Program-made: the position numbers and the translations under genes | The notes under the pieces: model-generated | Database searches by the model: none | What the model was told of the DNA's origin: nothing | What the model saw: the letters and a program-made list of their open reading frames with translations, nothing else | Origin: a virus | Length of the DNA stretch: 64,000 bases | Virus record (IMG/VR): IMGVR_UViG_3300046698_000515 | Span: 9,566-73,565 of that record | Strand: one strand, 5' to 3' | In this document: piece after piece, positions 1-64,000 of the stretch | How positions within the stretch are numbered: the stretch's first letter is position 1 | How the letters are laid out: the number at the start of each line of letters is the position of its first letter

Positions 1-146
1 AATGTTTCAACTATATTGAGAAATGCCCCTATAGTCATTTGGGCTGAATCTGCTTTTGAATTTAGGGAGAGATATAAAGAGTGGTTTAAGTCTGTAAATA
101 ATATTTTACTTGATTTAAAAATTATTTGAGATATCATTTATACATT

Positions 147-404
147 ATGAAAATATTCTTATTTGTTCTTGGTGTTCTCCTTATTCTAGGAGGAATCTTT
201 GTTGGCCTCTATTTAGGGATTTGGGTTATGTTTATAGGTGGAATCGTTGCTCTTATAACAGACATAAAGGCAGCAAATATTATTCCACTACATATTGCAA
301 TTGATATTGCTCGTATTGTTTGTGCATCTGCTGTTGGTGCGTTTAGTTGGATGATATGTTTTACACTTGGAATGGGCTCAATTGCAATTGCTGCGAAACC
401 TTAA
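147..404 (+). CDS. small membrane protein (2-3 TM)
   Basis: Hydrophobic ORF; ATG at 147 preferred over the track's TTG start, just after a TTGATT...TATCAT promoter-like sequence. Confidence 0.7.
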   Translation: MKIFLFVLGVLLILGGIFVGLYLGIWVMFIGGIVALITDIKAANIIPLHIAIDIARIVCASAVGAFSWMICFTLGMGSIAIAAKP

Positions 405-405
405 T

Positions 406-1143
406 ATGAAAAACGTTTTTGTTATTCCAGTTCATAGTTTTGTTGATTTAATTACAAATAGTTCTTCTGAATTATTTGTTTGTAATGGTAATAAATCTAT
501 TGAAGCAATTAAAGAAGTTCTCATACAACTTACTAAGAATCATAATGAGCTTTCTGAAGATAAAATAAATCTTGATATTTTGTTTACTTCAGTGTTTAAA
601 GAGCCGGAAATTGTAGAATATTCTTTTGATTATTATTTGTTTCCTCAAAATCTTCGAGATGAGTATGAAAAATATCATCATGTTCCAGGAGAATATAATT
701 CGTTTTTTCCATATGAAGAAAGACAAGAGTACAAAGATTTAGAGTTTGCAGAACAGCAAATGGAACTTGAAGTAAATATTCATGAAAAGGATTTATACAA
801 AACAAATAAAATAGAGTATGAACGAAGATGGAATATAGTTTTTGAGAAACGTGATGAAATCTGGAAAGAGTGGAACCGAAAAAAATGTGCTTCCGTTTTT
901 GAATTATATAAACATTTTCTTATTAGTAATAATTTACCTGAATGGAAAGAAAAAGAATTTAATTTAAACAAATTATATGCAAATAAGAAAGAGTATAATT
1001 TCTTTCGCACCTGCTTAAGTTGGGGTATTAGTTGTAAGAAAGGAGATATCTTTCTTTACTCAGCAATCTATAATACTATTCCATATGAAATGATGGAAGC
1101 TATAACAGCATATTTAAATGCTCAAAGATTACATTTAGGATAA
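406..1143 (+). CDS. ITNSS-motif protein 1
   Basis: N-terminus MKNVFVIPVHSFVDLITNSSSELFV; start 406 chosen by alignment with the two paralogs. Confidence 0.85.
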   Translation: MKNVFVIPVHSFVDLITNSSSELFVCNGNKSIEAIKEVLIQLTKNHNELSEDKINLDILFTSVFKEPEIVEYSFDYYLFPQNLRDEYEKYHHVPGEYNSFFPYEERQEYKDLEFAEQQMELEVNIHEKDLYKTNKIEYERRWNIVFEKRDEIWKEWNRKKCASVFELYKHFLISNNLPEWKEKEFNLNKLYANKKEYNFFRTCLSWGISCKKGDIFLYSAIYNTIPYEMMEAITAYLNAQRLHLG

Positions 1144-1146
1144 TTT

Positions 1147-1470
1147 ATGACAAAAAAATACATAATAAAAATACACTCGTTCGTTGATTTAATCACGAAT
1201 TCATCAACTGAAATCTATGTTGCAGCAGGTGAACATACCGTTAAAGCTGTAAAGGAGATTATTAACAATATCCTTCTAATTGGAGGTAGTAAACTTATTG
1301 CTGACGATTTGTTTGAAATTTCTCTCAGTAATAGTGATGTTGGTGAATATTCATCAGTGGAATTAAATGTTAAAGCAAAAGATCAAAAATCTCCTGATGC
1401 CCTTACAGCAGCTAAACTATTAAGTGACTTAACTGGCTTATTTTCCATTGAAGCACAATATAATGGCTAA
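1147..1470 (+). CDS. ITNSS-motif protein 2
   Basis: IHSFVDLITNSSTEIYV N-terminal motif. Confidence 0.85.
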   Translation: MTKKYIIKIHSFVDLITNSSTEIYVAAGEHTVKAVKEIINNILLIGGSKLIADDLFEISLSNSDVGEYSSVELNVKAKDQKSPDALTAAKLLSDLTGLFSIEAQYNG

Positions 1471-1473
1471 TTT

Positions 1474-1842
1474 ATGAAACAATATATTATTCCAGTCCAT
1501 TCGTTTGTTGACCTAATTACTAACTCATCAACAGAAATCTATGTTTCACCTACAAATAAAACTGTAACTACATTAAAAGAAATAATTAATGAGATTCTTA
1601 GAATAGGTGGAAGTAAACAAACTTGTGATGATTTAGTTAATATCTCTCTTGAACAAGTCTGTGATTGTGCTGAATATCTAGAAGGTGAAGATCTTGAAGA
1701 ACACAATCCAAAAACATGTGATTGTGCGAAGACAAATCTAGTTATAACTGCTAAAGGTGAAGATAAAAAAGAATATAAAAAGTTAATAACAGCACTAAGT
1801 AAACTTATCAGTACTATTGAGTATGGTGAAAAAATAAATTGA
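1474..1842 (+). CDS. ITNSS-motif protein 3
   Basis: VHSFVDLITNSSTEIYV; also CDC...CDC pairs. Confidence 0.85.
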   Translation: MKQYIIPVHSFVDLITNSSTEIYVSPTNKTVTTLKEIINEILRIGGSKQTCDDLVNISLEQVCDCAEYLEGEDLEEHNPKTCDCAKTNLVITAKGEDKKEYKKLITALSKLISTIEYGEKIN

Positions 1843-1848
1843 TATTTT

Positions 1849-2706
1849 ATGCGCACTCGTCGAGAAGAATCTGCAAATTATTCCTCTGTATTTATCAATG
1901 GCAAAACGCTTAGGTTTTGCATTGATCAAAGTAAACCAATTACAGAATTAAAATTTCCGGAATTTTACGATGTGTCGTGCGGCAATAAATGTGAGACTGG
2001 AAAATGCTGTTACTGTTATGCTAGTGGAAATCCAAAAGGAACACATTATAACAATGTTGTTGAAAAAATAAAAACATATTTTGGTAAAATGTCTCTCAAT
2101 GAGCGACCTTATCAAGTTGCAATTGGTGGTCAACAAGAGCCTATTGAACATCCAGAATTTGAAAATGTATTAAAAGCTTTTTGTGAATTAGATATTGTTC
2201 CAAATATCACTACTAATGGAGTATTAGTTGATCAATCTATAGTTGACATCATTAAGAAATACTGTGGTGGTGTTGCAGTCACCCTACATCCACATCTTGA
2301 AGAACACTGGCGAAGAGCAATAAACATGTTCGTTCAAAACAACATTCGAACCAATATTCATATAATCGTATCAAACAATGAAACAATTGAAGCATTGAAG
2401 CGGATATACGCAGAGCTTAATGATAAAATTGAGTATTATGTGTTGCTTCCGTATAAACCAGTTGGCTATGCTAAAAATAAACCGATTGCGATTGACTATG
2501 ATAAATTAGAAGAATTTTTAGATTTGAATTTTAATAATGCAAATATTGCATTAGGGGCTAACTTCTATGAATTTTTGACTAATAAGAGGAAGTGGAATGT
2601 GTCATTATACCCACCTGAAATTATGTCTAAGTATTTGGTGCTTGATGATAATTTGAGTTTGTATAATAATAGTTTTGACATGAAATTAGTGACAGGAAAT
2701 ATATGA
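1849..2706 (+). CDS. radical SAM enzyme
   Basis: FPEFYDV then CGNKCETGKCCYCYA (expanded CxxxCxxC), IGGQQEP, TTNG motifs. Confidence 0.85.
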   Translation: MRTRREESANYSSVFINGKTLRFCIDQSKPITELKFPEFYDVSCGNKCETGKCCYCYASGNPKGTHYNNVVEKIKTYFGKMSLNERPYQVAIGGQQEPIEHPEFENVLKAFCELDIVPNITTNGVLVDQSIVDIIKKYCGGVAVTLHPHLEEHWRRAINMFVQNNIRTNIHIIVSNNETIEALKRIYAELNDKIEYYVLLPYKPVGYAKNKPIAIDYDKLEEFLDLNFNNANIALGANFYEFLTNKRKWNVSLYPPEIMSKYLVLDDNLSLYNNSFDMKLVTGNI

Positions 2707-2900
2707 ATTATACACTTAATGTTTGTGATAAAAATATTAAACCAAAACCAGGTTTTGGTAACTGTATTTTATCTCTTGAATTTCAGACTATAAGTCCATT
2801 TGAAGTTAAAAGGGTATTTGATACATTTTATCCAAAACCGAGATATAATGTTGAAATGGTAAAAGTTGATATGTCAAACAGACCATTAAATGGGTGGTAA
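2703..2900 (+). CDS. hypothetical protein
   Basis: ORF overlapping the rSAM stop (ATGA coupling). Confidence 0.55.
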   Translation: MNYTLNVCDKNIKPKPGFGNCILSLEFQTISPFEVKRVFDTFYPKPRYNVEMVKVDMSNRPLNGW

Positions 2901-2902
2901 TA

Positions 2903-3180
2903 ATGTGTATTTTCTGTAAGAGGGATGTTAAGACAAGAGAACATCATATAATTCCTCGTTGTAAAGGCGGAACTAAGACTGTTCCTGCTTGTGAGAATTG
3001 TGAGAATTTTATTCACGCGACATGGAGTCACTTACAATTACGTGATACGTATAAAACGTTGAAACAATTTTAACATCTCCTGAATTTCAAAAATTCTTGA
3101 AGTGGCTCTTAAAACAAAAAGAAACAACGTATTTCAGAAGTGATAAAAGTTGCAAACGTGATAAGTACAAATATCATTAA
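2903..3180 (+). pseudogene. small HNH (YisB-like) protein with a frameshift near 3050
   Basis: MCIFCKR..EHHIIPRCKGG..CENCENFIH in one frame; VETILTSPEFQKFLKWLLKQ continues in another frame. Confidence 0.65.
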
Positions 3181-3183
3181 GTT

Positions 3184-3459
3184 ATGGCAAAAAAAGCTAA
3201 AAAAGGAAAAGAGGAATTGCAGACAACTAATTATTGGATAAGTCATACTGGAATTAAAGTTCATGGTGTAATAACTGATTTGAATGAAGCCGAACTTCCA
3301 ACCAAGAGTTGGGTAACAGATAATCTTCCATTTGTTGTTCCTATTTCAAAAATTAATTTTCTACAAAGGTGTTCCGTTTCTATTTGTACTTACCCTATTG
3401 AAATTCTTTCAACTGATTCGTTACGAAATTTTCTGCTAAAAATTCTTAATACACCATGA
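3184..3459 (+). CDS. hypothetical protein
   Basis: Tightly packed ORF in + strand operon. Confidence 0.6.
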   Translation: MAKKAKKGKEELQTTNYWISHTGIKVHGVITDLNEAELPTKSWVTDNLPFVVPISKINFLQRCSVSICTYPIEILSTDSLRNFLLKILNTP

Positions 3460-3671
3460 AAACACCACAAAATGGAGACAAGTTAAGTAGGGAAGAAGTA
3501 TTTAATTGGATTATAAAAAATCTAAATAAAGCAAATACAAATAGTGAAAATGGCTACGATGAATTATGTGATTTATTTGAAGCTAGTTTTAGTTATTCCA
3601 ATGACGTTAAAATTAGGTATTCTGGACCAAATAAAATATTTGAAGTTTATGAAAATACAAATTATAATTAA
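3456..3671 (+). CDS. hypothetical protein
   Basis: Translationally coupled ORF. Confidence 0.6.
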   Translation: MKTPQNGDKLSREEVFNWIIKNLNKANTNSENGYDELCDLFEASFSYSNDVKIRYSGPNKIFEVYENTNYN

Positions 3672-3677
3672 CACACT

Positions 3678-3986
3678 ATGAATATTGAAGAAATTAATGC
3701 ATTACTAACTAGTGAAAAACTATATTGTGGAAGACTAATTTCAGCACATAAAACTAGTCCTAAAGGCCACGTTTGTGTGTTCAACGCAAACATTATAACT
3801 GAGTCAGCAGGTAAGATTTGGTTTGGTGATTTAGATTTAACAAAAGAAGGAATTCTTCTTAAACAAATTTCAGAAGTGATTGGTGAACCATTATATGTTT
3901 TGAGAGAAATGGATGCTCGGTTTGGAACTGAAGAAAAATCCAGTTTGGAACTAATCAAAAAAGCAGTTTGGTCAACAAAGGAATAA
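3678..3986 (+). CDS. hypothetical phage protein
   Basis: VFNANI..KIWFGDLDL..LYVLREMDARF, packed ORF. Confidence 0.7.
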   Translation: MNIEEINALLTSEKLYCGRLISAHKTSPKGHVCVFNANIITESAGKIWFGDLDLTKEGILLKQISEVIGEPLYVLREMDARFGTEEKSSLELIKKAVWSTKE

Positions 3987-3987
3987 T

Positions 3988-4263
3988 ATGATAAACCAAA
4001 AAGGTGTGCCTGCATTTCCGAGAAGCGTTAGGAAATACTCTGCATTTCCGAAAAAACGTTCAGTACACCATAGATTTGATGTAGATAATTTAATACATGA
4101 TCCTCCTCAAGATGGAATGGATTTACGTGATTGGTTTGCTGGTTATGCAACTGAACAAGATACGTACCGCTGGCAAACAGAGGGATTAACTATAGCGGTA
4201 ACAAGAGAAGCTGCCAAATACCGATATGCTGATGCTATGATTGCTGAACGAGAAAGGAAATAA
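3988..4263 (+). CDS. phage protein, AFP...GMDLRDWFA...AY.YADAM type
   Basis: Recognisable small phage protein motifs. Confidence 0.7.
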   Translation: MINQKGVPAFPRSVRKYSAFPKKRSVHHRFDVDNLIHDPPQDGMDLRDWFAGYATEQDTYRWQTEGLTIAVTREAAKYRYADAMIAERERK

Positions 4264-4264
4264 T

Positions 4265-4483
4265 ATGGGTTGTAATAATTATACAATTGAATGTCCAAAA
4301 TGTAAGGCTGTAATAGAAGCAGACGTTGACATTTCTGAGCACATAGTTGATTGGGCTGAGGAGTGTGAAGAGTGTGGTTATAAATTCACTCAAGATGAAG
4401 TGTTAAAAATTTATGATGATGCTCTCACTGATTGTTTGTCAAGTATGATTGATCATGCTCATGAAATGTCTAAAGATCGTTAA
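4265..4483 (+). CDS. zinc-ribbon protein
   Basis: CPKC...CEECG; ATG at 4265. Confidence 0.65.
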   Translation: MGCNNYTIECPKCKAVIEADVDISEHIVDWAEECEECGYKFTQDEVLKIYDDALTDCLSSMIDHAHEMSKDR

Positions 4484-4494
4484 GAATAAAATTT

Positions 4495-4704
4495 ATGAAA
4501 AACATTAAAAACACCACATTAGTATTATTAACTATTATGATAGTTATTATAGGAGTAGTTGGAACGGGTTGTGAGGTAGTTGCTAATCCATATCCTCAAC
4601 CATATTATTCTAATTATTATCCATACAATTACTACCCTTATTACTACTATCCTCCTGTTTCAGTTAGGATTGATGGTGGATATCACGGCGGTTGGCGTCG
4701 CTAA
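4495..4704 (+). CDS. small lipoprotein with Tyr/Pro-rich tail
   Basis: Signal peptide ending GTG-C, then YYP repeats. Confidence 0.6.
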   Translation: MKNIKNTTLVLLTIMIVIIGVVGTGCEVVANPYPQPYYSNYYPYNYYPYYYYPPVSVRIDGGYHGGWRR

Positions 4705-5129
4705 AACAAATGCAAAATTCAAATGATCCATTACAAACAGTAGTTGAATCTTTTAAAAAGCTTGGTTGGATATCTCAAATTGAGCGTCTAGGTAGAGATG
4801 GTTTTGCAGTTAAAGATAGTGATAATAATGAAAAATTTGATGTTTATTTTTATCGTGTTGGTAAACATCTTTCTCTTGAAGGTAAAGAAATAGCTGCAGC
4901 TATACAATTTAGCGTTTATGTTGTAATGCCTTGGAGCGAACAAATCAAAAATAACGAATTCAATATTCCTATTGATGATGTACCTATTGATAGTAATTTA
5001 GATGAACACGTTCAAACAATTGTTGATCAAATAACAGCTTTTGTTCTTCCAGAACGTCCTACACCTTTAGAAGTTGAAAATTATAAATTTGACAAAAAAG
5101 CAGATCAAAAATATGATTTGTCTATATAA
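4692..5129 (+). CDS. hypothetical protein
   Basis: 145-aa ORF. Confidence 0.6.
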   Translation: MASLKQMQNSNDPLQTVVESFKKLGWISQIERLGRDGFAVKDSDNNEKFDVYFYRVGKHLSLEGKEIAAAIQFSVYVVMPWSEQIKNNEFNIPIDDVPIDSNLDEHVQTIVDQITAFVLPERPTPLEVENYKFDKKADQKYDLSI

Positions 5130-5138
5130 AAGATTATC

Positions 5139-5167
5139 TTGATCTTTATACAATTTGTAGCTATAAT
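5139..5167 (+). promoter_or_regulatory. sigma70-type early promoter (leaderless)
   Basis: TTGATC-17 nt-TATAAT; ATG 6 nt after the -10. Confidence 0.7.
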
Positions 5168-5173
5168 TCTTAT

Positions 5174-5449
5174 ATGGAAATAGCATACAAAGAAAATGAT
5201 ACGGTATATTTTGTTATCCTTATAAAAGGTAGAGCATCTTTACAAGGACAAGTATTCCGAAAGCCTTACTTTCTTGCTGTTGAAGGAAAAGTTGCATCAA
5301 TTTATAAACCCACTAAAGTTAGTATTCCATTATTATCAATACAGGTTCCAAAATGGCCATTAAGATATTTGATTGAACCTGAACATTGTTTTAAAACACA
5401 AGAAGATGCTAATAAGGTAGCAACCGAAAAAACGGCTAAATTAGGTTAA
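5174..5449 (+). CDS. hypothetical protein
   Basis: ORF directly after promoter. Confidence 0.65.
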   Translation: MEIAYKENDTVYFVILIKGRASLQGQVFRKPYFLAVEGKVASIYKPTKVSIPLLSIQVPKWPLRYLIEPEHCFKTQEDANKVATEKTAKLG

Positions 5450-5453
5450 TTTT

Positions 5454-5639
5454 ATGAATAAAGAAATAATGAAAAAAGCTGGATTTAGTGAACACGTTAA
5501 ACTAGTTGAAGAAGCGTGTTGTCCATTTTGTGGAACAAACATTATTCTTGAAGAATTTCGCGATGAAATTTCACGTAGTGAATTTAAGATTAGTGGTTTA
5601 TGCCAAAAGTGTCAAGATAAAGCATTTGGTACTTATTAG
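5454..5639 (+). CDS. small zinc-binding protein
   Basis: CPFCG...EFRDEIS..EFKISGLCQKCQD. Confidence 0.7.
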   Translation: MNKEIMKKAGFSEHVKLVEEACCPFCGTNIILEEFRDEISRSEFKISGLCQKCQDKAFGTY

Positions 5640-6061
5640 TCGTCAGCAGTAAGGTACTTTTGAGCTCCACCTAAATTACCAAGTGCAAGACGAGGATCTT
5701 CTTCATGTAAATCATCAAACTCATTAATAGGATGGTAAGTTTTACGTTTATCATCCCATTTAAAGTTGGCAGAAACAATATAAGCATCTTCTGTAGTTGT
5801 TACATCAGGATTATCAATACTGATTTGCATAGTTAAATTAGGATCATTTTCACATGCAGCTTTTACTACATTACCCATTCTACCAATAATTCTATAGACA
5901 ACATTTGTTTCGCCTGAATGAGGACCACCTTCGTAAATTTCTTTAACTTTAATAATAGTAGGAAGTACTGTAGTACCTTCTCCGTATGTTTCCGTTAATA
6001 AAATAGAGGGTTTAACATTAACATATGCTTTTGATAAACCTTTGATATCACTATTAGTCAT
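5636..6061 (-). CDS. late protein, possible head-targeted protein
   Basis: TATAAATA at 6067-6074 (-) just upstream; leader MTNSDIKGLSKAY..LLTE. Confidence 0.65.
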   Translation of the reverse strand: MTNSDIKGLSKAYVNVKPSILLTETYGEGTTVLPTIIKVKEIYEGGPHSGETNVVYRIIGRMGNVVKAACENDPNLTMQISIDNPDVTTTEDAYIVSANFKWDDKRKTYHPINEFDDLHEEDPRLALGNLGGAQKYLTADD

Positions 6062-6118
6062 GTAATTATTTATAGAAAGTAGTGGAATTTTACATGATTT
6101 AATTTATTATGTTAGTAT

Positions 6119-6358
6119 ATGACATTGAAGAAATTTATTGAGAAGTATGAATTATCCGATTTTGTTTTAATTGATAAAATTCCTATCAAACATCCTGAAA
6201 CAGGAGAAAAGATTTATATTGTTTCAAATTGGATGAGTGGATTTTGGTATAGGAAATTACCAAGCCAGAAAGAAGGACAAATGTGGCCTGTTCAATATCC
6301 TGGTGATTTGAATGACTTAGAAGTGCATAAGGATGCAAAGAAGGAATTAGAATTATGA
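6119..6358 (+). CDS. hypothetical protein
   Basis: 79-aa ORF. Confidence 0.6.
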   Translation: MTLKKFIEKYELSDFVLIDKIPIKHPETGEKIYIVSNWMSGFWYRKLPSQKEGQMWPVQYPGDLNDLEVHKDAKKELEL

Positions 6359-6458
6359 ATGAATGTAAAGATGGAATTTATCAAGTTACAACTTGTAACG
6401 AGAGTACAGATTGGGAAACTGGCGTACTAGATGATTTAAAACTTATTCCTTTTACATT

Positions 6459-6896
6459 ATGAACTTTCACTCAGGCTATATTACAAAGAATCAAAAAAAC
6501 GGAAAAACTATTTTTACTTTTGGAAGTAATTTAAGCGGAATTCATGGTAAAGGTTCTGCTTTAACAGCTAGAAAGCATTGGGGAGCTATATATGGTAGAG
6601 GTTCAGGTCATCAGGGACATTCTTATGCAATACCAACTAAAGATCAAAAATTAAAAACATTACCTTTAAAGGATATACAGTACTATGTTGAACAGTTTAT
6701 TGAACTTGCAACTACTAATCCTGATTTAAAATATCTAGTAGTAAGAATCGGTTGTATGCTTGCAGGATATAAAGATGAACAAATTGCTCCAATGTTTAAA
6801 GATGCTTCAGATAATGTTTATTTACCACCTGAATGGAAGCCTTATCTTCAACCTGAAAAAGTAGGCATAAACTTAATGTCTGATTTAATAGGTTAA
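6459..6896 (+). CDS. macro-domain-like phage protein (IFVFGSN family)
   Basis: IFTFGSNLSGIHGKGSA, SYAIPTK, RIGCMLAGY. Confidence 0.8.
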   Translation: MNFHSGYITKNQKNGKTIFTFGSNLSGIHGKGSALTARKHWGAIYGRGSGHQGHSYAIPTKDQKLKTLPLKDIQYYVEQFIELATTNPDLKYLVVRIGCMLAGYKDEQIAPMFKDASDNVYLPPEWKPYLQPEKVGINLMSDLIG

Positions 6897-7585
6897 TCAC
6901 CTATTCGAATTCGATTGTGGAATTGAGCAGGAAGTTCTTTACCTGTTTTAGCTGCTCTTAATTTTTGATCTGCAGATCCATGTAAACCTTTTTTAATTTC
7001 AGGACTTGTATGTTGCATTCTTAATAATTTTTGATCTACATGAGGGTGTGCTTCATAAGGAATACCCATAAAATCCCAATATGAAAAAAGAATTTTTTGA
7101 TGTTCAATAAATTCAAATTTATATTGTTGAATATTTTGACCTAATGATTTAAATAATTCATGCAATTGTTTTGAATAACTTTGAACTGTACTCTGAGTAT
7201 TCCAAAATGAAATTGTTTTAGAGTCAATCCACAATCTACCACTTACATCAAAAAAATCATCACGTAAAATTTCAGGTTCTATTTCAATTTGTTTTGAGTT
7301 AACAACAGACCACGGACAATTTCTAATTCTACTAAATAATATTTCTTTATTTGCCTCATAATCGCCTATTATTGTTACCCTTAATTTTTTAAGATTGTTT
7401 TTGTTTAAAGAATTTTGACGTGTTGTGAGATACAAATCATTATACATATCAACATGTCTACCAATTTTTTGCCAAAAAGACAGGCCTTTAATTATTCCTA
7501 TAGTTATAGCATGAATGCTTTTATAAACTTGCCCGTTTACTGCATCAGGAGATTCTTTAAGAAAATATTGTTTAAATGATAGCAT
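6893..7585 (-). CDS. late protein with T4 capsid-targeting-like leader
   Basis: MLSFKQYFLKE|SPD; CATAAATA just upstream; SGRLW..ISFW. Confidence 0.7.
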   Translation of the reverse strand: MLSFKQYFLKESPDAVNGQVYKSIHAITIGIIKGLSFWQKIGRHVDMYNDLYLTTRQNSLNKNNLKKLRVTIIGDYEANKEILFSRIRNCPWSVVNSKQIEIEPEILRDDFFDVSGRLWIDSKTISFWNTQSTVQSYSKQLHELFKSLGQNIQQYKFEFIEHQKILFSYWDFMGIPYEAHPHVDQKLLRMQHTSPEIKKGLHGSADQKLRAAKTGKELPAQFHNRIRIGD

Positions 7586-7613
7586 TCCTAATTATTTATG
7601 ATATATTTGATAC

Positions 7614-8069
7614 ATGAAACAATACATCTCATGGGAAGACATAGACCATTATTGTTATGAACTAGCTAAACAAATCAAGGCAAAAAGTAAAGGATATGAT
7701 GTTATTATAGGTGTTGCTCGAGGTGGACTAATACCAGCAGTAATATTATCTCATTTGCTTGATATATCTTCTGTTATGTGCATCGGAACATCCTCTTATA
7801 GTAAAAATAATATACAACAAAAATTATACAACTATCAAAATATTGCACCAGAATTACTTTTTGAAAAACGTGTTTTGATTGCGGACGACTTAGTTGACTC
7901 GGGTTTAACTTTAGATACTATCAAAAATTATTACAAAATTTTTGCAGATATTACTATAGATACAGCAGTTTTATTTAAAAAGGATTGCACAAAATTTAAA
8001 CCTGATTTTTTTGTAAAAGACGTTAAAAAAGAAACGTGGATTGTATTTCCTTATGAAAGAAAGAGATAG
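7614..8069 (+). CDS. purine phosphoribosyltransferase (Gpt-like)
   Basis: GVARGGLIPA, VLIADDLVDSGLT (PRPP loop), WIVFPYE. Confidence 0.9.
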   Translation: MKQYISWEDIDHYCYELAKQIKAKSKGYDVIIGVARGGLIPAVILSHLLDISSVMCIGTSSYSKNNIQQKLYNYQNIAPELLFEKRVLIADDLVDSGLTLDTIKNYYKIFADITIDTAVLFKKDCTKFKPDFFVKDVKKETWIVFPYERKR

Positions 8070-8157
8070 CTTTTGTTTAATGAATAAATAGTAATGAATG
8101 TAAAGTTTTGATGATTACCAAAATTTTGTTGATTACGTTAGAAAAAGTAGACTTGTA

Positions 8158-8499
8158 ATGAAAGGTATTCTAACTGATACTAATCCTCCTGAATTACTTT
8201 TTGGTAGATCTGGTGAATATCATATTGATCTTGCTAAACGAACTTTTTCAGTTGCAAATATCTCAGAAAAAGATTATTTTATACAACATCATATTGTTGC
8301 TGTTATAGTAGAAGGTTCTACTGTATATGTTTACACTCCAAATAATGTAAAATTGACATCTAATCAATTTGATTTTATGATGGAATGGTGTACTGAAAGA
8401 AATAAAATTTTATTACAAGCTTATGGTACAAAAACAAAAGAAATTTTTAAACCACATAATTATGTGGAAGAAAAATGTAAACCTGAAATTTTGGTTTAG
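8158..8499 (+). CDS. hypothetical protein (frame open upstream to about 8107; possible frameshifted start at 8094)
   Basis: AATAAATA then ATG at 8094, out of frame by one base. Confidence 0.55.
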   Translation: MKGILTDTNPPELLFGRSGEYHIDLAKRTFSVANISEKDYFIQHHIVAVIVEGSTVYVYTPNNVKLTSNQFDFMMEWCTERNKILLQAYGTKTKEIFKPHNYVEEKCKPEILV

Positions 8500-8866
8500 T
8501 CTTTTTATTATAGGACTATTCTTACCTCTTCATGCTGATATAATAAAAGATCAAGATGCAGTACGTGCAATTATAGGTGAAGCTGCTAATCAAGGATATA
8601 CTGGTATGCTTGCAGTTGCGAGTGCTATTCATAATCGTAAAACTTTAAAAGGAGTATACGGATTTAAATCTTCAATGCCTGATACTCAACCAACATATGT
8701 TTGGACAATGGCAAAAAAAGCTTGGAAAGAAGGACAAATAAACGATAAGACAAATGGTGCTACCAATTGGGTGAATGAAAAAGAGATTGGTAAGCCGTGG
8801 TGGGCAAAAGATATGATACAAACAGTTACTATTAAGGATCATGTTTTTTATCGAAAGAAGCCTTGA
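8462..8866 (+). CDS. cell wall hydrolase (SleB/Hydrolase_2-like) with N-terminal TM
   Basis: AIIGEA..QG..GMLAVA..I.NR, TNGAT, PWWA, IKDHVFY. Confidence 0.85.
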   Translation: MWKKNVNLKFWFSLFIIGLFLPLHADIIKDQDAVRAIIGEAANQGYTGMLAVASAIHNRKTLKGVYGFKSSMPDTQPTYVWTMAKKAWKEGQINDKTNGATNWVNEKEIGKPWWAKDMIQTVTIKDHVFYRKKP

Positions 8867-8923
8867 ATATTATACTAAATTATCATATAATATTCTCATA
8901 TTCAATAACACTTATTAAAAAAT

Positions 8924-9457
8924 ATGCCTAAAATATGTAAAAAAGGTGTAAAAATTGCGTGCATCATAACTGGAAAAACAACGTATTTCGCAGAAATGTT
9001 TTTAGAAAAGAAAAGAGCAAAATATGGTAGCGTTGATGAATTTGCAAAATGGTTTGTTTGTAACGAAGCAAAGCGTATGCTTCGTAAGGGAATGACTGTT
9101 GATGAAATTCGTGCAGAGTTAAAATGTGATCCAAATTTACCAAAAGTTGATATTGAAATACTATACCGTAAAAAATTACTCAAGAAAAAGAAAGACAGAG
9201 GAGGTAGCGGAAAAATTTTCTCAGAAGAAGAAAAGCAAAAACTTACAGAAGAACAAGCTAAAAAAATACTTGATTATCAAAGTGATGTTAAAGCATATGG
9301 TGCTCAAGGAGCATGGATTCGTGAACACACATATACTTCTAATGGTATTGGTGTTTGCTTAAGGCCTGATATTTATCTTAATAATGATGAAACTTGTGGA
9401 CTATGTGAGTATTATGAATTTTGTTTATGTCGTATTTGGAACCGAAGGAAAAAATAA
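8924..9457 (+). CDS. CIITGK-family protein (paralog of 9760)
   Basis: CIITGK...VC.EAK..L..G.TVDEIR shared; C-terminal Cys cluster. Confidence 0.7.
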   Translation: MPKICKKGVKIACIITGKTTYFAEMFLEKKRAKYGSVDEFAKWFVCNEAKRMLRKGMTVDEIRAELKCDPNLPKVDIEILYRKKLLKKKKDRGGSGKIFSEEEKQKLTEEQAKKILDYQSDVKAYGAQGAWIREHTYTSNGIGVCLRPDIYLNNDETCGLCEYYEFCLCRIWNRRKK

Positions 9458-9750
9458 TGAAATTACCAATGGATTTAACAGATAAAAAGTTAGATCTCAC
9501 TCAGTGTGATCCACCAGATAAGGTATTAGACATCTTAAACGAAGTGATGGTAGGCCAAAAAACCTGCAGAAAAGCGTGGCATGACATTGATGCAGTATAT
9601 GCTTTTTACAAAGCAAATGATCTCGAAGCAATTTTTTGTGTTGCCTTATTAAACGCGTTAGATACACGTCAAGTACAAAAAGTGTTAGAATGCTATATTA
9701 AATTGAGAGATGATGCACACAACACACTTGTTTCAATAGGAAGAAGATAA
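9457..9750 (+). CDS. hypothetical protein
   Basis: TAATG coupling at 9457. Confidence 0.6.
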   Translation: MKLPMDLTDKKLDLTQCDPPDKVLDILNEVMVGQKTCRKAWHDIDAVYAFYKANDLEAIFCVALLNALDTRQVQKVLECYIKLRDDAHNTLVSIGRR

Positions 9751-9759
9751 TTTAATTAC

Positions 9760-10104
9760 ATGGAAAAAGAAAAGAAGACAACACGGCTTTCCTGTATAAT
9801 CACCGGAAAGACTCTTCTTGCTGCTGCAGAGTATTATCAAAAAAAAGTCGCTCGCGCTGGTAGTGAAGAAATGCTTCATAAAACGTACGTTTGTAAAGAA
9901 GCAAAAGATTTATTGTTTCGTGGGCATACTGTTGATGAAATTCGTAAGTTGTTAGGTAGTCAAATAACTATCTCAATTTCTGATGAAGTTATTAATCTTA
10001 TTATCAATCAAAAAATGAAAAATCGAATTTTGTCAAAACCTCAGATTCCTGTTCATTATGAAACGGATAAAGATGTTGTCAAATTTCTCAATACTTTGAA
10101 ATAA
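9760..10104 (+). CDS. CIITGK-family protein
   Basis: Paralog of 8924. Confidence 0.7.
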   Translation: MEKEKKTTRLSCIITGKTLLAAAEYYQKKVARAGSEEMLHKTYVCKEAKDLLFRGHTVDEIRKLLGSQITISISDEVINLIINQKMKNRILSKPQIPVHYETDKDVVKFLNTLK

Positions 10105-10129
10105 TACCCCCCCCCAATACAATAAATAC

Positions 10130-10600
10130 TTGTATAGTATGGAAAATCAGGGAAGTTGTACAACTCACAATAATTATGATAAATGTAAAGAAATTTTTTC
10201 TTCACATATAGATATGCTTAGTAACTCTGTTGATTTAAAACTTCAAGCATCTGATGTAGCAAACACTTTAAAACTGACAGCACTTGAAACTTTAATAAAC
10301 ATTAAAACTAAAAATTATGAAGATAATGCTGTACAGGCAGGAATAGCACTCGAAAAACGTTTAGAAATAATGAACAAATTTAGAGAAGCAATGAAAGATC
10401 AGTCAGTTACTTATATTCCTCGTAATGAATTTGTTCTTTTACATGATCGAGTTTTAGAAGATATACGAATACTTCGTGAATCTAAAGCTACATTAGAAGG
10501 TAAAGCATCCACTAATTCTGTTGTTGGTGTTTATATTATTAGTATAATAGGCTTATTAGTTGCTGCACTTGATATTCTTTTACGTATATACGGGAAATAA
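10130..10600 (+). CDS. coiled protein with C-terminal TM
   Basis: C-terminal hydrophobic helix; AATAAATA upstream. Confidence 0.65.
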   Translation: MYSMENQGSCTTHNNYDKCKEIFSSHIDMLSNSVDLKLQASDVANTLKLTALETLINIKTKNYEDNAVQAGIALEKRLEIMNKFREAMKDQSVTYIPRNEFVLLHDRVLEDIRILRESKATLEGKASTNSVVGVYIISIIGLLVAALDILLRIYGK

Positions 10601-10972
10601 ATGATTACACTTGATGCTATTACAACCTATTTATTAAATCCCTATACAGGAACAATTCTGTTTGTTATTGCGTTAGGCTACTTAGTTCGTGCAATGCCAT
10701 TTATTACTAACAAATGGATTCCGTTTTTGGGTATTAGTTTCGGAAGTTTGTTCTTTTTAATTATTGCACCTATAACAATAAAACCAGACCCAGAACATTC
10801 TTGGAATTGGTATGTAATGATCTGGGGTATTGGTTTAATTCTATCTGCTTTCGCATGGTTGATTCATCTAATTGTAATTTCACGATTAGAAGATTATGTT
10901 CGTACAAAAATTCCTGCTGTAGATGTATGGTTTAGAAAGACTAGTGATTCATCATCTAAATCATCTTCTTAA
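10601..10972 (+). CDS. 3-TM membrane protein, holin-like
   Basis: Three TM segments, NKWIP motif. Confidence 0.55.
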   Translation: MITLDAITTYLLNPYTGTILFVIALGYLVRAMPFITNKWIPFLGISFGSLFFLIIAPITIKPDPEHSWNWYVMIWGIGLILSAFAWLIHLIVISRLEDYVRTKIPAVDVWFRKTSDSSSKSSS

Positions 10973-11028
10973 TTATTTGTCAAAAGTAACACACTTGATA
11001 CCTAAAAATTCTATGTTATTATGATCAC

Positions 11029-11553
11029 ATGGAAATGGTAAAAATAGAACTATGTGAAGTGCCTGTTGCAATTGATAATTATCAGGCATATGATGAAAGA
11101 CAGCTGCCAAAAATTCTCCTTGGATTTCAAATAAAAAATAAATTTGATGAAAATCGGCTTCAAATTAAACCTGAATATAATCCTAAACGTATAGTTCATT
11201 TTCGTAAATTTATTGAACTTGAACCAGTTTTCTTCTATGGTATAGAAATTGATGTTAAACAATATTATAAAGGATTTTTTAATTCACTAATAGGAATTAA
11301 TTCTATTGAACTGTATCAGCATCAATTAAAACAAGTTGAACTTAGTTGTGATGATTGTTACCATTATTGTTGTGATGGAATATATCCAATAGATTTAAAA
11401 CATCTTTCGAAAATAATAAACAACATTAGAAATTTTCCTATAAATGATCTCCCAAGCATGTTAGAAATAACAAAAGAGCAATGGTATCTCAATATTGGTG
11501 CTTTTGGTATTTATGTTCTTAGAACTTGCAAAACATATAATAACAAAATTTAG
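11029..11553 (+). CDS. hypothetical protein
   Basis: 174-aa ORF after promoter-like sequence. Confidence 0.65.
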   Translation: MEMVKIELCEVPVAIDNYQAYDERQLPKILLGFQIKNKFDENRLQIKPEYNPKRIVHFRKFIELEPVFFYGIEIDVKQYYKGFFNSLIGINSIELYQHQLKQVELSCDDCYHYCCDGIYPIDLKHLSKIINNIRNFPINDLPSMLEITKEQWYLNIGAFGIYVLRTCKTYNNKI

Positions 11554-11603
11554 TTGTAAAATAGTTTTTGTTTTGAAAATTTGTATTAAATATTTTTCTT
11601 AAT

Positions 11604-13463
11604 ATGATAAAAACAGAAACAATCCCTGTTGATTTTTCGCAAGAAATTTCAGATTTTGTATTCCATAGTAAATATGCTCGGTACAATGAAACTTACAATA
11701 GAAGAGAAACTTGGGATGAATGTGTAAATCGAGTAACTCGAATGCATCTCGTAAAATATAAATTTTTACCTCAGGAAGATTTAGATAAAGTAAAATGGGC
11801 ATTTCAATTAGTAAAAGAGAAAAAGGTTGTCCCATCGATGAGGAGCATGCAGTTTGGTGGTAAAGCTGTCGATGTTAAAAATGAAAGGCTTTATAATTGT
11901 TCTGTTCGAAATGTTGATAGTATTCGTTCGTTTGCTGAAATCTTTTTTATGCTTCTTTGTGGAAATGGTGTGGGGATGAATGTTACAGAACAATTTATTA
12001 ATCGGCTCCCTCTTTTGGTTGATGCATCTGATAAGACCGGAACAGTTACAACATATAGTGTGCAAGATAATATTGAAGGTTGGGCTGATAGTGTTGAAGC
12101 ATTACTTTTATGTTATTTTCGAAATACAGCTTATACAGGTAGAAAGATAATTTTTGACTACAGTAAGGTGAGACCAGAAGGTGCACCTGTTAAAACAGGT
12201 GGCGGAAAAGCTCCAGGATATAAAGGATTAAAACGTTCACATAAGAAAATAAAAGAACTTTTAGATCATATAATTGAGGAAGAAGGACAAACACGACTTA
12301 AACCTATTAACGCATATGATATCATAATGCATATGGCAGATGCCACACTTTCCGGAGGTATTAGGCGAAGTGCTTGTAGTATTGTTTTTAATAAACAGGA
12401 TCAGGAAATGATGACTGCTAAAACATTTTCTGAAGTTGTAAAACACACTAAGTTTGTTTTTGATGATGATACTAAAAAATGGAACGGTAAAATTACATTA
12501 AAAAATAAAAAACGATATGAAGTTGAATTAACTGATTTTGAATATAATGATAAAACTAACAAAAATAACTTATTAGATTATAACAGAATTTGCTGGATAC
12601 ATGTCAATCCACAAAGGGCTCGAAGTAATAATAGTGTTCTTCTTTTACGTAGTGAAGCTAAAAAAGAAGATATTGAAGAGATTGTAAATAATGCAAGAAT
12701 TTATGGTGAACCTGGGGTAGCTTTTTGTAATGATTTGCGACAAAATTTTAACCCTTGTTTCGAAATAAATTTTTTGCCGATAACTTCTGATGGTGTATGT
12801 GGAGCTCAGTTTTGCAATTTATCAAGTATAAATGGAGCAAAAATAACATCACAAAAAGATTTTTTACAAGCAACTGAAGCAGCAACTATTATAGGAACTT
12901 TGCAAGCTGGTTATACAGATTTTAAATATTTAAGTCAAGCGGCAAAACAATTAACTGAAGAAGAAGCATTGCTTGGTGTTTCATTAACAGGATGGATGGA
13001 TAGTCCGGATATTTTATTAAAGCCAGAAAATCAAAAAGAATCTGCTCAGCATGCCATTAAAACAAATGTTAAATGGGCTAAAAAAATTGGAATTAACCCT
13101 GCTGCACGTATTACATGTGTAAAACCAGAGGGTTGCCTTGTTCCTGAGACAAAAATTAAAACATCATGCGGAAATTTAACTTTAAAAGAAATTTTTGAGA
13201 TTAATGATTATGATTTTGAACAAGTATTAAAGTATAAAGATACCTTTTTACCTGTGAATGAGAAGATATTTATTTATAATAAAAATAATGACTTAGAATT
13301 AATAACTCAATTATATATTAATGGAAATTCTGAAACAATTAACATTGAACTTGAAGACGGTTCTAATATCTGCTGTACAAAGGATCATCAATTTTTAACA
13401 CAAAGAGGGTGGGTTAAAGCAAGTGATTTAACAAATCAAGATGATATAAAACAAGGTAATTAG
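11604..13463 (+). CDS. nrdJ: class II (B12) ribonucleotide reductase, N part, plus split intein N (13134-13460)
   Basis: RRETW, PSMR, YNC, SGGIRRSA, RARSNNS, GEPG, NPCFEI, CNL; ends CVKPEG|CLVPET...CTKDHQFLTQRGWVKA. Confidence 0.92.
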   Translation: MIKTETIPVDFSQEISDFVFHSKYARYNETYNRRETWDECVNRVTRMHLVKYKFLPQEDLDKVKWAFQLVKEKKVVPSMRSMQFGGKAVDVKNERLYNCSVRNVDSIRSFAEIFFMLLCGNGVGMNVTEQFINRLPLLVDASDKTGTVTTYSVQDNIEGWADSVEALLLCYFRNTAYTGRKIIFDYSKVRPEGAPVKTGGGKAPGYKGLKRSHKKIKELLDHIIEEEGQTRLKPINAYDIIMHMADATLSGGIRRSACSIVFNKQDQEMMTAKTFSEVVKHTKFVFDDDTKKWNGKITLKNKKRYEVELTDFEYNDKTNKNNLLDYNRICWIHVNPQRARSNNSVLLLRSEAKKEDIEEIVNNARIYGEPGVAFCNDLRQNFNPCFEINFLPITSDGVCGAQFCNLSSINGAKITSQKDFLQATEAATIIGTLQAGYTDFKYLSQAAKQLTEEEALLGVSLTGWMDSPDILLKPENQKESAQHAIKTNVKWAKKIGINPAARITCVKPEGCLVPETKIKTSCGNLTLKEIFEINDYDFEQVLKYKDTFLPVNEKIFIYNKNNDLELITQLYINGNSETINIELEDGSNICCTKDHQFLTQRGWVKASDLTNQDDIKQGN

Positions 13464-13513
13464 TTGTTACATGCTGGAAACCTACAATAAATAATATAAG
13501 TAATTGCGGGCTT

Positions 13514-14707
13514 ATGAAATATTATAATTACTTCCAATGGATACGAACACGTAAATATCATTTATTAAAATTAATCCTTAAAATTTGTCATGGTAATAAA
13601 GCATTAACACAATTAAGAAAATTAACACATACTAAGAAATATTATATTTTTAGATATGGTGAAAAGTTAGGAACAGAACGGTATGATGAAACGTTAAGAA
13701 TAACAAAATTAAAAGGAACAAAACAGTTTTATATTGAAAAATATGGTGAAGATATTGGAATAAAAAAATATCTAGAGAAAAATAAAAAATTAAGTGTTAG
13801 TTATAAAGCTTTAAAAAATAATGGTCATACAGATGAAGAAATAAAACAAATACGTAAAAAACATGCTGATGGATCCAAACACACAAGAGAAACATATATT
13901 AAAAAATATGGTGAGAAGGAAGGGCAAGAAAAATATAAAATATGGATGACACAACAGCGGGTAAGCGTTCGCTCTGTAAAAGAATTAATTGAGAGAAAGG
14001 GGTTAACAAAAGAGCAAGCAGAAATATATGTTAGTAAGTTACAAACGAGAGATTTAAATTTCTTTATTAAGAAATATGGTATAGAAATAGGTACATTAAA
14101 ATTTCAACATTGCTGTAATGAGCGTAGATATAAAAATTCGTTACAGTTTTATAAAGAAAAATATGGGACAGAGGAAGGTACACGAAAATATAAAGATAGG
14201 ATAAAAAGACAAACCTCACACCATTCCTTTGAAAGTTTTATTAAAAGATTTGGTGAAAAAGAAGGTATTATTAAATTTAAAGATTTACAAAAAAGAAAAG
14301 CAGAAACACGAATGAGACAATTATCATGTGGATCAAAAAAACAATTAAATTTCTCAAGGTTACTATATGATAAATTACCACTAGATTTAAAAACACAATA
14401 TATTGGAACCCCTGTTACAAAAAGCAGAGCTATATTCTTTGAAAAGAATGAATGTAGATTAAAATTTTGTGTACCTGATATATTAATTGGTAAATTAATA
14501 ATAGAATTTGACGGTACATATTGGCATAATAATAGCTTAGAGGTAATGGAGCGTGATACATTTAAAACAATTTTACTTGTACAAAAAGGATATACCTTAA
14601 TTAGAGTAAAGGAAAAAGATTATGATAATAATCAAGAGCAATGTATTATAAATACTCTTAATCAAATTTTATATTATGAAAATCAAAAAAGTAACAAAGG
14701 AGAATAA
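13514..14707 (+). mobile_element. free-standing homing endonuclease (KYG-repeat arm plus Vsr/DUF559-like nuclease)
   Basis: Repeated KYGEEEG-like units; PDI..IIEFDGTYWH...D; sits between the nrdJ halves. Confidence 0.8.
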
Positions 14708-15389
14708 CAAATTTACGGTAGATATTGAAATTGCAGATTCACATACATATCAATTAGCAAATGGTTGTATTAGTCATAATACCTCCAGCCTTATTTTAGG
14801 CTCTGCTTCAGGCATCCATCCTCACCATGCACGAAAATATTTTAGACGGATTCAATGTAATAAACACGAGGCAGTATATCAACACTTTAAAGAAAATAAT
14901 CCTCATACATGTGAACCAAGTATATGGAGTGCTAACAAGACAGATGACGTTGTAACTTTTCCAATTACTGTTTCTGATAAAGCAATTATTAAGAGCGATT
15001 TATCTGCAATTAAACATCTTGAAATAATTAAATCAACACAACAAAATTGGGTAATACCAGGAACTAATACTGAAGTAAATAAAAAACCATTATATCATAA
15101 TATTAGTGCGACTGTTTTAATAAAAGATGATGAATGGAATGATGTAATAAATTATCTTTATGAAAATAGAGAATTTTTTACCGCTGTTTCTCTTTTGCCA
15201 GCAATAGGTGATAAGCTTTATAAGCAAGCTCCCTTAGAAGCTGTTAGTACACCTGAAGACGAAGAAAAGTGGAAGCAAATAGTCACTAATTATAAATCTG
15301 TTAATTATAAAGAATTAAAAGAAGATGAAGATGAAACTGAATTAATGGCTGCTGCTGCCTGTGCTGGTGGAGCCTGCGAAGTAATTTAG
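14676..15389 (+). CDS. nrdJ: split intein C (14676-14780) plus RNR C part
   Basis: MKIKKV..VDIEI..HTY.LANGCISHN|TSSLILGSASGIHP; HNISAT; C-terminal ACAGGACEV. Confidence 0.92.
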   Translation: MKIKKVTKENNKFTVDIEIADSHTYQLANGCISHNTSSLILGSASGIHPHHARKYFRRIQCNKHEAVYQHFKENNPHTCEPSIWSANKTDDVVTFPITVSDKAIIKSDLSAIKHLEIIKSTQQNWVIPGTNTEVNKKPLYHNISATVLIKDDEWNDVINYLYENREFFTAVSLLPAIGDKLYKQAPLEAVSTPEDEEKWKQIVTNYKSVNYKELKEDEDETELMAAAACAGGACEVI

Positions 15390-15426
15390 TATTGATTTAT
15401 AATAACAAAGTTGTTATTATATATTC

Positions 15427-15729
15427 ATGTTTGATAGTAATAAACCAAATTGTTTTGAATGTAAATGGTATCGTCCTTTACCTTATGATGCACATATAGA
15501 ATGTGTTCATCCAAAAATTGATGTTTCTGATAAGTTTCTCACTCCTTTAATGATGATGAGTGGATTAGTTTCTCCAGCTGAAAAACGTCTTAATGTTTAT
15601 GGTGATTCACATGGAATAAAAATGGGTTGGTTTATGTGGCCTCTAAATTTTAATCCTACTTGGTTATTAACTTGTGATGGATTTGAAAGAAAGGAGGTTA
15701 AACAAACAAATGAAGAAACAAAAGTATAA
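15427..15729 (+). CDS. Cys-rich phage protein
   Basis: CFECKW..HIEC..GWFMWPLNFNPTWL..CDGF. Confidence 0.7.
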   Translation: MFDSNKPNCFECKWYRPLPYDAHIECVHPKIDVSDKFLTPLMMMSGLVSPAEKRLNVYGDSHGIKMGWFMWPLNFNPTWLLTCDGFERKEVKQTNEETKV

Positions 15730-15790
15730 TCGAAACAGTTCGAATACTATTAATGGAAATGCAATCAGTCTCGCTGTTAGTCCTACAAAC

Positions 15791-15880
15791 GCAACGAACA
15801 CAACGAACGACTCCACACGTGCAACAAAGTAAGCTATAAGCCGAAAAGTAATCGCAACGAGTCAACGAACGTAACGAACG
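15791..15880. repeat. five AACGA(A/G) short direct repeats in a T-poor tract
   Basis: AACGA at 15793, 15802, 15856, 15864, 15873. Confidence 0.6.
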
Positions 15881-15975
15881 CAAAACAGATGGCAGTTAGC
15901 CGAGCAGTAAGTCAAAAGAAGTTAATAGAATTAGAAATAACCTGAACACGGCAGGAATTCCGTGTAAACAATTTT

Positions 15976-16338
15976 ATGGATGAAATTAAAAAACTTTTAG
16001 AAGAAATAAAACAAAATATTTTAATTGCAGAATTTTGTGAGGGTAAATTCACAAAGGGAGAAGATGTTGGTGAATATGATAGATGGATTTTTGATAATGA
16101 AATTTTATATCGGTTATGTTATGGTCCTAATCCTCCAGATTTTTTGAATGATAAAAATGCAATAAATGAAGCTAAAAAATTCTTATCTGAAGAACAATTG
16201 TTAGATTTTATTCGATATTTATTAAGTGATGTTCTTAGAGTAGATCATCTTTCAATGTTTTCAAAAATGATTGCTGTTTCTCTTGCTACTGCAAATGAAG
16301 AAGCTGAAGCTTTTTTAAGAACGATTGAGAAGTATTAA
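15976..16338 (+). CDS. hypothetical phage protein
   Basis: PDFLNDKNAINEA..ATANEEAEAFLRT. Confidence 0.7.
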   Translation: MDEIKKLLEEIKQNILIAEFCEGKFTKGEDVGEYDRWIFDNEILYRLCYGPNPPDFLNDKNAINEAKKFLSEEQLLDFIRYLLSDVLRVDHLSMFSKMIAVSLATANEEAEAFLRTIEKY

Positions 16339-16340
16339 AT

Positions 16341-16865
16341 ACGATAACTAAAATAGTATCCGGAGCACAAACGGGTGCAGACAGAGCAGCTCTTGATTTT
16401 GCTATTCAAAATAATATTCTGCATGGGGGTTGGTGTCCTAGAGGACGAATAGCAGAAGATGGTCCTATTCTTTTAAAATATAATTTAGTTGAAACAAAAT
16501 CAGACAAGTATCCTCCTCGAACAGAATTAAATATTACAGGGTCAGATGCCACAATAATTTTTAATCATAAAGGACCTTTAGAGCGCGGATGTATATTGAC
16601 GTATAATTTATGTTTGAAGCACGAGAAGCCGTGCTTAGTACTTGAGAAAAATGTATTAAAAACAGAGCTTAATGCACGAGCAATTGAAAGTTTTATATCA
16701 ATTGAAAGTGCTATTCATCGTAAGGATATTGAGATATTAAACATAGCAGGCAACCGTGAAAGCAAGTCTCCTGGAATGTACGCTTATGTTTTACAAGTTT
16801 TAGAATTAGTTTCAAAAAAATATTTTCAATCTCTAGAAAATATAGTAACAACTCTCAATAAATAA
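16341..16865 (+). CDS. SLOG / putative molybdenum-carrier family protein (no ATG; ACG/ATA at start)
   Basis: KIVSGAQTGADRAALD..HGGWCPRGR.AEDG..RTELN..SDAT..LNIAGNRES, in frame with track ORF 16596. Confidence 0.8.
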   Translation, partial: TITKIVSGAQTGADRAALDFAIQNNILHGGWCPRGRIAEDGPILLKYNLVETKSDKYPPRTELNITGSDATIIFNHKGPLERGCILTYNLCLKHEKPCLVLEKNVLKTELNARAIESFISIESAIHRKDIEILNIAGNRESKSPGMYAYVLQVLELVSKKYFQSLENIVTTLNK

Positions 16866-16937
16866 AAATTGAAGAGAGGTGACCGTATTTATACCGCGGT
16901 TAAATGCTTCAGGTACAGAAACCAGCCAAACTCTTCA

Positions 16938-17207
16938 TTAATATTCTTTCCGATATCCTTGCTTCCATATAACATTAGTAAGTTCACCTGCTATTCCATT
17001 AATTCGAGATTCAGTCCAACCAGGACATATTTTATGGAACATTTCATGAATAAGAGTATTTAGAAAGGATTTTTGATTTTGTTTTGGACTAATAATAATT
17101 GTATTTGCTTGAATATCTTTAATTTTTGCTGGGTAAAAAAGTCCAAGATTATTATCTTTATCAATTTTCTTAACTATAACTTTAACTGGTATAACTCTTT
17201 TAGTCAT
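16938..17207 (-). CDS. small HExxH metallopeptidase-like protein
   Basis: LNTLIHEMFH. Confidence 0.6.
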   Translation of the reverse strand: MTKRVIPVKVIVKKIDKDNNLGLFYPAKIKDIQANTIIISPKQNQKSFLNTLIHEMFHKICPGWTESRINGIAGELTNVIWKQGYRKEY

Positions 17208-17454
17208 AGAACTACTTACTGCTTGATAAATAATATTGCAAGGTATATAATATATAAATGAGTTACGAAAGATTCAGTGAATTGTGGGATGCTTTGATTA
17301 CAAATCGACCTGGAGTTGGTCCAGTTACGATGGTAATGACAAAGGAAACAAAGGATGCATTAGTTGATTATGCTAACGGAAACACAGCAAAAATTGATGC
17401 TGTTAGAAATTTCCTCTCAAAACAACCAAGTTGAGAATAAATATAAGAAAATAG

Positions 17455-17483
17455 TTGCAATTTACATTAGTCTATGATAAATT
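17455..17483 (+). promoter_or_regulatory. promoter at head of RNA island
   Basis: TTGCAA-17-TAAATT with extended TG. Confidence 0.55.
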
Positions 17484-17504
17484 GTTCGTGTTAAAAGAAA
17501 TTAA

Positions 17505-17633
17505 ATGAAAACGTCGGTTATATTAGGTAGAACAGAGCTCGATAAGGGGATATGCCCCAAATCAGCCGCTTCTCCCTCTATTGAACGTTTGCATCAAGAT
17601 TTTAGTTATAATCAGTGGAGGTATGCAGGGTAA
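17505..17633 (+). CDS. putative 42-aa attenuator leader peptide
   Basis: MKTSVILG...NQWRYAG*; its end GCAGGGT is complementary to the terminator 5' arm. Confidence 0.5.
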   Translation: MKTSVILGRTELDKGICPKSAASPSIERLHQDFSYNQWRYAG

Positions 17634-17651
17634 GTAATTTTTAGACTTTTT

Positions 17652-17687
17652 AAAACCCTGCTGAAGAAAAAGTCAGCAGGGTTTTTT
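17652..17687 (+). terminator. intrinsic terminator
   Basis: AAAACCCTGCTGA-loop-TCAGCAGGGTTTTTT. Confidence 0.85.
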
Positions 17688-17690
17688 GTT

Positions 17691-18164
17691 ATGTGTCTAA
17701 GCGAAGAAGAAATAAAGAAGGTTTTGTCAAAACCAGCAAAACCAATAGAAAATTTTGGTAAAGAACGTATAAAGAGAACTAAAAAAGAAAGATATGAGAA
17801 AAAGAAGAGAATACAGAAAAGAAGATGGAATGAACAATATGATAGTTTTATCCTCTTAAGAGAATGGCAAAAACATGGATATAATGTAGGTAGTAACGCT
17901 CCGCCACAAATAAATGACAAGAGGAGATATTACAGAGAAGAATATTTAAAATCAGATCATTGGAAAGAATTAAGAAAAAGAAAATTAAAGCAGAGCCCAA
18001 TTTGTGAAAAATGTGGTTCAAATGGATATGTAGAACCACATCATCTACAATATAAAAATTTGTATGATGTAAAATTAAAGGATTTAATGACGCTTTGTAG
18101 AAAGTGTCATGTTGAGGAACATAAAAATTTAAAGTTAATAGTTTTAGTTAGTGTAGAAAGGTAG
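17691..18164 (+). CDS. HNH endonuclease
   Basis: YLKSDHW..LR..CEKCG..EPHH..Y..LMTLCRKCH. Confidence 0.8.
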   Translation: MCLSEEEIKKVLSKPAKPIENFGKERIKRTKKERYEKKKRIQKRRWNEQYDSFILLREWQKHGYNVGSNAPPQINDKRRYYREEYLKSDHWKELRKRKLKQSPICEKCGSNGYVEPHHLQYKNLYDVKLKDLMTLCRKCHVEEHKNLKLIVLVSVER

Positions 18165-18169
18165 ATGAA

Positions 18170-18385
18170 ATTCTACAATTACAATCAGCTATTTATATGG
18201 TGACATATAGAAATGCGACGATTGGGATGCAGGTGTGTCTTGGTAGAGGCATAGTAGATACGAGCGTCGATGCTCAGGAAGGATTCTACAGAGCCGATGG
18301 CTAAATAATCTCAAGTGAGATGCGTGTTTAGACATCACCAACCTAGGTCGTCGGGATGTGGGACCGTAATGCTCACGAGATTAAT
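18170..18385 (+). ncRNA. unassigned structured RNA
   Basis: CGACGA/TCGTCG and GGTGTGTCT/AGACATCACC long-range pairs; hairpins TATATG-GTGA-CATATA, GAGCG-TCGA-TGCTC, ATCTC-AAGT-GAGAT. Confidence 0.5.
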
Positions 18386-18395
18386 ATGATTTTTT

Positions 18396-18469
18396 GCAGC
18401 ATTAATTTAGTGGTAAAATTTCTAACTACCAATTAGAGTTCATCAGTCCAATTCTGATATGCTGCTCCA
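18396..18469 (+). tRNA. tRNA-Gly(ACC)
   Basis: GCAGCAT/ATGCTGC acceptor, TCTAA-CT ACC AA-TTAGA, TCCA end. Confidence 0.75.
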
Positions 18470-18559
18470 ATTTTAAATAGAGCTTGATTTTTAATATAAA
18501 GCCTATATAATGTATTTGTAATTAAGATTTACTTACGTTTAGTTTTGTCAAAGATGAAA

Positions 18560-18720
18560 TGTAAGTGAAACAGAACCGCGCAATGCGGTTGAGGGGTGGG
18601 AAACAGAGAGGCGCAGAAGGAAAGCGGAGAGGTAGGAGAGGAAAGTAAGTGGTTTGCGGCTTAGGTCGTTTGTTGTTTACCAGACTCGAGGAAAAGTCCT
18701 CGCCAAGAAAAAGCCGCGTT
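18560..18720 (+). ncRNA. purine/GGA-rich structured RNA
   Basis: Stems AACCGC/GCGGTT, GCGGCTT/AAGCCGC, CGAGGA/TCCTCG; upstream TTGATT-16-TATAAT. Confidence 0.45.
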
Positions 18721-18727
18721 AATTTAT

Positions 18728-18821
18728 TCCAGTATTAGACCATTAAGGAGATAGGACAGCCTGTAGAGCTGCCGTGCTTTGTGCACCAGGGGGGGGTTCG
18801 ATATTCCCTCATGCGGGACCA
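18728..18821 (+). tRNA. tRNA-Tyr(GTA), divergent
   Basis: CAGC-CT GTA GA-GCTG, long variable arm, GTTCG, ACCA. Confidence 0.6.
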
Positions 18822-18975
18822 TTTTGTGTTATTGATTGAGTGTTCATCAAATCAGTTACCTTGACAGGTGTTAACGGTTCAATTCCCTAGCTGCTGGTGC
18901 AGGTTAATGTCTGTCAGAAATTTTTAGAGTTGCTTTTAATCTTAAAAGAAGCTATATTATATTTGTTCTTTGAAT

Positions 18976-19222
18976 TTCTCAGCAGCATTAGTGCTGGTGA
19001 GGTTGAGCCTGGAGACGAAAGCATCGTTGATGTAACTCTAAGTTTGCTGGTTGGTAAGTTTTCAAAGGTACATCAGGTTGTAACATTAGATAAAAGATGA
19101 AAATACCAGCTAAGTACTTGACGTAACGTCAAGCTTGACGTTTAGGTCGCGTTCAATGCGACCTGTTCGGTTAAGGGTAGGACAAAGGTGCACATAAAAC
19201 CTACCAATACCTGCAATTTTGA
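18976..19222 (+). ncRNA. unassigned structured RNA
   Basis: Hairpins CTTGACG-TAA-CGTCAAG, AGGTCGCG..TGCGACCT, GGTAGG/CCTACC, GCTGGT/ACCAGC; preceded by boxA-like TGTTCTTTGAA. Confidence 0.5.
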
Positions 19223-19237
19223 GTTTGTTCTTTGAAT

Positions 19238-19644
19238 GGGCCTGAAATGATTCGATTGTTTGTGTTAAGTTAATAATTATATGTCGAAGATGATCCTTGG
19301 CTTCGTAAAAAATGGGTCAAAACTAAATGCTAACAAAATTAGCCAAGCACGTGCATTAGCAACTCTCGCAGTTGATCGCGCATTTGCTCGAGTTCCAGCA
19401 ATGGCTTAAGGCTGTTGTCTTGAACATTGTTAACCAGTGTTGCTGTCTGTCATATTGGATTAACATCGTTTACAGACTGGTTACTGTTAGTTGTGCCGAA
19501 ACAGTAATAAGATTAAGCACAAGATTGTGAGCAGAGACGTGCTGGTACGGATGTTCATAACGACGTAGTGAAATAACCAGATAAACATATACAAGTTGTT
19601 AAAGTGATCAAACAAAACTCGGCTCGATGCCGACAGGTCCACCA
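19238..19644 (+). ncRNA. ssrA: tmRNA
   Basis: 5' GGGCCTG..GATTCGA, 3' T-arm and CAGGTCCACCA; tag ANKISQARALATLAVDRAFARVPAMA* at 19329-19409. Confidence 0.9.
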
Positions 19645-19651
19645 ATTTTAT

Positions 19652-19829
19652 GCCCGGTTACCTCAGCGGTTGGTAAATTAAGTATCCGAACACTTTGCAA
19701 ATGTGATACTAGTTAGAGAGTAGCAGAGTTAGTAAGAGAAAGATTTACTCGAGGCGAAAGTAATTAAATGCGCGCGAGAGGGCCTAGCAATAGCTAGAAA
19801 GTTGATAATTCGAGTCCATCACTGGGTAT
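19652..19829 (+). ncRNA. tRNA-like RNA with large central insertion
   Basis: GCCCGGT/ACTGGGT acceptor-like pair, D-like start, TTCGAGT T-loop, about 110 extra nt. Confidence 0.45.
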
Positions 19830-19839
19830 CCTAATTTAT

Positions 19840-19925
19840 ACGTTGGTGGCTCGACAAGTAAGGCAACGGTCTCCAAAACCGTACACGATAATTCGTATAT
19901 GTAGGTGCAATACCTATCCAACGTG
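19840..19925 (+). tRNA. tRNA-Trp(CCA) with long variable arm
   Basis: ACGGT-CT CCA AA-ACCGT; V-arm ACGA-TAAT-TCGT. Confidence 0.75.
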
Positions 19926-20182
19926 CAGAATTTCTTTTTTGCTTGCTTTTTCTGAAATGTATAATACAATATACAAGTTATCTTTTCAGGCGCTGTGGTT
20001 GTTACTATCCAAGAAATGTAACTGGTGGAGACGGTGAACGAAGAACTCGTTCCCTCCCGCAAATGAGTTACAGTTTTCCAAGCTGTGGCTCATTTGTGTT
20101 TAAATAATTTGGTCACTACCAGTGGTAGATGGCTCTAAAAAGGTTCCTCGGTACCAGCCTGGCGAAACCGAGTTAATTTATC

Positions 20183-20259
20183 GGGTTATGTGGCAACAAA
20201 GGTGTTGCACTTGCTTTGCACGCAAGTTAAAAGCTAGGGTGCGTTACCCTCATGATCCA
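20183..20259 (+). tRNA. tRNA-Ala(TGC)
   Basis: CTTGC-TT TGC AC-GCAAG; G3:U70. Confidence 0.7.
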
Positions 20260-20266
20260 CATTTTA

Positions 20267-20342
20267 TCGCTCAATCGTCTAAAATCTAGGACGCAGTCCC
20301 TTGGGACTGAAATGCCAAGGTGAAGTCTGGCGCGAGCGACCA
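20267..20342 (+). tRNA. degenerate tRNA (anticodon unclear)
   Basis: TCGTCTAA..AGGACG D-arm, CAGTC/GACTG stem with 6-nt loop, CCA. Confidence 0.4.
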
Positions 20343-20377
20343 ATTTATAAAACCATATTGTGATTAAATAATTACAT

Positions 20378-20572
20378 ATGCCTATAATTCCTATTGTTGT
20401 TACTCTTATTGTTATCGGAGTTTTGCTCTGGCTTGCTAACACTTATATCCCTATGGACGAAAAGATTAAGAAAATCTTAAATGCTGTTGTAGTGATATTA
20501 GTTGTCGTTTGGTTGCTCGATGTGTTTGGAGCGTTTAGTTATGTTAATAACATTCAATGGCATCACCGATAA
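20378..20572 (+). CDS. small 2-TM membrane protein (Thivi_2564-like)
   Basis: LLWLANTYIPMDEKIKKILNAVVVI..WLL. Confidence 0.75.
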   Translation: MPIIPIVVTLIVIGVLLWLANTYIPMDEKIKKILNAVVVILVVVWLLDVFGAFSYVNNIQWHHR

Positions 20573-20615
20573 TTTTTGAGTTGCATTTTTTCGTATAAGT
20601 ATTTAAAATATTTGT

Positions 20616-21008
20616 ATGAAAAATATAGCACTTATAAAAGCTGATGAGGTGATTGAACCAGAATTAGTTGACGATAATTTTCCTCGTTCTACTCTTTTTG
20701 ATGATATTGATAAATTTACTCAACGTATATTTCATGGATTTAATAGTGGAAGCTGCTTAGAAGAAAAACAAGGTAATTTTATTCTGCAGTTTGAGATTCC
20801 TGGTTTTGATGAGAGTGAAATTGACATTACCATAGAAGGAACAACAATATTTGTTAGAGGTATTTCAAAAAATAAACAAACAGAATTTTCATATCAATTA
20901 CCTCAACCAGTTGTAATAAGCAAAGCTACTTCAATATTTAAAAATGGTATTTTAACTGTTGTTCTTCCGAAGAGTAAAATTAAGAAGCAGAGAATTTTAA
21001 TTTCATAA
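20616..21008 (+). CDS. small heat-shock protein (Hsp20)
   Basis: EIPGF..EIDI..F.YQLP..A..KNGILTVVLPK. Confidence 0.85.
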   Translation: MKNIALIKADEVIEPELVDDNFPRSTLFDDIDKFTQRIFHGFNSGSCLEEKQGNFILQFEIPGFDESEIDITIEGTTIFVRGISKNKQTEFSYQLPQPVVISKATSIFKNGILTVVLPKSKIKKQRILIS

Positions 21009-21013
21009 TTTAT

Positions 21014-21088
21014 AGCTGGCGGGGGGTTAGATCCTGGACGGGCCCATAACCCGTTTTAATCAGATGCGATTTCTGAGCGTAGCGACCA
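21014..21088 (+). tRNA. tRNA-Met(CAT), initiator-like, divergent
   Basis: ACGGG-CC CAT AA-CCCGT (3 G-C pairs), ACCA. Confidence 0.6.
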
Positions 21089-21092
21089 TTTA

Positions 21093-21167
21093 TCAGGTAC
21101 GTAGTGTAATTAGTAGCATTTTACCTTGTGACGGTAACGGTTCTGATGCGAATTCAGACTACCTGAA
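21093..21167 (+). tRNA. tRNA-His(GTG)
   Basis: TTACC-TT GTG AC-GGTAA. Confidence 0.7.
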
Positions 21168-21340
21168 GATTCTTCTTGCAAATTACATTATCATTTAATA
21201 GAATTTTACTCACAGCGGGCCTAGGAAATTATCCATGGAATAATTATACCACACGCTGATCTGTTCAGGAATGACCGGTGAGAGAATAGGTGCATGGTTG
21301 ACAATTGATGTCAATAATTCCAGCTTAAACTCTGAGTACA

Positions 21341-21440
21341 TCAGTAGCACATGAGCAAATTGTTTCGGTAGAAGTCCGACTATCCTTGAAACGTGAAGGA
21401 ATGCAAGAATAAAAAGCCTTGACCTCGAATGTGCTACTGA
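21341..21440 (+). ncRNA. unassigned structured RNA
   Basis: 12-bp terminal stem TCAGTAGCACAT/ATGTGCTACTGA. Confidence 0.45.
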
Positions 21441-21451
21441 GAATTTTTAAT

Positions 21452-21537
21452 GGTAGTGTGGCCGAAAAGGAAACTGGAAGAACTAACTAGCTTAGAACTA
21501 GATGGCCTTGGAAGTTCGACTCTTCTCACTGCTACCA
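21452..21537 (+). tRNA. tRNA-Leu(TAG)
   Basis: CTAG-CT TAG AA-CTAG; GTTCGAC; ACCA. Confidence 0.7.
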
Positions 21538-21693
21538 TTTTACTACATTAGTAAATGTAGACCGCGGCAGGTGGTAGATACTTATCTAGAGGATACCTAA
21601 CTTAGTGCACATAATTATAGCTTGATCGAGTTGCGCGAGCAATGCTAAACAGCTGGTACTTCCGAATATGTCGAAATGCTATCTGTAATTTAT

Positions 21694-21775
21694 GCTACAG
21701 TGTACGAAACCAGAATAGAAGATGGATAAATTTCAAAAATTTATGTACTTGAAGGTGCAAGTCCTTTCTGTAGTA
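21694..21775 (+). tRNA. tRNA-Leu(CAA)
   Basis: TAAAT-TT CAA AA-ATTTA; GCTACAG/CTGTAGT. Confidence 0.6.
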
Positions 21776-22448
21776 GTAATTTTTGATCAATGATAGAAAT
21801 GATAATATCTAAATATTTTTGACCGGTTGTTGGTTTAAAATATAGTTGGTGGGAAGTATCAATAATTACCAATTCAATTTCTCTTTCTAAACATGCTTGA
21901 AATTTCCTATTGTCATTATTTTGAATTTTTGAGAGTAATTCTTTTCCATGAATAGGTTCATAATGGTAAATACCATTTAATTCTACTGCTAATTTTAGAG
22001 ATGGAATATAAATATCAAGTTCTGAATTTATTGCTTCCTTTTTATTGAACAGATTTTCTAATTTTGGATATTTTTGAATTAATTGTTGTTCTATCCATTT
22101 TTCTAATTTAGATCGTCTTGTACCATGCTTTTTATGGGTATTATTATATGTTGCAGCACATGATTGTGTACAAAACATATTAGTTGTCTTTTTATGTTTA
22201 TTACGGGTTGCTGAAGCAACCACTTTAAAGAGTACATTACAATTTTTACATATACAAGATACTTGTGTTATTCTTGATTTATGCGCACATTTTCCACTAC
22301 AATATATAACATTTCTATTATTTCTTTTTGCTAAATAAATAGCATGTTTTGTTGTTTGAAAGGTTTTATTGCAGTGTGGGCAAATAGTATCTATAATTTT
22401 TTCATGATGTTTTGCAGATTTATATTGCGTTTTATTATATTTAACCAT
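21741..22448 (-). mobile_element. homing endonuclease-like (Zn fingers plus PD-(D/E)xK)
   Basis: CxxC/CSxxC repeats, ELDIYIPSLKLAVELNGIYHY; antisense in tRNA array. Confidence 0.8.
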
Positions 22449-22501
22449 ACAATTATTTAATCGAAAATAGGATTTCGAATCCGGTTTAGATAACCTATTT
22501 C

Positions 22502-22577
22502 GGGCTTGTAGACCAATAGAAGAGTCAACGGTCCTAAAAACCGTACAGTGCGGGGGCAGGACCCGCCAGGCCTACCA
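22502..22577 (+). tRNA. tRNA-Leu(TAA)
   Basis: ACGGT-CC TAA AA-ACCGT; ACCA. Confidence 0.8.
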
Positions 22578-23038
22578 TTTTAAAATTATGAGCATAAGAA
22601 CTAAAAATGATACACATCACGGATGTAAACCCGATGACTGTCATTGTGAAGAACACTGCAATGATAAGCCTTTAAGATCTCTTTTAGAACTGTTTCTCAT
22701 TGTAGGAAATATGACCCTTTGGTTCTATAATATTTTAGCTCTTGTAAATGTAATGAAACATTAAATGAAAAAGAAAACTAAATGGCCAACTTTAAAAGGT
22801 AGATTATCTCAACCATTAACTACTCGAAAAGAGGCAGTAGAGCAATTGCAAAAGTTTGGTATGCCTTTAACAGAGCTAGCAAAGAAATATTTAAAAAATG
22901 AAAAATAGTCTCCGTAAAGACGCAATAACTAAAGGTGGTTGGGGTCGAGGAATGAATAATAAATTATCACGTACTTCTAAACATAATCTTGATCGTAAAG
23001 TAGATAAGCGCAGACGGAGAGAAGGAAAAGAATTTAAT

Positions 23039-23115
23039 GACCCTATCGACTACGTTAGCTAGGTCGGAAGACCTTCAATCTTCAGGAGCGAGGGCAGCAC
23101 TCGCTAGGGTCACCA
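23039..23115 (+). tRNA. tRNA-Glu(TTC)
   Basis: GAAGA-CC TTC AA-TCTTC; ACCA. Confidence 0.75.
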
Positions 23116-23122
23116 ATTTATA

Positions 23123-23199
23123 ACCTCGTGAAGATGAAGAGTGGAATCACAGGCTTGTCACGCCTGAATAAGCAGGCGCACCTCCTGTCGCGAGGACCA
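23123..23199 (+). tRNA. tRNA-Asp(GTC)
   Basis: CAGGC-TT GTC AC-GCCTG; ACCA. Confidence 0.7.
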
Positions 23200-23216
23200 A
23201 TTTCTGACAATGTATA

Positions 23217-23287
23217 GGTAACAATCGTCTAATGGCAGGATGCCGGCGCGAAGGTCGGAGATATTGGTTCAAGTCCAGATGCTACCA
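23217..23287 (+). tRNA. degenerate tRNA
   Basis: D-arm and GGTTCAAGTCC T-arm; anticodon loop abnormal. Confidence 0.4.
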
Positions 23288-23379
23288 ACGTGATGTATAT
23301 TGTTGTGAAAATGAGTCTGTATAGTTTAGTGCATTTCACAGTGTGCTCCGCCATTGGGCTCATATTGAAGTAGTTAGTA

Positions 23380-23451
23380 AGGATTATGGTGCAATGGTCA
23401 GACACAGCGGCTCCCAAGTCGCTTGTCCAAGTTCGAGTCTTGGTAATTTTT
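23380..23451 (+). tRNA. tRNA-like gene with 8-nt anticodon loop (CTCCCAAG)
   Basis: AGCGG/TCGCT stem, CCAAG-TTCGAGT-CTTGG T-arm. Confidence 0.5.
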
Positions 23452-23473
23452 GCTAACTACGGATTTTATTTTT

Positions 23474-23548
23474 GCGGTATAGGTGTTTATAGATACATAC
23501 GAGACTTCCAATCTTGGGTAGAGGGTGTGATACCCTCACACCGCTCCA
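23474..23548 (+). tRNA. tRNA-Gly(TCC)
   Basis: CGAGA-CT TCC AA-TCTTG; TCCA. Confidence 0.8.
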
Positions 23549-23571
23549 ATTTTAGAATAAATAATAGTGTG

Positions 23572-23859
23572 ATGCCATTTAAAATTTTTTACGAAAAAAT
23601 TGAATCTTGTGCTATTAAATTAGAAGATGGAAGAATCTTTACAGGATCAGATCATGAAAGTGCAGCTGCGGAAGCTCATACAGCAGGAGTTCAATGGACT
23701 GATATTGAAAAATGTATTTGTGGTTTTATGATAGATGGAGAATTTTTTAATAGAGAACAAGCTTTTAATATTGCAATTTCAAATGGTATTCTTTGTTTGA
23801 AACAACCATGTACTCCAGGTAGATTAGATTCTTACGATTTACCACACTTACATCCGTAA
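23572..23859 (+). CDS. hypothetical phage protein
   Basis: MPFKIF..CAIK..G.DH..GFM..GEFFNREQA..LDSYDL; AATAAATA upstream; track start 23386 runs through tRNAs. Confidence 0.65.
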   Translation: MPFKIFYEKIESCAIKLEDGRIFTGSDHESAAAEAHTAGVQWTDIEKCICGFMIDGEFFNREQAFNIAISNGILCLKQPCTPGRLDSYDLPHLHP

Positions 23860-24105
23860 GCATAATATTGATTTTCATATTTTGTTTGTTATTATTTCTT
23901 TACTATGAAAGTAAATGCTAAAGCTGATTTAACTGGTAATCTTGTTGTAATTAATGATAATTGGTATTATCTTTGTAAGATTGATGAACCTAAACATTTA
24001 TCTACTAAACCATTAGTTAATTTTACTATACAGGGTACTTTTACAAAAGCTAAAAGATAAGCATAATATTGATTTCAATAAACTAGTTATTATCATGTCT
24101 AAGTT

Positions 24106-24315
24106 ATGGAAAATATAAACTTAAATATAGTTAAAGGTACACTTAACAAATTAAGTGTACTTCTTGATACACAAATTGAAAAGTATACTGCAGCAAAAAA
24201 GCCTACAAATGTAGATTTTGAAAGAATTCATAAAACACTTTCTATATATGAATCAGTTGTAGATATATATGGGAATCTTATTGGTATTGATAAAATGGGT
24301 AAGGAAGAATTGTAA
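24106..24315 (+). CDS. hypothetical protein
   Basis: ORF behind its own promoter. Confidence 0.6.
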   Translation: MENINLNIVKGTLNKLSVLLDTQIEKYTAAKKPTNVDFERIHKTLSIYESVVDIYGNLIGIDKMGKEEL

Positions 24316-24322
24316 TTTATTT

Positions 24323-24413
24323 GCCTGTTTGGCTCAGCGGCGACAGCACCATCTTTGTAAGTTGGCAGCTTTTTAATAAGCTCACGGGAGTTCAAATCTC
24401 TCAACAGGCTCCA
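24323..24413 (+). tRNA. tRNA-Thr(TGT), long variable arm
   Basis: CCATC-TT TGT AA-GTTGG; AGCTT..AAGCT V-stem; TCCA. Confidence 0.8.
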
Positions 24414-24421
24414 AATTTATT

Positions 24422-24511
24422 GCCAGTATGCCTCAGTAGCGACAGGACCTGTTTCGTAAACAGATAACATTTAAAAGTGTTCACGGAAGTGTAAATCTTT
24501 CTACTGGCTCC
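24422..24511 (+). tRNA. tRNA-Thr(CGT), long variable arm
   Basis: CTGT-TT CGT AA-ACAG; AACATT..AGTGTT V-stem. Confidence 0.75.
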
Positions 24512-25455
24512 GCTTCTATAAGTTGTTTAATACTTTCCCATGATAACTCATTTTTATTAAGAATTAAAAGTTTTTGAGAAATTAGTTTTTTAACTTTTTG
24601 TATTTTTTCTGCATCTGTTTGTTGGCAAAAATTATTTTTAGGATCAAGATATGTATTATAATCTGTTAAATAAAAATCAGGATAATATTTCTTATCAATT
24701 CCGAGATTGTTTACCCATGGTATTGGTGAGGGTCTTATCCATTTAATTTTGTTTTCGTCAAGTGATTGTGCAACTTTAAATTCCCAACTTGACTCCAACC
24801 ATACCTTACCAGCAAATGGTGAAGTATAGTAACCTGTTTTATGGTAATGGTTTTTATTTATACATAAGTAAGTTTTACCAATATTTACACGAACTAAATG
24901 CAGACATTTACCGCAATACTTTCTTTTATGTCTATGTATGAATTTAATAATTGTACCACATCCACCTTTACATAATTTTGGTTGTTTATTATATTCATTT
25001 AGTATAGTTTGTTTTCTAATCGCAGCATATTTTTGTAATTTAAGAAGTTTTTGTTTCTCCTTCTCTGGTGATAATTTTCCTGAGTATCCATTTTTATTTC
25101 GTTCTTTATTACTAAATGTTGCTGAGCATGTATGTGAACAAAAATTATGCTGTCGGATCGCATTAAGACACTTTCTAACTGATTTTTTACAAGTTGTACA
25201 AAAAATTGTTCTTGTAGTAGATGGATAAGTATATAATTTTCCACATTTACTAGAACAAAAAATAGCAGTTGTATTTTTACTTTCTTTATTTCGTTGCTTC
25301 TTTCGTCTTACTGAGCCAAGAATATTATATTTCTTTCTAGTTTGTATTTTATTACATTGTTTACATTTAAAAGGAATATTATCATTCCATTTTGAGTTAA
25401 CAAATGTTTCTTTATCAATTAATAAACAATCTAGTAGTTCTTTAGGTAAATCCAT
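24481..25455 (-). mobile_element. homing endonuclease-like (Zn fingers plus TnsA-like PD-(D/E)xK)
   Basis: FCSxxC repeats; ESSWE..YYPDFYL..YLDPK. Confidence 0.8.
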
Positions 25456-25592
25456 ATATTAATTATTTAATGAAACATAGTCGCAATAACAAGGTGCGGC
25501 TCCTATAATAAAATTTGATACGGCTTCCTTAATCAAGAAGGTGGAAATAAAGCCGGAATGAGCGTACACTCCTGAGCCCTCAAATAAATTTT

Positions 25593-25665
25593 GCCTCTGT
25601 AATTCAAAGATAGAATATTGCTTTGGTAAAGCAAAAACGTTTGGGATTGTTACCCACCTGAGGCT
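25593..25665 (+). tRNA. tRNA-Thr(GGT)
   Basis: TTGCT-TT GGT AA-AGCAA. Confidence 0.7.
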
Positions 25666-25674
25666 CACTTTAAT

Positions 25675-25765
25675 GGCTAGTAAACTTAACAAGGTTAAGG
25701 GTTGTCTGCTAAACAACGCGCTCACCTAAGACGTGGGTCAGAGGCAGGATCTGTGCTAGCCGCCA
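25675..25765 (+). tRNA. tRNA-Ser(GCT)
   Basis: GTTGT-CT GCT AA-ACAAC; long V-arm; GCCA. Confidence 0.75.
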
Positions 25766-25806
25766 TTTTTTATTGAAATAAAAACATATTCTAATATAAT
25801 GTATCC

Positions 25807-26349
25807 ATGTTAGCATTTCATGGAACATCAATTCAAAATGCAGAATCTATTTGGAAAAATGGATTTGATATTAATGCTCCAAAAAATTGGCAATTGTCAC
25901 CTAGTAATAAAATATTTTGCCTTTTAGATACAGGTGGTTCAGAATCTTTCCAATATACTTTAACACAAGCTACTCTTTCAGCTTTTCGTGAGATTGATAT
26001 TGTAAAACGTGCTGTTATTGTTATTGATATTACTGGAATAAAATATGCTCCTGATTCAACAAATACTATGCCAAAACATATGACCTCGATTGAAATGAAG
26101 CATATTCCACATAATAGGGTAAAAGCAGTTTTTGCTGATGTAAATAATTTAGTCCAATATAAGTTATTATTTTACTTTCAAGTTGTTAGTAAAAATTTAA
26201 AAACAACGCTTAATATTAGTTTAACGGAAGATGAAATTAAAGAGACATCATGTAAAATGGAAACAGGCCAATGTATTTTTACAGATATTGAAAAGATTTA
26301 TAGTAGAAATATTTTTTATAAATTACCGCAAGCCAAATATTATTTATAA
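25807..26349 (+). CDS. ADP-ribosyltransferase-like protein
   Basis: N-terminal FHGTS..A.SI...GF motif. Confidence 0.5.
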   Translation: MLAFHGTSIQNAESIWKNGFDINAPKNWQLSPSNKIFCLLDTGGSESFQYTLTQATLSAFREIDIVKRAVIVIDITGIKYAPDSTNTMPKHMTSIEMKHIPHNRVKAVFADVNNLVQYKLLFYFQVVSKNLKTTLNISLTEDEIKETSCKMETGQCIFTDIEKIYSRNIFYKLPQAKYYL

Positions 26350-26358
26350 ACAAATTTT

Positions 26359-26446
26359 GGAGGTAGTCCGGCATGGACGAGGACGCGATCCTGAAAATCG
26401 TCGCTGGTAAAAACAGTCGGGAGTTCGATTCTCTCTGCCTCCGCCA
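26359..26446 (+). tRNA. tRNA-Ser(TGA)
   Basis: GCGAT-CC TGA AA-ATCGT; GTTCGAT; GCCA. Confidence 0.85.
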
Positions 26447-26492
26447 ATTTTACTTGATTATAATGAAATGTATTATATCATATTTTCTGAAC

Positions 26493-26581
26493 TGCAGGGA
26501 CAAGCCGTGTGATGCTAACTGCGCTCATAACGCAGGAGATTAATTTCTCTATGAATAGTTAGACTCTATTCTCTGCAACCA
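26493..26581 (+). tRNA. tRNA-Met(CAT), long variable arm
   Basis: CTGCG-CT CAT AA-CGCAG; GAGA..TCTC V-stem; ACCA. Confidence 0.65.
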
Positions 26582-26587
26582 ATTTCT

Positions 26588-26679
26588 GGACCTATGATGT
26601 AATGTAGCATTGCTAGTTTTATAAACTAGGCGCAGTAGATTTCTGCCAAGTTTTGGTTCAAGTCCAAATGGGTCTACCA
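26588..26679 (+). tRNA. tRNA-Ile(TAT), long variable arm
   Basis: CTAGT-TT TAT AA-ACTAG; GCAG..CTGC V-stem; GGTTCAAGTCC; ACCA. Confidence 0.75.
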
Positions 26680-26687
26680 ATTTTCAT

Positions 26688-26765
26688 CCCACAGTAATTC
26701 ATTATTAGTAGAATATCGTCCTGATAAGGCGAAAGTGATTGGGGCAGAGCCAATCTGTGGGACCA
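26688..26765 (+). tRNA. tRNA-Ile(GAT)
   Basis: TCGTC-CT GAT AA-GGCGA; ACCA. Confidence 0.8.
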
Positions 26766-26810
26766 ATTTTTGTTCTTGCAATTAATCTTGTTTGTGCTTA
26801 TTATATTGAC

Positions 26811-27047
26811 ATGAAAAATTTCTTTATCTGTGGCCGTAAAAATTTTAAAGGTTATGAAGTAGCCTTAAGTGGCAACAACGTAATCATTTGGATTACTGGT
26901 GAAGAATCTCCTGAACGAGTCAAAGAAATAACCACCGCAGTTTTACTCTATCTCGAAAATGAAGGATTTGGAGATTTAAGCCGAATGAAAGTTCGGGTAG
27001 AGCTGAAAGAGTTTGGCGAGAGTGGGGGTATTTTAGTTCCTGCATAA
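26811..27047 (+). CDS. hypothetical protein
   Basis: MKNFFICG.. start after promoter-like sequence. Confidence 0.55.
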   Translation: MKNFFICGRKNFKGYEVALSGNNVIIWITGEESPERVKEITTAVLLYLENEGFGDLSRMKVRVELKEFGESGGILVPA

Positions 27048-27058
27048 TAATTTCAAAT

Positions 27059-27132
27059 GGGCTGCAAGCTTTAAATTGAAGCAAAAAGCTTTTAACTTTT
27101 TGAACTTGGGGAAGTACCAAGGCGGCTCACCA
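27059..27132 (+). tRNA. tRNA-Lys(TTT)
   Basis: AAAAG-CT TTT AA-CTTTT; ACCA. Confidence 0.75.
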
Positions 27133-27144
27133 TTCCATTTTTAT

Positions 27145-27218
27145 TCCAGAGTAGCTCAACTGGTAGTAGCAGATCATTGTTAATGATCAGATTGCTGGAT
27201 CGTACCCAGCCTCTGGAG
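27145..27218 (+). tRNA. tRNA-Asn(GTT)
   Basis: TAGCTCAA; GATCA-TT GTT AA-TGATC. Confidence 0.85.
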
Positions 27219-27219
27219 C

Positions 27220-27293
27220 GGACCACAAGTATTAAAGTGATACAGCAGACTCTTAACCTGCAAAACACGGGGTAGTACCGTGGTGGTTCACCA
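27220..27293 (+). tRNA. tRNA-Lys(CTT)
   Basis: GCAG.-CT CTT AA-.CTGC; ACCA. Confidence 0.75.
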
Positions 27294-27298
27294 AATTT

Positions 27299-27369
27299 AC
27301 CTGCATAGTATAAAAGTATTACCAACGGTTTTGGCCCGTAAGAAGTAGGGGCAGTACCTACTGCAGGCG
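27299..27369 (+). tRNA. tRNA-Gln(TTG)
   Basis: ACGG-TT TTG GC-CCGT. Confidence 0.65.
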
Positions 27370-27381
27370 CGTTTTCTTAAT

Positions 27382-27453
27382 GCCAGTATCAAGAAGTCTT
27401 GAGCATGATTTCATATGTCATTGCGCGATTTGGAGCATTACCATCTGCTGGCA
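27382..27453 (+). tRNA. tRNA(CAT), Met or Ile2, shortened D-arm
   Basis: ATGAT-TT CAT AT-GTCAT; GCCAGTA/TGCTGGC. Confidence 0.5.
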
Positions 27454-27508
27454 CTAATTTTATCAGAAATCATTTGCATTTTATATTAGGTAATAAGAAA
27501 ATGAAAAT

Positions 27509-27787
27509 ATGAACGATGAAAACGAGTCTCCTAAAAGTGCATTAAGAATTTTTCTTGATGAAATAATTGATTCAAACAATGAGTTCATACACACAGAACT
27601 TGAAACATTACAAAAAACAATTTTAAACTTTTTATGTACTAGTAAAGGAGTGATTAGAGAACACGATCGTCGGAAGATGATCTTAACAGTTAATCAAATA
27701 ACAAAACTTGAAAAGCTTCAGCAATACATTTACAATTCACTTCTGATTTATGAAGGTCAAGGAGTTGTGGGAATGTTAGAAAGATAA
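27509..27787 (+). CDS. hypothetical protein
   Basis: ORF between tRNAs. Confidence 0.6.
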   Translation: MNDENESPKSALRIFLDEIIDSNNEFIHTELETLQKTILNFLCTSKGVIREHDRRKMILTVNQITKLEKLQQYIYNSLLIYEGQGVVGMLER

Positions 27788-27789
27788 AT

Positions 27790-28008
27790 ATGGATAATCC
27801 TAAAATTACAGTTCATAAAGGTGAAAAGAATCATTTTTTAAGGGTTCATCTTGATGCAGAACCTAGCGGGATGTTACGATTTGAATCTGAACATGCATAT
27901 ACTAAACCTGAAGCTGATTTTAGAGCAGTTATGCTTTCATCTCGATATGGTTTTGATAGGGATGAGTTACCAACACATCTGATAATCGAAGTATATCCAA
28001 AAGTATAA
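27790..28008 (+). CDS. hypothetical protein
   Basis: ORF between tRNAs. Confidence 0.55.
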   Translation: MDNPKITVHKGEKNHFLRVHLDAEPSGMLRFESEHAYTKPEADFRAVMLSSRYGFDRDELPTHLIIEVYPKV

Positions 28009-28014
28009 TTTAAT

Positions 28015-28088
28015 GGGAGAGTAGTTTAAAGGTAGAACATGAATCCTACAAATTCGAGACGATGGATCGTTACCATTCTTTCCCACCA
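28015..28088 (+). tRNA. tRNA-Val(TAC)
   Basis: TGAAT-CC TAC AA-ATTCG; ACCA. Confidence 0.75.
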
Positions 28089-28094
28089 TTTTAA

Positions 28095-28170
28095 CCCAAT
28101 CAAACTAACCTAGTGGAAGTGCATACCCGAAGAGTATGAAGGTCTGGAGCATAACCAGAGATTGGGACCA
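28095..28170 (+). tRNA. tRNA-Phe(GAA)
   Basis: CATAC-CC GAA GA-GTATG; ACCA. Confidence 0.75.
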
Positions 28171-28174
28171 TTTT

Positions 28175-28248
28175 GTTCTATTCGTCTAAAAGTAGGATAT
28201 TAACCTCTCAAGTTAAAAACACCAGTGCGATACTGGTATAGAACACCA
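28175..28248 (+). tRNA. tRNA-Glu(CTC)
   Basis: TTAAC-CT CTC AA-GTTAA; ACCA. Confidence 0.75.
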
Positions 28249-28295
28249 TATTTTAATATTGATTTTAACTTAAAATATATTATACTTTATCTATA

Positions 28296-28676
28296 ATGGA
28301 TTTATTCAAAAGTTCAGGTAAGTTAGAATATCGTAATGAAGGATGGGTAACTCTCATACCTTCTTCATCTATTGGTAGATACTATAGATGGTGGGTTGAA
28401 AAAACAATTCATCAAAAAACCAACGTTCCAATGAAAGGCTGGCATATTACTGTTGTTGCTGGAAAGTATGAAGATTGCAGTTTACATCCAGCATGGAAAA
28501 AACATGAAAATGAAATAATTGAATTTGAATATGATCATAATGTAGTTGATGATTTTACTTCTTATTGGCTTACTATTTACTCAAGACGACTTGAAGAGAT
28601 CAGATTAGAGTTAGGATTGTATCCTTTTCCAAAATTTCCGTTTCATTTAACGGTTGCAAATCTGAAGAATCTATAA
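28296..28676 (+). CDS. 2H phosphoesterase-like protein
   Basis: Two HxT motifs: WHITVV and FHLTVA. Confidence 0.65.
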   Translation: MDLFKSSGKLEYRNEGWVTLIPSSSIGRYYRWWVEKTIHQKTNVPMKGWHITVVAGKYEDCSLHPAWKKHENEIIEFEYDHNVVDDFTSYWLTIYSRRLEEIRLELGLYPFPKFPFHLTVANLKNL

Positions 28677-28685
28677 ATAATATTA

Positions 28686-28757
28686 CGGAATGTAGCCTAA
28701 CAGTGAGGCCCTAGTTTTGGGAACTAGTACAAGTGGGGGCAGCACCCACCATTCCGA
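28686..28757 (+). tRNA. tRNA-Pro(TGG)
   Basis: CTAGT-TT TGG GA-ACTAG; TATAAATA at 28672-28679. Confidence 0.8.
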
Positions 28758-28771
28758 CACAATTTCGAATT

Positions 28772-28846
28772 GCTCTCAAAGTGTAATGGATTATGCACAA
28801 CTGTCTACGGAACAGGAGGTTCTAGATTCGAATTCTGGTGGGAGCA
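28772..28846 (+). tRNA. tRNA-Arg(ACG)
   Basis: CTGT-CT ACG GA-ACAG; TTCGAAT. Confidence 0.8.
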
Positions 28847-28854
28847 CACTTTAA

Positions 28855-28932
28855 GCTAGTGGATCGAGTAAGTAAACGAACCCGTCTGCAAAACGGTAAA
28901 AATAGTGGGAGCATTACCCACCTCTAGCTCCA
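28855..28932 (+). tRNA. tRNA-Cys(GCA)
   Basis: CCGT-CT GCA AA-ACGG; TCCA. Confidence 0.75.
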
Positions 28933-29092
28933 ATTTTTCTTCTTGCAATCAATCAAAAATTAGTTTATATTTAAAATAATATGAAAGCAGTAATTCAACA
29001 AAAAATTGAAGAATTAGTAACAATAGTTAGAGATCAATCACCTATGAAGTAGAAATGGGATTACCAAATGCATGTGATTGCAAGGATTATTT

Positions 29093-29314
29093 ATGTACAC
29101 AGAAATAAATTTTAAAACTAAAAAACAACTTAAAGAAGCAGTTATACAAGGAGAAGAAATTCGTGTATATCAACCTAATGATGTATTTGATAGTCCTCAA
29201 GCAAAATCAAATTATTCTGGCCGTGCAGCTGTTGAAGGTCCTCATTATCCTGAAGCACATCGTTGGTATGCTTCAGTTGAAATTAAAAATGGATTAGTTG
29301 TCAAAGTAAAGTAG
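29093..29314 (+). CDS. hypothetical phage protein
   Basis: MY..NFKTKKQLKEAV..EGPHYP..H.WYA. Confidence 0.7.
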   Translation: MYTEINFKTKKQLKEAVIQGEEIRVYQPNDVFDSPQAKSNYSGRAAVEGPHYPEAHRWYASVEIKNGLVVKVK

Positions 29315-29372
29315 AAAATTTCTCAAGACAACCGATTGATTTTCTTTCAGAAGACTCAATAATATCATTACT

Positions 29373-29936
29373 ATGAAATTCAAAATCTTAGGTATATTAT
29401 CGGCTGCAGTGCTTATCATAGCACTTGCAGGTCTCACTACAAGTACTACAGGTTGCAAAACAATTACAAACCTTATAGGTACAAACACAACTCAGATTCA
29501 ATCTGATGTAATGTCGGCAGCTACACAAGCTACAACTTATGCTCTTAACCAAGATGCAAAATCACGTATTTATTTTGTTGCAGCGACTGATGTATTGGGT
29601 TCGTTTGTAAATTCAACAAATTCAAACCCAGCAAGTATTGCGGCTGCTCTAGCTGCATTACCTATTAGTCAATTGCAATCACCTGAAGCTCAATTAGCAA
29701 TTACTGCAATTTTAGGAGTATATGATATAACATATGCATCTTATGTACAGAATGCAGTTGATCAAAATGGTATGGCTAATGCTGTACTAAATGGATTAGT
29801 CCAAGGTATAAATGCTGGTTTAGCAGCAGTTCCAGCTCCTGTTGCATCTGCAAGCACAATTGCAAGTTTAACCAATTTAAAATCACCATACATGATTATT
29901 AAACCTGGTTTAGTTCCTCAACAAAAGAAGAAGTAA
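29373..29936 (+). CDS. lipoprotein
   Basis: Signal peptide then TTG-C; Ala-rich helical body. Confidence 0.75.
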   Translation: MKFKILGILSAAVLIIALAGLTTSTTGCKTITNLIGTNTTQIQSDVMSAATQATTYALNQDAKSRIYFVAATDVLGSFVNSTNSNPASIAAALAALPISQLQSPEAQLAITAILGVYDITYASYVQNAVDQNGMANAVLNGLVQGINAGLAAVPAPVASASTIASLTNLKSPYMIIKPGLVPQQKKK

Positions 29937-29954
29937 ATTATTTTAAAAATCAAT

Positions 29955-29984
29955 AGCCTATGGTGAAAGCCATAGGCTTTTTTT
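29955..29984 (+). terminator. intrinsic terminator
   Basis: AGCCTATGG-TGAAAG-CCATAGGCT-T run. Confidence 0.85.
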
Positions 29985-30059
29985 GTGCTAGTATTAGTGC
30001 CCTCTCCTAAAGGGTAAACGTATAAATTGGATAATGTAGGTTCGAGCCCTAGCACACCA
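29985..30059 (+). tRNA. degenerate tRNA-Arg(CCT)
   Basis: GCCCT-CT CCT AA-AGGGT; GGTTCGAG; ACCA; D-arm missing. Confidence 0.45.
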
Positions 30060-30067
30060 TTCTAAAT

Positions 30068-30141
30068 AGCCTAATGGCGCAAAACGGTAACGCAACTCGC
30101 TCTGAACGAGAAGATTAAAGGTTCGAATCCTTTTTAGGCTG
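30068..30141 (+). tRNA. tRNA-Gln(CTG)
   Basis: CTCG-CT CTG AA-CGAG; GGTTCGAATCC. Confidence 0.85.
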
Positions 30142-30326
30142 CACATTTTCATATCCATGTAATGGTACTTCTCGTCCCTTCATATAATCTCTTCTAGAAA
30201 GCTTCAACCATTCTTCATACCATTTCTCTTCCCAAAATTTCTTAGCACTAAAATCAAATTCTAACTGTTGGCTGTGCATGTAGATATTTATTGATTTTTA
30301 TCTATTCACCTATTATATTTAATATA

Positions 30327-30560
30327 ATGAGTAAAACAAATGCTGGAAAAGGTGATAAACCAAGAAATTGTTTTTCAAAAGAATGGTATAAGAACTATGA
30401 TTTAATTTTTCCAAAAACTAGTGGAAGAATAATAGCAGAAAAAATAAGAAAAGAATGTAACAGTTTATCTAACAAGGAAAGAAAAGAATTACTTAAAGAA
30501 GGATTAAAATTAATTAATAGAGGTTTTAAAGGAGTTAGAAAACAAGTTCAAAAAATTTAA
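30327..30560 (+). CDS. small basic protein
   Basis: AGKGDKPRN..Y.KNYD.IF. Confidence 0.6.
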   Translation: MSKTNAGKGDKPRNCFSKEWYKNYDLIFPKTSGRIIAEKIRKECNSLSNKERKELLKEGLKLINRGFKGVRKQVQKI

Positions 30561-30784
30561 AACAACTATTTTACCTTTCTGATGATGTTTATACCTATGC
30601 CGAGTATAATTATGATATCGTAACAAAGGGCGATAATGGAAGCCGATGGTCTTTTGGCTTCGGTTTTGAGTTCTAAACAAGCAATAAACATATAGTTTCT
30701 TAAGAACTACTCTATGCGCTCTGCGTTTAGAGTAGTTCTTGTTTAAGAAGATATTAATACAAAAACAAGCGGTTATAGAATGAT

Positions 30785-31063
30785 ATGAAGAAAAATGTTG
30801 ACTATAATTTATTAGTACAAGCTGAACGTATTAGATATCAGTCAGATTTTTCTTCTGCTCATTGGTTACATCAAGTCATATCAGATTATGAGCGAGGTAT
30901 TGAAGTTAAAATACGACGCGAAGCATTTGAAAGTGTTCTTCGAACAGCAATTAATTTAGGTTGTAAAGCAGCGATAAAACTTGCAAATACATTTCCAGTA
31001 TATGCAGGATTTCCACAATATTTAAAACTATCAAATCAAGGCTGGAAAAAACTGCTCAAATGA
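30785..31063 (+). CDS. hypothetical protein
   Basis: 92-aa ORF. Confidence 0.55.
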   Translation: MKKNVDYNLLVQAERIRYQSDFSSAHWLHQVISDYERGIEVKIRREAFESVLRTAINLGCKAAIKLANTFPVYAGFPQYLKLSNQGWKKLLK

Positions 31064-31128
31064 TCTTGAATGATTTTGACAAACACACACTGAATCGTTT
31101 TCGATATGCACGAGAAGGTGATTAATTT

Positions 31129-31384
31129 AACAAATAAAATAAGTGATTCTTCGCTGTAGAAATATAGAGGAAGCTATGACTGCACAGCAGATGTTTGGGA
31201 GACGTAAGTCGTTAATACCACAAATTAGCAGCAATCCTAAGAAGTCTGAGTGTAGTGTTGCACGTTTGAGGACAAAGTTGGAGCAGCAATTCATAAAGAG
31301 TTGCCTATCGTGAGATAGAGATAAATGAAGAATACTTGAAGAAATTCAAGAACAGAATCATAGCTATAGCTTATTTTATTTGTT
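31129..31384 (+). ncRNA. rnpB: RNase P RNA-like ribozyme (compact, 256 nt)
   Basis: P1 AACAAATAAAATAAG/CTTATTTTATTTGTT; P2 ATTCTTC/GAAGAAT; P3 CTGTA-GAAA-TATAG; GAGGA then P4 AGCTATGA pairing with TCATAGCT after ACAGAA; P5 CTGC/GCAG-CAA; AGATAAAT before the P2 3' strand. Confidence 0.8.
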
Positions 31385-31459
31385 GTTAGACAAAAAATAA
31401 AAATACCTTGTTCTTTTATTGAGTTTTTTAAAATTTAATATATAATGATCTTTAATAAT

Positions 31460-31693
31460 ATGATAAATCGAAATGATAAATTAGCTAATCAACCTTATAA
31501 TATAAACATCTTAAAAGCAACAATTCACTGGTTGTATGAACAAGTTAAACATACTGAAAAAGCGTTGAAAATAACACAAAGACAAAATAATACTAGAGGA
31601 ACTAATTTTAATTTAAAACGGATGAATGAGCTTGCTAATCGGATACTTCATACTGATCATGAAATGGTAGAGCACGGACTCATTTGTGCATAA
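31460..31693 (+). CDS. hypothetical protein
   Basis: Short ORF. Confidence 0.5.
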   Translation: MINRNDKLANQPYNINILKATIHWLYEQVKHTEKALKITQRQNNTRGTNFNLKRMNELANRILHTDHEMVEHGLICA

Positions 31694-31698
31694 TTAAA

Positions 31699-32412
31699 AT
31701 GCAACATGTAACCAATATTTTACGGCAGAGAATTACTCTAAATGTTAATTCTAATTGGCGTCCTCTTGGTTATATGATGGTACGAAGTGCATTTACTGCA
31801 CTTAATGGTGGTGCTGATACATTTGGTGTAACAGGACAACCACCTGCTAGAGCATTCATTATTGATTATGGTAAAGATGAAGAAGGGTTTTATGATTTCG
31901 ATCAATTAATTGAATGTCGTCCTATTGATTGGAGCGAATGGATAAAACAACCTATTCGGGGACATGATTCTGTAGTACATACTTCAAAACTTGAAATTAG
32001 GGTACCTACAGTTATTATGTCAGTAAACATGAATGAAGATCCAGTTATTAAAAAAGGTCGGCCTACAAATCGAGATATTTTAATACGTGATGGATATGTA
32101 TGTCAATATACTAATAAAAAATATCCTCCATCTCAATTAACTGTTGATCATGTTATTTCAAAAGATGAATGGAGACGTAGAGGACTTCCAGGAAGTCCTG
32201 ATACATGGGAAAATATGGTTGCTTGTTATAAGCCTTTAAATCATGAAAAAAGTAATAAAACTTTAGCAGAGATGGGATTAAAATTAATTCGTAAACCAAA
32301 AGCTCCTCCGGCTGTTAGATTGTCTGAACTTATCCGTGAGATAAGACACCAGGATTGGAAACATTTCTTTGAAAAATATCAAGATATGAAAGTTAATATT
32401 GGTAATGAATAA
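31699..32412 (+). CDS. HNH endonuclease (McrA-like family)
   Basis: LNVNSNWRPL, RVPTVI, ILIRDGYVCQY, LTVDHV, TWENMVAC..N..K. Confidence 0.85.
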   Translation: MQHVTNILRQRITLNVNSNWRPLGYMMVRSAFTALNGGADTFGVTGQPPARAFIIDYGKDEEGFYDFDQLIECRPIDWSEWIKQPIRGHDSVVHTSKLEIRVPTVIMSVNMNEDPVIKKGRPTNRDILIRDGYVCQYTNKKYPPSQLTVDHVISKDEWRRRGLPGSPDTWENMVACYKPLNHEKSNKTLAEMGLKLIRKPKAPPAVRLSELIREIRHQDWKHFFEKYQDMKVNIGNE

Positions 32413-32431
32413 ATGTTGACTACTTAAAATT

Positions 32432-32716
32432 ATGAAAACAATAAAATACAAAGTTGGAAAGAAAGAAGATATCGGTGGTATTCCCTGTGGATCTATTATA
32501 TTGAATGCTGTGATGGTATTTGGAGATGAATATGAAGCTTTGATATATTTACCAAAAAAAGTAAAATATGAATTTGATGGAGAACAGAATTTTGAGGTAG
32601 GATGTAGTTCTTTAAGTTTCGCTCTTTTCGATCCTTTTAGTAAAGCTTGGATAAGACTCAAAGAAGATTATTTAAACATAACTTTAAAAAAGTATGAACC
32701 ACGAAAAGGAAAATAA
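32432..32716 (+). CDS. hypothetical protein
   Basis: Packed ORF. Confidence 0.55.
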   Translation: MKTIKYKVGKKEDIGGIPCGSIILNAVMVFGDEYEALIYLPKKVKYEFDGEQNFEVGCSSLSFALFDPFSKAWIRLKEDYLNITLKKYEPRKGK

Positions 32717-32725
32717 CTTGTTAAT

Positions 32726-33016
32726 ATGATTGCATATATAATACCTTCTTACTGTCTTTTAATTATAACAATTGTTTTAATTTTATTGTTACATTATTTT
32801 AGACAGCCTGGTAAAGGTGGAATAATAGGCCATAAAATTAGATGCTCTGATTATCATGCATGGGATGATGCAGTTGCTTATAGGAAAAGAGAACTTCAAG
32901 AATTATTAAATGCAAAACCAAATACTAGAGGGATAAAATTTCAAGAATGGTTACATAATTATAATACTTTAAAACGTGAACTTGTAGAAATAATAGCATT
33001 AGAGCCAAAAATATGA
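32726..33016 (+). CDS. protein with N-terminal TM
   Basis: Hydrophobic N-terminus. Confidence 0.55.
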   Translation: MIAYIIPSYCLLIITIVLILLLHYFRQPGKGGIIGHKIRCSDYHAWDDAVAYRKRELQELLNAKPNTRGIKFQEWLHNYNTLKRELVEIIALEPKI

Positions 33017-33900
33017 GCTTACATAAGTCTTCTAAAAAAATAAAATATTTTTGTAATATTTGTAAAAAACCTTTCTTTTTAAAGAAAAAAATTAGTCATA
33101 TTCCAAAATGTCAAAAATGTCTAAAAAAATATGCAATTGAACGGTATAAAAAAGCGCAATATCATAGATTACCCAGATATAAAGAAAAATTTTTTGGTTA
33201 TAGATTAAAGCATTCTTATAATATAACAAAAACAGATTATGATCAAAAATTGCAACAGCAAAACGGCGTTTGTTGTATTTGTAAAAAACCTGATCCACGT
33301 ACTCGCTTATCTGTAGATCATGATCATCAAACAAATGAAATTAGAGGATTATTATGTCATAGTTGTAATCGTGTATTAGGTGTATTAAAGGATGATGTAA
33401 ATCTATTTCGGTCTTGCTGGTCATATTTAATGCAATTTACTCCAAGAAGAAGTTGGGATGATTATTTTTTAGATATTGCTGAATTAGTTGCATTACGTTC
33501 AAAAGATCCATCTACAAAAGTAGGTGCTGTAATTGTAAGAGATAAAATTATATGTTCTACTGGATATAATGGATTTCCTCGTAAAGTAAATGATAATATT
33601 CAAACTCGGTATAATAAACCAGAAAAATATTTATGGACAATTCATGCAGAAGAAAACGCAATTTTTAATGCTGCAAGAGCAGGTAATAAGATAGAAGATG
33701 CAGTATTATATGTTACTCCTTTATCACCTTGTTCATCTTGTGCACTTTCTATATCTCAAGCAGGTATTAAAGAAGTAGTATATAGAAAAAATAAAGTTAC
33801 ACCACAATTTGAAGAAAGTTGTCAAAAAGCTTTTGAAATTTTTAATGCTTGTAAAGTACTTGTTAGACCATCAGAATTAGATGACATTAGGGATCAATAG
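33013..33900 (+). CDS. Endonuclease VII-type HNH fused to dCMP deaminase
   Basis: CCIC..LSVDHDH..IRGLLCHSCN, then SWDDYF..SKDPSTKVGAV..TGYNG..HAEENA..PCSSC. Confidence 0.88.
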   Translation: MSLHKSSKKIKYFCNICKKPFFLKKKISHIPKCQKCLKKYAIERYKKAQYHRLPRYKEKFFGYRLKHSYNITKTDYDQKLQQQNGVCCICKKPDPRTRLSVDHDHQTNEIRGLLCHSCNRVLGVLKDDVNLFRSCWSYLMQFTPRRSWDDYFLDIAELVALRSKDPSTKVGAVIVRDKIICSTGYNGFPRKVNDNIQTRYNKPEKYLWTIHAEENAIFNAARAGNKIEDAVLYVTPLSPCSSCALSISQAGIKEVVYRKNKVTPQFEESCQKAFEIFNACKVLVRPSELDDIRDQ

Positions 33901-36232
33901 CAACCTTCTTAGAATTAACAACTGGAAAAGCAGGCATGCGTGTTAATTTACTTGTATTTTGTCCAACTTTTCGAGTACCATCTGCAGTTTTAGTTAATGT
34001 CAAAGGAAGATTAACAAATTCATGTGAGTGAGGTATAAACTCAACTTTAACAGGAGCAATAGCAATAACTCTATGATCATCTACTGTTCTAAGTTTTATA
34101 TGTATCTCTTCAGGGGTAACCCAACCTCGCAATTTTGTTGTTTCAGTTTCTTGAACTTCTACTGGTGCAGTAATATGTTGAATAGTTAATTCTCCTTCAA
34201 CATGTAAAGAACCTCCAATAACAACATTTTGAGTAACACCAAAATTCCCGTCAACTAGTACTTGTCCATAATTTTTATGACGTAAAACTATTGATTCACT
34301 AGTAAGAGTCAAACGTTTATCTCCTACAATATTAACTTCATTTTCACTCGCTATATTTACTTGCTCTCCTGCAATATTGATAATTGTCCCACCAAGTTCT
34401 ACTACACCATAAGATTTAATACTTACACCACCAGCACCCACCAAAACATTAAAACGATTACAAACATTTAAATTATAACTTCCACCTGGTAAATCATCAA
34501 CATGTACCAATTCAATTAATGGTGATGCTTTTTGATTAGTTATTACTCCTTTAGGAAGTACTACCACTTCTGATTTATTAATTTTTCCAATTTCATCAAT
34601 CCTAATACTTGGAAAATCATTCATTAGTAGACCAATATTTTCAATTTTATGTTTTGTTATTTGTATTATTTCACTACCACCTAAACCTAATTGTTTTTCA
34701 ATTTCAGCTAATTGTGAAATTTTATCTGTTAGAGCACCAGAAATTAATGTATCTTTATCCTGATTATCAAATGTACCACCTTGGCTTGAGGGACTTATAC
34801 CACTACCTCCGCAACAGGGACAATTTCCTCCATTTAAAAAATTTGAAGGGCTTGCCGCCGGTTGGATTAATTGAGGTGTATTACCTCTAAATCGAGGAAC
34901 TACACCTAGAAAAAGACTGGGTGTATTTATACCTGTAAAAATACTGCTTAATAATCCAGAAGGAAGTTCTGATAAAACACTATTAGTGTTCCAAATATTT
35001 TCTCGATTTGGATTTGAACAAACAGGACAAGAATTATGTCCACCAATACCAGCTGGTTTCTTTTGTTGTCCTTGTGAAACCTTTTTAATATAAATTGAAT
35101 CTTGAAAATATGCTGCTCTTTTTATTTCGAATAGTTGCTTTAATTCAGCTATTTGATCTACAATAGTTTTCCATTGAGTAAATGCATCACGATTTAAATT
35201 TCCTATCTTTTTATAAAAATCTCCTCGTATAATTTGTTCAAAATCTCTTCCAACGAATTCACTTCTAAATCCCTTTGTTGTTAAAAATTGATCTGCTAAA
35301 ACTAACTTTTGATCATTAGCTGTTGCAAGTTGTATAGTTGTTTGATTATTAAACTCTAAAAATGAACCACTATAGTGTGTTAATTTTAATAATTCTCTAT
35401 TGTCAGTATTAACAATTTCAAATATACCACCTTTTTGACTAAAAACAAATTTATTTCGATATGTTTCACTATTATGATTATAGCTACTCATATCAGTTAC
35501 TGTTTTATTTTCAGATGCACCAGGATAATCGATACCTTCATCAGCTGTTATATCAAAAATACTTTTCCAATCTGTATCACCGAAAGATACTGCAAAATAT
35601 ACAGGAAACATAGGATCTCCTTCTCGAAAGAAAATCCATACATGACTCCCTACATTGGGAATACTAAATGTACCTTTCGCACAATTACTGTAACTAGAAG
35701 GTAAATAACTATTACTATATTTGTTAATTCGATTGCTTGAAGCTGAAAGACTTGAACAAAAGGCATCAGCAATTTGTAGTGGTTGTATTTCATATTTACG
35801 TGCAGGTTTTTCTCCAATACCATCCTTGTTTAAATTATATTTTGATAATACTGAAGTAGGTTGTGTTGTTGTAAATTTATTACTATCTGATATAGATGCA
35901 GTATCACTAAAGGCATTATATCGTCCGCTTCCTGATGCACCTACTAAAGGTGCTGCACAATCTGCCCAAGGAAGTATTTCTCTTAATTGATTTATAATGT
36001 TTGAAAGACTGGAATTTATATTTTTACCAAGAAATTTAAATGAAATATCAGTCGTAGAATCAATCCAATTTTTATAAACACTAGGTGATATGTGTGGTAC
36101 AAAAACTTTAATTCTGCCTTGTTTATCAGGATCATTATTTTGTACTACAATACCTAAAAAATTTCCTAGGTATTTTTTCTTATAAGAACGAGCATTTGAA
36201 CTAGGATCAGCATTACTATAACGATTATTCAT
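33887..36232 (-). CDS. baseplate central spike/hub, gp5/VgrG-like
   Basis: OB-fold motifs GIVVQNNDPDKQGRIKV and PNVGSHVWIFFREGDPMFPVY; H.SGS.LE; beta-helix tail ending PHSH. Confidence 0.8.
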   Translation of the reverse strand: MNNRYSNADPSSNARSYKKKYLGNFLGIVVQNNDPDKQGRIKVFVPHISPSVYKNWIDSTTDISFKFLGKNINSSLSNIINQLREILPWADCAAPLVGASGSGRYNAFSDTASISDSNKFTTTQPTSVLSKYNLNKDGIGEKPARKYEIQPLQIADAFCSSLSASSNRINKYSNSYLPSSYSNCAKGTFSIPNVGSHVWIFFREGDPMFPVYFAVSFGDTDWKSIFDITADEGIDYPGASENKTVTDMSSYNHNSETYRNKFVFSQKGGIFEIVNTDNRELLKLTHYSGSFLEFNNQTTIQLATANDQKLVLADQFLTTKGFRSEFVGRDFEQIIRGDFYKKIGNLNRDAFTQWKTIVDQIAELKQLFEIKRAAYFQDSIYIKKVSQGQQKKPAGIGGHNSCPVCSNPNRENIWNTNSVLSELPSGLLSSIFTGINTPSLFLGVVPRFRGNTPQLIQPAASPSNFLNGGNCPCCGGSGISPSSQGGTFDNQDKDTLISGALTDKISQLAEIEKQLGLGGSEIIQITKHKIENIGLLMNDFPSIRIDEIGKINKSEVVVLPKGVITNQKASPLIELVHVDDLPGGSYNLNVCNRFNVLVGAGGVSIKSYGVVELGGTIINIAGEQVNIASENEVNIVGDKRLTLTSESIVLRHKNYGQVLVDGNFGVTQNVVIGGSLHVEGELTIQHITAPVEVQETETTKLRGWVTPEEIHIKLRTVDDHRVIAIAPVKVEFIPHSHEFVNLPLTLTKTADGTRKVGQNTSKLTRMPAFPVVNSKKVAIDP

Positions 36233-36235
36233 ATT

Positions 36236-36970
36236 TTAAACTAAGCTTGACCATTTTAATGATTTAGGAGCTGGAGTAGCAATTATACTATTGCTTATAT
36301 TGTCACTTACTTTACTTGCAGCACTTGTTGCAGCTTGAGTAATATAGTTAGGATTACTATTATAATTTCTAAGTGATGTAGGATTAGTATTGTTACAAAC
36401 TTTTTGAATTTGTAATAATATTTCTTGCTTTAATAATACAAATTGTTCTATTTGTATTTTTTGATAAAGAAAATTATTGACTTGATTTGTAATAGAATTA
36501 GCTGCATTTTCGAGAGTGTTTCCAACTAATGCTGAACGGTTAAAAAAGTAATTGAAAAGAGCATTAGCAATAGGATTTTTTTGAGTAAGTGTTAACAATT
36601 TTTGATTTATACAATCTTGTGCTGCGTCAGAAACTTGGCCAACTAAAGTTGCAACAGCAGTTGATGCATATTTTGCTACTGTTGCAGGACCAGTAGGTGA
36701 GAATGTTTCTCCAAGATTAATTCCAGTCAAATTACCGATAGTTGCATTTAATCCGCTTTTTGCTGGAGGAACAAATATTCCTTCAACATTTCCAATAGAT
36801 AAACCACCAAAAATAGGTAAATTAGGCAAATTTTTTGCTGTTGTAATAGCAATAGATAATACAATGTTAGGTTGTTGTCCAATAGTGCGTATTTGACCTA
36901 AAGCACTGTTACTTTCTCTGTTAATAGAGGTATTAATTGTTGAGAAAAATGATTGGTTGTCAAAAATCAC
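36236..36970 (-). CDS. putative baseplate-associated structural protein
   Basis: Co-oriented directly upstream of gp5-like gene; S/T/N-rich. Confidence 0.55.
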   Translation of the reverse strand: MIFDNQSFFSTINTSINRESNSALGQIRTIGQQPNIVLSIAITTAKNLPNLPIFGGLSIGNVEGIFVPPAKSGLNATIGNLTGINLGETFSPTGPATVAKYASTAVATLVGQVSDAAQDCINQKLLTLTQKNPIANALFNYFFNRSALVGNTLENAANSITNQVNNFLYQKIQIEQFVLLKQEILLQIQKVCNNTNPTSLRNYNSNPNYITQAATSAASKVSDNISNSIIATPAPKSLKWSSLV

Positions 36971-37045
36971 ATAATTATTTAGTATATAAAATTAAAGTGG
37001 CAATGTATTGATTCTGTTATTTTTACTAATATTATATTCAAAATT

Positions 37046-37861
37046 ATGAAAATCTTAGTTAGCCATGAATGTCCTATTAGTTTATTAGAAGAATCGAAAA
37101 AATGGAATGATTATCAATATGCATTGGTTCATTTATTTGAGACTCATCCCAAATATTATGAACATTTTTACAACTGTACCCATCATTGGAATATTGAAAC
37201 CTTACTGGACAACTCAATTTTTGAGCTGAAAAAGGCATTTGATCCTGATAAGTTCAAATATTGGATTGAAGAATTAAAACCAAATTGTTATATTATTCCA
37301 GATTTTCTTGAAGATGCTGAATTAACAGTTGAACAATGTGCTGAATGGCTAGGTACTCAAGGATCAGCAGGACATGCATCAACATGTAGAAAGATTGGAG
37401 TAGTGCAAGGTAAAACTTTTCAAGAATTAGTTGATTGTTATAAATTCATGGATGAAAATGTAGATCAAATTGCAATTAGTTTTGACTATAGTTATTATAA
37501 GACAACTGGAATAGGTAGAACTCCTTTGGAACTAAATGCTACCGGTCGTCAAAGATTTATTACTGATTTGATTAGAGAAGGAGTTTGGAATTGGAGAAAA
37601 CCGGTTCATCTTCTCGGCTGCAGCAGGGCCGATGAATTTAAGTTCTACATAGACAATAATATTTATAATATAAAATCATGCGATACCTCAAATCCAATTA
37701 TAGCAGGAATTGAAGGAATTGCATATGATGGAGATTTTGGATTGAAAACAAAATCAAAAGCTATACTTGCAGATTCAGTTGATATTCAATTAACTGAAGA
37801 TCAAATACAATTAATTAGACAAAATGTAAATTCGTTCAAACACATTCTCCAGAGGTATTAA
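37046..37861 (+). CDS. TGT/DpdA-like transglycosylase-fold protein
   Basis: LLDNS.FE, PD, IGVVQG, HLLG, SCDTSNP. Confidence 0.7.
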   Translation: MKILVSHECPISLLEESKKWNDYQYALVHLFETHPKYYEHFYNCTHHWNIETLLDNSIFELKKAFDPDKFKYWIEELKPNCYIIPDFLEDAELTVEQCAEWLGTQGSAGHASTCRKIGVVQGKTFQELVDCYKFMDENVDQIAISFDYSYYKTTGIGRTPLELNATGRQRFITDLIREGVWNWRKPVHLLGCSRADEFKFYIDNNIYNIKSCDTSNPIIAGIEGIAYDGDFGLKTKSKAILADSVDIQLTEDQIQLIRQNVNSFKHILQRY

Positions 37862-37906
37862 GTAGAAATTGCTTGCAAAATATAAAAAATAAATTAACAT
37901 TTAAAT

Positions 37907-38608
37907 ATGAATAAATTACAAAATTTAGATCGGGTTTGGCTGGGAATGTTCTCGCAGACTGGAAATGAACTATTTGAAGTTTCAAAAAATCTGGGACGTT
38001 TTCCAGACGTTATTATTACTGATCGAATTGACTTTGATGGTGTGAATCGTGATCTGCTTGAAGCGATTCAAAAAAATAATATTCGGTTAATTCAGATGAC
38101 TCGACCGACTGTTGATGATTATCGAATGGCTATTCCGTTTGGTGCATTAGTTACTTTACATGGTTATTTGAAAATTCTTCCGCCTGAAATTTGTGACGAG
38201 TATGAAATTTTCAATGGTCATCCTGGCGATATTGTTCTTTATCCTGAACTAAAAGGAAAGGATCCGCAAGCAAAAGCGATTAGATTACATCTTCCATCTA
38301 CTGGATGTGTTATACATTCCTGTTCCAAAGATTTGGATGGAGGACAAGTTATAGCTAGAGAATGTCAACGGATTGACTATCTTACACCATTAGAAGAAAC
38401 CGTAAATCAATACTATCTACATTCATATTATATGAGTATGGAGGAAGAAAATATTAAAATTTTAACATACGTTCTTCACGATATTTCTATTCGTATGTGG
38501 ACTAACTTTCTTGAAGAAAAACTCATTGTAAATCCTATTGATTTTGATAATCATCCTTCAACTGATATTAATACTTTAGTACTTTTAAGCTTTACAGGTT
38601 ATTTCTAA
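37907..38608 (+). CDS. formyltransferase (PurN/DpdN-like)
   Basis: FSQTG.E, LHGYLKILP, NGHPG, TGCVIH..LDGG. Confidence 0.8.
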   Translation: MNKLQNLDRVWLGMFSQTGNELFEVSKNLGRFPDVIITDRIDFDGVNRDLLEAIQKNNIRLIQMTRPTVDDYRMAIPFGALVTLHGYLKILPPEICDEYEIFNGHPGDIVLYPELKGKDPQAKAIRLHLPSTGCVIHSCSKDLDGGQVIARECQRIDYLTPLEETVNQYYLHSYYMSMEEENIKILTYVLHDISIRMWTNFLEEKLIVNPIDFDNHPSTDINTLVLLSFTGYF

Positions 38609-38609
38609 A

Positions 38610-38900
38610 ATGACTACTCCATCAGAACAAAATTCTCCAGCACGAGAAGGTAGTGATCTTCCTAGATTTAATGGATATAAACATATCATTGATGATGGTG
38701 ATTGCACTGATCATGGATATTTTATACCTAAACAACCTATACCAAAAAAGCAAAAAGTATATACAGAAGCTGAAGTAAGAAAGATGAGGGATACAGTCTA
38801 CGGTCAAATTTCTTCTGATAAGAATTGGAAAAAATGTAAAAAGAAATGGATGAAACAGGAGAATATTCTTTGGCTTGAACGAGGGTTAAAGCTGTGTTAA
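38610..38900 (+). CDS. hypothetical protein
   Basis: Packed ORF. Confidence 0.5.
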   Translation: MTTPSEQNSPAREGSDLPRFNGYKHIIDDGDCTDHGYFIPKQPIPKKQKVYTEAEVRKMRDTVYGQISSDKNWKKCKKKWMKQENILWLERGLKLC

Positions 38901-39460
38901 TTTCCTTATCAGGAGCTCAAAGTTGCGGCAAAACCACTCTCCTTCAAGAGTGTAAGAAGCTTAAATTTCTTGAAGGGGCAACTTTTGTAGATGAGGTTAC
39001 CCGTAAAATAGCAAAACAAGGTATTTCTATTAATACAGATGGAAATAATTTAACACAGCTTTTAATTATAAATGAGCACATACAAAATTCTTTATTAACA
39101 AATGCTTTTTTAGATCGGTGTATTGTAGATGGATTTATTTACACTGAATATTTATATAAACATGAAAAGGTAGATGGTTGGGTTTATCGTTATGTAAATC
39201 ATATATATGACATGTTACTTCCAAAATATGATATTATTTTCTATTGTGCACCAGAAGGTGTTCCTTTAGAAGATGATGGAACCCGAGTAGTAGGAAAAGA
39301 AGGAGAAGAATTTAGAAATGAAATCATTCAAAGATTCAATTACAATTTTATTGTAGATAGAAGATTAGGTAAAAAAACACGAGTCTTAACTGGTAGTGTA
39401 GTTGAAAGAATGAATAAAATTCATAGAGTGTTAGAAGAAGAATTTGAAAGAAAAGATTAA
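38894..39460 (+). CDS. P-loop nucleotide kinase (NadR/AAA_28-like)
   Basis: SGAQSCGKTT, DRC..D, EDDGTR. Confidence 0.8.
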   Translation: MLISLSGAQSCGKTTLLQECKKLKFLEGATFVDEVTRKIAKQGISINTDGNNLTQLLIINEHIQNSLLTNAFLDRCIVDGFIYTEYLYKHEKVDGWVYRYVNHIYDMLLPKYDIIFYCAPEGVPLEDDGTRVVGKEGEEFRNEIIQRFNYNFIVDRRLGKKTRVLTGSVVERMNKIHRVLEEEFERKD

Positions 39461-39461
39461 T

Positions 39462-39713
39462 ATGCATTATAGAAAACTTCTTAATTCAGATAGAGTGCTA
39501 GAATCTCCTCAAGAAGTTAGTATGACTATTTCTTCTAAATGTCCTAGAAAATGGGCATTTGTAGATATGGAAACTGGTGATATTTGGATGCATAAAACAA
39601 GATTAAAAAAACATAAAGACTACCCTTATAATTTTTACCAAGCAGATCAAGATGTAATTGATAACATAGCTATAATTATAGACGATTGGAATAAAGTATT
39701 TACAAAAATATGA
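39462..39713 (+). CDS. hypothetical protein
   Basis: SKCP.KW.FVD.ETG. Confidence 0.6.
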   Translation: MHYRKLLNSDRVLESPQEVSMTISSKCPRKWAFVDMETGDIWMHKTRLKKHKDYPYNFYQADQDVIDNIAIIIDDWNKVFTKI

Positions 39714-40606
39714 TCAATAAAGTATTAGGACAAAAAATAGCAGCTCCTTCACAATATGATAAGTCAATTCTTGTTCGTGAAGAAAGGCAAAAGAATAGAA
39801 GCCAAATCGGATTAGATAGTAACAATCTTCCTTTTATAGGTTATGATATTTGGAATTGTTGGGAAGTTTCTTGTTTAACTGATTATGGATTACCTGTAAC
39901 TGCAATTGCAAAAATTGTATATCCTGCAAGTAGTAAATACATTGTTGAGTCGAAATCTCTAAAGTTGTATTTCAACTCATTCAACATGACTAAGTGTGGC
40001 GATTATGCTGATAAGGCTTTAGTTAAACTAAAAGTTTTAGCTGAAAAAGATTTATCTGAATTACTAGAAACAAAAGTAGTAATTGGAATATTTCAAGCTA
40101 CTAATATAGGATTTATAGTTCCTCCTATTACTAATTGGTTAACAGAATATGAAGATTGGGAAAATATTGATTATGCTAATGATGGATTTGAATATAATGA
40201 ATATAAAGAAAATCCTGAATTATTACAAATAGAAGAAAATCCAAAGGGTATAATTGTTGCACAAGCGTTTGTTACAACTGTATTACGAAGTAATTGTCCA
40301 GTAACCGGAGCACCAGATGCTGGAGATGCGTATATCTACATTAAAGGTGTAAACCCGATTGATAAAGAAAGTTTACTTAGATATATTGTTTCATTTCGCG
40401 AACATAAAGAATTTCATGAAAATTGTGTTGAGCGTATTTATACTCGTTTATGGAATAAATTTACTCCAGATGAATTATTTGTATATTGTGCATACGTCCG
40501 CAGGGGTTCGCTAGATATAAATCCGCTTCGTGTTTCACATGTAGATTTAATTCCAGAACAATTAATTTCTATTACATCACCTTTTGTAAAAACATTAAGA
40601 CAATAA
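39710..40606 (+). CDS. queF: preQ0 nitrile reductase, two-domain type
   Basis: D.W.CWEVS, VESKSLKLYFNS, RSNCPVTGAPD, EFHENCVE, YVRRG.LDINP.R. Confidence 0.9.
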   Translation: MINKVLGQKIAAPSQYDKSILVREERQKNRSQIGLDSNNLPFIGYDIWNCWEVSCLTDYGLPVTAIAKIVYPASSKYIVESKSLKLYFNSFNMTKCGDYADKALVKLKVLAEKDLSELLETKVVIGIFQATNIGFIVPPITNWLTEYEDWENIDYANDGFEYNEYKENPELLQIEENPKGIIVAQAFVTTVLRSNCPVTGAPDAGDAYIYIKGVNPIDKESLLRYIVSFREHKEFHENCVERIYTRLWNKFTPDELFVYCAYVRRGSLDINPLRVSHVDLIPEQLISITSPFVKTLRQ

Positions 40607-40607
40607 T

Positions 40608-40862
40608 ATGGATACTGATACACAAAATTTAAGTGGTAATATTACAATTATTCCGCCTTTTATTACAACATTAGAAAAACCTTTCAAACTTTATTCTACT
40701 GGTATTTTCTTTAGAGAAGAAAACGGATTTGGGATAGTTTTTACAAGAAAATGTACTGATATAAATACATCTTTAGCAATTGAAAGTGTATGTAATGATG
40801 CATTTAAATTAGGATTTGAAGAAGGATCAAAAACATTTAAAGAAAAATATGGATATATTTAA
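40608..40862 (+). CDS. hypothetical protein
   Basis: Packed ORF. Confidence 0.5.
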   Translation: MDTDTQNLSGNITIIPPFITTLEKPFKLYSTGIFFREENGFGIVFTRKCTDINTSLAIESVCNDAFKLGFEEGSKTFKEKYGYI

Positions 40863-41778
40863 CTCACTTTGGATTGAAAAATACCGTCCCGCTATTTTAG
40901 GTGATTTAGTTTTAAGTAAAGAAAACTTAGATACATTTAATGTTTACCGTAAAGAGCAGAATATACCTAATCTACTTTTTGTAGGCAACCCAGGTACAGG
41001 AAAGTCGACCCTTGCTAAGGTGACTGTAAAGGATATTCTTGATTGTCAATACATGTACATTAATGCATCAGATGAATCAGGTATTGATACTATTCGGAAC
41101 AAGGTAATAGGATTTGCACAAACAAAGAGTATTGATGGTAAAATTAAGGTAATTATTTTAGATGAAGCGGATGGAATTTCAGGCGATGGCCAGCGTGCTT
41201 TGCGTAATGTAATGGAAGAATATTCACAAATTTCAAGATTTATTTTAACTGCAAATTTTCGCTCTCGTATCATATTACCATTGCAAAGTAGGTGCCAAAT
41301 ATTTGATTTAGTTCCACCTATTGAAAATATTATTACAAGACTAAAATTTATTCTTGATACTGAAAAAATAAAATACAATATAAATGATATTGAGCAAATT
41401 TCACGTGAAAATTATCCAGATTTACGTAAATGTATTAGCCAAATACAACGATATAGTAAAAATGCTAATCTATTATTACCAATAAAGGCTGAAGTAAACG
41501 ACTTTATTGAATCTTTGTTTAAACTATTACAAAATGGACATGTGTTAAAAATAAGAAAATGGGTTATTGAAAGTGAGATCAAATTTGGAAATGATTATCC
41601 CTTCCTCTTAAAACAATTATTTGATTATGTATATATTCAAAAACTTGACAGTGATTGTAAAAAACAATTATTAATAATAATTGCTGAATATCTTTGGAGA
41701 AATTCACAGGTATTAGATCAAGAAATTAATGCATATGCATGTTTTTTACAAATAAATGAAGTATTAATTAAAAAGTAA
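40849..41778 (+). CDS. clamp loader ATPase subunit (T4 gp44/RFC-like)
   Basis: LWIEKYRP, GNPGTGKS, INASD, ILDEAD, Q.ALR, SRC. Confidence 0.92.
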   Translation: MDIFNSLWIEKYRPAILGDLVLSKENLDTFNVYRKEQNIPNLLFVGNPGTGKSTLAKVTVKDILDCQYMYINASDESGIDTIRNKVIGFAQTKSIDGKIKVIILDEADGISGDGQRALRNVMEEYSQISRFILTANFRSRIILPLQSRCQIFDLVPPIENIITRLKFILDTEKIKYNINDIEQISRENYPDLRKCISQIQRYSKNANLLLPIKAEVNDFIESLFKLLQNGHVLKIRKWVIESEIKFGNDYPFLLKQLFDYVYIQKLDSDCKKQLLIIIAEYLWRNSQVLDQEINAYACFLQINEVLIKK

Positions 41779-41877
41779 ATGGCAAAAACACACACAAGTA
41801 CAATTCCTATTAAATATCCAGTAGATTTACAAGGTCAAAGATTTAATAAATTAACAGTTATTAAATTTACTCGCTAA
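41779..41877 (+). pseudogene. truncated endonuclease remnant
   Basis: DLQGQRFNKLTVI then stop; resembles N-termini of AP2/HNH homing endonucleases. Confidence 0.45.
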
Positions 41878-41884
41878 ATATTTA

Positions 41885-42247
41885 TTATTCATCATGAATT
41901 CTTTTTAATGTTTCGGGATTAGGAATATAATCTGAATAAAAGCTAACTGAAAGTAATTCTTTAATTGCAAGTTCTATTGGTAAATATATTAATACAGAAG
42001 GCTTATTTTTTGTAGCTGTATTAAATAATTCAATAATTACCAAATTTTTTGTTCTTTCTACTACAATACCTTTACCTTTTGTAGGTGGATGTATATCATT
42101 TCCAAATATTGATGATAATAATGTCGATGTTTCTGAATCAAGAGGTAATGATTTTTCATGTGTTTTATACTCACAAATGGTGCCAACAGGAAATAAATTT
42201 TTATTTCTCTGATATGCTTCAAAAATTAATTGTGAGTCTTTATTCAT
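41885..42247 (-). CDS. LIFEAY-leader protein
   Basis: MNKDSQLIFEAY. Confidence 0.8.
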   Translation of the reverse strand: MNKDSQLIFEAYQRNKNLFPVGTICEYKTHEKSLPLDSETSTLLSSIFGNDIHPPTKGKGIVVERTKNLVIIELFNTATKNKPSVLIYLPIELAIKELLSVSFYSDYIPNPETLKRIHDE

Positions 42248-42522
42248 TATTTTAAATATTCTGCAGAAAATATTAATTTATTATTGTCTGAAAATTCACC
42301 AACACCTTCTTCTTCCCAATTACTTTTTATTAATCCTTTTTGTGCTAAATCATATAAAATATCATCCATACCTGGACAATTTCCACCATAAACAGGTTTT
42401 GCTAATTTACATAATTTTTCATGTGTTATTCCTTCATTTTGTTTAATCAAATTCAACACATCATTTTCATATGTTCTGTGCTTTTTATAAGCTTCAAAAA
42501 TTAATTGCGAATCTTTATTCAT
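42247..42522 (-). CDS. LIFEAY-leader protein
   Basis: MNKDSQLIFEAY. Confidence 0.8.
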   Translation of the reverse strand: MNKDSQLIFEAYKKHRTYENDVLNLIKQNEGITHEKLCKLAKPVYGGNCPGMDDILYDLAQKGLIKSNWEEEGVGEFSDNNKLIFSAEYLK

Positions 42523-42875
42523 TATAGAACACTACCACGTTTATAGAGTGCTTTGGTCCCAGTACCGGGTTTTACAACAGGACCATCAGAAGAATGCATA
42601 TCTACAAGTTCTTGTGCTAATTCCTTAATAACTTCAAATTTTGCATCTTGTTCTTGAGGATTACCAGGATTATGCTCAAGTTGAACAATAGTTTGTAAAA
42701 TTTCATTACCTATTGTAACTTCTCGTTTTTCAGCAGGATTTGACATATCTGTCTCATCATGTTGAGGAGTTTCAGGAGCTGGTTGTTCACCTTCTTCTTT
42801 TATAACTTTTGTTCTTGATTGTTTAAAGGCTTCGAATATTAAGCGATCGTCTCGTTTCATAAGTGGTATTGTCAT
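42522..42875 (-). CDS. LIFEAY-leader protein
   Basis: MKRDDRLIFEAF..IKE. Confidence 0.75.
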   Translation of the reverse strand: MTIPLMKRDDRLIFEAFKQSRTKVIKEEGEQPAPETPQHDETDMSNPAEKREVTIGNEILQTIVQLEHNPGNPQEQDAKFEVIKELAQELVDMHSSDGPVVKPGTGTKALYKRGSVL

Positions 42876-42886
42876 AAATATTTATT
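42873..42886. promoter_or_regulatory. overlapping divergent late-type promoters
   Basis: Palindrome ATAAATATTTAT gives CATAAATA (+) and AATAAATA (-) between divergent starts. Confidence 0.55.
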
Positions 42887-42892
42887 AGTAAT

Positions 42893-44638
42893 ATGATTGA
42901 TTTTGAAGAATATTGTAAGAATTCACTTTTATTAGAATACAACCAGGCAATAATTGTAATGCTAATAGAAAAATTTAAGAAAGAGCGAAAAAATCTGACA
43001 GATCAACAAATATACTATTATATTAATAGATTTGATCAGGTAAGAAATTCTCCTAGATTTGTTGAAATTGTAAGTGCTACTTATCCAGCTATTACTAATC
43101 CAAAAGATATTTTGCAATTTACATTCAGACAAATAGAATCTATTGTTGACCAATTTCCACAACGCGAAAAACAAACTCCTACACCGCAAAATAATTTATC
43201 ACAAGAAGATCCTTATAAAGATTTACAATTAGTTTCTAGTGCAAATGGATTAAAAATATATCACGCAACAAGTCAACAAGGATGTATCGCTATTAATAAG
43301 GGTATATTTGATAGAACATATAATTTTTGTGTTTCTACTAGTAGTGCAGGCAATCTTTATAATAATTATAGATTTAGTGGTAAAGGATATTCATTTTATT
43401 TTGTTTATGATCCTTCATTAAATAAGGCAAATATTCTACATTTATTAGTTTTACAAATCAGTCCTTCTGGAAAAATAATATTTACTACCGCTGCTAATAC
43501 AGGAAACAGCCAAATTTCTTGGAAAGAATTACTTAAAATGCAGCCAAAATTAAAGGGGCTTGAAAGTGTTTTTTCGTTTCATCCTTATACACGAGAAGAG
43601 AAAATAATAAAAGCAATTGAAAGTAGATCACCTACACAATTTGGTAGACTTAGCTATGATGATAAGAAAATGTATATACAATTAGGTGGTGAAATAAATG
43701 TAATCAATTATAGAGCTTTACCAGGAGAATTAAAATTAGTGTATATTAATCATTTACCTTTCACTAAACGGTTAAAAGAAAATATAGTTAACTGGATTAA
43801 ACAGCATGAACCAAATAATTGGGCACGTTTACAAGAATTATTACATTTAGAAGAGTTTAAAAATTTATCACAAATTGGAATACTACGTAAATTGAAATTT
43901 TTTAATAATCCATGTTTTGCTAAATTAGCTTATAGAAACTTAGGCATTAATCCAATAACAATAAAATTAGGAAGGAGTACCGTTATTAATGACCAATGTT
44001 GTTTAATTTTTCCGTATAAAGATGCTGAACAGTTATTATCAACAGTAACACAAAACAACTTAAATAAAATACAAGAAAGATTTAAAATAACATGGGATAC
44101 TATTTATACATATCCATTATTAGTATTTAATTATCACTATGCTGCCGCAGCATATGTACTAAAGTGGAGTTATTTTATATTCGGTAAAACAAGAAAAGGT
44201 AAACAAGTGATTTATGCAAGAAAAGAAACGTGGTCACCGGAAGCGGGGCAAACTTATTTATACACTGAAGAAGGAAAAGGTATGGCAACAGATTATGTAA
44301 AACCAACAGAATATTATAGAGGTAATGTAAATCCAGTAAAATATCCTAAAGGACGTAAACTAAATTTAGAAAATTTTGAAGATTTTAGTAAGAAAACTCT
44401 TTTATTAGAATTTAATGAGGCAACTATAAATGAAATTGCAGATGCAGCACCAGTTGTAGAACCAGCAGAACCAACTACAATTCCTCGTCCAGTTAAACCC
44501 GCTACACCACAACCAAGGCCTCAACATCCTATGCAACCAACACGACCTAATATTAAACCGCGTCCTAAAGCAGAAGATGATAATCCTGATGTTGAATTAT
44601 TTTACCGATTGAGAGGAATTACATATGGGAACAATTAA
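42893..44638 (+). CDS. modular head-associated protein (module A plus Pro-rich tail)
   Basis: MIDFEEYCKNSLLLE|YN; internal FEDFSKKTLLLE|FN before APVVEP..KPRPKA. Confidence 0.8.
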   Translation: MIDFEEYCKNSLLLEYNQAIIVMLIEKFKKERKNLTDQQIYYYINRFDQVRNSPRFVEIVSATYPAITNPKDILQFTFRQIESIVDQFPQREKQTPTPQNNLSQEDPYKDLQLVSSANGLKIYHATSQQGCIAINKGIFDRTYNFCVSTSSAGNLYNNYRFSGKGYSFYFVYDPSLNKANILHLLVLQISPSGKIIFTTAANTGNSQISWKELLKMQPKLKGLESVFSFHPYTREEKIIKAIESRSPTQFGRLSYDDKKMYIQLGGEINVINYRALPGELKLVYINHLPFTKRLKENIVNWIKQHEPNNWARLQELLHLEEFKNLSQIGILRKLKFFNNPCFAKLAYRNLGINPITIKLGRSTVINDQCCLIFPYKDAEQLLSTVTQNNLNKIQERFKITWDTIYTYPLLVFNYHYAAAAYVLKWSYFIFGKTRKGKQVIYARKETWSPEAGQTYLYTEEGKGMATDYVKPTEYYRGNVNPVKYPKGRKLNLENFEDFSKKTLLLEFNEATINEIADAAPVVEPAEPTTIPRPVKPATPQPRPQHPMQPTRPNIKPRPKAEDDNPDVELFYRLRGITYGNN

Positions 44639-47600
44639 TTTTGAAACATTTTATCTTCTCGAATCTGTTTTTGATGATGCTTACACCCATTGGAAGATTG
44701 AAGCGGGTGTTGATCCTAGTGGAATAACAGGTGACACTATAGAAGAATACATCGACACATTCAAGATATTAAAACAACGTAACTTTCTAAAAGGATCAGA
44801 AGCAGATATTTCTCCATGGATTAAGAAACCTTTCAGTGATTTTAAAGCCTTTGTTGATGCTAAAAGTAAACAGCACGAGCAGAAAAGCGCCATCAAACGA
44901 ACAGAAGGAGATATTGAACGCGTATTTGAGAATGAATTTTGCACGATAGTCTGTCCTAATACATTTGAAGCTTCGAAGAAATACGGAGCGGGAACTAAAT
45001 GGTGTATAAGCGGAAATGTTATTCAACACTGGAAGAGCTATACAGAGAAGGGTACAAAATTCTACTTCATATTACCGAAGAATAATACACATAAATTAGC
45101 TGTGGCCGTTTATCAGAATAATTCTTCTAAAGAAGTGTATAATGAGCTCGATCAGACTATATCTATACAAAAATTTACTGCGCTATTAAAGCAGTATGCT
45201 ATTCCAAAGACAGTATTATTTACGAACGAAATGGATTGGGATAAATGGCTATTACAGCACAAGCACACTATTAATCCTGATGGAAGTGTAGATATAGATG
45301 GAGATATGAATCTATCTGAAATGAAGCTGAAGGAGCTTCCATTTAAGTTTGGAAAAGTAACAGGAAATTTTTACTGTTACAGCAATCAGCTCACGTCACT
45401 TCAAGGAGCACCCTCGAAGGTAAGAGGTGATTTTTACTGTTCTTACAATCAGCTCACGTCACTTCAAGGAGCACCTTCGGAGGTAAGAGGTGATTTTTAC
45501 TGTCATTGCAATCAGCTCACGTCGCTTCAAGGAGCACCCTCGGAGGTAAGAGGTGATTTTTACTGTTCTGACAATCAGCTCACATCACTTCAAGGAGCAC
45601 CTTCGGAGGTAGGAGGAGTTTTTTACTGTAATTACAATCAGCTCACGTCACTTCAAGGAGCACCCTCGGAGGTAAGAGGTGATTTTTACTGTTCTGACAA
45701 TCAGCTCACGTCACTTCAAGGAGCACCCTCGAAGGTAAGAGGTGATTTTTACTGTCATAGCAATCAGCTCACGTCGCTTCAAGGAGCACCTTCGGAGGTA
45801 AGAGGGGATTTTTACTGTTTTAGCAATCCAAAATTAAAACAAGCAGATATTGATAAATTAAAACAATTTTATAAAAATCAAAAAATGAAGAAGAAAAATA
45901 TAACTGAAGCATTTGAATTAGGAGATAAACCGGACATGTTCCATTCTTCTCGACAGAAGCTTTACAAGAAACCATTACCTGTCGAAGAAACTTTTCCTGA
46001 TTTAGGAGATACAACAAAAATGAAAAATTTTTCAGATTTTTATAACGAAAGACTCTTATTAGAGTTTAATGATGTAACTGTTAAGAAACTTATAGAAAAG
46101 TTTAAAACGGAGCAAAATAGTTTATCTAATGAAAATATTCTTTATTATTTACAACGTTTTGAACAATTAAAAAATAGTACTAAATTTGTTGAATTAATCA
46201 AAGATAAATTTCCAGAAATAACTATTCAAAATGATATATTTCAGTATACCTTTAAACAATTAGAATATGGAGTAGATCAATTTCCTAAAAATAATACGCT
46301 ACAACAAGCGCTACAACAAGTAAGCCCACAACAGAATCTAATCTTATTAGGAGAAAATGAAGGATTAAAAGTATATTATGCTAAAAATGAGCAGGGCTGT
46401 ATTGAAGTTAATAGTGGTGTGTTTGGTAATACAAAACCTTATTCATTTTGTGTTACACGGAAACATAATGGAATGTATGGAAGCTATCGATATGGAAAAC
46501 ATGAATCTTCTTTTTATTTTTTATATGATTCAACATTACGTGTAACAGATATTAAACATCTGTTAGTAATACAAGTTACTAAATGTAAAACATTTATTCT
46601 AACTTATGCAAATAATACCTATAATGAAGAAATAACATTAGAAGAATTATTAAAAATACAACCTAAATTAGCCCCTATTATTAATTTATTAACACATCAG
46701 AAATATAATGCTGAAGAAGCAATAGCTAAATGGGTTGCTAATCATGAATATTATAGTAGTATGCGTACTTATGAAGAGAAAAAAATGTGGTTAGAAATGC
46801 GCCCTCGCGGCTTAATACTTCAAGATTTTAAAACATTGCCAGATGACTTAAAGAATTTATGGTGTAATGTATATGATGATGGTACGTTTTCCTATATAAA
46901 TATAAATGAAATATTTAAATATATTTTTTTACACGAGCCAGCTTTAACAAAAAGATTTTTGCAAAGATTTTATAGACATGAATTTCATAAATTATGTTTT
47001 GAAGAGTTAGAGAAAATTTTACCTGCTAATTTAAAGCAAGAAGTAAAGGAAAATTATTTTGGTAAAGAAAATCTTGAAAAAATAAACACGTTAACAGATC
47101 CAATTGAACTTTTTGAACTATTAGCTAAACTTAATTATGCTACACTCAATTATGACACAGTTAATAGTAAATTCCCAAAAATTAGTATAATTAGAAATAA
47201 TAAAAAACTAGTAAATAAGAGGGCGGCAATTGAAACAGATTATAATAAGATAGAAAAATATTTACCATCTATAATACAGAGAAATATAAATAACATTAAA
47301 GGTAAGTTTAATATAAAATTTAATAAAATTTATCTTATACCTAACAAACCGTCACGATATGATATCTCACCTGCCTGGCTTTATTATATTTTAGGAACTA
47401 CAAAAAAAGGAAAAGATGTATTATATTATAGGCGCCAGGGAATAAACCCTCAATCAACATTTTCAAAATTTTTTATTAATGACAAAATGTATAAACTTGT
47501 GAATTTATTCAATAAAGATAATTTTGAACAAATGAAAAAAATAACAGAAGCATTTGAATTAGGAGATAAACCGGACATGTTCCATTCTTCTCGACAGAAG

Positions 47601-48683
47601 CTTTACAAGAAACCATTACCTGTCGAAGAAACTTTTCCTGATTTAGGAAATACTGCACAGAGATATATTGAATTTATCACAAGCGAAAGCTATAAAAAAG
47701 CTGTTGAAAGAATGGAAAGATACTTAGGAATGCAAGCAACAGGTGAGAATTTACCGCAAGCAATCCAACTAATTTTTAGCTCATACATGCAAGTAATACA
47801 ATTTCAACAAGGGCATGAGAAACAATTAGCAAAATTAGCATTGCAAACAGTTTTAGAATTAGAAGAGTTTAAATTATTTAAAGATCTATGTGATAAAGGA
47901 TACATTATAGTCGATGCTCAAATTGACACTCCTAACTTAGATAATGCATTATTACAAAGTGAAAAGCCAAAAGATAAGAAACAGTTGACTAAAACTGAAT
48001 TAGCAAATGTTAAAGCAGCACAACTCTTTACTTCTACGGATGAAAATGTATTGAAGAGGAAGTTTGCTAATATGATTTCACAAGGTAATGCAGTAAATAA
48101 ACTTTATTTGTTTCAATTAGCATCTGATAAGTTAAACGCAATGCATCCTAGATTAGTTAATTTATATGGCATTACTGCATTAGGAGCACAAATAGCGTAT
48201 TATGCACAACCTAATATTAAACTAAGTCGTGAAATGTTAGAAATGGCTCAAGTAGGATCTGAAGAAGTTACTCCTGAAAAGAATGGACCTGAAAAGAATG
48301 GAGTTTATAAGATTACTGCTCGTGCATCACTCTTTCCTTACTTAATTCATGAAATAGTTAAAGGATTTTATGATTATCTGTCAATGGATTTAGTACCTCA
48401 AGAAGAACTAGATAAGGAGACTATTGAGGATGAGATGGTAGATATAATGTCAGGTCCTGAATTATACAGCAAAATAACACAATTTATCCCTCAAGATAAG
48501 AACTACCTCACTCCGCTCGTGTATAAACTACTAATCAACAAACCTATAGCAACTATTAAACAAGTACTATATGGAGGAGGACAGGCCCAGAATATCTATA
48601 AGGCTTTAATAGGTGAAGCAGAAGCAGCAATGAAGAAGTTTAACGAACCAGAAGAACCTACGGATTATAATCCTAAATATTGA
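44625..48683 (+). CDS. polyprotein: module B (LRR), module A', core LIHEIVKG domain
   Basis: Leaders FETFYLLE|S, ITE|AF, FSDFYNERLLLE|FN, ITE|AF; module A' homologous to ORF 42893. Confidence 0.85.
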   Translation: MGTINFETFYLLESVFDDAYTHWKIEAGVDPSGITGDTIEEYIDTFKILKQRNFLKGSEADISPWIKKPFSDFKAFVDAKSKQHEQKSAIKRTEGDIERVFENEFCTIVCPNTFEASKKYGAGTKWCISGNVIQHWKSYTEKGTKFYFILPKNNTHKLAVAVYQNNSSKEVYNELDQTISIQKFTALLKQYAIPKTVLFTNEMDWDKWLLQHKHTINPDGSVDIDGDMNLSEMKLKELPFKFGKVTGNFYCYSNQLTSLQGAPSKVRGDFYCSYNQLTSLQGAPSEVRGDFYCHCNQLTSLQGAPSEVRGDFYCSDNQLTSLQGAPSEVGGVFYCNYNQLTSLQGAPSEVRGDFYCSDNQLTSLQGAPSKVRGDFYCHSNQLTSLQGAPSEVRGDFYCFSNPKLKQADIDKLKQFYKNQKMKKKNITEAFELGDKPDMFHSSRQKLYKKPLPVEETFPDLGDTTKMKNFSDFYNERLLLEFNDVTVKKLIEKFKTEQNSLSNENILYYLQRFEQLKNSTKFVELIKDKFPEITIQNDIFQYTFKQLEYGVDQFPKNNTLQQALQQVSPQQNLILLGENEGLKVYYAKNEQGCIEVNSGVFGNTKPYSFCVTRKHNGMYGSYRYGKHESSFYFLYDSTLRVTDIKHLLVIQVTKCKTFILTYANNTYNEEITLEELLKIQPKLAPIINLLTHQKYNAEEAIAKWVANHEYYSSMRTYEEKKMWLEMRPRGLILQDFKTLPDDLKNLWCNVYDDGTFSYININEIFKYIFLHEPALTKRFLQRFYRHEFHKLCFEELEKILPANLKQEVKENYFGKENLEKINTLTDPIELFELLAKLNYATLNYDTVNSKFPKISIIRNNKKLVNKRAAIETDYNKIEKYLPSIIQRNINNIKGKFNIKFNKIYLIPNKPSRYDISPAWLYYILGTTKKGKDVLYYRRQGINPQSTFSKFFINDKMYKLVNLFNKDNFEQMKKITEAFELGDKPDMFHSSRQKLYKKPLPVEETFPDLGNTAQRYIEFITSESYKKAVERMERYLGMQATGENLPQAIQLIFSSYMQVIQFQQGHEKQLAKLALQTVLELEEFKLFKDLCDKGYIIVDAQIDTPNLDNALLQSEKPKDKKQLTKTELANVKAAQLFTSTDENVLKRKFANMISQGNAVNKLYLFQLASDKLNAMHPRLVNLYGITALGAQIAYYAQPNIKLSREMLEMAQVGSEEVTPEKNGPEKNGVYKITARASLFPYLIHEIVKGFYDYLSMDLVPQEELDKETIEDEMVDIMSGPELYSKITQFIPQDKNYLTPLVYKLLINKPIATIKQVLYGGGQAQNIYKALIGEAEAAMKKFNEPEEPTDYNPKY
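45363..45827 (+). repeat. 63-bp (21-aa) LRR tandem repeat, 7.4 copies
   Basis: GDFYCxxNQLTSLQGAPSEVR. Confidence 0.95.
45906..46007 (+). repeat. 102-bp direct repeat, copy 1
   Basis: Identical to 47547-47648. Confidence 0.95.
47547..47648 (+). repeat. 102-bp direct repeat, copy 2
   Basis: Identical to 45906-46007. Confidence 0.95.
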
Positions 48684-49315
48684 CCAGGGTGATCGTATTT
48701 TTCTAAATCATGTTTAAATAACTGATTTAATGGACCATCAGGATCATATGTTGTTTGTAATGTCCAAGTTCCTTTTCTACCAGTATAAATTTTTGTTGCA
48801 ATAGTATCTTCACCACTTCCCCAGGCATAATTTGCATTTTGTGCAGCTTGTGCTCCAAATTTTTTCTTAATTATCGTTTCTTGTGCCTTACATACTCTAT
48901 TTTGTAATTCCATATCATGTTCATCTGGTTCATCTTCTGGAACAGAAGTTGGAATTTTTTCTTTGAGAGGTTTTTTGCTTCGATAATAAGCTTCAAATAT
49001 TTTAACAGATTCACCTAACGCTCCATAAGAAGGGCCATTATGTTCATTTTCAATTCCTGGTGATTGAGGCGGAACTTTCTTACTTAAAGGAGTTTTAATA
49101 ATACTTTGTTGTGCTTCAGGGCTACCGGATGCTTTTGTGACAAAATCCAATATCATTTTAAATATTTTTTCAAGTTCAGTAGAACCACCCTCTCCTTCTT
49201 CTTGAGGATTATTCATGTCACTAGGAAAGCTTCCTGGATTTGCTTCTGTAAAAAGTTTATCAGGTATATTAGCTTTTTTGTAAGCTTCAAATATTAAATG
49301 TGATTCATTATTCAT
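48665..49315 (-). CDS. LIFEAY-leader protein
   Basis: MNNESHLIFEAY; second internal KIFEAY. Confidence 0.8.
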   Translation of the reverse strand: MNNESHLIFEAYKKANIPDKLFTEANPGSFPSDMNNPQEEGEGGSTELEKIFKMILDFVTKASGSPEAQQSIIKTPLSKKVPPQSPGIENEHNGPSYGALGESVKIFEAYYRSKKPLKEKIPTSVPEDEPDEHDMELQNRVCKAQETIIKKKFGAQAAQNANYAWGSGEDTIATKIYTGRKGTWTLQTTYDPDGPLNQLFKHDLEKYDHPGQYLGL

Positions 49316-49890
49316 TTAATTGTATAACCAAGTTCTTTACAAGCATATTTAGCAGTTCTGATAGCATCTTGTCCTTCCAACCCTAACCTATGTGCTTTAT
49401 CAATAGCTAAAGTCCAACAATTTTCAGATTCACTGCCACCTTCAGCTGATGCATCTGCTAAAAACCTTTCAACATGTCGAATGATTTTATTAACATGAAA
49501 AACATTGATACAACGAGACATACCTGGATCACGAATTACAATTGTACGCCTAGACCCTGGAAATTTTATCCGGTCACCAACTCGAGAAACTCGATAATTT
49601 ATTGGTTTTGCTGAACGTAAACTAGCTCGTCCACTTTTTATTATTTGTAAAAGACCGGAAAGACTTATTTCTTTGTTTATGTCTGTTTCTAATTCTCTAA
49701 TTGTAACAACTCCATTTTGATTAGCATCAATAGTATAATCATGACCTAACATTAAAAGCTGATAACCTGGTCTAATATTTGATTCAGTTTGTTTATCTAC
49801 CATTTTTGGTTGTTTATCCCAAGATCTCGGCACATCTATTGCTTCTTTAATATAAGCTTCAAATATAAGATGTGTGTCATTATTCATCAT
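49312..49890 (-). CDS. LIFEAY-leader protein
   Basis: MNNDTHLIFEAYIKE. Confidence 0.8.
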   Translation of the reverse strand: MMNNDTHLIFEAYIKEAIDVPRSWDKQPKMVDKQTESNIRPGYQLLMLGHDYTIDANQNGVVTIRELETDINKEISLSGLLQIIKSGRASLRSAKPINYRVSRVGDRIKFPGSRRTIVIRDPGMSRCINVFHVNKIIRHVERFLADASAEGGSESENCWTLAIDKAHRLGLEGQDAIRTAKYACKELGYTIK

Positions 49891-50141
49891 GATGGCTTGT
49901 AATTTATTTGTGCGTTATTTGTAAAAGCTGTTATTACATTTCCTTCTTGTTTAACAAGTGAAAGAATAACTAATGCTTTAATGAATGGTGTAACATCTTT
50001 TCCAGAAAAGTTTTTTAAAAGATTAGCAACATCAGTTGATTTGTGCCGCTGAATGAAATTAAAAATAGTTTGTAAAGTGAAGAGTACATCGTTTGCTCCA
50101 CCATTATATGCTTCAAATATTAAACGAGAATCATTATTCAT
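49887..50141 (-). CDS. LIFEAY-leader protein
   Basis: MNNDSRLIFEAY. Confidence 0.8.
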   Translation of the reverse strand: MNNDSRLIFEAYNGGANDVLFTLQTIFNFIQRHKSTDVANLLKNFSGKDVTPFIKALVILSLVKQEGNVITAFTNNAQINYKPS

Positions 50142-50144
50142 AAA

Positions 50145-50495
50145 TTATTGTTGACGTGTTCCATTTCCAGGTTGTAAAGTTGTATTAGTATTTGCTATTG
50201 GAGGTTGAGAAGCTGCAGCACCAGGAGCTCTATCATCACGCTGATTAGTTATTTGAGTTGTATCTAAACCATATTTTGAAACTAATCTATCAACTTCTGC
50301 ATCAGGCATAGTTGAAACATTTCCAAGAAAAGGAGCAAGTCCAAGTTCAACACATTTTTTACCAAACACTTCTAAGCGACGTCGAGCATCAAACATTCCA
50401 TTTTCATTTGGTGAATATTGAATACTAAAGAGTTTAGCATCATGAAACCTACTATCTTGATATGCTTCAAATATTAGATATGAATCTTTATTCAT
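50145..50495 (-). CDS. LIFEAY-leader protein
   Basis: MNKDSYLIFEAY. Confidence 0.8.
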   Translation of the reverse strand: MNKDSYLIFEAYQDSRFHDAKLFSIQYSPNENGMFDARRRLEVFGKKCVELGLAPFLGNVSTMPDAEVDRLVSKYGLDTTQITNQRDDRAPGAAASQPPIANTNTTLQPGNGTRQQ

Positions 50496-50498
50496 GAA

Positions 50499-51659
50499 TT
50501 ATTGCGGGCCTTCCAAAGGAGGAATGTTAGTTTTAGAAACTGGACCTTCCACTTCAACTGCTTGAGCTTCAGGTTCATTTTTAACTGGTGTTAATTGATA
50601 ACCTGAAATTGCATACATTGTTCTACCATCTTCAAAAGTTATATCATAATATTCATAATCTTTATCTGGTTCATCACCTTCAGCAGCACATTGACATGCA
50701 CAACAATCAATAGTAGCTATTTTTCCTTCATATTGTTCTAGTACTTCTTGCCAATTTTTAATATCACTTTCTTTTCCAGGATGATCATTAGAAGAAGGTT
50801 CGTCAAAAGGACTATCATCACCAAATTCAGAAGATGAAATATCATTCATGTTAAAAGTTACCTTTGTTCCATCAGGAATTGCTTGTCTTGATCCTTCATT
50901 TCCTTCACCCGGATCACCTTCCGCAGCACTAGAAACAAGAGAATGTAATTGTTTTTCTTCCTTTGGGGTATACGGTGTTTGCCCAGGTATCATTTTATAA
51001 TCTTCTTTGTACATATGTTTATATGCTTCGAATATACATGATTCATCGTTTTTATTCAACGAAACATTTTCTCTGAATTTGTGAAGTTTTGTTTTAGGAA
51101 TGTTACCTGCCCCGGTTTTTTTGTCATTCCATTTCTTTCCATGGGGAAGAACTACATTCTTATTATGAAGGTGTCTATCATCATTTTCACCAATACCAGT
51201 TTGACGTTCTTGAGTATAATTAATTTCACCCCCTTTAGCCTTTTTAGCATCTATTTCAGTAGGCTTAATCTGTGTTGAATCTTTACGACGTTTATTTTCT
51301 GGAACTTTTGTAAGATTAATTCCTGTATAAACACGTGTGAGAAGTTTTGTAGGCACGGTCATGAAGTCAATATATAACCCAGGAGCAGTCTCACGAGTTA
51401 TATCAGCCAAATTTGCTAATTCGTTCTCATAATTACCATAACTACCTTGAACAGAAGTTGGCCATGCTTTGGTTGCACTTATACGTAGAGTGTCACCTGA
51501 TGTAATAAATTCTTGAATCTTATTAGCATAGTCAGGATTTTCTTGTACCCATGAATTTTTTTCCCAACCTTTTTTAAAATTAACGGGATCACCAGTTAAA
51601 AATGCACTTCGTTGAAAACGAACCATTGTTGATTCTAATAGTTTAGTAAATTTTGACAT
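50499..51659 (-). CDS. late protein with an internally fused LIFEAY module
   Basis: MSKFTKLLE|S; internal NKNDESCIFEAY; CATAAATA upstream. Confidence 0.8.
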   Translation of the reverse strand: MSKFTKLLESTMVRFQRSAFLTGDPVNFKKGWEKNSWVQENPDYANKIQEFITSGDTLRISATKAWPTSVQGSYGNYENELANLADITRETAPGLYIDFMTVPTKLLTRVYTGINLTKVPENKRRKDSTQIKPTEIDAKKAKGGEINYTQERQTGIGENDDRHLHNKNVVLPHGKKWNDKKTGAGNIPKTKLHKFRENVSLNKNDESCIFEAYKHMYKEDYKMIPGQTPYTPKEEKQLHSLVSSAAEGDPGEGNEGSRQAIPDGTKVTFNMNDISSSEFGDDSPFDEPSSNDHPGKESDIKNWQEVLEQYEGKIATIDCCACQCAAEGDEPDKDYEYYDITFEDGRTMYAISGYQLTPVKNEPEAQAVEVEGPVSKTNIPPLEGPQ

Positions 51660-51763
51660 ACAGTTTTGTTGTAATTATTTATGGAAAATACTAGTTAAAA
51701 ACTTAAACATTCATCTTAATTTAGAGTTGTTATTAATACTTTTACCAATAAATACTTATTGCC

Positions 51764-52285
51764 ATGGGTGCTATTAAGCTTGACACATTAAAACAGATTA
51801 ACTCAGTATCTAATCAGAACTCTGTTGATCAAAATGTAATACCAGCTGTCCAATACAGTTATCAAGATGTATCACTTGATTTAACAGTGGGTAATATATT
51901 TGGTAATATAGTAGTAAATCCAGGAATAGATTTAACTGATATCAAAGTAAGCTATGATTATGCTGCAATTATTAATTCAATTGAAAATATTTTTAATAGT
52001 ATGCCTGGACAATGGCTCTTAAATCCAGCATTAGGAATTGGTTTACCACAATTTTTATTCCAACCTATTGATCAACATGTTGGTGAACAAATAGCACAAG
52101 CGATTATTCAAAATTTAACAACTTATGAACCTCGTTGCACTATTAGAAAAATACAAGTACAGGGTGATCCTGACAATAATCTTTATACAATTACCCTTGC
52201 ACTTCAGTTAATTTCTGTAAGTAATTCTAATATGACTTTAAAAGGTGTTCTAAATAGTAACTCATTTAAATTTACCTCAATATAA
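51764..52285 (+). CDS. baseplate wedge protein gp25-like
   Basis: AIINSIENIF..PG...NP..G..L..FLF.P...YEPR. Confidence 0.85.
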   Translation: MGAIKLDTLKQINSVSNQNSVDQNVIPAVQYSYQDVSLDLTVGNIFGNIVVNPGIDLTDIKVSYDYAAIINSIENIFNSMPGQWLLNPALGIGLPQFLFQPIDQHVGEQIAQAIIQNLTTYEPRCTIRKIQVQGDPDNNLYTITLALQLISVSNSNMTLKGVLNSNSFKFTSI

Positions 52286-52289
52286 CAAT

Positions 52290-52853
52290 ATGGCAAGAAA
52301 AACAAAACAATGTTCACAGTGCAAAAAAATAAAGAAGATTTCTTCTTTTAATTGGTGTGTGTATAAAAATGGACAACAATATCCTCAAGCTAGATGTAAA
52401 ATATGTAATTCTGCAAGCTCAACAAAATGGATAAAAGAACATTTGTTAAATGAAAATCCAGATATCGCTTTAAAAGCTACTATAAATCAATTGTTTTACT
52501 ATTCAAAAACAAACGCCTATAATAAAAAACTTGATTTTAATCTAACAACAGAATTTCTATTAGAATTATACAAAAAACAAAATGGAAAATGTTTTTATAC
52601 AGGAGCTCAAATGAAATTAAATGGCATAGGGCTTAATAAAGATCCTCTTTATATATCATTAGACAAAGTAACCCCAGAACTTGGATATATTCAAGGTAAC
52701 GTTGTATTTTGTTGTCTCGGTATAAATTATTTAAAAGGTGTTCATAGTGTAGATGTATTATATAATACATTATTTACATTTTTTGATGGATGTATAATCA
52801 CAAATAAATTACCAGAAATCATAAAGGAAAAATTAGAATGTCACAACAATTAA
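52290..52853 (+). mobile_element. homing endonuclease-like (His-Cys/HNH)
   Basis: CSQC..CKIC; KQNGKCFYTG, ISLDK..GYIQGNV..CC..N; inserted between gp25 and gp6. Confidence 0.75.
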
Positions 52854-54670
52854 CAGACTTTACATTACCAACCGATGTATATGCAACGTTTGATGCAGTA
52901 TCATTAAAGCGATTAATAATTGATCGTTTAAATCAAACTAGTTTCTTCACAGATCAAAACTATGCAGGAAGTAATATTACTTCACTGATTGATATATTTT
53001 CTTTTAGTTATCATATATTACTCTATTTTTTAAATCAGACCAGTAGTGAAGCAATTTTTACTGAAGCACAACTTTATGAAAACATAAATCGAATTGTTAA
53101 AGCAATCGATTACAATCCAGTTGGTACCCAAACGAGTAATTTGACATTTACTGTATCGACTATAAATCCTAATACTACTGTTAGCACTTATACCATTCCA
53201 AGATATTCATTTATTAATACAAATGGCATGATATATTCGTTAAATGCTGATACTACTTTCACATATACTACATCTGGCATTCAACCTATTTTAGATTTAG
53301 GTAATTCAAATCTTCTATATCAAGGATTTTTTACTGAGTATCCTATTATAAATGCAACTGGTGAATCATTTGAGACTATTGTTTTACTTCCAGGTAGTGA
53401 TGTAATAGTTGATCATTTTAGTATCGATGTTTATATTAATCCAGTAGCAACTAGTACATGGGAACAATGGACAAGAACTTCTTCTCTATATCTTGAAGAT
53501 GCAGGTGCAAAAAAATATGAAGTACGCTTAAATGAAAATAAACATTACGAAATAAAATTTGGAAATGGTATAATTGGTGCACAATTAAATCCAGGAGATC
53601 AAATTGCTGTTTATTATTTAAAAAGTGAAGGTGCAGCAGGTCAAGTAGGTATTAATGCTATTAATAGTTCTTCAATGGTCCTTTATTCAACACCTCAATT
53701 TTTACAAATTTTTGATGATATATGTGATCAAAACACATTATACGTAACTGATACTCAAGTTAATTCATTAGTATTTGCAAATACAAATACATCAAGTCAA
53801 TTCTTTTCTGGCGAAACAGTTGAAGATATTCGTCAACGAGCACCAAAAGTTTTCACATCACAATATCGTTTAGTAACTACAAGTGATTATGAAAACTTTA
53901 TTATTCAAAATTATGGAAATATTATAGCAGATGTTCAAGTAGTTAACAATTGGAAATATATAGACGGACATATGAAATATTTGCTTGATACGTTACAATT
54001 ATCAACACCAAATGGTAATCCGAATATTTTGCTTAATAATATTCTCTTTGCTGATACTTGCAATTTTAATAACGTTTACATATATGCAGCACCAATTCAA
54101 GGTGCTGCCAATAGTGCAACTATTCGTACCAATTATTTAACATCAGCACAGAAAAAGAGTATTATTATTGCTATAAAAGACATTAAAACAATTACTACTG
54201 AAACGTTAATAATGGATCCAGTTTATATTGCAGTTGATCTTGGTACTTTAGATACTAATGAAGAATTAAATACATCAGTTGCAGATAACACTCAATTAGT
54301 TATTAATCGTGGAAGTGATTCAACAAGTAATGTAACTTCTATTCAAAATGCAGCTTATAATATTTTGTTAAATTATTTTCAAGCAAGTTCTTTAGGACAA
54401 ACACTTGATATTACAAGTATTATAAACAGCATTCTTAGTCTTAATGGAGTAACATCAATTTATACTCAACGAATTGATAATCCGAGTATTAGAACGATTG
54501 GATTAAGTTTACTTTTATGGAACCCTATTTATCCAGATTTAGATATAACTATTACATCGTCAAATATAACATTCCCGTATTTTAAATATCCTTATCTTTT
54601 TGACACAACAAAATTATTAAACAAAATAGTAGTAGTTACAGAACCTTCTACTGAAAATACTAGAACCTAA
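52838..54670 (+). CDS. baseplate wedge protein gp6-like
   Basis: FTDQNY.GSN, IKFGNG..G, ETVEDIRQRAP..F.SQYRLVT..DYE. Confidence 0.88.
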   Translation: MSQQLTDFTLPTDVYATFDAVSLKRLIIDRLNQTSFFTDQNYAGSNITSLIDIFSFSYHILLYFLNQTSSEAIFTEAQLYENINRIVKAIDYNPVGTQTSNLTFTVSTINPNTTVSTYTIPRYSFINTNGMIYSLNADTTFTYTTSGIQPILDLGNSNLLYQGFFTEYPIINATGESFETIVLLPGSDVIVDHFSIDVYINPVATSTWEQWTRTSSLYLEDAGAKKYEVRLNENKHYEIKFGNGIIGAQLNPGDQIAVYYLKSEGAAGQVGINAINSSSMVLYSTPQFLQIFDDICDQNTLYVTDTQVNSLVFANTNTSSQFFSGETVEDIRQRAPKVFTSQYRLVTTSDYENFIIQNYGNIIADVQVVNNWKYIDGHMKYLLDTLQLSTPNGNPNILLNNILFADTCNFNNVYIYAAPIQGAANSATIRTNYLTSAQKKSIIIAIKDIKTITTETLIMDPVYIAVDLGTLDTNEELNTSVADNTQLVINRGSDSTSNVTSIQNAAYNILLNYFQASSLGQTLDITSIINSILSLNGVTSIYTQRIDNPSIRTIGLSLLLWNPIYPDLDITITSSNITFPYFKYPYLFDTTKLLNKIVVVTEPSTENTRT

Positions 54671-57600
54671 TGAGTACAGCAACTATATCTCCTGGTTTAG
54701 CTGGATATACTGGAAATATATCAGTATTTCAGTTTACATCTTATCTAGACCCGTCTTCTGATCAAACTCGAGTTCTTTGGGATTTTGGAGATGGTACTTA
54801 TTCTACAACTCCTGTTGCAAGTCATGTTTATAATTGGCCTGGTATTTATACTGTTAATTTAACAACATATGGTTCAGGTGGAACTGTTTATCAAAATACG
54901 TTTACTCAAAATATTTCTATCCAAAATCTTATTCCAGATATAATAACTGTTTCACCTAATATAATAATTAATATTCCTGCTGGACGTCTTTCACTTCCTC
55001 TTTATGCTACTCGTCAGAATAGTTGGCAATCATATCCTGCTGTTTCGGCTGACGGTTATACATTTAATTTTTTTGTTAGTGGTTCACTTTCTAATAAACT
55101 TAATTTAAATAATCTTCCAACATCAAAATGGGCACACATTGATAGAACTTGGAGATTTGTTGTATCAGCAACTACATTAGATGGAGATATACAATATTTA
55201 CCTGTCGATAATATTGTTACTTCAAATACTGAAATATACTATAAAAATGTAAACCAACAAAATGTAAACCAACAGCCAGTTCGTTGTAATGCAACAGATT
55301 TGAGCGCTGTATTTGTTGGTACATCAGGTATAGCAACTTTTTATTATATTGATGATACGCCAAAAAATTATGATTCAACTGTACCACCAGTTTTCTTTTA
55401 CATAAGTCTTGATACTACAAAATTTCCTGATTCATATCAAGTTATAACATCTCAAATTGCTCAAAATACTTTTTATCCTGAACTTGAATTATTTCAACAC
55501 ATAAAGGGAGTTATTTCTGCACGTATAAGATATAATGCAGCTGGTGAATTAATTTTCACAAGTTGCGGATTAACAGAAATACCTATATCACAACATAAAT
55601 GGCAAAATACTGAAATTCCATTTTTTATTAATTTTGTTGATGAAACTGGTGCTATCGTTGTTAATTATCCACCACTTACTATCAATACAAATTCTCAATC
55701 AAGTTCAGCTTTAGATGTAGTTAATTTACAATTAGTTGATAGTAATTACAATCCAATTTCAGCTGATTTTTTTACTACAGTAGATGAACAATTACCTCCT
55801 TCTATATCTGGTACATTTAGAGGATATTTTATTCCTTATGAAATTGCTGATGGTGCTACTCTTCTAGGTAGTGTTACTGTTTTTAATCCACCAAGTATTC
55901 AATTTGATACAACTGTAGGATGGGTTGCATATCCAGATACAGATACCATTTTTAAAGTAACATCTGAAGAATCATCATTTTATACATACACATCAGCAGG
56001 TCCTCAACTTAATTTATCAAAACAAGAAACTGATACATATACATCTAATAAACTGGAAAGTATTTTAGCAATTGCTGTAGCACCAAGTGCATCACCTGAT
56101 ATAAGTGTCGATCCTTATATTTGGCTCGGTGATTCAAATAGTGATACATTAATAAAATTTAGTACACAAGGACAAATTTTAAATACTATTTCTTTAGACA
56201 CACTTTTAAATGCAAATAGTGATGATAAATTTTCTCCTTCTTATATCTCATTAGATGTCAATAATAATATTTGGGTTACATTATATGATCATGCAGAGAC
56301 TATTAAAATAGATGTTAATACAGGTAATTTGCTATTAACAGTAGTTCCATCAGTTACAAATGTTAGTTTTACATCTGCTAATATTACTAATACGTTTGGT
56401 GGTAGCAATCTTGTTGAACCAGGTATTGTTGATGTTGATCTCGAAAATAATCCATGGATATGTTATACTCATCCATTATGTGCCTTTATTGAAAAATATG
56501 ATGGAACAACTGGCTCTATTTTAAGTACTTATCCGCTTCCTCAAGGAGTATCACCTACGGATATGGTAATTGACCAATTCAATAATGTCTATGTTATTGC
56601 TGGATTTTTTACTTCAATAAATCCAGAAACGTTTACTATTGTTTCACCAATTACAGCACAAAAATTATTAAAAGTAAATGATAATTTTGGGCAATTTCAA
56701 TTTACTTTTAACACATCGATTTCAAGTTTTCTAACAAGCGGATATCACTATACTTTTACTGCTAATAATCTCTCTGATTCTTATTATAATGGTACTCATT
56801 TAGTAGAATCTATAAGTGGTAATAGTATTACTGTTGAACCTCATCCTATGGCTTACGAATTTGCAAGTACTGTAAGCGTTAGTGTAAGTTCATTTAATCC
56901 ATTATTGTCAGCATCACAAGGTACACTATCATCAACATTTACTTGTTCAGATAGACTATATAAAATAACTCCAAACGGAGTTATGAATATGATAGATGGA
57001 TTCTATGCACCATCTTATATTACAGTTGATATTTCTCAAAATGTTTGGATATCGCATTGCTTAACTCGAATAAGCAAAGTTAACGTAAATACCAATTATA
57101 TCTCAACTAATTTTACAGTTGGTTCTACAGAATACGTATTAGAAACAGTACAGGAAAGTAATTATATTATTAACGATCCGACAAACTTTTTAATTCGATT
57201 ATTAGTTGATAATCCCCATGATCGAGTATTTCAACACATTGAAGGTATCACTTGTGATACATTTGGTATTTTATGGGTTATTAATGATTTTGAAGGAAGG
57301 ATGTATTATATACCAACAGATAATCTTACTATATCAGCTACTATTACAACTGATTTTCCTCCACCTCTTTCTGGAGATTATGATTTTTTAACTCGTAAGA
57401 CATATCAAGCATTTGGAGATTGGAATGGAATGCGTTGGATAAATAAATATTCAGGAGTGGAAACAATTCAAACATTAAGTGGATCTACTACGTTTGATAT
57501 TCTTCCTGCATCTGGGTTATATACTATTGCAAAAATAAATGAAGATTTTGATGCATCTGAAATGTATAAATCACTTCGTTATACAGATCGATTACTTAAT

Positions 57601-58332
57601 GCTCAAAATTTATTTGATAATTTTATTGGACAATCAGTAGGAGATAATAATGCTGATGCTACAACACTAGGTAAACTTATCTATGAAAGAATAGCAAATT
57701 TTCCAAGTAATATAGCTGATGTTGATACTTGTGATGTTACTGCATTATATGCATTATGTGATGAATTAAATATTCCAATTGATAATTATCAATTTTTATT
57801 TCCTGCAAATTTAAAACGTATTTTTAATTTAGTTTCAATAAAACATAGTAAACTTTGGGGTGATCGAAATAAATTTAATCGAAATTTTAAAAACAATTTT
57901 TCACAAAATACTAACTACGCAAAAAATATTGGACCTCAGATTGATGTATTAACTTATACTGTATCTGCTGGTACAAATTTAGTATTTAATCAATTATTTG
58001 ATAATGAATTTAAATTAATAACCACCATGGTTTTAAATGCATATGTATCAGGTGGTGCAACATATACCTATCCATTAAGTACATATAATCAAAATTGGGG
58101 CTGGGGATTAGAAAATGGAATAACGGGTCCTGAAATAGTAAAATATTATAACGTTTATGAGTATGTCCCTACTTATGAAAATAGCCAAGAAGAAGGAGTT
58201 ATTGATTGGCAAAATCCTTTAAATAATTTAGTAGAAACTGCTAGTGGAATAGATGTTTGGTTAAAGGATGATGGGATTGTAGATACCCTGTTAGATTATC
58301 AAATTCGTAAAGGGTTACGAATGTTTATTTAA
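54670..58332 (+). CDS. large baseplate/tail protein (PKD plus beta-propeller repeats)
   Basis: WDFGDG..HVY.WPG.YTV PKD motif; repeated D..N.IWV blades. Confidence 0.75.
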   Translation: MSTATISPGLAGYTGNISVFQFTSYLDPSSDQTRVLWDFGDGTYSTTPVASHVYNWPGIYTVNLTTYGSGGTVYQNTFTQNISIQNLIPDIITVSPNIIINIPAGRLSLPLYATRQNSWQSYPAVSADGYTFNFFVSGSLSNKLNLNNLPTSKWAHIDRTWRFVVSATTLDGDIQYLPVDNIVTSNTEIYYKNVNQQNVNQQPVRCNATDLSAVFVGTSGIATFYYIDDTPKNYDSTVPPVFFYISLDTTKFPDSYQVITSQIAQNTFYPELELFQHIKGVISARIRYNAAGELIFTSCGLTEIPISQHKWQNTEIPFFINFVDETGAIVVNYPPLTINTNSQSSSALDVVNLQLVDSNYNPISADFFTTVDEQLPPSISGTFRGYFIPYEIADGATLLGSVTVFNPPSIQFDTTVGWVAYPDTDTIFKVTSEESSFYTYTSAGPQLNLSKQETDTYTSNKLESILAIAVAPSASPDISVDPYIWLGDSNSDTLIKFSTQGQILNTISLDTLLNANSDDKFSPSYISLDVNNNIWVTLYDHAETIKIDVNTGNLLLTVVPSVTNVSFTSANITNTFGGSNLVEPGIVDVDLENNPWICYTHPLCAFIEKYDGTTGSILSTYPLPQGVSPTDMVIDQFNNVYVIAGFFTSINPETFTIVSPITAQKLLKVNDNFGQFQFTFNTSISSFLTSGYHYTFTANNLSDSYYNGTHLVESISGNSITVEPHPMAYEFASTVSVSVSSFNPLLSASQGTLSSTFTCSDRLYKITPNGVMNMIDGFYAPSYITVDISQNVWISHCLTRISKVNVNTNYISTNFTVGSTEYVLETVQESNYIINDPTNFLIRLLVDNPHDRVFQHIEGITCDTFGILWVINDFEGRMYYIPTDNLTISATITTDFPPPLSGDYDFLTRKTYQAFGDWNGMRWINKYSGVETIQTLSGSTTFDILPASGLYTIAKINEDFDASEMYKSLRYTDRLLNAQNLFDNFIGQSVGDNNADATTLGKLIYERIANFPSNIADVDTCDVTALYALCDELNIPIDNYQFLFPANLKRIFNLVSIKHSKLWGDRNKFNRNFKNNFSQNTNYAKNIGPQIDVLTYTVSAGTNLVFNQLFDNEFKLITTMVLNAYVSGGATYTYPLSTYNQNWGWGLENGITGPEIVKYYNVYEYVPTYENSQEEGVIDWQNPLNNLVETASGIDVWLKDDGIVDTLLDYQIRKGLRMFI

Positions 58333-58773
58333 TTACCACTCTCCACTAGCTTCACCGTCAGGTTCAGATTTATCATACATGATTTCTGCTTCCCTTTGTG
58401 ATGTAGCAATACCTGCATTCCATTCTTCTGCTCCTAATGCTATTCCTGTTTTTGATTTATATATTGGTTCAATTTCTACTATATCACCATAATAAAATAA
58501 ATTTTCTTCTGCATTGTTATTTAGTTTATAAGCTTTATAATCCTCTAAACCATCTTCTATACCATGATTTGCCATTTCTACTAACACAGCAGCTATTATA
58601 AGTATGTTTTCGTTATTAGAAAATATATATGAACTTTTTGATACCCATCCTTCACCTCGTGCATAAGAATGAGCTTTGCAATACCATCTTGCCATACCTG
58701 CATTTCTTACTGGTATATTTTTAGAATATGCTTCAAGTATTAGTTGATTATCTTTTGTAGTTGCTGGTGTCAT
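58333..58773 (-). CDS. LIFEAY-like leader protein
   Basis: TKDNQLILEAY. Confidence 0.7.
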   Translation of the reverse strand: MTPATTKDNQLILEAYSKNIPVRNAGMARWYCKAHSYARGEGWVSKSSYIFSNNENILIIAAVLVEMANHGIEDGLEDYKAYKLNNNAEENLFYYGDIVEIEPIYKSKTGIALGAEEWNAGIATSQREAEIMYDKSEPDGEASGEW

Positions 58774-58774
58774 A

Positions 58775-59347
58775 TTAAATATTTATCTTTACTGGTTCTA
58801 TATACATTATACCTCGCTTGGCTCCCGTTGCGTGATCGTTATAACATACATGGTATTTATCTGTCTTTCCATAAACATTTTCAAGCAGTTGTTGTATATA
58901 ATTATAGCTAATGGGATTACCGTGATACGTATCATATCCTAGATCAAGTCGACCTGGCACTAAACAGTCGTGGATTACAAACACAGGATGGATTGAGTAT
59001 TTTGCAAATGTAAGGATTTCATCACGTAAAGGAAAATAATCATTCCAATGTGCATCTAAAAACGCTAAGATTGGCTGCTGTATCGAAGGTAGAATTCTAC
59101 CCAACACTTCAGGGCTGTTGCCTTTATGACACGTTACATTTGTCCGTTTATGTAATGTAGCCACCGCTGTCACAAAATACTCGTTATTTAACTCAATCGT
59201 ATGCACCACAGGCACCATGTAAGAAAACTTTTCAGTAGTGCGTCCAATAAATGTACCGGTTTCTATGATTGTTACAATTCGATGCAGCGCAATCAGTTCT
59301 CTGATTCTTTACTCAAAAAAGCTATCCCCGTCAAAAGCATCATACAT
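58775..59347 (-). pseudogene. class I SAM methyltransferase-like gene with in-frame TAA at 59309-59311
   Basis: MYDAFDGDSFFE*RIRE..IIETGTFIGRT..TIE..GNS..FLDAH..IHD; TATAAATA at 59391-59398 (-). Confidence 0.65.
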
Positions 59348-59432
59348 ATTGTATATGTTGATTAAATAGAATTGCTGAAGTCATATTAAATATTTATAGT
59401 ATAAAACATAAAAACAATCAATAAGTATTAAT

Positions 59433-61931
59433 ATGGCGAATTATTCAGCAACGCAAGGTTCTGTACCCGGGCAGTCATTCGGAACGCAATTAATGCGACA
59501 CGTACAGTCACGATTACCTTATCAAGGGGTAACGATGATTCAAAACCTTGAAGAGCTTAATCCTAAATATCGTGATTTCTTTAAAGTTGGCTCTCTTAGA
59601 CATGAAGCACTAGCAAAACAATCTATCTCTGGTTCAGTACCTGACGAGTTTAATAGTCCAGTTGGAGTTGGAATTGACAAAAATTATTTACAATATCTCT
59701 ATGCTAACGTAGATTCAGATAAAGCAAAGAGAATGCGTGAATATCGTGTTATGGCTGCATTTTCAAAAGTTGCGGATGCACTTGATGAAATTTGTGACGA
59801 GATTATTAACGATGATGAAAATGGTGAAATAGCAATTTTAAAACTAAAAGGAAAAGAATTTCAAACAAATGTTACTAAAGAATTAACTAAAGAATTTCAG
59901 CGTATTGTTGAATATTTTGATTTTAGTAATAAAGGTTGGGAATATTTTAGACATTTATTAGTCGATGGAGAATTATTTTTTGAACATATTATCCATAAAG
60001 ATTACAAAAATGCAGGTATTTTAGGTATTTTAAATATTCCTTGTGAGATTATTGATCCCATTTATGATAATGTTCAAAACTTTATCATAAAAGGATTCAT
60101 TCTTAAAAAGCCTGAAATTGTAGAAAATAAAGGAATGAAGCGTTCTCCTATTAATACTAAAGTTGAACTTATTCCTATGGATCGTAATCAAGTAACTTAT
60201 ATTCATAGTGGTATTTGGAATGATGATAAGACAATGCGTTTACCATTTATTGAAAATGCTCGTAGGGCATATCGTCAATTATCATTAATTGAAGATTCAA
60301 TTATAATTTATCGATTAGTTCGCGCTCCTGAACGTTTAGTGTTTGATGTTGATGTAGGAAATATGGCAGCGCCAAAAGCTGAAGCATATCTCAAAAAATT
60401 AATGCATCAATATTGGCAGAAGAAAACTTTTGATACTGGAAGTGGAACTGGAACGATTAATGCATTTAATCCACAAACAATGCTTGATAGTTTTTGGTTT
60501 GCAAAAAGAGCAGGTAGTGAAGGTACAAAAGTAACGATGTTGCCTGGTGGTTGTTTAGCAATGGATACAAGAATACCTCTATTGGATGGCAGAATTTTAA
60601 CTTTATCTGAAATGACTGAAGAATATAAAGTAGGTAAGCAAAATTGGATTTATTCATGTAATCCTAGTTCAGGTGAAATTGTACCTGGTAAGGTTAGTTG
60701 GGCTGGTGTTACACAAGAATCCGCTGATGTAATGAAACTTACATTTGATAATGAAGAAACACTTATATGTACACCAGATCATATGTTTCCTATTATTGGT
60801 AAGGGATTTGTTTCTGCTAATGAGTTAGAAGTAAATGAGAGTATGATTCCGTTTAATATAAGGGAACATAATCATCCAGCATATAAAAGTAAATCACAAT
60901 ATCATCAAATTTATCAAAATAATTCCAGAAAATGGGAATTTACACACCGTATAGTTGCAGAATTTATGAAGAAACAGAATAAACATAATGAATATGTTTA
61001 TTCTGAAAAATATAAAGATTTTAATTATACCAGCTGGGGACATTTAAGAAGAGAACATAGTCTGTTTAATCATAAAATTGTTAAAATTGAAAGGTTATCT
61101 GAGAAAATTCAGGTAGGTACGTTAACGATTGATAAGGAAGAACAGTATCATAATTTTCATACTTTTGCTCTTGATTGTGGAATATTTACAAAGAATTCCA
61201 ATTTGGGACAACTTGATGACCTCTACTATTTCGCTAAGGAACTCTATCGTTCTCTTAAGGTTCCAACTAATCGTGTTGATCCAGAAAGTCGCTTTAATGA
61301 TGGAACTGAAATTCTTCGTGAAGAATTAAAATTTGCTAAATTTATTATTCGCTTACAAAAAGCAGTTGCTACTAGCTTAAAATCAATGTATATTACCCAC
61401 CTCAAGCTAAGGGGGTTATGGGAAATATATGAATTAAAGGAAGATAATATTTTTGTTGAACTTAACCCACCTAATAATTTTTATGAGTTAAGAGAGCAAC
61501 AAAAATTTGAATTAAAAGCAAATAATTTTAATACAATGACTTCTAACCAAATGATTTCACAATCATATGCTCAAAAGAAATATTTGGGTTGGAAGGATGA
61601 AGATATTGCTGCTAATCGTGAATGGCTGAAGAAGGATGCTGCACTGAAGTTTGAATTGATGCAGACAGAAAATGCTGGACCAAATTGGAGAGCACATTAT
61701 GATCCTAATGCTGTAATGGCTGGTACAGAACCCGGAGCAGGCGGAATCCCAGGTGGAGTTCCACCGGGTGGTGCAAGTCCGTTAGGAGGAATGCTTCCAT
61801 CATTTGGCCCTCCACCTAAGGAAGGTGAGGAAGGTGAAGAAGGAGCAGAAGGTGCACCAGAGCCTGTAAGAAATACTCCTCCGTTAGGTAAGCCTTCACC
61901 TAACCAGAAGCAACCTGGTAAGAATAAGTAA
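59433..61931 (+). CDS. portal protein (T4 gp20-like) containing an intein
   Basis: ALDEICDE, LVDGELF, RQLSLIEDS.IIYRLVRAPER.VF.VDVGN, LY.SLKVP..R, REELKF.KFI.RLQ. Confidence 0.93.
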   Translation: MANYSATQGSVPGQSFGTQLMRHVQSRLPYQGVTMIQNLEELNPKYRDFFKVGSLRHEALAKQSISGSVPDEFNSPVGVGIDKNYLQYLYANVDSDKAKRMREYRVMAAFSKVADALDEICDEIINDDENGEIAILKLKGKEFQTNVTKELTKEFQRIVEYFDFSNKGWEYFRHLLVDGELFFEHIIHKDYKNAGILGILNIPCEIIDPIYDNVQNFIIKGFILKKPEIVENKGMKRSPINTKVELIPMDRNQVTYIHSGIWNDDKTMRLPFIENARRAYRQLSLIEDSIIIYRLVRAPERLVFDVDVGNMAAPKAEAYLKKLMHQYWQKKTFDTGSGTGTINAFNPQTMLDSFWFAKRAGSEGTKVTMLPGGCLAMDTRIPLLDGRILTLSEMTEEYKVGKQNWIYSCNPSSGEIVPGKVSWAGVTQESADVMKLTFDNEETLICTPDHMFPIIGKGFVSANELEVNESMIPFNIREHNHPAYKSKSQYHQIYQNNSRKWEFTHRIVAEFMKKQNKHNEYVYSEKYKDFNYTSWGHLRREHSLFNHKIVKIERLSEKIQVGTLTIDKEEQYHNFHTFALDCGIFTKNSNLGQLDDLYYFAKELYRSLKVPTNRVDPESRFNDGTEILREELKFAKFIIRLQKAVATSLKSMYITHLKLRGLWEIYELKEDNIFVELNPPNNFYELREQQKFELKANNFNTMTSNQMISQSYAQKKYLGWKDEDIAANREWLKKDAALKFELMQTENAGPNWRAHYDPNAVMAGTEPGAGGIPGGVPPGGASPLGGMLPSFGPPPKEGEEGEEGAEGAPEPVRNTPPLGKPSPNQKQPGKNK
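60552..61196 (+). mobile_element. cis intein (215 aa) in portal
   Basis: LPGG|CLAMDT..CTPDH..HTFAL..GIFTKN|SNLG. Confidence 0.9.
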
Positions 61932-61950
61932 GCTTTTACTTTATATTCAC

Positions 61951-61958
61951 TATAAATA
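61951..61958 (+). promoter_or_regulatory. T4-type late promoter
   Basis: TATAAATA 5 nt before the gp13-like ATG. Confidence 0.75.
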
Positions 61959-61963
61959 ATTGT

Positions 61964-62911
61964 ATGATTATTTGTAATGAACAGTTGACTCCGTTAAGCG
62001 CAATTAAAGGTACTTACCTAAATTCACGGATTACTTCCTATCATAGATTAGCAAAACGAATTGGATATGAATTAGGCGCTCCTCTGATTCAACTAGAAGC
62101 TCACCAAAATGTTGTGTTTGAATTTATTAGCATGGCTGTTGAGCGCTTTACGAAATATGCAGGTTATACCCAGGAATATTTAGTTTTTAATTCTGATCTG
62201 TATGAACCTGGTGTGGGTGTACCTCTTGATACTTTATTCTCTCTAACTCCCGCTATTAATGCCTTGTATACTAATTCACATTCGGAAGTGGATGATTTAT
62301 ATGTGGGTGGTTTGTCTAGTGCAAGTTTGTCAAGTCTTTCTGCGGCTGCGTATGATTATGATTTGGATTCGTATAGGAAGGTAATGGATGTTTTTAATTT
62401 TGAGGAGGGGGCTAGTTCGGGAATTAATACCCTATTTACTTTGGAACAAAGTTTAGCGCAGCAGACTTATTTTGCTTATTCACAAGGCAACTATGGTTTT
62501 GATTTATGTACGTGGTACTGTATGAAGGAATGGTTGAAGTTGAGAGAAAAGATTCTTGCTACTTTAATTGATTGGCAGTTCAATCAAGAGTCACAATACC
62601 TAAATTTAATACCTGCGCCTACTCCTGGACAACCTTACTGGGGTATAATTGGTTGTTATATAACCAAAACTATAAAAGATCTACTCAAAGAGCCCTGGAT
62701 TCAAGACTATGCCTTAGCTCTTACAAAAATAGCTGTAGCACGTACACGCGGAAAGTTTAATGGTACACAATTATTTGGTGGAGGTTCATTAGAATGGAAT
62801 ACTTTGCTAACAGAAGGAATTCAGGAGAAAAAAGATTTGGAAGAAAAATTACTTACTGGTGCATCTGCAGCCTGGGGAGATTCCGAACCGCCAAAATTCA
62901 TGATAGGTTGA
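61964..62911 (+). CDS. neck protein gp13-like
   Basis: ELGAP.IQLE, WIQDYALALTK....TRGKF....FGGG.L, PPKF.IG. Confidence 0.88.
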   Translation: MIICNEQLTPLSAIKGTYLNSRITSYHRLAKRIGYELGAPLIQLEAHQNVVFEFISMAVERFTKYAGYTQEYLVFNSDLYEPGVGVPLDTLFSLTPAINALYTNSHSEVDDLYVGGLSSASLSSLSAAAYDYDLDSYRKVMDVFNFEEGASSGINTLFTLEQSLAQQTYFAYSQGNYGFDLCTWYCMKEWLKLREKILATLIDWQFNQESQYLNLIPAPTPGQPYWGIIGCYITKTIKDLLKEPWIQDYALALTKIAVARTRGKFNGTQLFGGGSLEWNTLLTEGIQEKKDLEEKLLTGASAAWGDSEPPKFMIG

Positions 62912-62933
62912 CGGATATGATGAAAAATTTATT

Positions 62934-64000
62934 ATGAACAGCGACACCAATCTCCTCCGCGAAGCCTATCAACTCATCCTTGAATCCACTTTTGATAATG
63001 CTTATACTCATTGGAAAGCAGAAACAAATACTGACACTATTGAACAATATATTGATACATTTAAGATATTAAAACAAAGAAATTTCTTAAAAAGATCAGA
63101 AGCAGATATTTCTCCGTGGATTAAACGTCCTTTTAGTGAGTTCAAAGTATTTGTTGATGCTAAAAGTAAACAGCACGAGCAGAAAAGCGCCATCAAACGA
63201 ACAGAAGGAGATATTGAACGCGTATTTGAGAATGAATTTTGCACGATAGTTTGTCCGAATACTTTTGAAGCTTCGAAGAAATACGGAGCAGGGACGAAAT
63301 GGTGCATAAGCGGAAATGTTATTCAGCACTGGAAGAGCCATACAGAGAAGGGTATAAAATTCTACTTTATACTTCCTAAACATAACACACATAAACTAGC
63401 TGTTGCTGTTTATCCTAATAACACTTCTAAGGAAATATATGATGAATTAGATAAAGTGATTTCGGTGCAAAAATTCACTGCACTGTTAAAGCAGTATGCT
63501 ATTCCAAAGACAGTTCTCTTCACTAACGAAATGGATTGGGACAAATGGCTATTACAGCACAAGCACACTATTAATCCTGATGGAAGTGTAGATATAGATG
63601 GAGATATGAATCTATCTGAAATGAAGCTGAAGAAGCTTCCGTTTAAATTTGGAAAAGTAACAGGAAATTTTTACTGTTACAACAATCAGCTCACGTCACT
63701 TCAAGGAGCACCCTCGAAGATAAGAGGTGATTTTTGCTGTCATTACAATCAGCTCACGTCACTTCAAGGAGTACCCTCGAAGGTAAGAGGTGATTTTTAC
63801 TGTTCTTACAATCAGCTCACGTCACTTCAAGGAGCACCCTCGAAGGTAAGAGGTGATTTTTACTGTTATTGCAATCAGCTCACGTCGCTTCAAGGAGCAC
63901 CCTCGAAGGTAAGAGGTGATTTTTACTGTCATTACAATCAGCTCACGACACTTCAAGGAGCACCCTCGAAGGTAGGAGGAAATTTTTACTGTGATTACAA
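62934..64000 (+). CDS. second copy of module B (LRR protein), runs off window end
   Basis: MNSDTNLLREAYQLILE|STFDNAYTHWK..; near-identical to 44690-45800 at offset 18300; absent from the ORF track because it has no stop in the window. Confidence 0.9.
   Translation, partial: MNSDTNLLREAYQLILESTFDNAYTHWKAETNTDTIEQYIDTFKILKQRNFLKRSEADISPWIKRPFSEFKVFVDAKSKQHEQKSAIKRTEGDIERVFENEFCTIVCPNTFEASKKYGAGTKWCISGNVIQHWKSHTEKGIKFYFILPKHNTHKLAVAVYPNNTSKEIYDELDKVISVQKFTALLKQYAIPKTVLFTNEMDWDKWLLQHKHTINPDGSVDIDGDMNLSEMKLKKLPFKFGKVTGNFYCYNNQLTSLQGAPSKIRGDFCCHYNQLTSLQGVPSKVRGDFYCSYNQLTSLQGAPSKVRGDFYCYCNQLTSLQGAPSKVRGDFYCHYNQLTTLQGAPSKVGGNFYCDY
63663..64000 (+). repeat. 63-bp LRR tandem repeat, at least 5.3 copies
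   Basis: GDFYCxxNQLTSLQGAPSKVR. Confidence 0.95.

Follow-up and report, generated by a model that had tools for sequence, protein, structure and literature searches.

The window analyzed in this study, meaning the whole stretch of 64,000 nucleotides of viral DNA, carries four consecutive genes on the plus strand: three encode proteins with a near-identical N-terminal segment in common, and the fourth encodes a radical SAM (rSAM) enzyme. The features are as follows.

406-1143, plus strand: motif protein 1, 245 amino acids (aa) from an ATG start, 'HLG' subfamily (from the listed open reading frames and the alignment)
430-480, plus strand: motif segment of protein 1, residues 9-25, V-H-S-F-V-D-L-I-T-N-S-S-S-E-L-F-V
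1147-1470, plus strand: motif protein 2, 107 aa, short subfamily; the partner chain in the complex prediction
1171-1221, plus strand: motif segment of protein 2, residues 9-25
1474-1842, plus strand: motif protein 3, 122 aa, short subfamily; contains an insert rich in Cys and acidic residues
1495-1545, plus strand: motif segment of protein 3, residues 8-24
1849-2706, plus strand: rSAM enzyme, 285 aa, without a SPASM/twitch domain
1894-1920, plus strand: rSAM residues 16-24, final strand of the three-stranded sheet at the N terminus, with conserved K19, T20 and R22
1978-1980, plus strand: codon of rSAM C44, a Cys that is not conserved
1990-2016, plus strand: rSAM cluster cysteines C48, C53 and C56 (CX4CX2C), then conserved Y57

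An alternative TTG start at 367 would extend motif protein 1 to 258 aa. The gap between motif protein 3 and the rSAM gene is 6 nt, and the remaining junctions measure 1-3 nt; since no terminator-like site was found within 406-2706 either, the four genes can be read as an operon. The scan for sigma-70-like promoters was uninformative, as it returned fewer sites (13) than shuffled sequences did (18.6). A 178-nt contig from a peat metatranscriptome run matches part of the rSAM gene (2290-2467) at all but one position; it comes from an RNA library and is a candidate transcript of this gene. Runs with small word shares (0.05-0.11) were not drawn on for habitat. The three motif proteins are the only members of their family in the whole 73.5-kb contig.

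The motif protein family

The alignment of the three proteins bore out the claim of the first-pass annotation that three adjacent open reading frames (ORFs) share an N-terminal motif and diverge after it. Residues H10, S11, F12, V13, D14, L15, I16, T17, N18, S19, S20, E22 and V25 are invariant among them, around the core I/V-T-N-S-S, and the overall identity to motif protein 1 is 32% and 31% for the other two proteins. Within the motif, the codons differ among the three copies (Ser and other synonymous codons), indicating that the shared segment did not arise through recent gene conversion or DNA duplication. The helix following the motif is also common to all three, as had been noted, and the relationship is now more finely resolved: motif proteins 2 and 3 are homologous over their full length, while motif protein 1 shares with them only the motif and this helix. 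Behind the helix, motif protein 1 has a long insert of variable sequence and then a conserved C-terminal module of its own (G213, D222-N223, P226, H243 and G245 as the last residue), so that it ends in H-L-G. A member ending in H-(L/I/A)-G was found in most rSAM-bearing loci, usually as the first of the array. By hhalign, only the first ~50 residues of the short and HLG families were convincingly homologous, a comparison confounded by the presence of the 245-aa motif protein 1 in alignment A2. Motif protein 3 matched the family profile at E 7.5e-41.

Among 179 unique sequences, the motif consensus was (H/Q)-S-x-x-D-x-(I/V)-T-N-S-S, and Gly did not rank with the most frequent residues at any of the 30 motif-centered positions. 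The distance of the motif from the N terminus is 13-15 residues in 139 of the 227 ORFs, and neither a signal peptide nor a hydrophobic segment was detected in any motif protein (0/179). The proteins are typically 100-280 aa long with a confidently folded core. The AF2 model of motif protein 2 (pLDDT 70.4) was confident only for an alpha-beta-beta-alpha core at residues 29-98. In this protein alone, residues 1-27, which hold the motif segment, were the least confident part (pLDDT < 50) though the most conserved, as one would predict if this segment docks elsewhere; neither the N- nor the C-terminal strand was placed in the monomer model.

Searches for relatives of known function returned little. 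For motif protein 2, Foldseek gave no match at E <= 0.001 in PDB or BFVD (dsRBD, OsmC and V-ATPase appeared as weak rows and were judged noise), and the ESM Atlas search gave only viral clusters without names. Against Pfam, PHROGs, NCBIfam and PADLOC, no usable model was found for the motif proteins, the best E values being 0.019-0.33 for unrelated families. Fusions were sought as relatives of 430-2000 aa and none were found, which is weak evidence; relatives of 134-429 aa contained no Pfam domains, with lengths of 188-430 aa covered only via the HLG-subfamily query.

The family comprises 2150 cluster representatives at 50% identity and is essentially viral. The module, i.e., motif genes together with the rSAM gene, was seen in phage contigs ranging from ~5-kb fragments to 508 kb, and a scan of 185,579 prokaryote genomes yielded only 5 loci, all in MAGs and all with both components (5/5). 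Among 50,697 phage records, there were no T-N-S-S motif proteins at E <= 1e-3, nor a complete module in cultured phages. A literature search found no paper on the motif family or the module, and we regard the family and its putative modification as previously undescribed.

The radical SAM enzyme

The fourth gene product matches PF04055 with 34.1 bits (gathering score 29.5; E 3.9e-8). The first-pass annotation had placed an rSAM gene directly behind the array, which stands, and had read the string C-GNK-C-ETGK-C-C-Y-C as an expanded cluster motif, which does not. Across 54 unique homologues, the only Cys residues kept are C48, C53 and C56, which together with Y57 are invariant in 30-54 homologues; the position of C44 is Ile in 81% of the homologues and that of C54 is Pro in 44%. 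Because C44 and C54 are not conserved, the window enzyme has a one-residue-expanded CX4CX2C rather than a five-Cys cluster. This spacing is common to at least four close relatives, and most homologues have the canonical CX3CX2C.

No conserved Cys was found outside the SAM cluster in the homologues, and the conserved C-terminal region, which ends at residue 285, is free of Cys. Neither a SPASM domain (PF13186; Pfam) nor an RRE/PqqD domain (Pfam and NCBIfam) was matched. The best of the 12 NCBIfam matches at E <= 1 were SPASM-type maturases, all far under their cut-offs.

The AF2 model of the enzyme (pLDDT 91.2) shows six beta/alpha units forming a partial TIM barrel, preceded by an N-terminal sheet with strands at 2-6, 11-16 and 19-23. 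Foldseek returned 117 PDB matches at E <= 0.001, and the named top ones among those listed are radical SAM enzymes. SuiB was the best (E 4.2e-11, TMq 0.64), followed by SkfB (4.3e-9), with viperin (3e-7), anSME (1.7e-6), EpeE (3.5e-6) and PFL-AE (1e-5) ranking lower. An assignment as prokaryotic viperin (pVip) was rejected: NF038283 scored 20.4 bits against a cut-off of 180, viperins rank below SuiB/SkfB structurally, and the PADLOC pVip match (E 2.7e-7) covers the generic rSAM core only (residues 52-143).

Split rSAM genes with inserts occur among the homologues (e.g., L034). A group I intron was considered for them and discarded, as the inserts gave no Rfam match at the gathering threshold (E <= 0.1 for L034).

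Gene linkage and predicted docking

Co-occurrence of the motif with this rSAM clade had been proposed as a check on their functional connection, and it was found in both directions. Among motif-seeded viral loci, 76/80 carry an rSAM homologue on the same strand; one of the remaining four contigs has an rSAM gene ~100 kb off (the 77th), and the other three are fragments 14-26% complete. Conversely, 79/80 rSAM-seeded loci carry motif-family ORFs. When the rSAM genes were grouped into lineages at 70% identity, 52/54 had a motif gene on the same strand at a distance of no more than 3 kb, the two without a nearby motif gene being L125 and L086/L172. The linkage persists in lineages with flipped gene order, where the motif genes lie downstream of the rSAM gene (L132, L135, L139-L141, L147, L157, L162 and L163). 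Each locus has one rSAM gene and 1-7 motif genes, which fits substrates better than subunits.

Only two gene families recur across the 54 lineages, namely rSAM (54) and the motif family (52). The next cluster (20 lineages) was judged, from where one example member lies, to be an antisense shadow ORF within the rSAM gene; beyond it, no third family reaches more than 6 of the 54 lineages. Across these lineages, no linked protease, transporter/exporter or immunity gene was found.

These data bear on a RiPP-like pathway, in which the N-terminal segment would be a core peptide that is modified, cleaved and released, and the remainder a follower or recognition domain. A RiPP cluster has a short precursor with a conserved leader and a variable core, together with a linked protease and/or exporter. 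The tandem precursor-like genes upstream of a SuiB/SkfB-related rSAM gene and the position of the motif close to the N terminus recall this arrangement, but the genes for processing, export and immunity are missing, no third family is linked, and the proteins have confidently folded cores and no signal peptides. Moreover, the active-site segment, which would be the 'core', is invariant and the 'follower' variable, the opposite of RiPP logic. We consider this pathway very unlikely.

Complex prediction was performed with the rSAM enzyme, motif protein 2, SAM and a 4Fe-4S cluster, along with three controls. The complex reached ipSAE values of 0.81/0.81/0.82 against 0.00-0.04 in the controls, with a contact agreement of at least 91% and a partner pLDDT of 66-67 (threshold at least 65). 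In calibration, the ipSAE mark was passed by 58/80 solved complexes and 2/110 mismatched pairs, counts that hold only roughly because the calibration set contained neither ligands nor custom alignments. In the prediction, the substrate strand 8-14 pairs with strand 16-24 of the N-terminal sheet of the enzyme, and the T-N-S-S loop lies in the barrel. The modeling check suggested by the first-pass annotation thus came out in its favor, with the motif predicted in the active-site barrel (0.81 against 0.04 for the best control). On the substrate side, the interface comprises residues 7-31 and parts of the core (33-41, 62, 69-71 and 95-97); on the enzyme side, it comprises residues 16-24 and the barrel-lining segments 89-94, 119-121, 140-143, 167-171, 195-200 and 228-260.

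Conserved residues are concentrated at this interface: 31/59 conserved enzyme positions fall within its 60 residues (odds ratio 7.5, p 7e-10) and 13/19 conserved partner positions within its 38 (p 0.0014), an enrichment that partly restates the motif placement because the active site is conserved in any rSAM enzyme. Covariation between substrate positions 10 and 22 and the enzyme columns in 54 lineage representatives gave no interface enrichment, as interface columns made up 2 of the top 20 in each test against ~4 expected and the clade signal dominates. A pairing of 'D-N' motifs with 'R-Q' enzymes was confined to 4-5 loci whose enzyme segments are alike and which may form one clade; it was not counted as evidence.

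The linkage and docking evidence would fit a stable partner equally well. The motif proteins might be interchangeable subunits or adaptors that use their N-terminal peptide to plug or complete the active site of the enzyme, with the paralogues directing the enzyme to different true substrates (a small molecule, a nucleotide, a nucleic acid or a host protein). The contacts made by the folded core agree with such a role, and catalytic or binding residues could come from the invariant loop. We nevertheless judge it unlikely, considering the number of motif genes per single enzyme gene, the absence of a linked third component in more than 6 of 54 lineages, the predicted position of the loop in the barrel, where a substrate must sit, and the closest folds, which are enzymes modifying a peptide bound at that position.

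The shared N terminus could instead be a sorting, assembly or capsid-targeting tag, or an oligomerization strand, with the rSAM enzyme acting on some other target. Phage capsid-targeting sequences, e.g., those of T4 internal proteins, combine a conserved N-terminal tag with divergent bodies, a pattern that the motif proteins match, and the strands left unplaced in the AF2 monomer could reflect oligomerization. This explanation leaves unaccounted for both the joint travel of the tag with one rSAM clade in 52/54 lineages despite changes in gene order and the specific docking, with the controls at 0.00-0.04, and we hold it to be highly improbable.

Putative maturation and comparison with known systems

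We propose with moderate confidence that the locus is a phage-specific two-component module in which the downstream rSAM enzyme probably modifies the three motif proteins, as judged from computational evidence throughout. The idea that a single maturase serves a family of substrates tagged by the motif, put forward in the first-pass annotation, is thereby supported by co-occurrence, peptide-modifying fold neighbors and predicted docking. The proposal rests on the observed linkage of the genes, the sizes of the families, the structural affinity of the enzyme, its lack of auxiliary-cluster Cys and the predicted docking. From these we infer that docking would lead to catalysis, and the residue attacked and the product are put forward on the same footing.

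In the proposed mechanism, the three small acidic cytoplasmic motif proteins would be the substrates of the rSAM enzyme. The first beta-strand of the substrate (~8-14) would be presented to the conserved N-terminal beta-sheet of the enzyme through strand augmentation, and docking would thread the following loop, whose sequence D-x-I/V-T-N-S-S is invariant, into the partial TIM barrel beside SAM and the [4Fe-4S] cluster. The 5'-deoxyadenosyl radical may then abstract a hydrogen from one of the T-N-S-S loop residues, leading to a site-specific modification.

Concerning the chemistry, glycyl-radical, anSME-type and sactipeptide-type reactions were ruled out by the missing Gly or Cys and the missing auxiliary clusters. 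As the enzyme has neither an auxiliary cluster nor a conserved non-cluster Cys, the likeliest chemistries are those that need neither. Candidates are a redox-neutral or reductive radical transformation (elimination/dehydration or rearrangement of Ser/Thr), an epimerization with a non-Cys hydrogen donor, and an oxidation like that of DesII, which gives the electron back to the SAM cluster. Since the missing auxiliary cluster rules out the best-precedented protein and peptide chemistries, the proposed reaction would have no close precedent.

While the protein bodies diversify among the 1-7 paralogues of a locus and carry variable acidic inserts, the target loop stays invariant, and the modification therefore probably creates a functional group required by every paralogue. 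As a tentative extension, to which we give only a modest chance, T-N-S-S might be converted into a protein-derived reactive group or cofactor (e.g., a dehydro-, keto/aldehyde- or D-residue) by chemistry that uses no auxiliary clusters and is new for proteins, and the paralogues would be activated acidic effectors whose hypervariable inserts address different host targets in takeover or counter-defense. If true, this would be a phage-exclusive superfamily and a phage-side mirror of rSAM-matured bacterial defense effectors like HxsA.

To our knowledge, whole-protein rSAM maturation is known only for a handful of cases: sulfatases, glycyl-radical enzymes, a few cofactor-bearing enzymes and, recently, HxsA. 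The module would add a large, virus-restricted example, and would point to a whole class of acidic, diversifying large-phage proteins that depend on activation. Being minimal, a 285-aa enzyme without auxiliary clusters and a tag of ~20 residues, it would make the chemistry directly testable, and such a defined tag-plus-enzyme pair could serve as a protein-engineering tool.

The first-pass annotation had likened the locus to RiPP and sulfatase maturases. The fold neighbors are indeed peptide maturases, although the RiPP analogy is imperfect: because of the folded substrates, the invariant loop and the missing protease/exporter, the module resembles protein maturation (sulfatase/anSME, glycyl-radical activase, HxsA) more than the making of peptide natural products. 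The best structural neighbors, SuiB/SuiA (streptide; 5v1q/5v1s/5v1t) and SkfB/SkfA (6efn), with TMq 0.61-0.68, share with it a substrate peptide that enters the barrel and, typically, tandem or adjacent substrate genes, at an identity of only 14-19%. SPASM/twitch maturases such as SuiB, SkfB, anSME and CteB carry C-terminal Cys ligands for one or two auxiliary Fe-S clusters, and the phage enzyme has no such domain and no extra conserved Cys. Unlike SuiA and SkfA, the phage substrates combine a protein fold with a target loop that does not vary, and their motif has no Cys, Lys-Trp or similar crosslink pair. Many SPASM/twitch maturases, though not all, bind the leader peptide through a PqqD-like RRE, in place of which the phage enzyme has the three-stranded N-terminal sheet predicted to take the substrate strand.

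With anSME (4k36-4k39), the module would share the plan of one rSAM maturase for many folded substrates tagged near the N terminus, where Ser/Cys becomes a catalytic group. However, anSME modifies the sulfatase motif (C/S)-x-P-x-R and needs two auxiliary clusters; the phage substrates have neither this motif nor a sulfatase or other Pfam match, and the phage enzyme lacks those clusters. PFL-AE (3c8f), a glycyl-radical enzyme activase, is likewise a small rSAM enzyme without auxiliary clusters, into whose barrel a loop of a folded protein must move from its resting place, although its structural match to the phage enzyme is weaker (E 1e-5, rank 49). In glycyl-radical substrates, the conserved Gly of R-V-x-G-aromatic is the radical site, and the lack of a conserved Gly in the phage motif excludes a stable glycyl radical.

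On the bacterial side stands the HXS antiphage system, in which HxsB/HxsC mature the effector HxsA (Nat Commun 2026, PMC13128918). It likewise has an rSAM-matured protein effector in phage-bacterium conflict, modified site-specifically on the full-length protein, and differs in that it pairs two rSAM enzymes with HxsD and an effector that is periplasmic and bears His-Xaa-Ser repeats (PMC13128918). The phage module has a single rSAM gene, no HxS repeats and an unrelated motif, and no Hxs models were among the 12 NCBIfam matches (E <= 1) of its enzyme.

The nearest homologue in cultured phages is the uncharacterized phrog_7293 rSAM-SPASM protein of RB16/RB43/Slopekvirus-type coliphages. It is 27% identical to the phage enzyme over 234 aligned positions that include the N-terminal strands (E 3e-14), and differs in its length of 384 aa, its Cys-rich SPASM-like C terminus and its CX7CX2C spacing. 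Its gene also lies directly downstream of two small paralogous ORFs, which are 31% identical.

Organization of the array and its phage

The arrangement reported by the first-pass annotation, in which three adjacent ORFs share a motif before diverging and are followed directly by a radical SAM (rSAM) gene, was confirmed from the ORFs, their alignment and a Pfam match:

406-1143, + strand: motif protein 1, 245 aa (ORF)
1147-1470, + strand: motif protein 2, 107 aa (ORF)
1474-1842, + strand: motif protein 3, 122 aa (ORF)
1849-2706, + strand: rSAM, 285 aa (above-threshold match to the Radical_SAM Pfam model)

The four ORFs are arranged head to tail with junctions of 1, 3, 3 and 6 nt, and no terminator-like site was found between them. 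Overall identity among the three motif proteins is only 31-32%, but residues 10-20, 22 and 25 are identical. Since synonymous codons differ among the three copies of the motif DNA, these genes are old paralogues under protein-level selection and not a recent duplication. The family profile picks out exactly these three genes in the whole contig.

The source contig (73.5 kb, viral, estimated completeness 34%) carries, within the window, genes for ribonucleotide reductase, baseplate, portal and adaptor as well as ten tRNA genes clustered at 18.4-30.1 kb; the window has a G+C content of about 30% and comes from a large tailed phage that is uncultured. Among cultured phages, even the best DNA matches cover at most 3% of the first 8 kb. 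Peat metagenome runs hold near-identical DNA, with at least 94% of sampled words present in three runs, two of which are possibly the source. Positions 2290-2467, inside the rSAM gene, are covered with a single mismatch by a 178-nt contig of a peat metatranscriptome library; being found among RNA reads of this kind does not prove that the gene is transcribed.

Several observations concern the surroundings. A 92-aa ORF (126-404) ends 1 nt ahead of the first motif gene, and its hydrophobic sequence resembles that of a small membrane protein with several passes; no family matched it, and other lineages do not keep it beside the module. Two genes past the rSAM, a 59-aa ORF (2894-3073) matches the HNH_5 zinc finger at E 7.6e-6, slightly below the Pfam cut-off, and phrog_7370 at E 5.5e-4, and may encode a zinc finger resembling an HNH endonuclease. 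One member of the tRNA cluster, called by ARAGORN at 23379-23453, carries a four-base anticodon (ccca) and has no amino acid assigned; it may act like a frameshift suppressor or be a miscall. G+C content is 41-47% in the contig's first ~6 kb (L085, G000:C1, 1-6000), which lie upstream of the window, versus 28-31% in the 6.5 kb after that; the step near position 6000 may reflect mosaicism or a chimeric join in the assembly.

The motif family and its linkage to the rSAM gene

The motif proteins matched no model in Pfam, PHROG, NCBIfam or PADLOC, and the metagenomic relatives found by word-indexed search (82 for the 107-aa protein, 144 for the 245-aa protein) have no Pfam domain and are at most called 'hypothetical protein'. 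Searching exhaustively with the family profile yielded 2150 cluster representatives at E <= 0.001, 991 of them at <= 1e-10; the best 150 of the 2150 are all 96-195 aa long, and the match begins within the first ten residues in nearly all. The family is strongly viral: ESM Atlas neighbours are 92-100% viral, and a pattern scan of 185,579 prokaryote genomes found the motif at just five loci, each on a short MAG contig. No match was obtained in 50,697 cultured-phage records.

The consensus drawn from viral loci (179 unique sequences) is h-x-h-(H/Q)-S-x-x-D-h-(I/V)-T-N-S-S-(S/T)-E-h-(F/Y); 139 of 227 ORFs have it 13-15 residues after their start. As the Glu is swapped for V, T, D or Q in further clades, the truly constant core is (I/V)-T-N-S-S. 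The motif is followed by one helix, a variable, often acidic insert and a strand-helix-strand unit. The proteins are acidic (median pI 4.5, median net charge -11, pI below 5.5 in 96%), and none has a hydrophobic segment. The subfamily of ORF 406-1143 has its own conserved C-terminal module, S-x-x-D-N-S/T-I-P-Y ... H-L-G, whose H-L-G closes the protein; most loci with the rSAM contain such a member, as a rule at the head of the array.

Co-occurrence of the motif proteins with this rSAM clade was borne out in each sample. A motif-seeded scan of viral contigs (146 relatives found, 80 loci kept) revealed a same-strand homologue of the window's rSAM in 76 loci, usually right after one to seven motif genes; the exceptions are one 305-kb contig with the enzyme ~100 kb off and three contigs that are 14-26% complete. 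Conversely, an rSAM-seeded scan (221 relatives found, 80 loci kept) placed motif-family ORFs within the 5-kb flanks in 79 loci, nine times downstream rather than upstream. Some contigs are shared by the two sets, so the 152 full-length enzymes were grouped by similarity: at 70% identity they form 54 lineages, 52 with a same-strand motif gene within 3 kb. Both genes also occur in 5/5 MAG loci. The lineages lacking a nearby motif gene are L125 and a jumbo-phage copy (L086/L172). At L125 (2847-5846), the rSAM follows a second rSAM-like protein of 320 aa (C-x3-C-x2-C) and a PP-loop-type protein of 261 aa with an S-G-G-K motif, which suggests a different partner set. That the conserved N terminus is a sorting or assembly tag independent of the rSAM is barely credible, as this would leave the linkage unexplained.

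With one locus taken per lineage, the rSAM (54 lineages) and the motif proteins (52) were the only recurrent families; next, with 20 lineages, comes an antisense shadow ORF within the rSAM gene, and every other cluster covers at most six. The module is therefore a self-contained pair, and no protease, transporter, reductase or second tailoring enzyme is part of it among families recurring over the 54 lineages. A RiPP pathway is accordingly highly improbable: besides the missing protease or exporter, the would-be 'core' is invariant and the bodies of the motif proteins are folded.

An insert of 1.1-1.5 kb interrupts the rSAM gene in several phage lineages (L072:7643-9793; L034:6309-8458; also L035, L043, L064, L022 and L171). 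The L072 insert encodes a 320-aa GIY-YIG + NUMOD3 homing endonuclease; that of L034 falls exactly inside the G-G-E SAM-binding motif and retains just a NUMOD3 remnant. Searching the inserts for group I introns gave no model match, at E <= 0.1 for L034 and at the gathering score for the rest.

The enzyme and its predicted complex with a motif protein

In the confident AF2 model of the rSAM (pLDDT 91.2, pTM 0.89), residues 2-23 form an N-terminal sheet of three strands, followed by a partial barrel of six units and a C-terminal cap without Cys. Among PDB structures the fold is closest to those of the peptide maturases SuiB (E 4.2e-11) and SkfB (4.3e-9), and next to viperins, DesII, BtrN, anSME, CteB and EpeE, with PFL-AE at 1e-5. 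Sequence models for the tungsten-cofactor maturase, WgkB, NirJ and the KxxxW maturase point the same way, but far below their own thresholds (20-31 bits against cut-offs of 380-650). In contrast to these relatives, the phage rSAM lacks the SPASM/twitch cysteines and an RRE hit. Since the nearest cultured-phage homologue, from RB16/RB43/Slopekvirus-type phages, is a 384-aa rSAM-SPASM protein (27% identity), the simplest history would be that the SPASM domain was lost inside a clade of phage enzymes that modify peptides or proteins. In RB16 (L081, 4192-6086), the rSAM-SPASM gene is preceded by two small paralogous ORFs of 66 and 68 aa (31% identical, E 8e-8), which may form with it an analogous maturase-substrate pair in a phage growable on E. 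coli.

The 'expanded cluster motif' proposed earlier for the rSAM did not hold. The only cysteines conserved across a set of 54 unique homologues are C48, C53 and C56, together with Y57; C44 and C54 are private to the phage studied here. The canonical CX3CX2C prevails among the homologues. It is longer by one residue in the window and in four close relatives (CX4CX2C), and the distant RB16 homologue reads CX7CX2C. What differs within the clade is simply the length of the first spacer, giving no sign of an additional cluster.

When folded alone by AF2, the 107-aa protein is confident just in its core (residues 29-98), with pLDDT below 50 for residues 1-27, its most conserved part, and the C-terminal tail. 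In complex prediction including 4Fe-4S and SAM, it was predicted to dock onto the rSAM with ipSAE 0.81, 0.81 and 0.82 versus 0.02, 0.04 and 0.00 in three controls. The predictor's own mark was reached by 58/80 solved complexes and 2/110 mismatched pairs in a benchmark calibrated without ligands or custom alignments, so that these counts apply only roughly here. At least 91% of contacts were common to the runs, with partner pLDDT of 66-67 (at least 65). The lowest-expected-error contacts pair substrate residues 8-14 with enzyme residues 18-24, strand on strand, followed by I16 with Q89, A91 and N119, and D14 with Y196; we take these four enzyme residues to lie at the ends of SAM-binding barrel strands, from the general superfamily fold. 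Conserved positions concentrate in the interface, on the enzyme (31/59 within 60 residues, p 7e-10) and on the substrate (13/19 within 38 residues, p 0.0014). A substrate-enzyme covariation test gave no independent support. The model supports binding of the substrate with its T-N-S-S loop in the active site, and speaks to binding, not catalysis. Such docking also agrees with the motif proteins being unmodified adaptors or subunits of the rSAM, a rather unlikely reading, as it agrees poorly with up to seven paralogues facing one enzyme and with no further gene being linked.

Possible chemistry, role and relation to known systems

The earlier proposal of one maturase acting on a family of motif-tagged substrates is supported by computational tests capable of refuting it, and we consider it probable that one enzyme modifies the T-N-S-S loop of several substrate proteins site-specifically by radical chemistry. 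Concerning the reaction, the lack of a conserved Gly in the motif excludes glycyl-radical formation, and its lack of Cys excludes thioether or sactionine crosslinks. Two-electron oxidation of the anSME type through auxiliary clusters and Cys-dependent epimerisation are both unlikely, since the rSAM has neither an auxiliary cluster nor a conserved free Cys. By analogy with established rSAM chemistry, the options left would be redox-neutral or reductive radical chemistry on Ser/Thr/Asn, oxidation returning the electron to the SAM cluster, or epimerisation with a non-Cys hydrogen donor, for which the invariant tyrosines Y11, Y57 and Y196 leave room. Several features fit a possible role of the motif proteins as takeover or counter-defence effectors, as they are acidic, cytoplasmic, diversifying paralogues among the many small ORFs of unknown function of large phages.

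A full-text search on phage rSAM, RiPP, maturase and anti-defence topics, with a coverage that leaves out subscription journals, found no description of the motif, family or module. The motif family and its rSAM are a new, large, virus-restricted enzyme-substrate family within a known general kind, rSAM protein maturation; what is unusual is the minimal enzyme and the undescribed target motif. The closest conceptual parallel is the bacterial HXS system described in PMC13128918.

Follow-up and report, generated by a model that had tools for sequence, protein, structure and literature searches.

The window analysed here is a stretch of 64,000 nt from an IMG/VR virus record of 73.5 kb, which is estimated to be 34% complete. 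At 31129-31384 (+) it contains the probable gene for a miniature RNase P RNA of 256 nt, present as a single copy in the record. The GC content is ~30%. Among the other genes of the window are a portal of the T4 Gp20 type with an intein, a baseplate spike protein, a ribonucleotide reductase (RNR) and an endonuclease VII-dCMP deaminase fusion. Based on the Gp20-type portal, the baseplate and RNR genes and the IMG/VR virus record, the carrier is a T4-like phage. Ten tRNA genes and a tmRNA form an island at 18396-30142, on the same strand as the RNA, and the closest tRNA is located 986 nt upstream of the RNA start. This arrangement agrees with a preceding sequence-only reading, in which the RNA had been placed at the end of the tRNA island.

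We then studied the fold of the RNA. The MFE of the + strand is -77.7 kcal/mol compared to -49.2 ± 4.2 kcal/mol for 200 dinucleotide shuffles (z = -6.75, with 0/200 shuffles as good), and for the minus strand we computed a z of -3.0. Three single-stranded landmarks at their native spacing were encountered once in the window and in 0/100 shuffles. Using a helix table and the mapping of the family consensus we recovered every structural element that had been claimed from the sequence alone, each of them at the position given for it. Table 1 lists the parts of the RNA. P2 crosses P4 and thus creates the P2/P4 pseudoknot topology of RNase P. Conserved regions I, IV and V follow each other in order, and the P1-P2-P3 stack is present together with the P4 pseudoknot. 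The J18/2 landmark AGAUAAAU covers RNA positions 191-198, and the last G of AGAUAAAUG is the first nucleotide of the P2 3' strand. For the middle of the RNA the MFE structure pairs 66-72 with 107-113. We rejected this pairing; in the family consensus 107-111 are paired with 150-154, which is P15.

Table 1. Parts of the miniature RNase P RNA. RNA position 1 corresponds to window position 31129.
Feature	Window position	RNA position	Strand	Remarks
P1, 5' strand / 3' strand	31129-31144 / 31369-31384	1-16/241-256	+	closing helix of 16 bp
P2, 5' strand AUUCUUC / 3' strand GAAGAAU	31146-31152 / 31327-31333	18-24/199-205	+	7/7 pairs
P3 hairpin, GAAA loop	31154-31167	26-39	+	5/5 pairs in the window; 5/6 pairs covary in the family
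J3/4 GAGGA (conserved region I)	31167-31171	39-43	+	invariant in the family; corresponds to GAGGAA of the RF00010 consensus in the L178 alignment
P4, 5' strand AGCUAUGA	31172-31179	44-51	+	8 nt; 9 nt with a bulgeable U in 30/32 relatives
P4, 3' strand UCAUAGCU	31358-31365	230-237	+	8/8 Watson-Crick pairs with AGCUAUGA
P5 CUGC/GCAG	31180-31183 / 31228-31231	52-55/100-103	+	4/4 pairs; encloses the vestigial specificity domain
Inner helix of the vestigial specificity domain	31194-31198 / 31218-31222		+	within P5
Hairpin of the vestigial specificity domain, GUAA loop	31201-31210		+	within P5
J5/15 CAA	31232-31234	104-106	+	invariant in the family; corresponds to GCAA of the RF00010 consensus
P15	31235-31239 / 31278-31282	107-111/150-154	+	4/5 pairs, covaries; encloses a P16/17-like arm
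L15, 3' side AAAG	31274-31277		+	GGG in most relatives
Variable hairpin between P15 and P18	31286-31304		+	some members have one; none in L182
P18-like hairpin, GUGA (GNRA) loop	31305-31318		+	from the helix table
J18/2 AGAUAAAUG (conserved region IV)	31319-31327	191-199	+	invariant; corresponds to AGAugAAUG of the RF00010 consensus
Additional GAAA-capped hairpin, P2 3' strand to J2/4	31335-31350		+	from the helix table
J2/4 ACAGAA (conserved region V)	31352-31357	224-229	+	corresponds to ACAGAA of the RF00010 consensus

To identify the RNA by its similarity to curated families we used the models of Rfam 15. Neither the whole window at gathering thresholds nor positions 30900-31600 at E<=10 gave an RNase P match. 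RF00010 remained without a match over the whole record, with controls positive in 11/14 genomes, and the same was true for RF02357 over the whole record at E<=10, for which the control search was positive in 8 genomes and never over the cut-off. The covariance-model check that had been suggested together with the sequence-only reading was hence negative for the window sequence itself, which matches no Rfam RNase P model even at E<=10.

Relatives of the RNA were collected in several ways. A landmark scan of all viral contigs at miniature spacing returned at least 116 stretches, with 80 loci among the matches listed. With a covariance model from the window sequence alone (R1) we obtained four full-length matches of 30-82 bits in the 80 landmark loci among the matches listed, and the rest scored no more than 11 bits. 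Tighter patterns of the conserved blocks yielded 13 + 15 stretches from viral contigs, 65 from metagenome contigs and 15 from species-representative cellular genomes; this pre-filter recovers only members with exact 3' motifs. For the second model (R2) we used seven relatives, none of which was the window copy, L178 or L182. R2 places the window RNA exactly at 31129-31384 with 78.3 bits and an E-value of 5e-21 (model positions 1-245, full length), and it also recovers L178 and L182 with 131.6 and 121.8 bits, respectively, over a background of at most 9 bits. Across the 65 metagenome stretches R2 found 42 significant matches.

After deduplication the family consists of 34 distinct sequences. 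The 32 complete members have a length of 211-342 nt (211 nt in L182), and all of them possess P1, P3, P5 and P15 as well as the P2/P4 pseudoknot. We conclude that this is a widespread family on phage and metagenome contigs, often situated within or adjoining tRNA gene arrays. The scan of cellular genomes revealed a single mini form, L249 (130.8 bits), whose contig of 546 kb had been assigned to a Bacteriovoracaceae MAG by binning. The score of L249 is identical to that of metagenome locus L191. Four pattern sites (L169, L170, L176 and L177) had no R1 or R2 match and were discarded as coding-like or chance occurrences. Three further loci (L088, L194 and L202) show a family-like 3' half with no matching 5' strands for P2 and P4; these we set aside as truncated or decayed, and neither L194 nor L202 enters the counts for P2, P4 and the tree. 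Alignment A9 omits L179 (large insertion) and L181 (5' end cut by the locus). The extra hairpin at 31335-31350 lies where some bacterial RNase P RNAs have their P19. An insert of at least 20 nt between the P2 3' strand and J2/4 was observed in 7/32 complete members, namely the window copy, L203, L196, L216, L233, L225 and L209.

The link to RNase P comes from relatives with matches of their own. RF00010 detected L225 (72.8 bits, E = 2.8e-20), L203 (68.1 bits, E = 1.1e-18), L223 (57.9 bits, E = 3e-15), L178 (52.0 bits, E = 3.4e-15, model positions 1-367), L189 (50.7 bits, E = 8.4e-13) and L217 (34.5 bits, E = 2.6e-07). L229 was matched by RF00011 (37.7 bits, E = 6.2e-07) and L179 by RF00373 (28.6 bits, E = 2.1e-06). 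The members recognised by Rfam are the GC-richer ones and the matches lie at the family coordinates. All are sub-gathering (the gathering threshold of RF00010 is 100 bits), which for RF00010 is due to the absent specificity domain. An RNase P match was absent in 14/20 of the relatives' loci of one Rfam scan and in 4/4 of another. The strands of L178 fall on the RF00010 consensus one for one, with GAGGAAG-U-UCGGGAC, GCAA, CGGGU, AGAUAAAUG and ACAGAAUCCCGGCUAC, and within the specificity domain 30 nt take the place of 110 model positions. In cellular genomes the 3' signature of the family also finds authentic full-length RNase P genes of bacterial MAGs with scores above gathering (249.8, 237 and 126 bits). 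The lack of a covariance-model hit had been named beforehand as grounds for giving up the RNase P assignment. Given the R2 match to the window and the significant RNase P matches of eight members, this criterion is too strict. That the phage encodes a compact RNA derived from RNase P, with no bulged U in its P4, is strongly supported, and the support comes only through the relatives. At the level of sequence comparison, the RNase P descent of the window RNA and its membership of the family have thereby been demonstrated.

The helices were assessed by covariation. We aligned seven members with MAFFT, which is blind to structure. RNAalifold predicted P1, P3, P4 with its bulge, P5 and P15 from this alignment, with a compensatory change in 26/56 pairs, and the helix table adds P2 and the inner helix. 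In the alignment of all 34 sequences 94.7% of the cells are paired compared to 65.6% for shuffles and at most 44% for slid partners; this alignment was fitted to the model and leans towards it. Double changes occur in the same model-fitted alignment at 38/49 pairs. For P1 all 14/14 consensus pairs are formed in the window and 13/14 show a compensatory change across the family. P2 is part of neither covariance model and its 3' strand was anchored on the invariant AGAUAAAUG. We detected 7/7 pairs in 25/32 members and six or more in 30/32, with 27 distinct strand combinations, whereas controls with mismatched partners formed 3.7 pairs on average and reached 7/7 in 3% of the cases.

The most noticeable characteristic of the window copy is its P4, which consists of 8+8 nt, is fully paired and leaves the bulge column empty. 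Among the 32 complete members, 30 have a U in P4 that can be bulged, with 9 nt in the 5' strand vs 8 nt in the 3' strand. Examples are AG-U-UCAGGA/UCCUGG-CU and, in four members, AGC-U-CAGGA. P4 covaries across the family (CAGG/CCUG, CAUC/GAUG, CGCC/GGCG and CGGG/CCCG). A 'bulged C' in L188, L182, L195 and L214 was withdrawn; an equally good register pairs the C with G and bulges the U that comes after it. A P4 without the bulge was found only in the window (AGCUAUGA/UCAUAGCU) and in L216 (AGUUGUGA/UCACAGCU). A quick maximum-likelihood tree joins these two as sisters with a local support of 0.86, and the clade that holds them (0.94) also includes L233 and L196, both with the bulge. The window copy and L216 share 64% identity over the aligned columns and show a compensatory A-U/G-C difference within P4. 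With respect to the question of whether homologs conserve the loss, the answer is negative for the family as a whole, where 30/32 can bulge the U, and the loss is common to the window and L216 only.

We also checked the sequence against independent data. Run X3, which belongs to another study and another sample, contains a contig that spans 31092-31499 without a single difference or gap, and a contig of run X4 spans 30947-31179 with 0 differences and reaches through the P4 5' strand. X3 and X4 are contigs rather than raw reads, so rare variants are possible. The identity of X3 over the whole RNA removes the doubt, raised along with the sequence-only reading, that the P4 without its bulged U is an assembly error. 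Together with a sister that shows a compensatory change in P4, this identity argues that the loss of the bulge is real and maintained, and that it probably happened once. In PMC3488217 the bulged P4 uridine is described as strictly conserved and in contact with the catalytic metal M1. According to the same paper, U52C in T. maritima has ~0.08 of the wild-type efficiency, deletion of the uridine in an archaeal holoenzyme causes a 13-fold loss, and the bulged uridine is in the authors' view 'not irreplaceable' (PMC3488217). By analogy with these mutants, the window copy and L216 would be slower enzymes, not dead ones.

A second functional motif is changed in the window copy. G-G-U of L15 pairs with the 3' CCA of the tRNA. 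L15 reads CAAAGU in the window and in L216 (common variant CAAAGUUGGAGCA), and CGGGU in most relatives as in the RF00010 consensus. The CCA-binding motif of L15 is given as UGG in PMC8172020. CCA is encoded by 4/10 of the Rfam-called tRNA genes in the window, which leaves the L15 change without a simple explanation. The specificity domain is reduced to ~45 nt between the P5 strands in the window, and P10-P12 are absent. In full-size RNAs this domain (P7-P14, conserved regions II/III) binds the T-loop of the tRNA.

Regarding the protein partner, we did not find RnpA (PF00825) in 5/5 carrier phage records, one of which is estimated to be complete, with controls positive in 10/14 genomes. Any protein partner would thus be that of the host. 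A same-strand tRNA lies within 20 nt in 4/34 members, L214 being abutted on both sides, and within 1 kb in 11/34; 16 loci, many of them very short, have no tRNA. The only RNA run (X8) covers 31495-31600, which is the downstream ORF and outside the RNA. The promoter scan showed nothing above shuffles and the terminator scan returned none.

Blastn with 351 nt and megablast with 8 kb found no DNA relative in the phage collection, the flanking small ORFs led to no relatives when used as anchors, and the exact P4 sequence had 0 matches as a pattern in viral contigs. When five portal-related records were searched with the RNA by BLAST, only AT-rich scraps came up, with E-values of 0.01 or worse. R1 and R2 found no RNA in the five nearest portal-related records, a clade for which there is no positive control, and the Portal_T4 profile matched none of the other RNA carriers, where the controls were without a match as well.

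We consider it likely that the RNA is a miniaturised RNase P RNA of bacterial type A descent that has lost its specificity domain and serves the maturation of phage pre-tRNAs together with the host RnpA. Such an RNA would have kept the whole catalytic domain, i.e. P1, P2, P3, the P2/P4 pseudoknot, P5, P15 with its internal loop and a P18-like GNRA hairpin, and would also have retained the J3/4, J5/15, J18/2 and J2/4 strands of its type A ancestor. It would presumably be transcribed together with the tRNA/tmRNA island and could borrow the RnpA protein of the host. By cleaving the 5' leaders off phage pre-tRNAs it would then provide extra processing capacity during infection. The window lineage may represent a weakened or compensated variant of this accessory RNase P RNA. 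Catalysis, protein partner, substrates and expression of the window RNA are inferred. More tentative, and in our view rather doubtful, is the further proposal that a natural RNase P consisting of the catalytic domain only matures phage tRNA arrays, with the host protein or with none, and that the window/L216 lineage works without the bulged uridine.

There are several other possible explanations for an RNA of this kind. It could imitate RNase P without being an enzyme and sequester host RnpA or pre-tRNA, thereby redirecting or throttling the host tRNA processing for the benefit of the phage. The missing RnpA in all five phage records is consistent with this, as the partner must come from the host, and so is the state of the window copy and L216, which lack the metal-binding bulged U and have an altered L15, yet keep their helices and strands under selection. 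A pure protein decoy, however, would need neither the bulgeable U that 30/32 members keep nor the invariant J3/4, J5/15, J18/2 and J2/4. Several members are furthermore found directly between same-strand tRNA genes, which fits a processing role, and the published mutants that lack the uridine retain activity (PMC3488217). Mimicry thus appears unlikely.

The window copy could also be a decaying relic, in which the deletion of the bulge and the change in L15 were inactivating and the RNA is now without function. Two altered functional motifs, the degenerate or 5'-truncated copies elsewhere (L088, L194 and L202) and the portal relatives that are without a copy would all be expected of decay. On the other hand the helices of the window copy are intact (P1 14/14, P4 8/8, P5 4/4 and P2 7/7) and a fold z of -6.75 is unlike the product of drift. 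At 64% identity L216 keeps both the bulge-less state and the L15 variant, with a compensatory change in P4, and an independent sample yields exactly the window sequence. These observations make a relic improbable.

It is very improbable that the bulge was lost through faulty sequencing or assembly and that the true RNA contains the U: a one-base deletion would result in exactly such a helix, but X3 is identical over the whole RNA, X4 is identical up to and including the P4 5' strand, and the 8+8 P4 recurs in L216, whose sequence differs and stems from another assembly. Hardly credible is a small protein gene with an incidental RNA structure, since the open frame at 31143-31313 (56 aa from GTG, 45 aa from ATG), with GAGGA just 5' of its ATG at 31176, lacks conservation (in 28/34 distinct members no ATG-ORF is longer than 28 aa), substitutions track base-pairing and not codons, and GAGGA is the invariant J3/4 strand.

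To our knowledge RNase P RNA is regarded as a universal cellular housekeeping ribozyme. A full-text literature search gave no description of a phage-encoded RNase P RNA; subscription journals and supplements were outside its scope, so an earlier report is possible. Phage-borne tRNAs, tmRNAs, synthetases and ribosomal proteins are listed in the survey of huge phages in PMC7162821, and the terms 'RNase P' and 'ribonuclease P' have zero occurrences in it. The family of miniature phage RNase P RNAs has apparently been undescribed before. No curated model reaches its threshold on the mini RNAs, which hence go unannotated in viral genomes; the R2 family model together with the 3' signature would remedy this. 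A phage-borne family would add tRNA 5'-processing to the translation functions carried by viruses. Its members, 211-342 nt long and nearly devoid of a specificity domain, would represent natural minimal RNase P RNAs and, as a series, could show what the catalytic core needs. If the more tentative proposal of a natural enzyme with the catalytic domain only is true, the minimum size of a natural RNase P of bacterial type lies below, and its plasticity above, what the textbook consensus allows. The bulge-less pair is a natural experiment on a nucleotide that is strictly conserved and metal-bound according to PMC3488217, and if the lineage without the uridine still works, the catalytic metal must be held in another way.

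Finally we compared the RNA to known systems. It resembles bacterial type A (RF00010) in the order of the helices, the P2/P4 pseudoknot, the conserved strands, the internal loop of P15 and the P18-type GNRA hairpin. It differs in size, with 256 nt in the window compared to a model of 367 positions and a specificity domain reduced to ~30-45 nt, in being phage-borne instead of a cellular housekeeping RNA, and, for the window copy, in a P4 without the bulge. With type T of the Thermoproteaceae (Pyrobaculum; RF02357) it shares the loss of most of the specificity domain in a natural RNase P RNA. Type T RNase P RNAs long escaped model-based detection. In contrast to the phage family, which aligns to the bacterial model, they belong to an archaeal lineage and work with archaeal proteins. 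The loss of P12 is cited as highly unusual and as known only in type T of the Thermoproteaceae (Pyrobaculum) and in M. fermentans in PMC8172020.

The RNase P RNAs of CPR bacteria and Mycoplasma are similar to the phage RNAs in that lowered covariance-model thresholds are needed and peripheral helices are missing. The CCA-binding motif is frequently absent in these diverged or reduced RNAs, with 23/35 cases given in PMC8172020. These RNAs constitute the only RNase P of the cell and keep most of the S-domain, whereas the phage RNAs would be accessory and have almost none. One Patescibacteria rnpB recovered here still scored 126 bits. A laboratory precedent for the possible action of the phage RNA is provided by engineered RNAs that consist of the C-domain only; a C-domain without the S-domain is catalytic with reduced efficiency (PMC5839562). 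Those are artificial deletions, in contrast to a natural and maintained family. The mutants of the P4 uridine lose the O4 ligand for M1 (PMC3488217), as must hold for the window copy. They are laboratory mutants with ~13-fold losses, whereas the loss described above is natural and has been inherited by two diverged sequences.

Ten tRNA genes or thereabouts, the tmRNA and the mini RNase P RNA together form a sizeable translation-RNA module in the window, and the tmRNA is phage-encoded and lies within the tRNA island. The tRNA call with a four-base anticodon scored 36.1 bits with the Rfam tRNA model and overlaps the start of an ORF at 23386-23859; either a miscall or a tRNA of the frameshift-suppressor type could account for it. 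Three further calls are unusually long for their Thr, Thr and Ile labels; the variable arms may be long, introns may be present, or the anticodons may have been assigned wrongly. The sequence-only reading had proposed a ribozyme serving atypical tRNAs of the phage, and these long calls may be the ones in question.

Coordinates of the features discussed (window or relative-bearing locus)
Feature	Sequence	Positions	Strand	Remarks
tmRNA	window	19238-19644	+	RF00023, 84.2 bits, full length
tRNA, four-base anticodon (ccca)	window	23379-23453	+	ARAGORN; identity undetermined
three tRNA calls (Thr, Thr, Ile)	window	24323-24511 and 26588-26679	+	88-92 nt
intein splicing domain	window	11604-13463	+	inside ribonucleotide reductase
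intein splicing domain	window	59433-61931	+	inside T4-type portal gene
ORF, 242 aa	window	31684-32412	+	just downstream of mini RNase P RNA
mini RNase P RNA	L192	401-644		
GOLLD-like large RNA	L192	1485-1979	+	RF02032, 134.6 bits (gathering score 150)
mini RNase P RNA	L214	1234-1507	+	
mini-form RNA	L249	5557-5802	-	546-kb contig binned in Bacteriovoracaceae MAG
family-like copy	L088	6724-6893	+	
family-like copy	L194	10278-10513	-	
family-like copy	L202	1788-1976	-	
family member	L179	17-341	-	173-kb record, estimated 100% complete

Intein splicing domains occur in two genes of the window. For the 242-aa ORF a Pfam search at E<=0.001 gave no match; by eye we noted a histidine/asparagine motif near its C-terminal third, which may be HNH-like.

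Some relatives at other loci lie within tRNA arrays. At L214 the RNA is placed directly between tRNA genes (1159-1233 upstream and 1507-1578 downstream), and as these genes abut it, tRNA-processing enzymes, possibly including the L214 RNA itself, could cut its ends. At L192 a single array holds two adjoining large structured RNAs, and a tRNA (1557-1629) is nested in the GOLLD-like one.

Among the species-representative cellular genomes the mini form was matched only once, at L249. Its score with R2, the covariance model built from seven relatives excluding the window copy, is identical to that of the metagenome locus L191, whose contig is also ~546 kb long. The L249 contig may come from a huge phage that ended up in a bacterial bin.

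Three copies (L088, on a viral contig of 482 kb, L194 and L202) keep the family-like 3' half from P15 to the P4 3' strand without matching P2/P4 5' strands, and may be truncated, chimeric or decayed. The family member L179 has ~150 nt inserted in its vestigial S-domain and reads ACAGGAAG instead of AGAGGAAG; its P4 contains an A-C mismatch, and a hairpin follows its P2 3' strand. The archaeal RNase P model of Rfam scored L179 at 28.6 bits.

What the first reader, a model, noticed from the sequence alone, without database searches (positions are those of the whole stretch)
45363..64000. LRR arrays hypervariable at two adjacent codons with an NNT-NNC signature
Seen: in 14 near-identical 63-bp repeats over two loci, the residues in C-x-x-N are YS, SY, HC, SD, NY, SD, HS, FS and YN, HY, SY, YC, HY, DY. 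The first codon is NNT (TAC in each first repeat) and the second is always NNC, so bases 1-2 vary while the wobble base is fixed. Known: DGRs mutate adenines of AAY codons and give this pattern, and these positions lie next to the LRR ligand-binding strand. Against: other synonymous As (CAA, GGA, GTA) are invariant, and no reverse transcriptase or template repeat is visible here. Inference: a phage variable-LRR binder diversified by a DGR-like process or by repeat shuffling under strong selection, probably virion-delivered.
Basis: partly seen in the sequence, partly recalled or inferred. Interest (0 to 1): 0.82.

Follow-up and report, generated by a model that had tools for sequence, protein, structure and literature searches.

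The report
Phage LRR binders, two variable residues
Two related genes of an uncultured T4-like phage encode leucine-rich-repeat binding proteins whose near-identical repeats differ almost only at two adjacent surface residues, a pattern made by ordinary repeat copying plus selection and not by a mutagenic retroelement.

Summary
Fourteen 63-bp units in two arrays carry exactly the listed residue pairs, with NNT (TAC in each first unit) and NNC codons.

The DGR route fails every test I could run:
- No reverse transcriptase in the 73.5-kb record or in 5 relatives' records.
- No template copy.
- No adenine-specific mismatch pattern.
- The variable pairs are inherited position by position between the two paralogues, and 4 of 4 are identical in an independent contig.

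All 14 first codons lie within one base of TAT. The second codons centre on TAC, so Tyr-Tyr ancestry and a narrow residue alphabet explain the fixed wobble base.

The array scaffold is homogenised (dS 0.11 between arrays, against 0.67 in the adjoining domain). The two codons have dN 0.63. This fits concerted evolution with diversifying selection.

The repeats are IpaH/SspH/InlJ-type LRRs. The proteins are modular: a short T4-like leader and x-E|A junctions, in a head-gene setting. They are probably packaged in the capsid and cleaved, which is inferred, not shown.

This scan has already noted the same kind of phage LRR family on other DNA. Interest is moderate.

The parts
42893..44638 (+). Upstream gene (581 aa, P0168). 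It is a paralogue of the middle module of gene A. It carries the leader-like motif (aromatic..aromatic..LLLE) at its N-terminus and again at aa 495.
   Evidence: BLASTP against gene A aa 426-992: 32% identity over 490 aa, E 1e-77. Motif hits. No Pfam or PHROG family.
44625..48683 (+). Gene A (1352 aa, P0001), a modular protein: leader, W-C domain, LRR array, junction, P0168-like module, junction, conserved 380-aa-family module.
44625..45269 (+). Leader (about aa 1-13, ending ..FYLLE|S) followed by an uncharacterised domain with an invariant Trp-Cys pair (W126, C127).
   Evidence: Alignments A1 and A2 show W126 and C127 invariant. AF2 pLDDT is 82. No PDB fold match: 0 with E<=0.001. 22 BFVD viral matches with E<=0.001. 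PHROGs 28193 and 17056, function unknown.
45369..45872 (+). LRR array A: 8 units of 63 bp. The hypervariable codons lie at 45378-45383 + 63n (n = 0-7).
45893..46012 (+). Copy 1 of a 120-nt direct repeat, encoding the junction ..ITE|AFELGDKPDMFHSS..PDLG.
   Evidence: 98% identical to 47534-47653. It is homologous to the N-terminus of the stand-alone 380-aa family.
46013..47533 (+). Middle module, paralogous to the upstream gene P0168. It starts with ..NFSDFYNERLLLE|FN.
   Evidence: A possible second, diverged W-C-type domain: hhalign probability only 6%, E 0.006, so inconclusive.
47534..48683 (+). Copy 2 of the junction repeat, then the module homologous to a conserved stand-alone phage protein of about 375-395 aa.
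   Evidence: 44 shorter homologues, 35-52% identical. The Glu of ITE|A is invariant in 16 of 16 aligned sequences. The family gene lies within 7 kb of a portal gene in 42 of 80 loci.
59433..61931 (+). T4-type portal protein (gp20) interrupted by an intein. It marks the head-gene block.
   Evidence: Pfam Portal_T4 3.7e-95 and Intein_splicing 1.5e-10.
61964..62911 (+). 315-aa gene between the portal gene and gene B. A TATAAATA motif sits at 61951-61958.
   Evidence: phrog_211, C-terminal part, 2.6e-17. Motif; it is not enriched in the window as a whole.
62934..64000 (+). Gene B (P0002, at least 355 aa, cut by the contig end), a paralogue of gene A's N-terminal part with leader ..AYQLILE|S. LRR array B lies at 63669-64000, with hypervariable codons at 63678-63683 + 63n (n = 0-5).
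   Evidence: Its continuation is seen in L005.

Best explanation
Genes A and B are old paralogues in a T4-like phage. Each encodes a target-binding LRR solenoid of the 21-residue bacterial (IpaH/SspH/InlJ-like) type.

How the arrays evolve. They change by ordinary DNA processes. Units are duplicated and lost, and units are copied within and between the two arrays by gene conversion or unequal recombination. This keeps the 57-nt scaffold almost identical. The two residues just before the ladder asparagine (LRR positions 7-8, at the edge of the concave binding face) are kept different from unit to unit by point substitution under diversifying selection.

Why the codons read NNT-NNC. This is a by-product of descent and selection. 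Every first codon is TAT or one step from it, and the second codons centre on TAC. Any non-synonymous, non-stop change of a Tyr codon must fall in bases 1-2. The family also accepts mainly Y, N, D, H, S, G, C and F at the concave positions, all of which are NNY-encoded. The wobble base simply stays ancestral. The variable residues are germline characters passed on stably, not made anew in each generation.

Function (inferred). The proteins are modular: a short leader, an uncharacterised W-C domain, the LRR, and swappable C-terminal modules joined by x-E|A/S motifs. They look like substrates of the T4-type prohead protease, so they are probably loaded into the capsid, cut into pieces and injected with the DNA. 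The LRR would then bind a host (or competitor) target in an arms race.

My odds: evolutionary mechanism about 0.85; packaged, cleaved and injected about 0.5.
For: Shown.
1. The variation is concentrated in 4 of 63 columns.
2. The scaffold is homogenised. Synonymous divergence of scaffold codons between arrays A and B is 0.108, against 0.670 in the adjoining N-terminal domain of the same two genes (dN 0.088 there). Array-specific markers also exist: all 5 B units have AAG at column 49, and 5 of 7 A units have GAG.
3. The two codons have dN 0.63 against scaffold dS 0.11.
4. Inheritance is stable. The units show positional homology: A1~B1, A2~B3, A3~B4 (linked TCG marker), A4~B5 (linked GGAGGA marker) and A5~B6. 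In four of these five pairs the two codons differ by 0-1 nt. L005, an independent contig 99.2% identical over 253 nt, has 4 of 4 identical di-codons.
5. The same phenomenon recurs in a second scaffold lineage. L005 units 4-7 differ from units 1-3 at 10-14 of 57 scaffold sites. Among units 5-7 the scaffold differs at only 0-2 sites, while the di-codons differ at 2-4 of 6.
6. Codon neighbourhood. All 14 first codons are within 1 nt of TAT, which is the best centre; AAT is worse (summed distance 20 against 13). The second codons are best centred on TAC. A relative carries GAA, a wobble change, at the first codon.
7. It is a family trait. In 1050 units from 120 homologues the entropy peaks are x-F, F-x-C and the two C-x-x-N positions (3.0-3.3 bits). 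In 233 units of distant loci the third base at these positions is Y in 93-98%, against 50% in scaffold codons. Concave positions use Y/H/N/D far more than Q/K/E, and the loop positions do the reverse.
8. Fold. AF2 gives mean pLDDT 87, about 97 in the LRR. Foldseek top hits are the IpaH7.8, SspH1 and IpaH1.4 LRR domains. phmmer gives SspH2 1.3e-18 and InlJ 2.4e-10.

Inferred, for packaging.
- Leaders ending in hydrophobic-x-E|S/A occur at residue 10-17 in most N-termini of the family: 20 of 23 by a loose pattern, and these are homologues, so not independent.
- The same leader type heads small LRR proteins that lack the W-C domain (MKYLLE|S in L006 and L007).
- A stricter leader motif occurs 3 times in the window, all at module starts in P0168 and gene A, against 0.24 expected.
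- The junction Glu is invariant in 16 of 16 sequences. It marks the N-terminus of the stand-alone 380-aa family and the fusion points in P0001 and P0134.
- In L005, gene B lies between the portal gene and the head maturation protease and major head protein genes.
- The 380-aa family lies within 7 kb of a portal gene in 42 of 80 loci.
- For T4, the passages I read in PMC9026906 say that a 10-residue capsid-targeting sequence loads internal proteins, that residues 4 and 7 matter for targeting and residues 8 and 10 for processing, that gp21 cuts after Glu, and that internal proteins vary between T4-like phages, perhaps through arms races.
Against: - The record is only about 34% complete by CheckV, so a reverse transcriptase elsewhere in the genome cannot be excluded.
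- No raw reads were available. The Logan contigs laid on array A are 263 nt or shorter and drop rare variants, so within-population variation at the two codons was not measured.
- Units with 0 of 57 scaffold differences and 4 differences in the di-codon need either very strong selection or conversion tracts that spare 6 nt. Neither was demonstrated, so a local mutational bias is not excluded.
- dN/dS between repeat units is not a proper phylogenetic test when recombination is present.
- Unit order in array A rests on one short-read assembly.

Against packaging:
- There are no proteomic data.
- The AF2 model places the leader in one long helix (residues 6-29) continuous with the first helix of the domain.
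- The late-promoter motif TATAAATA is not enriched: 21 found against 16.3 expected, and 14 of 100 shuffles reach 21.
- Gene A borders baseplate genes, and the L004 copy follows a tail-fibre-like gene. Both fit a tail or adhesin role as well.
Confidence: 0.75

Rival explanations
1. A diversity-generating retroelement, or a DGR-like templated mutator, rewrites the two codons from an AAT-AAC template.
For: - The codons are NNT/NNC with bases 1-2 variable.
- The residue set (Y, S, H, N, D, C, F) is what AAY mutagenesis can give.
- The NNY bias at the variable positions is family-wide.
- The record is 34% complete, so an RT could lie elsewhere.
Against: - No RVT_1 match in the own record or in 5 relatives' records (0 of 5).
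- No template copy.
- No unit gives adenine-specific mismatches. The best share is 0.62, with 25 or more non-A mismatches, whereas the published criterion read in PMC5006420 passages asks for at least 5 A mismatches and at most 1 non-A.
- 11 of 16 scaffold A columns are invariant, and A columns are not more variable than others (Fisher p = 0.29).
- The codons cluster around TAT and TAC, not AAT and AAC. All 14 first codons fall in the one-step cross of TAT; under uniform NNT this has probability about 9e-6.
- The pairs are inherited between paralogues and are identical in an independent contig.
- The fold is an LRR, not the C-type lectin or Ig fold of known DGR targets.
Confidence: 0.02
2. The LRR proteins are external virion parts, such as receptor-binding or adhesin modules on the baseplate or fibres. 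The variable face would follow host surface variation rather than intracellular targets.
For: - Gene A lies next to the baseplate-wedge block.
- The related gene in L004 directly follows a 1272-aa protein with tail-fibre and tail-spike PHROG matches.
- Y/N/D/S/H-rich faces suit carbohydrate binding (general knowledge).
- InlJ, a surface protein, is among the closest solved LRRs.
Against: - There is no trimerisation or fibre-type domain, and no tail PHROG or Pfam match in genes A or B.
- Gene B and the 380-aa family sit in the head block near the portal and protease genes.
- The leader and the x-E|A junctions resemble prohead-protease substrates.
- The closest solved LRRs by fold are intracellular effector domains.
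Confidence: 0.18
3. The pattern is an assembly artefact: short reads from a mixed population were collapsed or chimerically joined into arrays that exist in no single genome.
For: - The contig ends inside array B. L005 starts inside the array, and the 6.9-kb contig of P0123 gives a gene product that begins just after array A.
- Logan contigs over array A are fragmented.
- Variant forms co-occur in the same runs.
Against: - The same unit type with different di-codons is seen in independent contigs and proteins (L004, L005, P0003, and 120 homologues).
- B3-B6 have the same order and di-codons in L005.
- Both ORFs stay open through the arrays.
- An artefact could scramble unit order but could not create the column-specific variation.
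Confidence: 0.05

Closest known systems
LRR substrate-recognition domains of the injected bacterial effectors IpaH/SspH (e.g. SspH2 3g06, SspH1 4nkg, IpaH7.8 7wjq), and Listeria internalin J (3bz5)
   Same: - A 20-22-residue bacterial-type LRR with N-x-L-T-S-L and a Cys or Leu ladder.
- Sequence matches: SspH2 1.3e-18 and InlJ 2.4e-10.
- Best structural matches have TM about 0.6 on the target.
- In those proteins the LRR binds the target of a delivered protein.
   Different: - No NEL ligase domain or other Pfam domain.
- It is phage-encoded.
- The repeats are near-identical at the DNA level, with variation confined to two residues.
- The N-terminal W-C domain and the cleavable-looking junctions have no counterpart.
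Hypervariable LRR families found by repeat mining (Altae-Tran et al. 2020, PMC10392669; sections 6 and 7 read): Flavobacterium psychrophilum tandem LRR loci and Dictyostelium purpureum LRR proteins
   Same: - The D. purpureum LRRs have two consecutive hypervariable residues, dominated by Y, D, H, N and by D, Y, C, N, with pairs such as YD, YY and YC. The authors compare them with the TALE di-residue.
- The F. psychrophilum loci vary in repeat number and sequence by recombination, without mobile elements.
   Different: - Those are cellular proteins: a secreted or surface bacterial protein and amoebal proteins.
- Here the genes are in the head and baseplate region of a T4-like phage, carry a leader and protease-type junctions, and are fused to other modules.
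Phage T4 internal proteins (IPI, IPII, IPIII, Alt) with their capsid-targeting sequence (PMC9026906, passages read)
   Same: - A short N-terminal leader ending in hydrophobic-x-Glu.
- A phage with a T4-type portal and, in the near-identical relative, a T4-type head maturation protease.
- Genes that vary between related phages.
   Different: - No sequence homology of the mature parts.
- Much larger and multi-modular.
- Packaging and cleavage are not shown here.
Diversity-generating retroelements (Bordetella phage BPP-1 Mtd; definition as in PMC5006420, passages read)
   Same: A phage binding protein with variation concentrated at bases 1-2 of NNY codons.
   Different: No RT, no template repeat, no adenine-specific mismatches, an LRR rather than a C-type lectin fold, and stable inheritance of the variants.
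TAL effector repeats with repeat-variable di-residues (as summarised in the PMC10392669 introduction)
   Same: Near-identical tandem repeats with two adjacent hypervariable residues per repeat, with repeat number and order varying between copies.
   Different: The fold is different (LRR, not the TALE helical repeat). There is no evidence of nucleic-acid binding or of a one-repeat-one-unit code.

Membership tests
Diversity-generating retroelement | A reverse transcriptase gene near the variable region | tested here: not met
   PF00078 gave 0 matches in the 73,565-nt record and in 0 of 5 relatives' records. All records are fragments (5-46% complete), so absence from the whole genome is not proven.
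Diversity-generating retroelement | A template repeat about 90% identical to the variable region, usually non-coding | tested here: not met
   Only the two arrays match each other. Outside them there are only matches of 14 nt or less. A protein-level search found only the two loci.
Diversity-generating retroelement | Mismatches between template and variable region fall at template adenines | tested here: not met
   Taking each of the 12 units as template, the best A share is 0.62, with 25-31 non-A mismatches. 11 of 16 scaffold A columns are invariant.
Bacterial-type leucine-rich repeat (IpaH/SspH/InlJ-like subtype) | A periodic LxxLxLxxNxL-type motif of 20-22 residues | tested here: met
   21-residue units reading F-x-C-x-x-N-x-L-T-S-L. 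Pfam LRR_4 is below its cut-off for P0002 (19.3 bits against 27) but above it in homologue P0006 (47.9 bits).
Bacterial-type leucine-rich repeat (IpaH/SspH/InlJ-like subtype) | A solenoid fold similar to solved LRR domains | tested here: met
   AF2 pLDDT is about 97 over the array. Foldseek PDB top hits are IpaH7.8, SspH1 and IpaH1.4 LRRs. phmmer gives SspH2 1.3e-18 and InlJ 2.4e-10.
IpaH/SspH NEL E3-ligase effectors | A C-terminal NEL ubiquitin-ligase domain | tested here: not met
   No Pfam family anywhere in P0001, even at E<=10 on its parts. Only the LRR part matches the solved chains.
T4-type capsid-targeted internal proteins | A short N-terminal leader ending in L/I-x-Glu | tested here: met
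   Gene A has ..FYLLE|S at residue 13, and gene B has ..QLILE|S at residue 17. 20 of 23 family N-termini fit a loose pattern; these are homologues, so not independent. This is a resemblance by sequence only.
T4-type capsid-targeted internal proteins | The phage has a T4-type prohead protease and the gene lies in the head block | tested here: met
   In L005, which continues gene B at 99.2% identity, the gene is followed by a head maturation protease (phrog_207, 1.2e-47) and a major head protein. The window's own record ends before that point.
T4-type capsid-targeted internal proteins | The protein is present in the capsid, cleaved after Glu, and ejected | not testable with these tools
   This needs virion proteomics or a protease assay.
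PcfJ-like protein (PF14284) | A match to the family profile | tested here: not met
   No Pfam hit for aa 1-215 even at E<=10. hhalign of the domain profile against the N-termini of 16 PF14284-bearing homologues gave probability 0.2%. The only positive signals are weak structural matches to proteins named PcfJ-like in BFVD (E 2e-4 and weaker, TM 0.24-0.37) and an Atlas lead (score 0.89, family on 33% of members).
TALE-like repeat-variable di-residue proteins | Near-identical repeats with two adjacent hypervariable residues | tested here: met
TALE-like repeat-variable di-residue proteins | A one-repeat-to-one-unit recognition code on a linear polymer | not testable with these tools
   No ligand is known.

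The most novel reading that the evidence does not exclude
The arrays are a programmable recognition device carried inside the phage head. Each repeat's di-residue would read one unit of an extended host ligand (a glycan, peptide strand or nucleic acid), much as a TALE di-residue reads one base. The phage would re-aim the injected protein, and the modules cleaved from it, by shuffling and point-editing units. That would be a phage counterpart of LRR-guided injected bacterial effectors.
Probability: 0.06. Interest if true: 0.85.

Novelty: new variant of a known kind. Interest (0 to 1): 0.45.

Why it matters
The result removes a false DGR lead. It also gives a simple rule for similar cases: NNY-only variation at the binding positions of young repeats follows from Tyr-type ancestral codons and a narrow residue alphabet.

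It adds to a picture that my four paper searches did not find in print. Many T4-like and larger phages carry families of LRR binders with a fixed scaffold and a fast-changing face. Here these are fused through protease-type junctions to conserved genes of the head region.

If the proteins are injected, they would be a large and diverse class of phage effectors aimed at host targets. They would also offer a natural minimal-alphabet binder scaffold.

Tried and rejected
- **DGR tests.** All negative.
- **Megablast of gene A against GenBank phages.** No match.
- **Read-level population variation.** Only Logan contigs were on offer, with no raw reads. Those laid on 44900-46300 from runs X1-X4 are 263 nt or shorter in the array. 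Most 'other letters' there are paralogue B or the L004-type variant laid on A. Nothing can be said about rare variants, unit order or uncovered parts.
- **PcfJ membership of the N-terminal domain.** Pfam and hhalign are negative.
- **PDB fold search of that domain.** 0 matches at E<=0.001.
- **Second W-C domain in the middle module.** hhalign probability 6%, inconclusive.
- **ESM Atlas for aa 1040-1352.** No usable hit.
- **PDB, Pfam and PHROG searches of the 380-aa family and P0168.** Nothing meaningful.
- **Single-sequence locus search for the C-terminal module.** It found none; the alignment-based search then worked.
- **Late promoter motif TATAAATA.** Not enriched (21 against 16.3 expected). 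One copy sits just upstream of the 61964 gene.
- **L004 as an allele of gene A.** Rejected, because its flanks share no DNA with the window. It is another locus or another phage.

Full report
**Setting.** The window is the last 64 kb of a 73,565-nt viral record that CheckV rates about 34% complete. It is a distant T4-like phage.
- It has a T4-type portal gene with an intein (Pfam Portal_T4 3.7e-95). The best tblastn relatives are cyanophage portals at about 33% identity.
- It has baseplate-wedge genes, a clamp loader, and a weak match (1.5e-08) to a baseplate hub/tail lysozyme family.
- G+C is about 30%.

**The observation.** Tandem Repeats Finder reports two arrays of period 63, at 45367-45828 and 63667-64000.
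- The first codon is NNT in 12 of 14 units and TAC in the two first units. The second codon is NNC in 14 of 14.
- Over the 12 complete units, bases 1-2 of the two codons have a mean pairwise difference of 0.545 per site, against 0.057 at the other 57 sites.
- These four columns hold 38% of all pairwise differences and are four of the five most variable columns. For a prespecified set that ranking has probability about 8e-6, or about 2e-4 after allowing for 20 adjacent codon pairs.
- Units A1, A6 and B3 are identical at 57 of 57 scaffold sites but differ at 4 sites in the di-codon (A1 against A6 and B3).
- One caveat: the record ends inside array B. L005 begins inside the same array, and another contig gives a gene product that starts just after array A. 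Assemblies evidently break at these repeats.

**Is it a DGR?** The definition I used comes from passages of PMC5006420: a variable region in a gene, a template repeat about 90% identical nearby, a reverse transcriptase, and adenine-specific mismatches. None of these is met.
- RVT_1 finds nothing in the whole record, nor in the records of five relatives (0 of 5). All of these are fragments.
- Two consecutive units searched against the whole record find only the arrays themselves, plus chance matches of 14 nt or less.
- With each unit taken in turn as template, the best share of mismatches at template adenines is 0.62, with 25-31 non-adenine mismatches.
- Eleven of 16 consensus-A scaffold columns never vary. 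A columns are not more variable than the others (5 of 16 against 7 of 41, p = 0.29).

**What explains NNT-NNC?**
- Every one of the 14 first codons is TAT or a single step from it. TAT is the best centre (summed distance 13), and AAT is clearly worse (20).
- The second codons are best centred on TAC: 6 identical, 5 one step away, 3 two steps away.
- From a Tyr codon the only wobble changes are synonymous or stop. Amino-acid change therefore has to fall in bases 1-2, and the wobble base stays ancestral.
- The relative L005 has GAA (Glu) at the first codon, which is a wobble change from GAT, so the rule is not absolute.
- The bias is also a family property. In 233 units of distant loci the third base at the four variable positions is T or C in 93-98%, against 50% in scaffold codons.
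- In 1050 units of 120 homologues the concave positions use Y/H/N/D (283-651 units per position) far more than Q/K/E (41-106). The loop positions do the opposite. This reflects selection on residue type by structural position.

**How the arrays evolve.**
- The N-terminal domains of the two genes are old paralogues: dS 0.67 and dN 0.088.
- The scaffold codons of the arrays have dS of only 0.108 between arrays, 0.152 within A and 0.063 within B. The di-codons have dN 0.63.
- The scaffold is therefore being homogenised within arrays and between two loci 18 kb apart, while the two codons stay diverse.
- Array-specific markers (Lys in all B units, Glu in most A units) point to within-array homogenisation.
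- Linked synonymous markers still reveal positional homology: A1~B1, A2~B3, A3~B4, A4~B5 and A5~B6. In four of these five pairs the di-codons differ by 0-1 nt. The variable residues were therefore largely in place before or during exchange between the paralogues, and they are inherited.
- L005, an independent contig, overlaps the last 253 nt of the window at 99.2% identity with 4 of 4 identical di-codons. The two mismatches are scaffold singletons.
- L005 also continues the array with a second block of units. That block's scaffold differs from the first at 10-14 of 57 sites, mostly synonymous. Within the block the scaffold is identical (0-2 differences), while the di-codons differ at 2-4 of 6. 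The process has thus run at least twice.
- Unit number differs between copies: 8 in gene A, at least 6 in gene B, 5 in L004, and 8 visible in L005 (its contig starts inside the array; joined to the window's B1-B2 that would make about 10), including terminal units.
- Taken together this is concerted evolution with diversifying selection on two exposed residues. The selection itself is inferred from the rate contrast. A local mutational bias cannot be formally excluded.

**What the repeats are.**
- AlphaFold2 on an alignment of 27 sequences gives a confident model: mean pLDDT 87, and about 97 across the array.
- Its best PDB matches are the LRR domains of IpaH7.8, SspH1 and IpaH1.4, solved in complex with their host targets.
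- By sequence the best solved relatives are SspH2 (1.3e-18) and internalin J (2.4e-10).
- There is no NEL ligase domain or any other Pfam domain. The resemblance is to the LRR subtype, not to those effector families.
- In LxxLxLxxN numbering the variable pair is positions 7-8. Across the wider family the four entropy peaks are positions 3, 5, 7 and 8 (3.0-3.3 bits). These are the usual ligand-facing positions of LRRs, which I take from established LRR knowledge. I could not inspect model coordinates.

**The rest of the proteins.**
- The first 215 residues form an uncharacterised domain with an invariant Trp-Cys pair.
  - It has no PDB fold match.
  - It has 22 matches among predicted viral structures. 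These include proteins fused to LRR or ankyrin repeats, a 'structural protein' of Pseudomonas phage PA5oct (E 2.5e-5), and weaker hits to proteins named PcfJ-like.
  - Pfam and a profile-profile test do not support PcfJ membership.
- Gene A is a concatenation of modules.
  - After the LRR cap comes a 120-nt segment that recurs 1641 nt downstream at 98% identity.
  - Between the two copies lies a module 32% identical (E 1e-77) to the gene immediately upstream, P0168.
  - After the second copy lies a module that in other large phages is a separate protein of about 375-395 aa. I found 44 such homologues, 35-52% identical.
- The duplicated segment is the N-terminus of that stand-alone family.
  - The stand-alone proteins begin with a few residues and then x-E|A-I-D-T-G.
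  - This Glu is invariant in 16 of 16 aligned sequences. It also sits at the fusion point in P0001 and in another fusion, P0134.
  - The same ..NITE|A/V junction follows the LRR cap in L004 and L005, after which the C-terminal modules differ.
- A leader of the type aromatic..aromatic..LLLE| heads P0168, recurs inside it, and heads the middle module of gene A. That is 3 hits against 0.24 expected by shuffling.
- Looser versions head gene A, gene B and most homologues. They also head small LRR proteins without the W-C domain in L006 and L007.

**Why I think packaging is likely.**
- In T4, a 10-residue N-terminal sequence loads internal proteins into the prohead and is removed by gp21, which cuts after Glu. 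Such proteins differ between T4-like phages, perhaps through arms races (PMC9026906, passages read).
- Here the leaders and junctions end in hydrophobic-x-Glu.
- Gene B lies just downstream of the portal gene. In L005 it is followed by a head-closure gene, a head maturation protease (phrog_207, 1.2e-47) and the major head protein.
- The 380-aa family lies within 7 kb of a portal gene in 42 of 80 loci, and of the protease in 16 of 80.
- This is circumstantial.
  - The leader is modelled as part of a long first helix.
  - The late-promoter motif is not enriched.
  - Gene A borders baseplate genes, and the L004 copy follows a tail-fibre-like gene.
- I put packaging and cleavage at about 0.5, and an external or adhesin role at about 0.18.

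**Comparison with what is known.**
- The nearest published parallels I could read are in Altae-Tran et al. 2020 (PMC10392669, sections 6 and 7).
  - Flavobacterium psychrophilum has tandem LRR loci that vary by recombination.
  - Dictyostelium purpureum has LRR proteins with two consecutive hypervariable residues rich in Y, D, H, N and C, which the authors liken to the TALE di-residue.
- Four full-text searches listed no description of phage LRR families of this kind.
  - Their terms covered PcfJ with LRR and phage; capsid-targeting sequence and prohead protease with leucine-rich; LRR with bacteriophage, virion or ejection protein and hypervariable; and DGR with LRR.
  - The library lacks most subscription journals, and supplements were closed.
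- The family is very large: 3865 proteins at E<=1e-5 among the 7998 candidates scored.
- Earlier notes of this scan describe the same kind of phage LRR genes on other DNA. Those notes include the same conclusion about a fixed wobble base, a T4-like leader, and InlJ as the closest structure. I reached the non-DGR reading and the leader idea before opening those notes. I then checked the InlJ, PcfJ and paper leads myself.

**Verdict.**
The 'repeat shuffling under selection' half is supported. 'Virion-delivered' is plausible but unproven.
- This is a new variant of a known kind: hypervariable LRR binders, here phage-borne, leader-tagged, and fused to head-region modules through protease-type junctions.
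- Interest is 0.45.

Noticed in passing
window 59433-61931 (+): The T4-type portal gene is interrupted by an intein. Pfam Intein_splicing covers residues 381-576, with Portal_T4 on both sides.
   Followed up: no
window 52290-52853 (+): An HNH/endonuclease VII-type gene (phrog_1035, 5.7e-20) sits between the gp25-like and gp6-like baseplate wedge genes and overlaps the start of the latter. It is probably a homing endonuclease.
   Followed up: no
window 45893-46012 and 47534-47653: A 120-nt direct repeat, 98% identical, lies inside one ORF and brackets a 1.6-kb module. It encodes the N-terminus of a conserved stand-alone phage protein family, so it marks a recent module insertion or duplication.
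   Followed up: yes
window 42893-44638 and 46013-47533: The gene upstream of gene A is a paralogue (32% identity, E 1e-77) of gene A's middle module. In relatives L014, L015 and L017 a homologue of this module matches about 1.9 kb upstream of the 380-aa family gene, in the same orientation; whether the two are separate genes there was not checked.
   Followed up: partly
L006 and L007 (IMG/VR loci): Very large tandem arrays of small LRR genes, with about 100 units per 12-13 kb locus. Each gene starts with MKYLLES and ends with a conserved NPLPQLI...DEFRF tail, across all three frames of one strand.
   Followed up: partly
L012-L091 (80 loci): A conserved, unannotated phage protein family of about 380 aa. 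At least 553 relatives were confirmed in IMG/VR, with no Pfam, PHROG or PDB match. It lies within 7 kb of the portal gene in 42 of 80 loci.
   Followed up: partly
window 54670-58332 (+): A 1220-aa protein after the gp6-like gene has an N-terminal PKD domain (4.4e-11) and no PHROG match. It is possibly a baseplate or fibre component.
   Followed up: no
window 64000 (record end); L005 position 1; P0123: Three independent contigs begin or end at these LRR arrays, so short-read assemblies break there and the genes are under-represented as full-length calls.
   Followed up: partly
window 18001-22000: A stretch with higher G+C (0.36-0.39, against about 0.30 elsewhere).
   Followed up: no
window 44900-46300 in runs X1-X4: Contigs of the L004-type variant (FDCSS first unit, alternative C-terminus after ..ITEAFE) co-occur with the window's form in the same peat-metagenome runs. 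It is either a third paralogue in the unseen part of the genome or a co-existing strain.
   Followed up: partly
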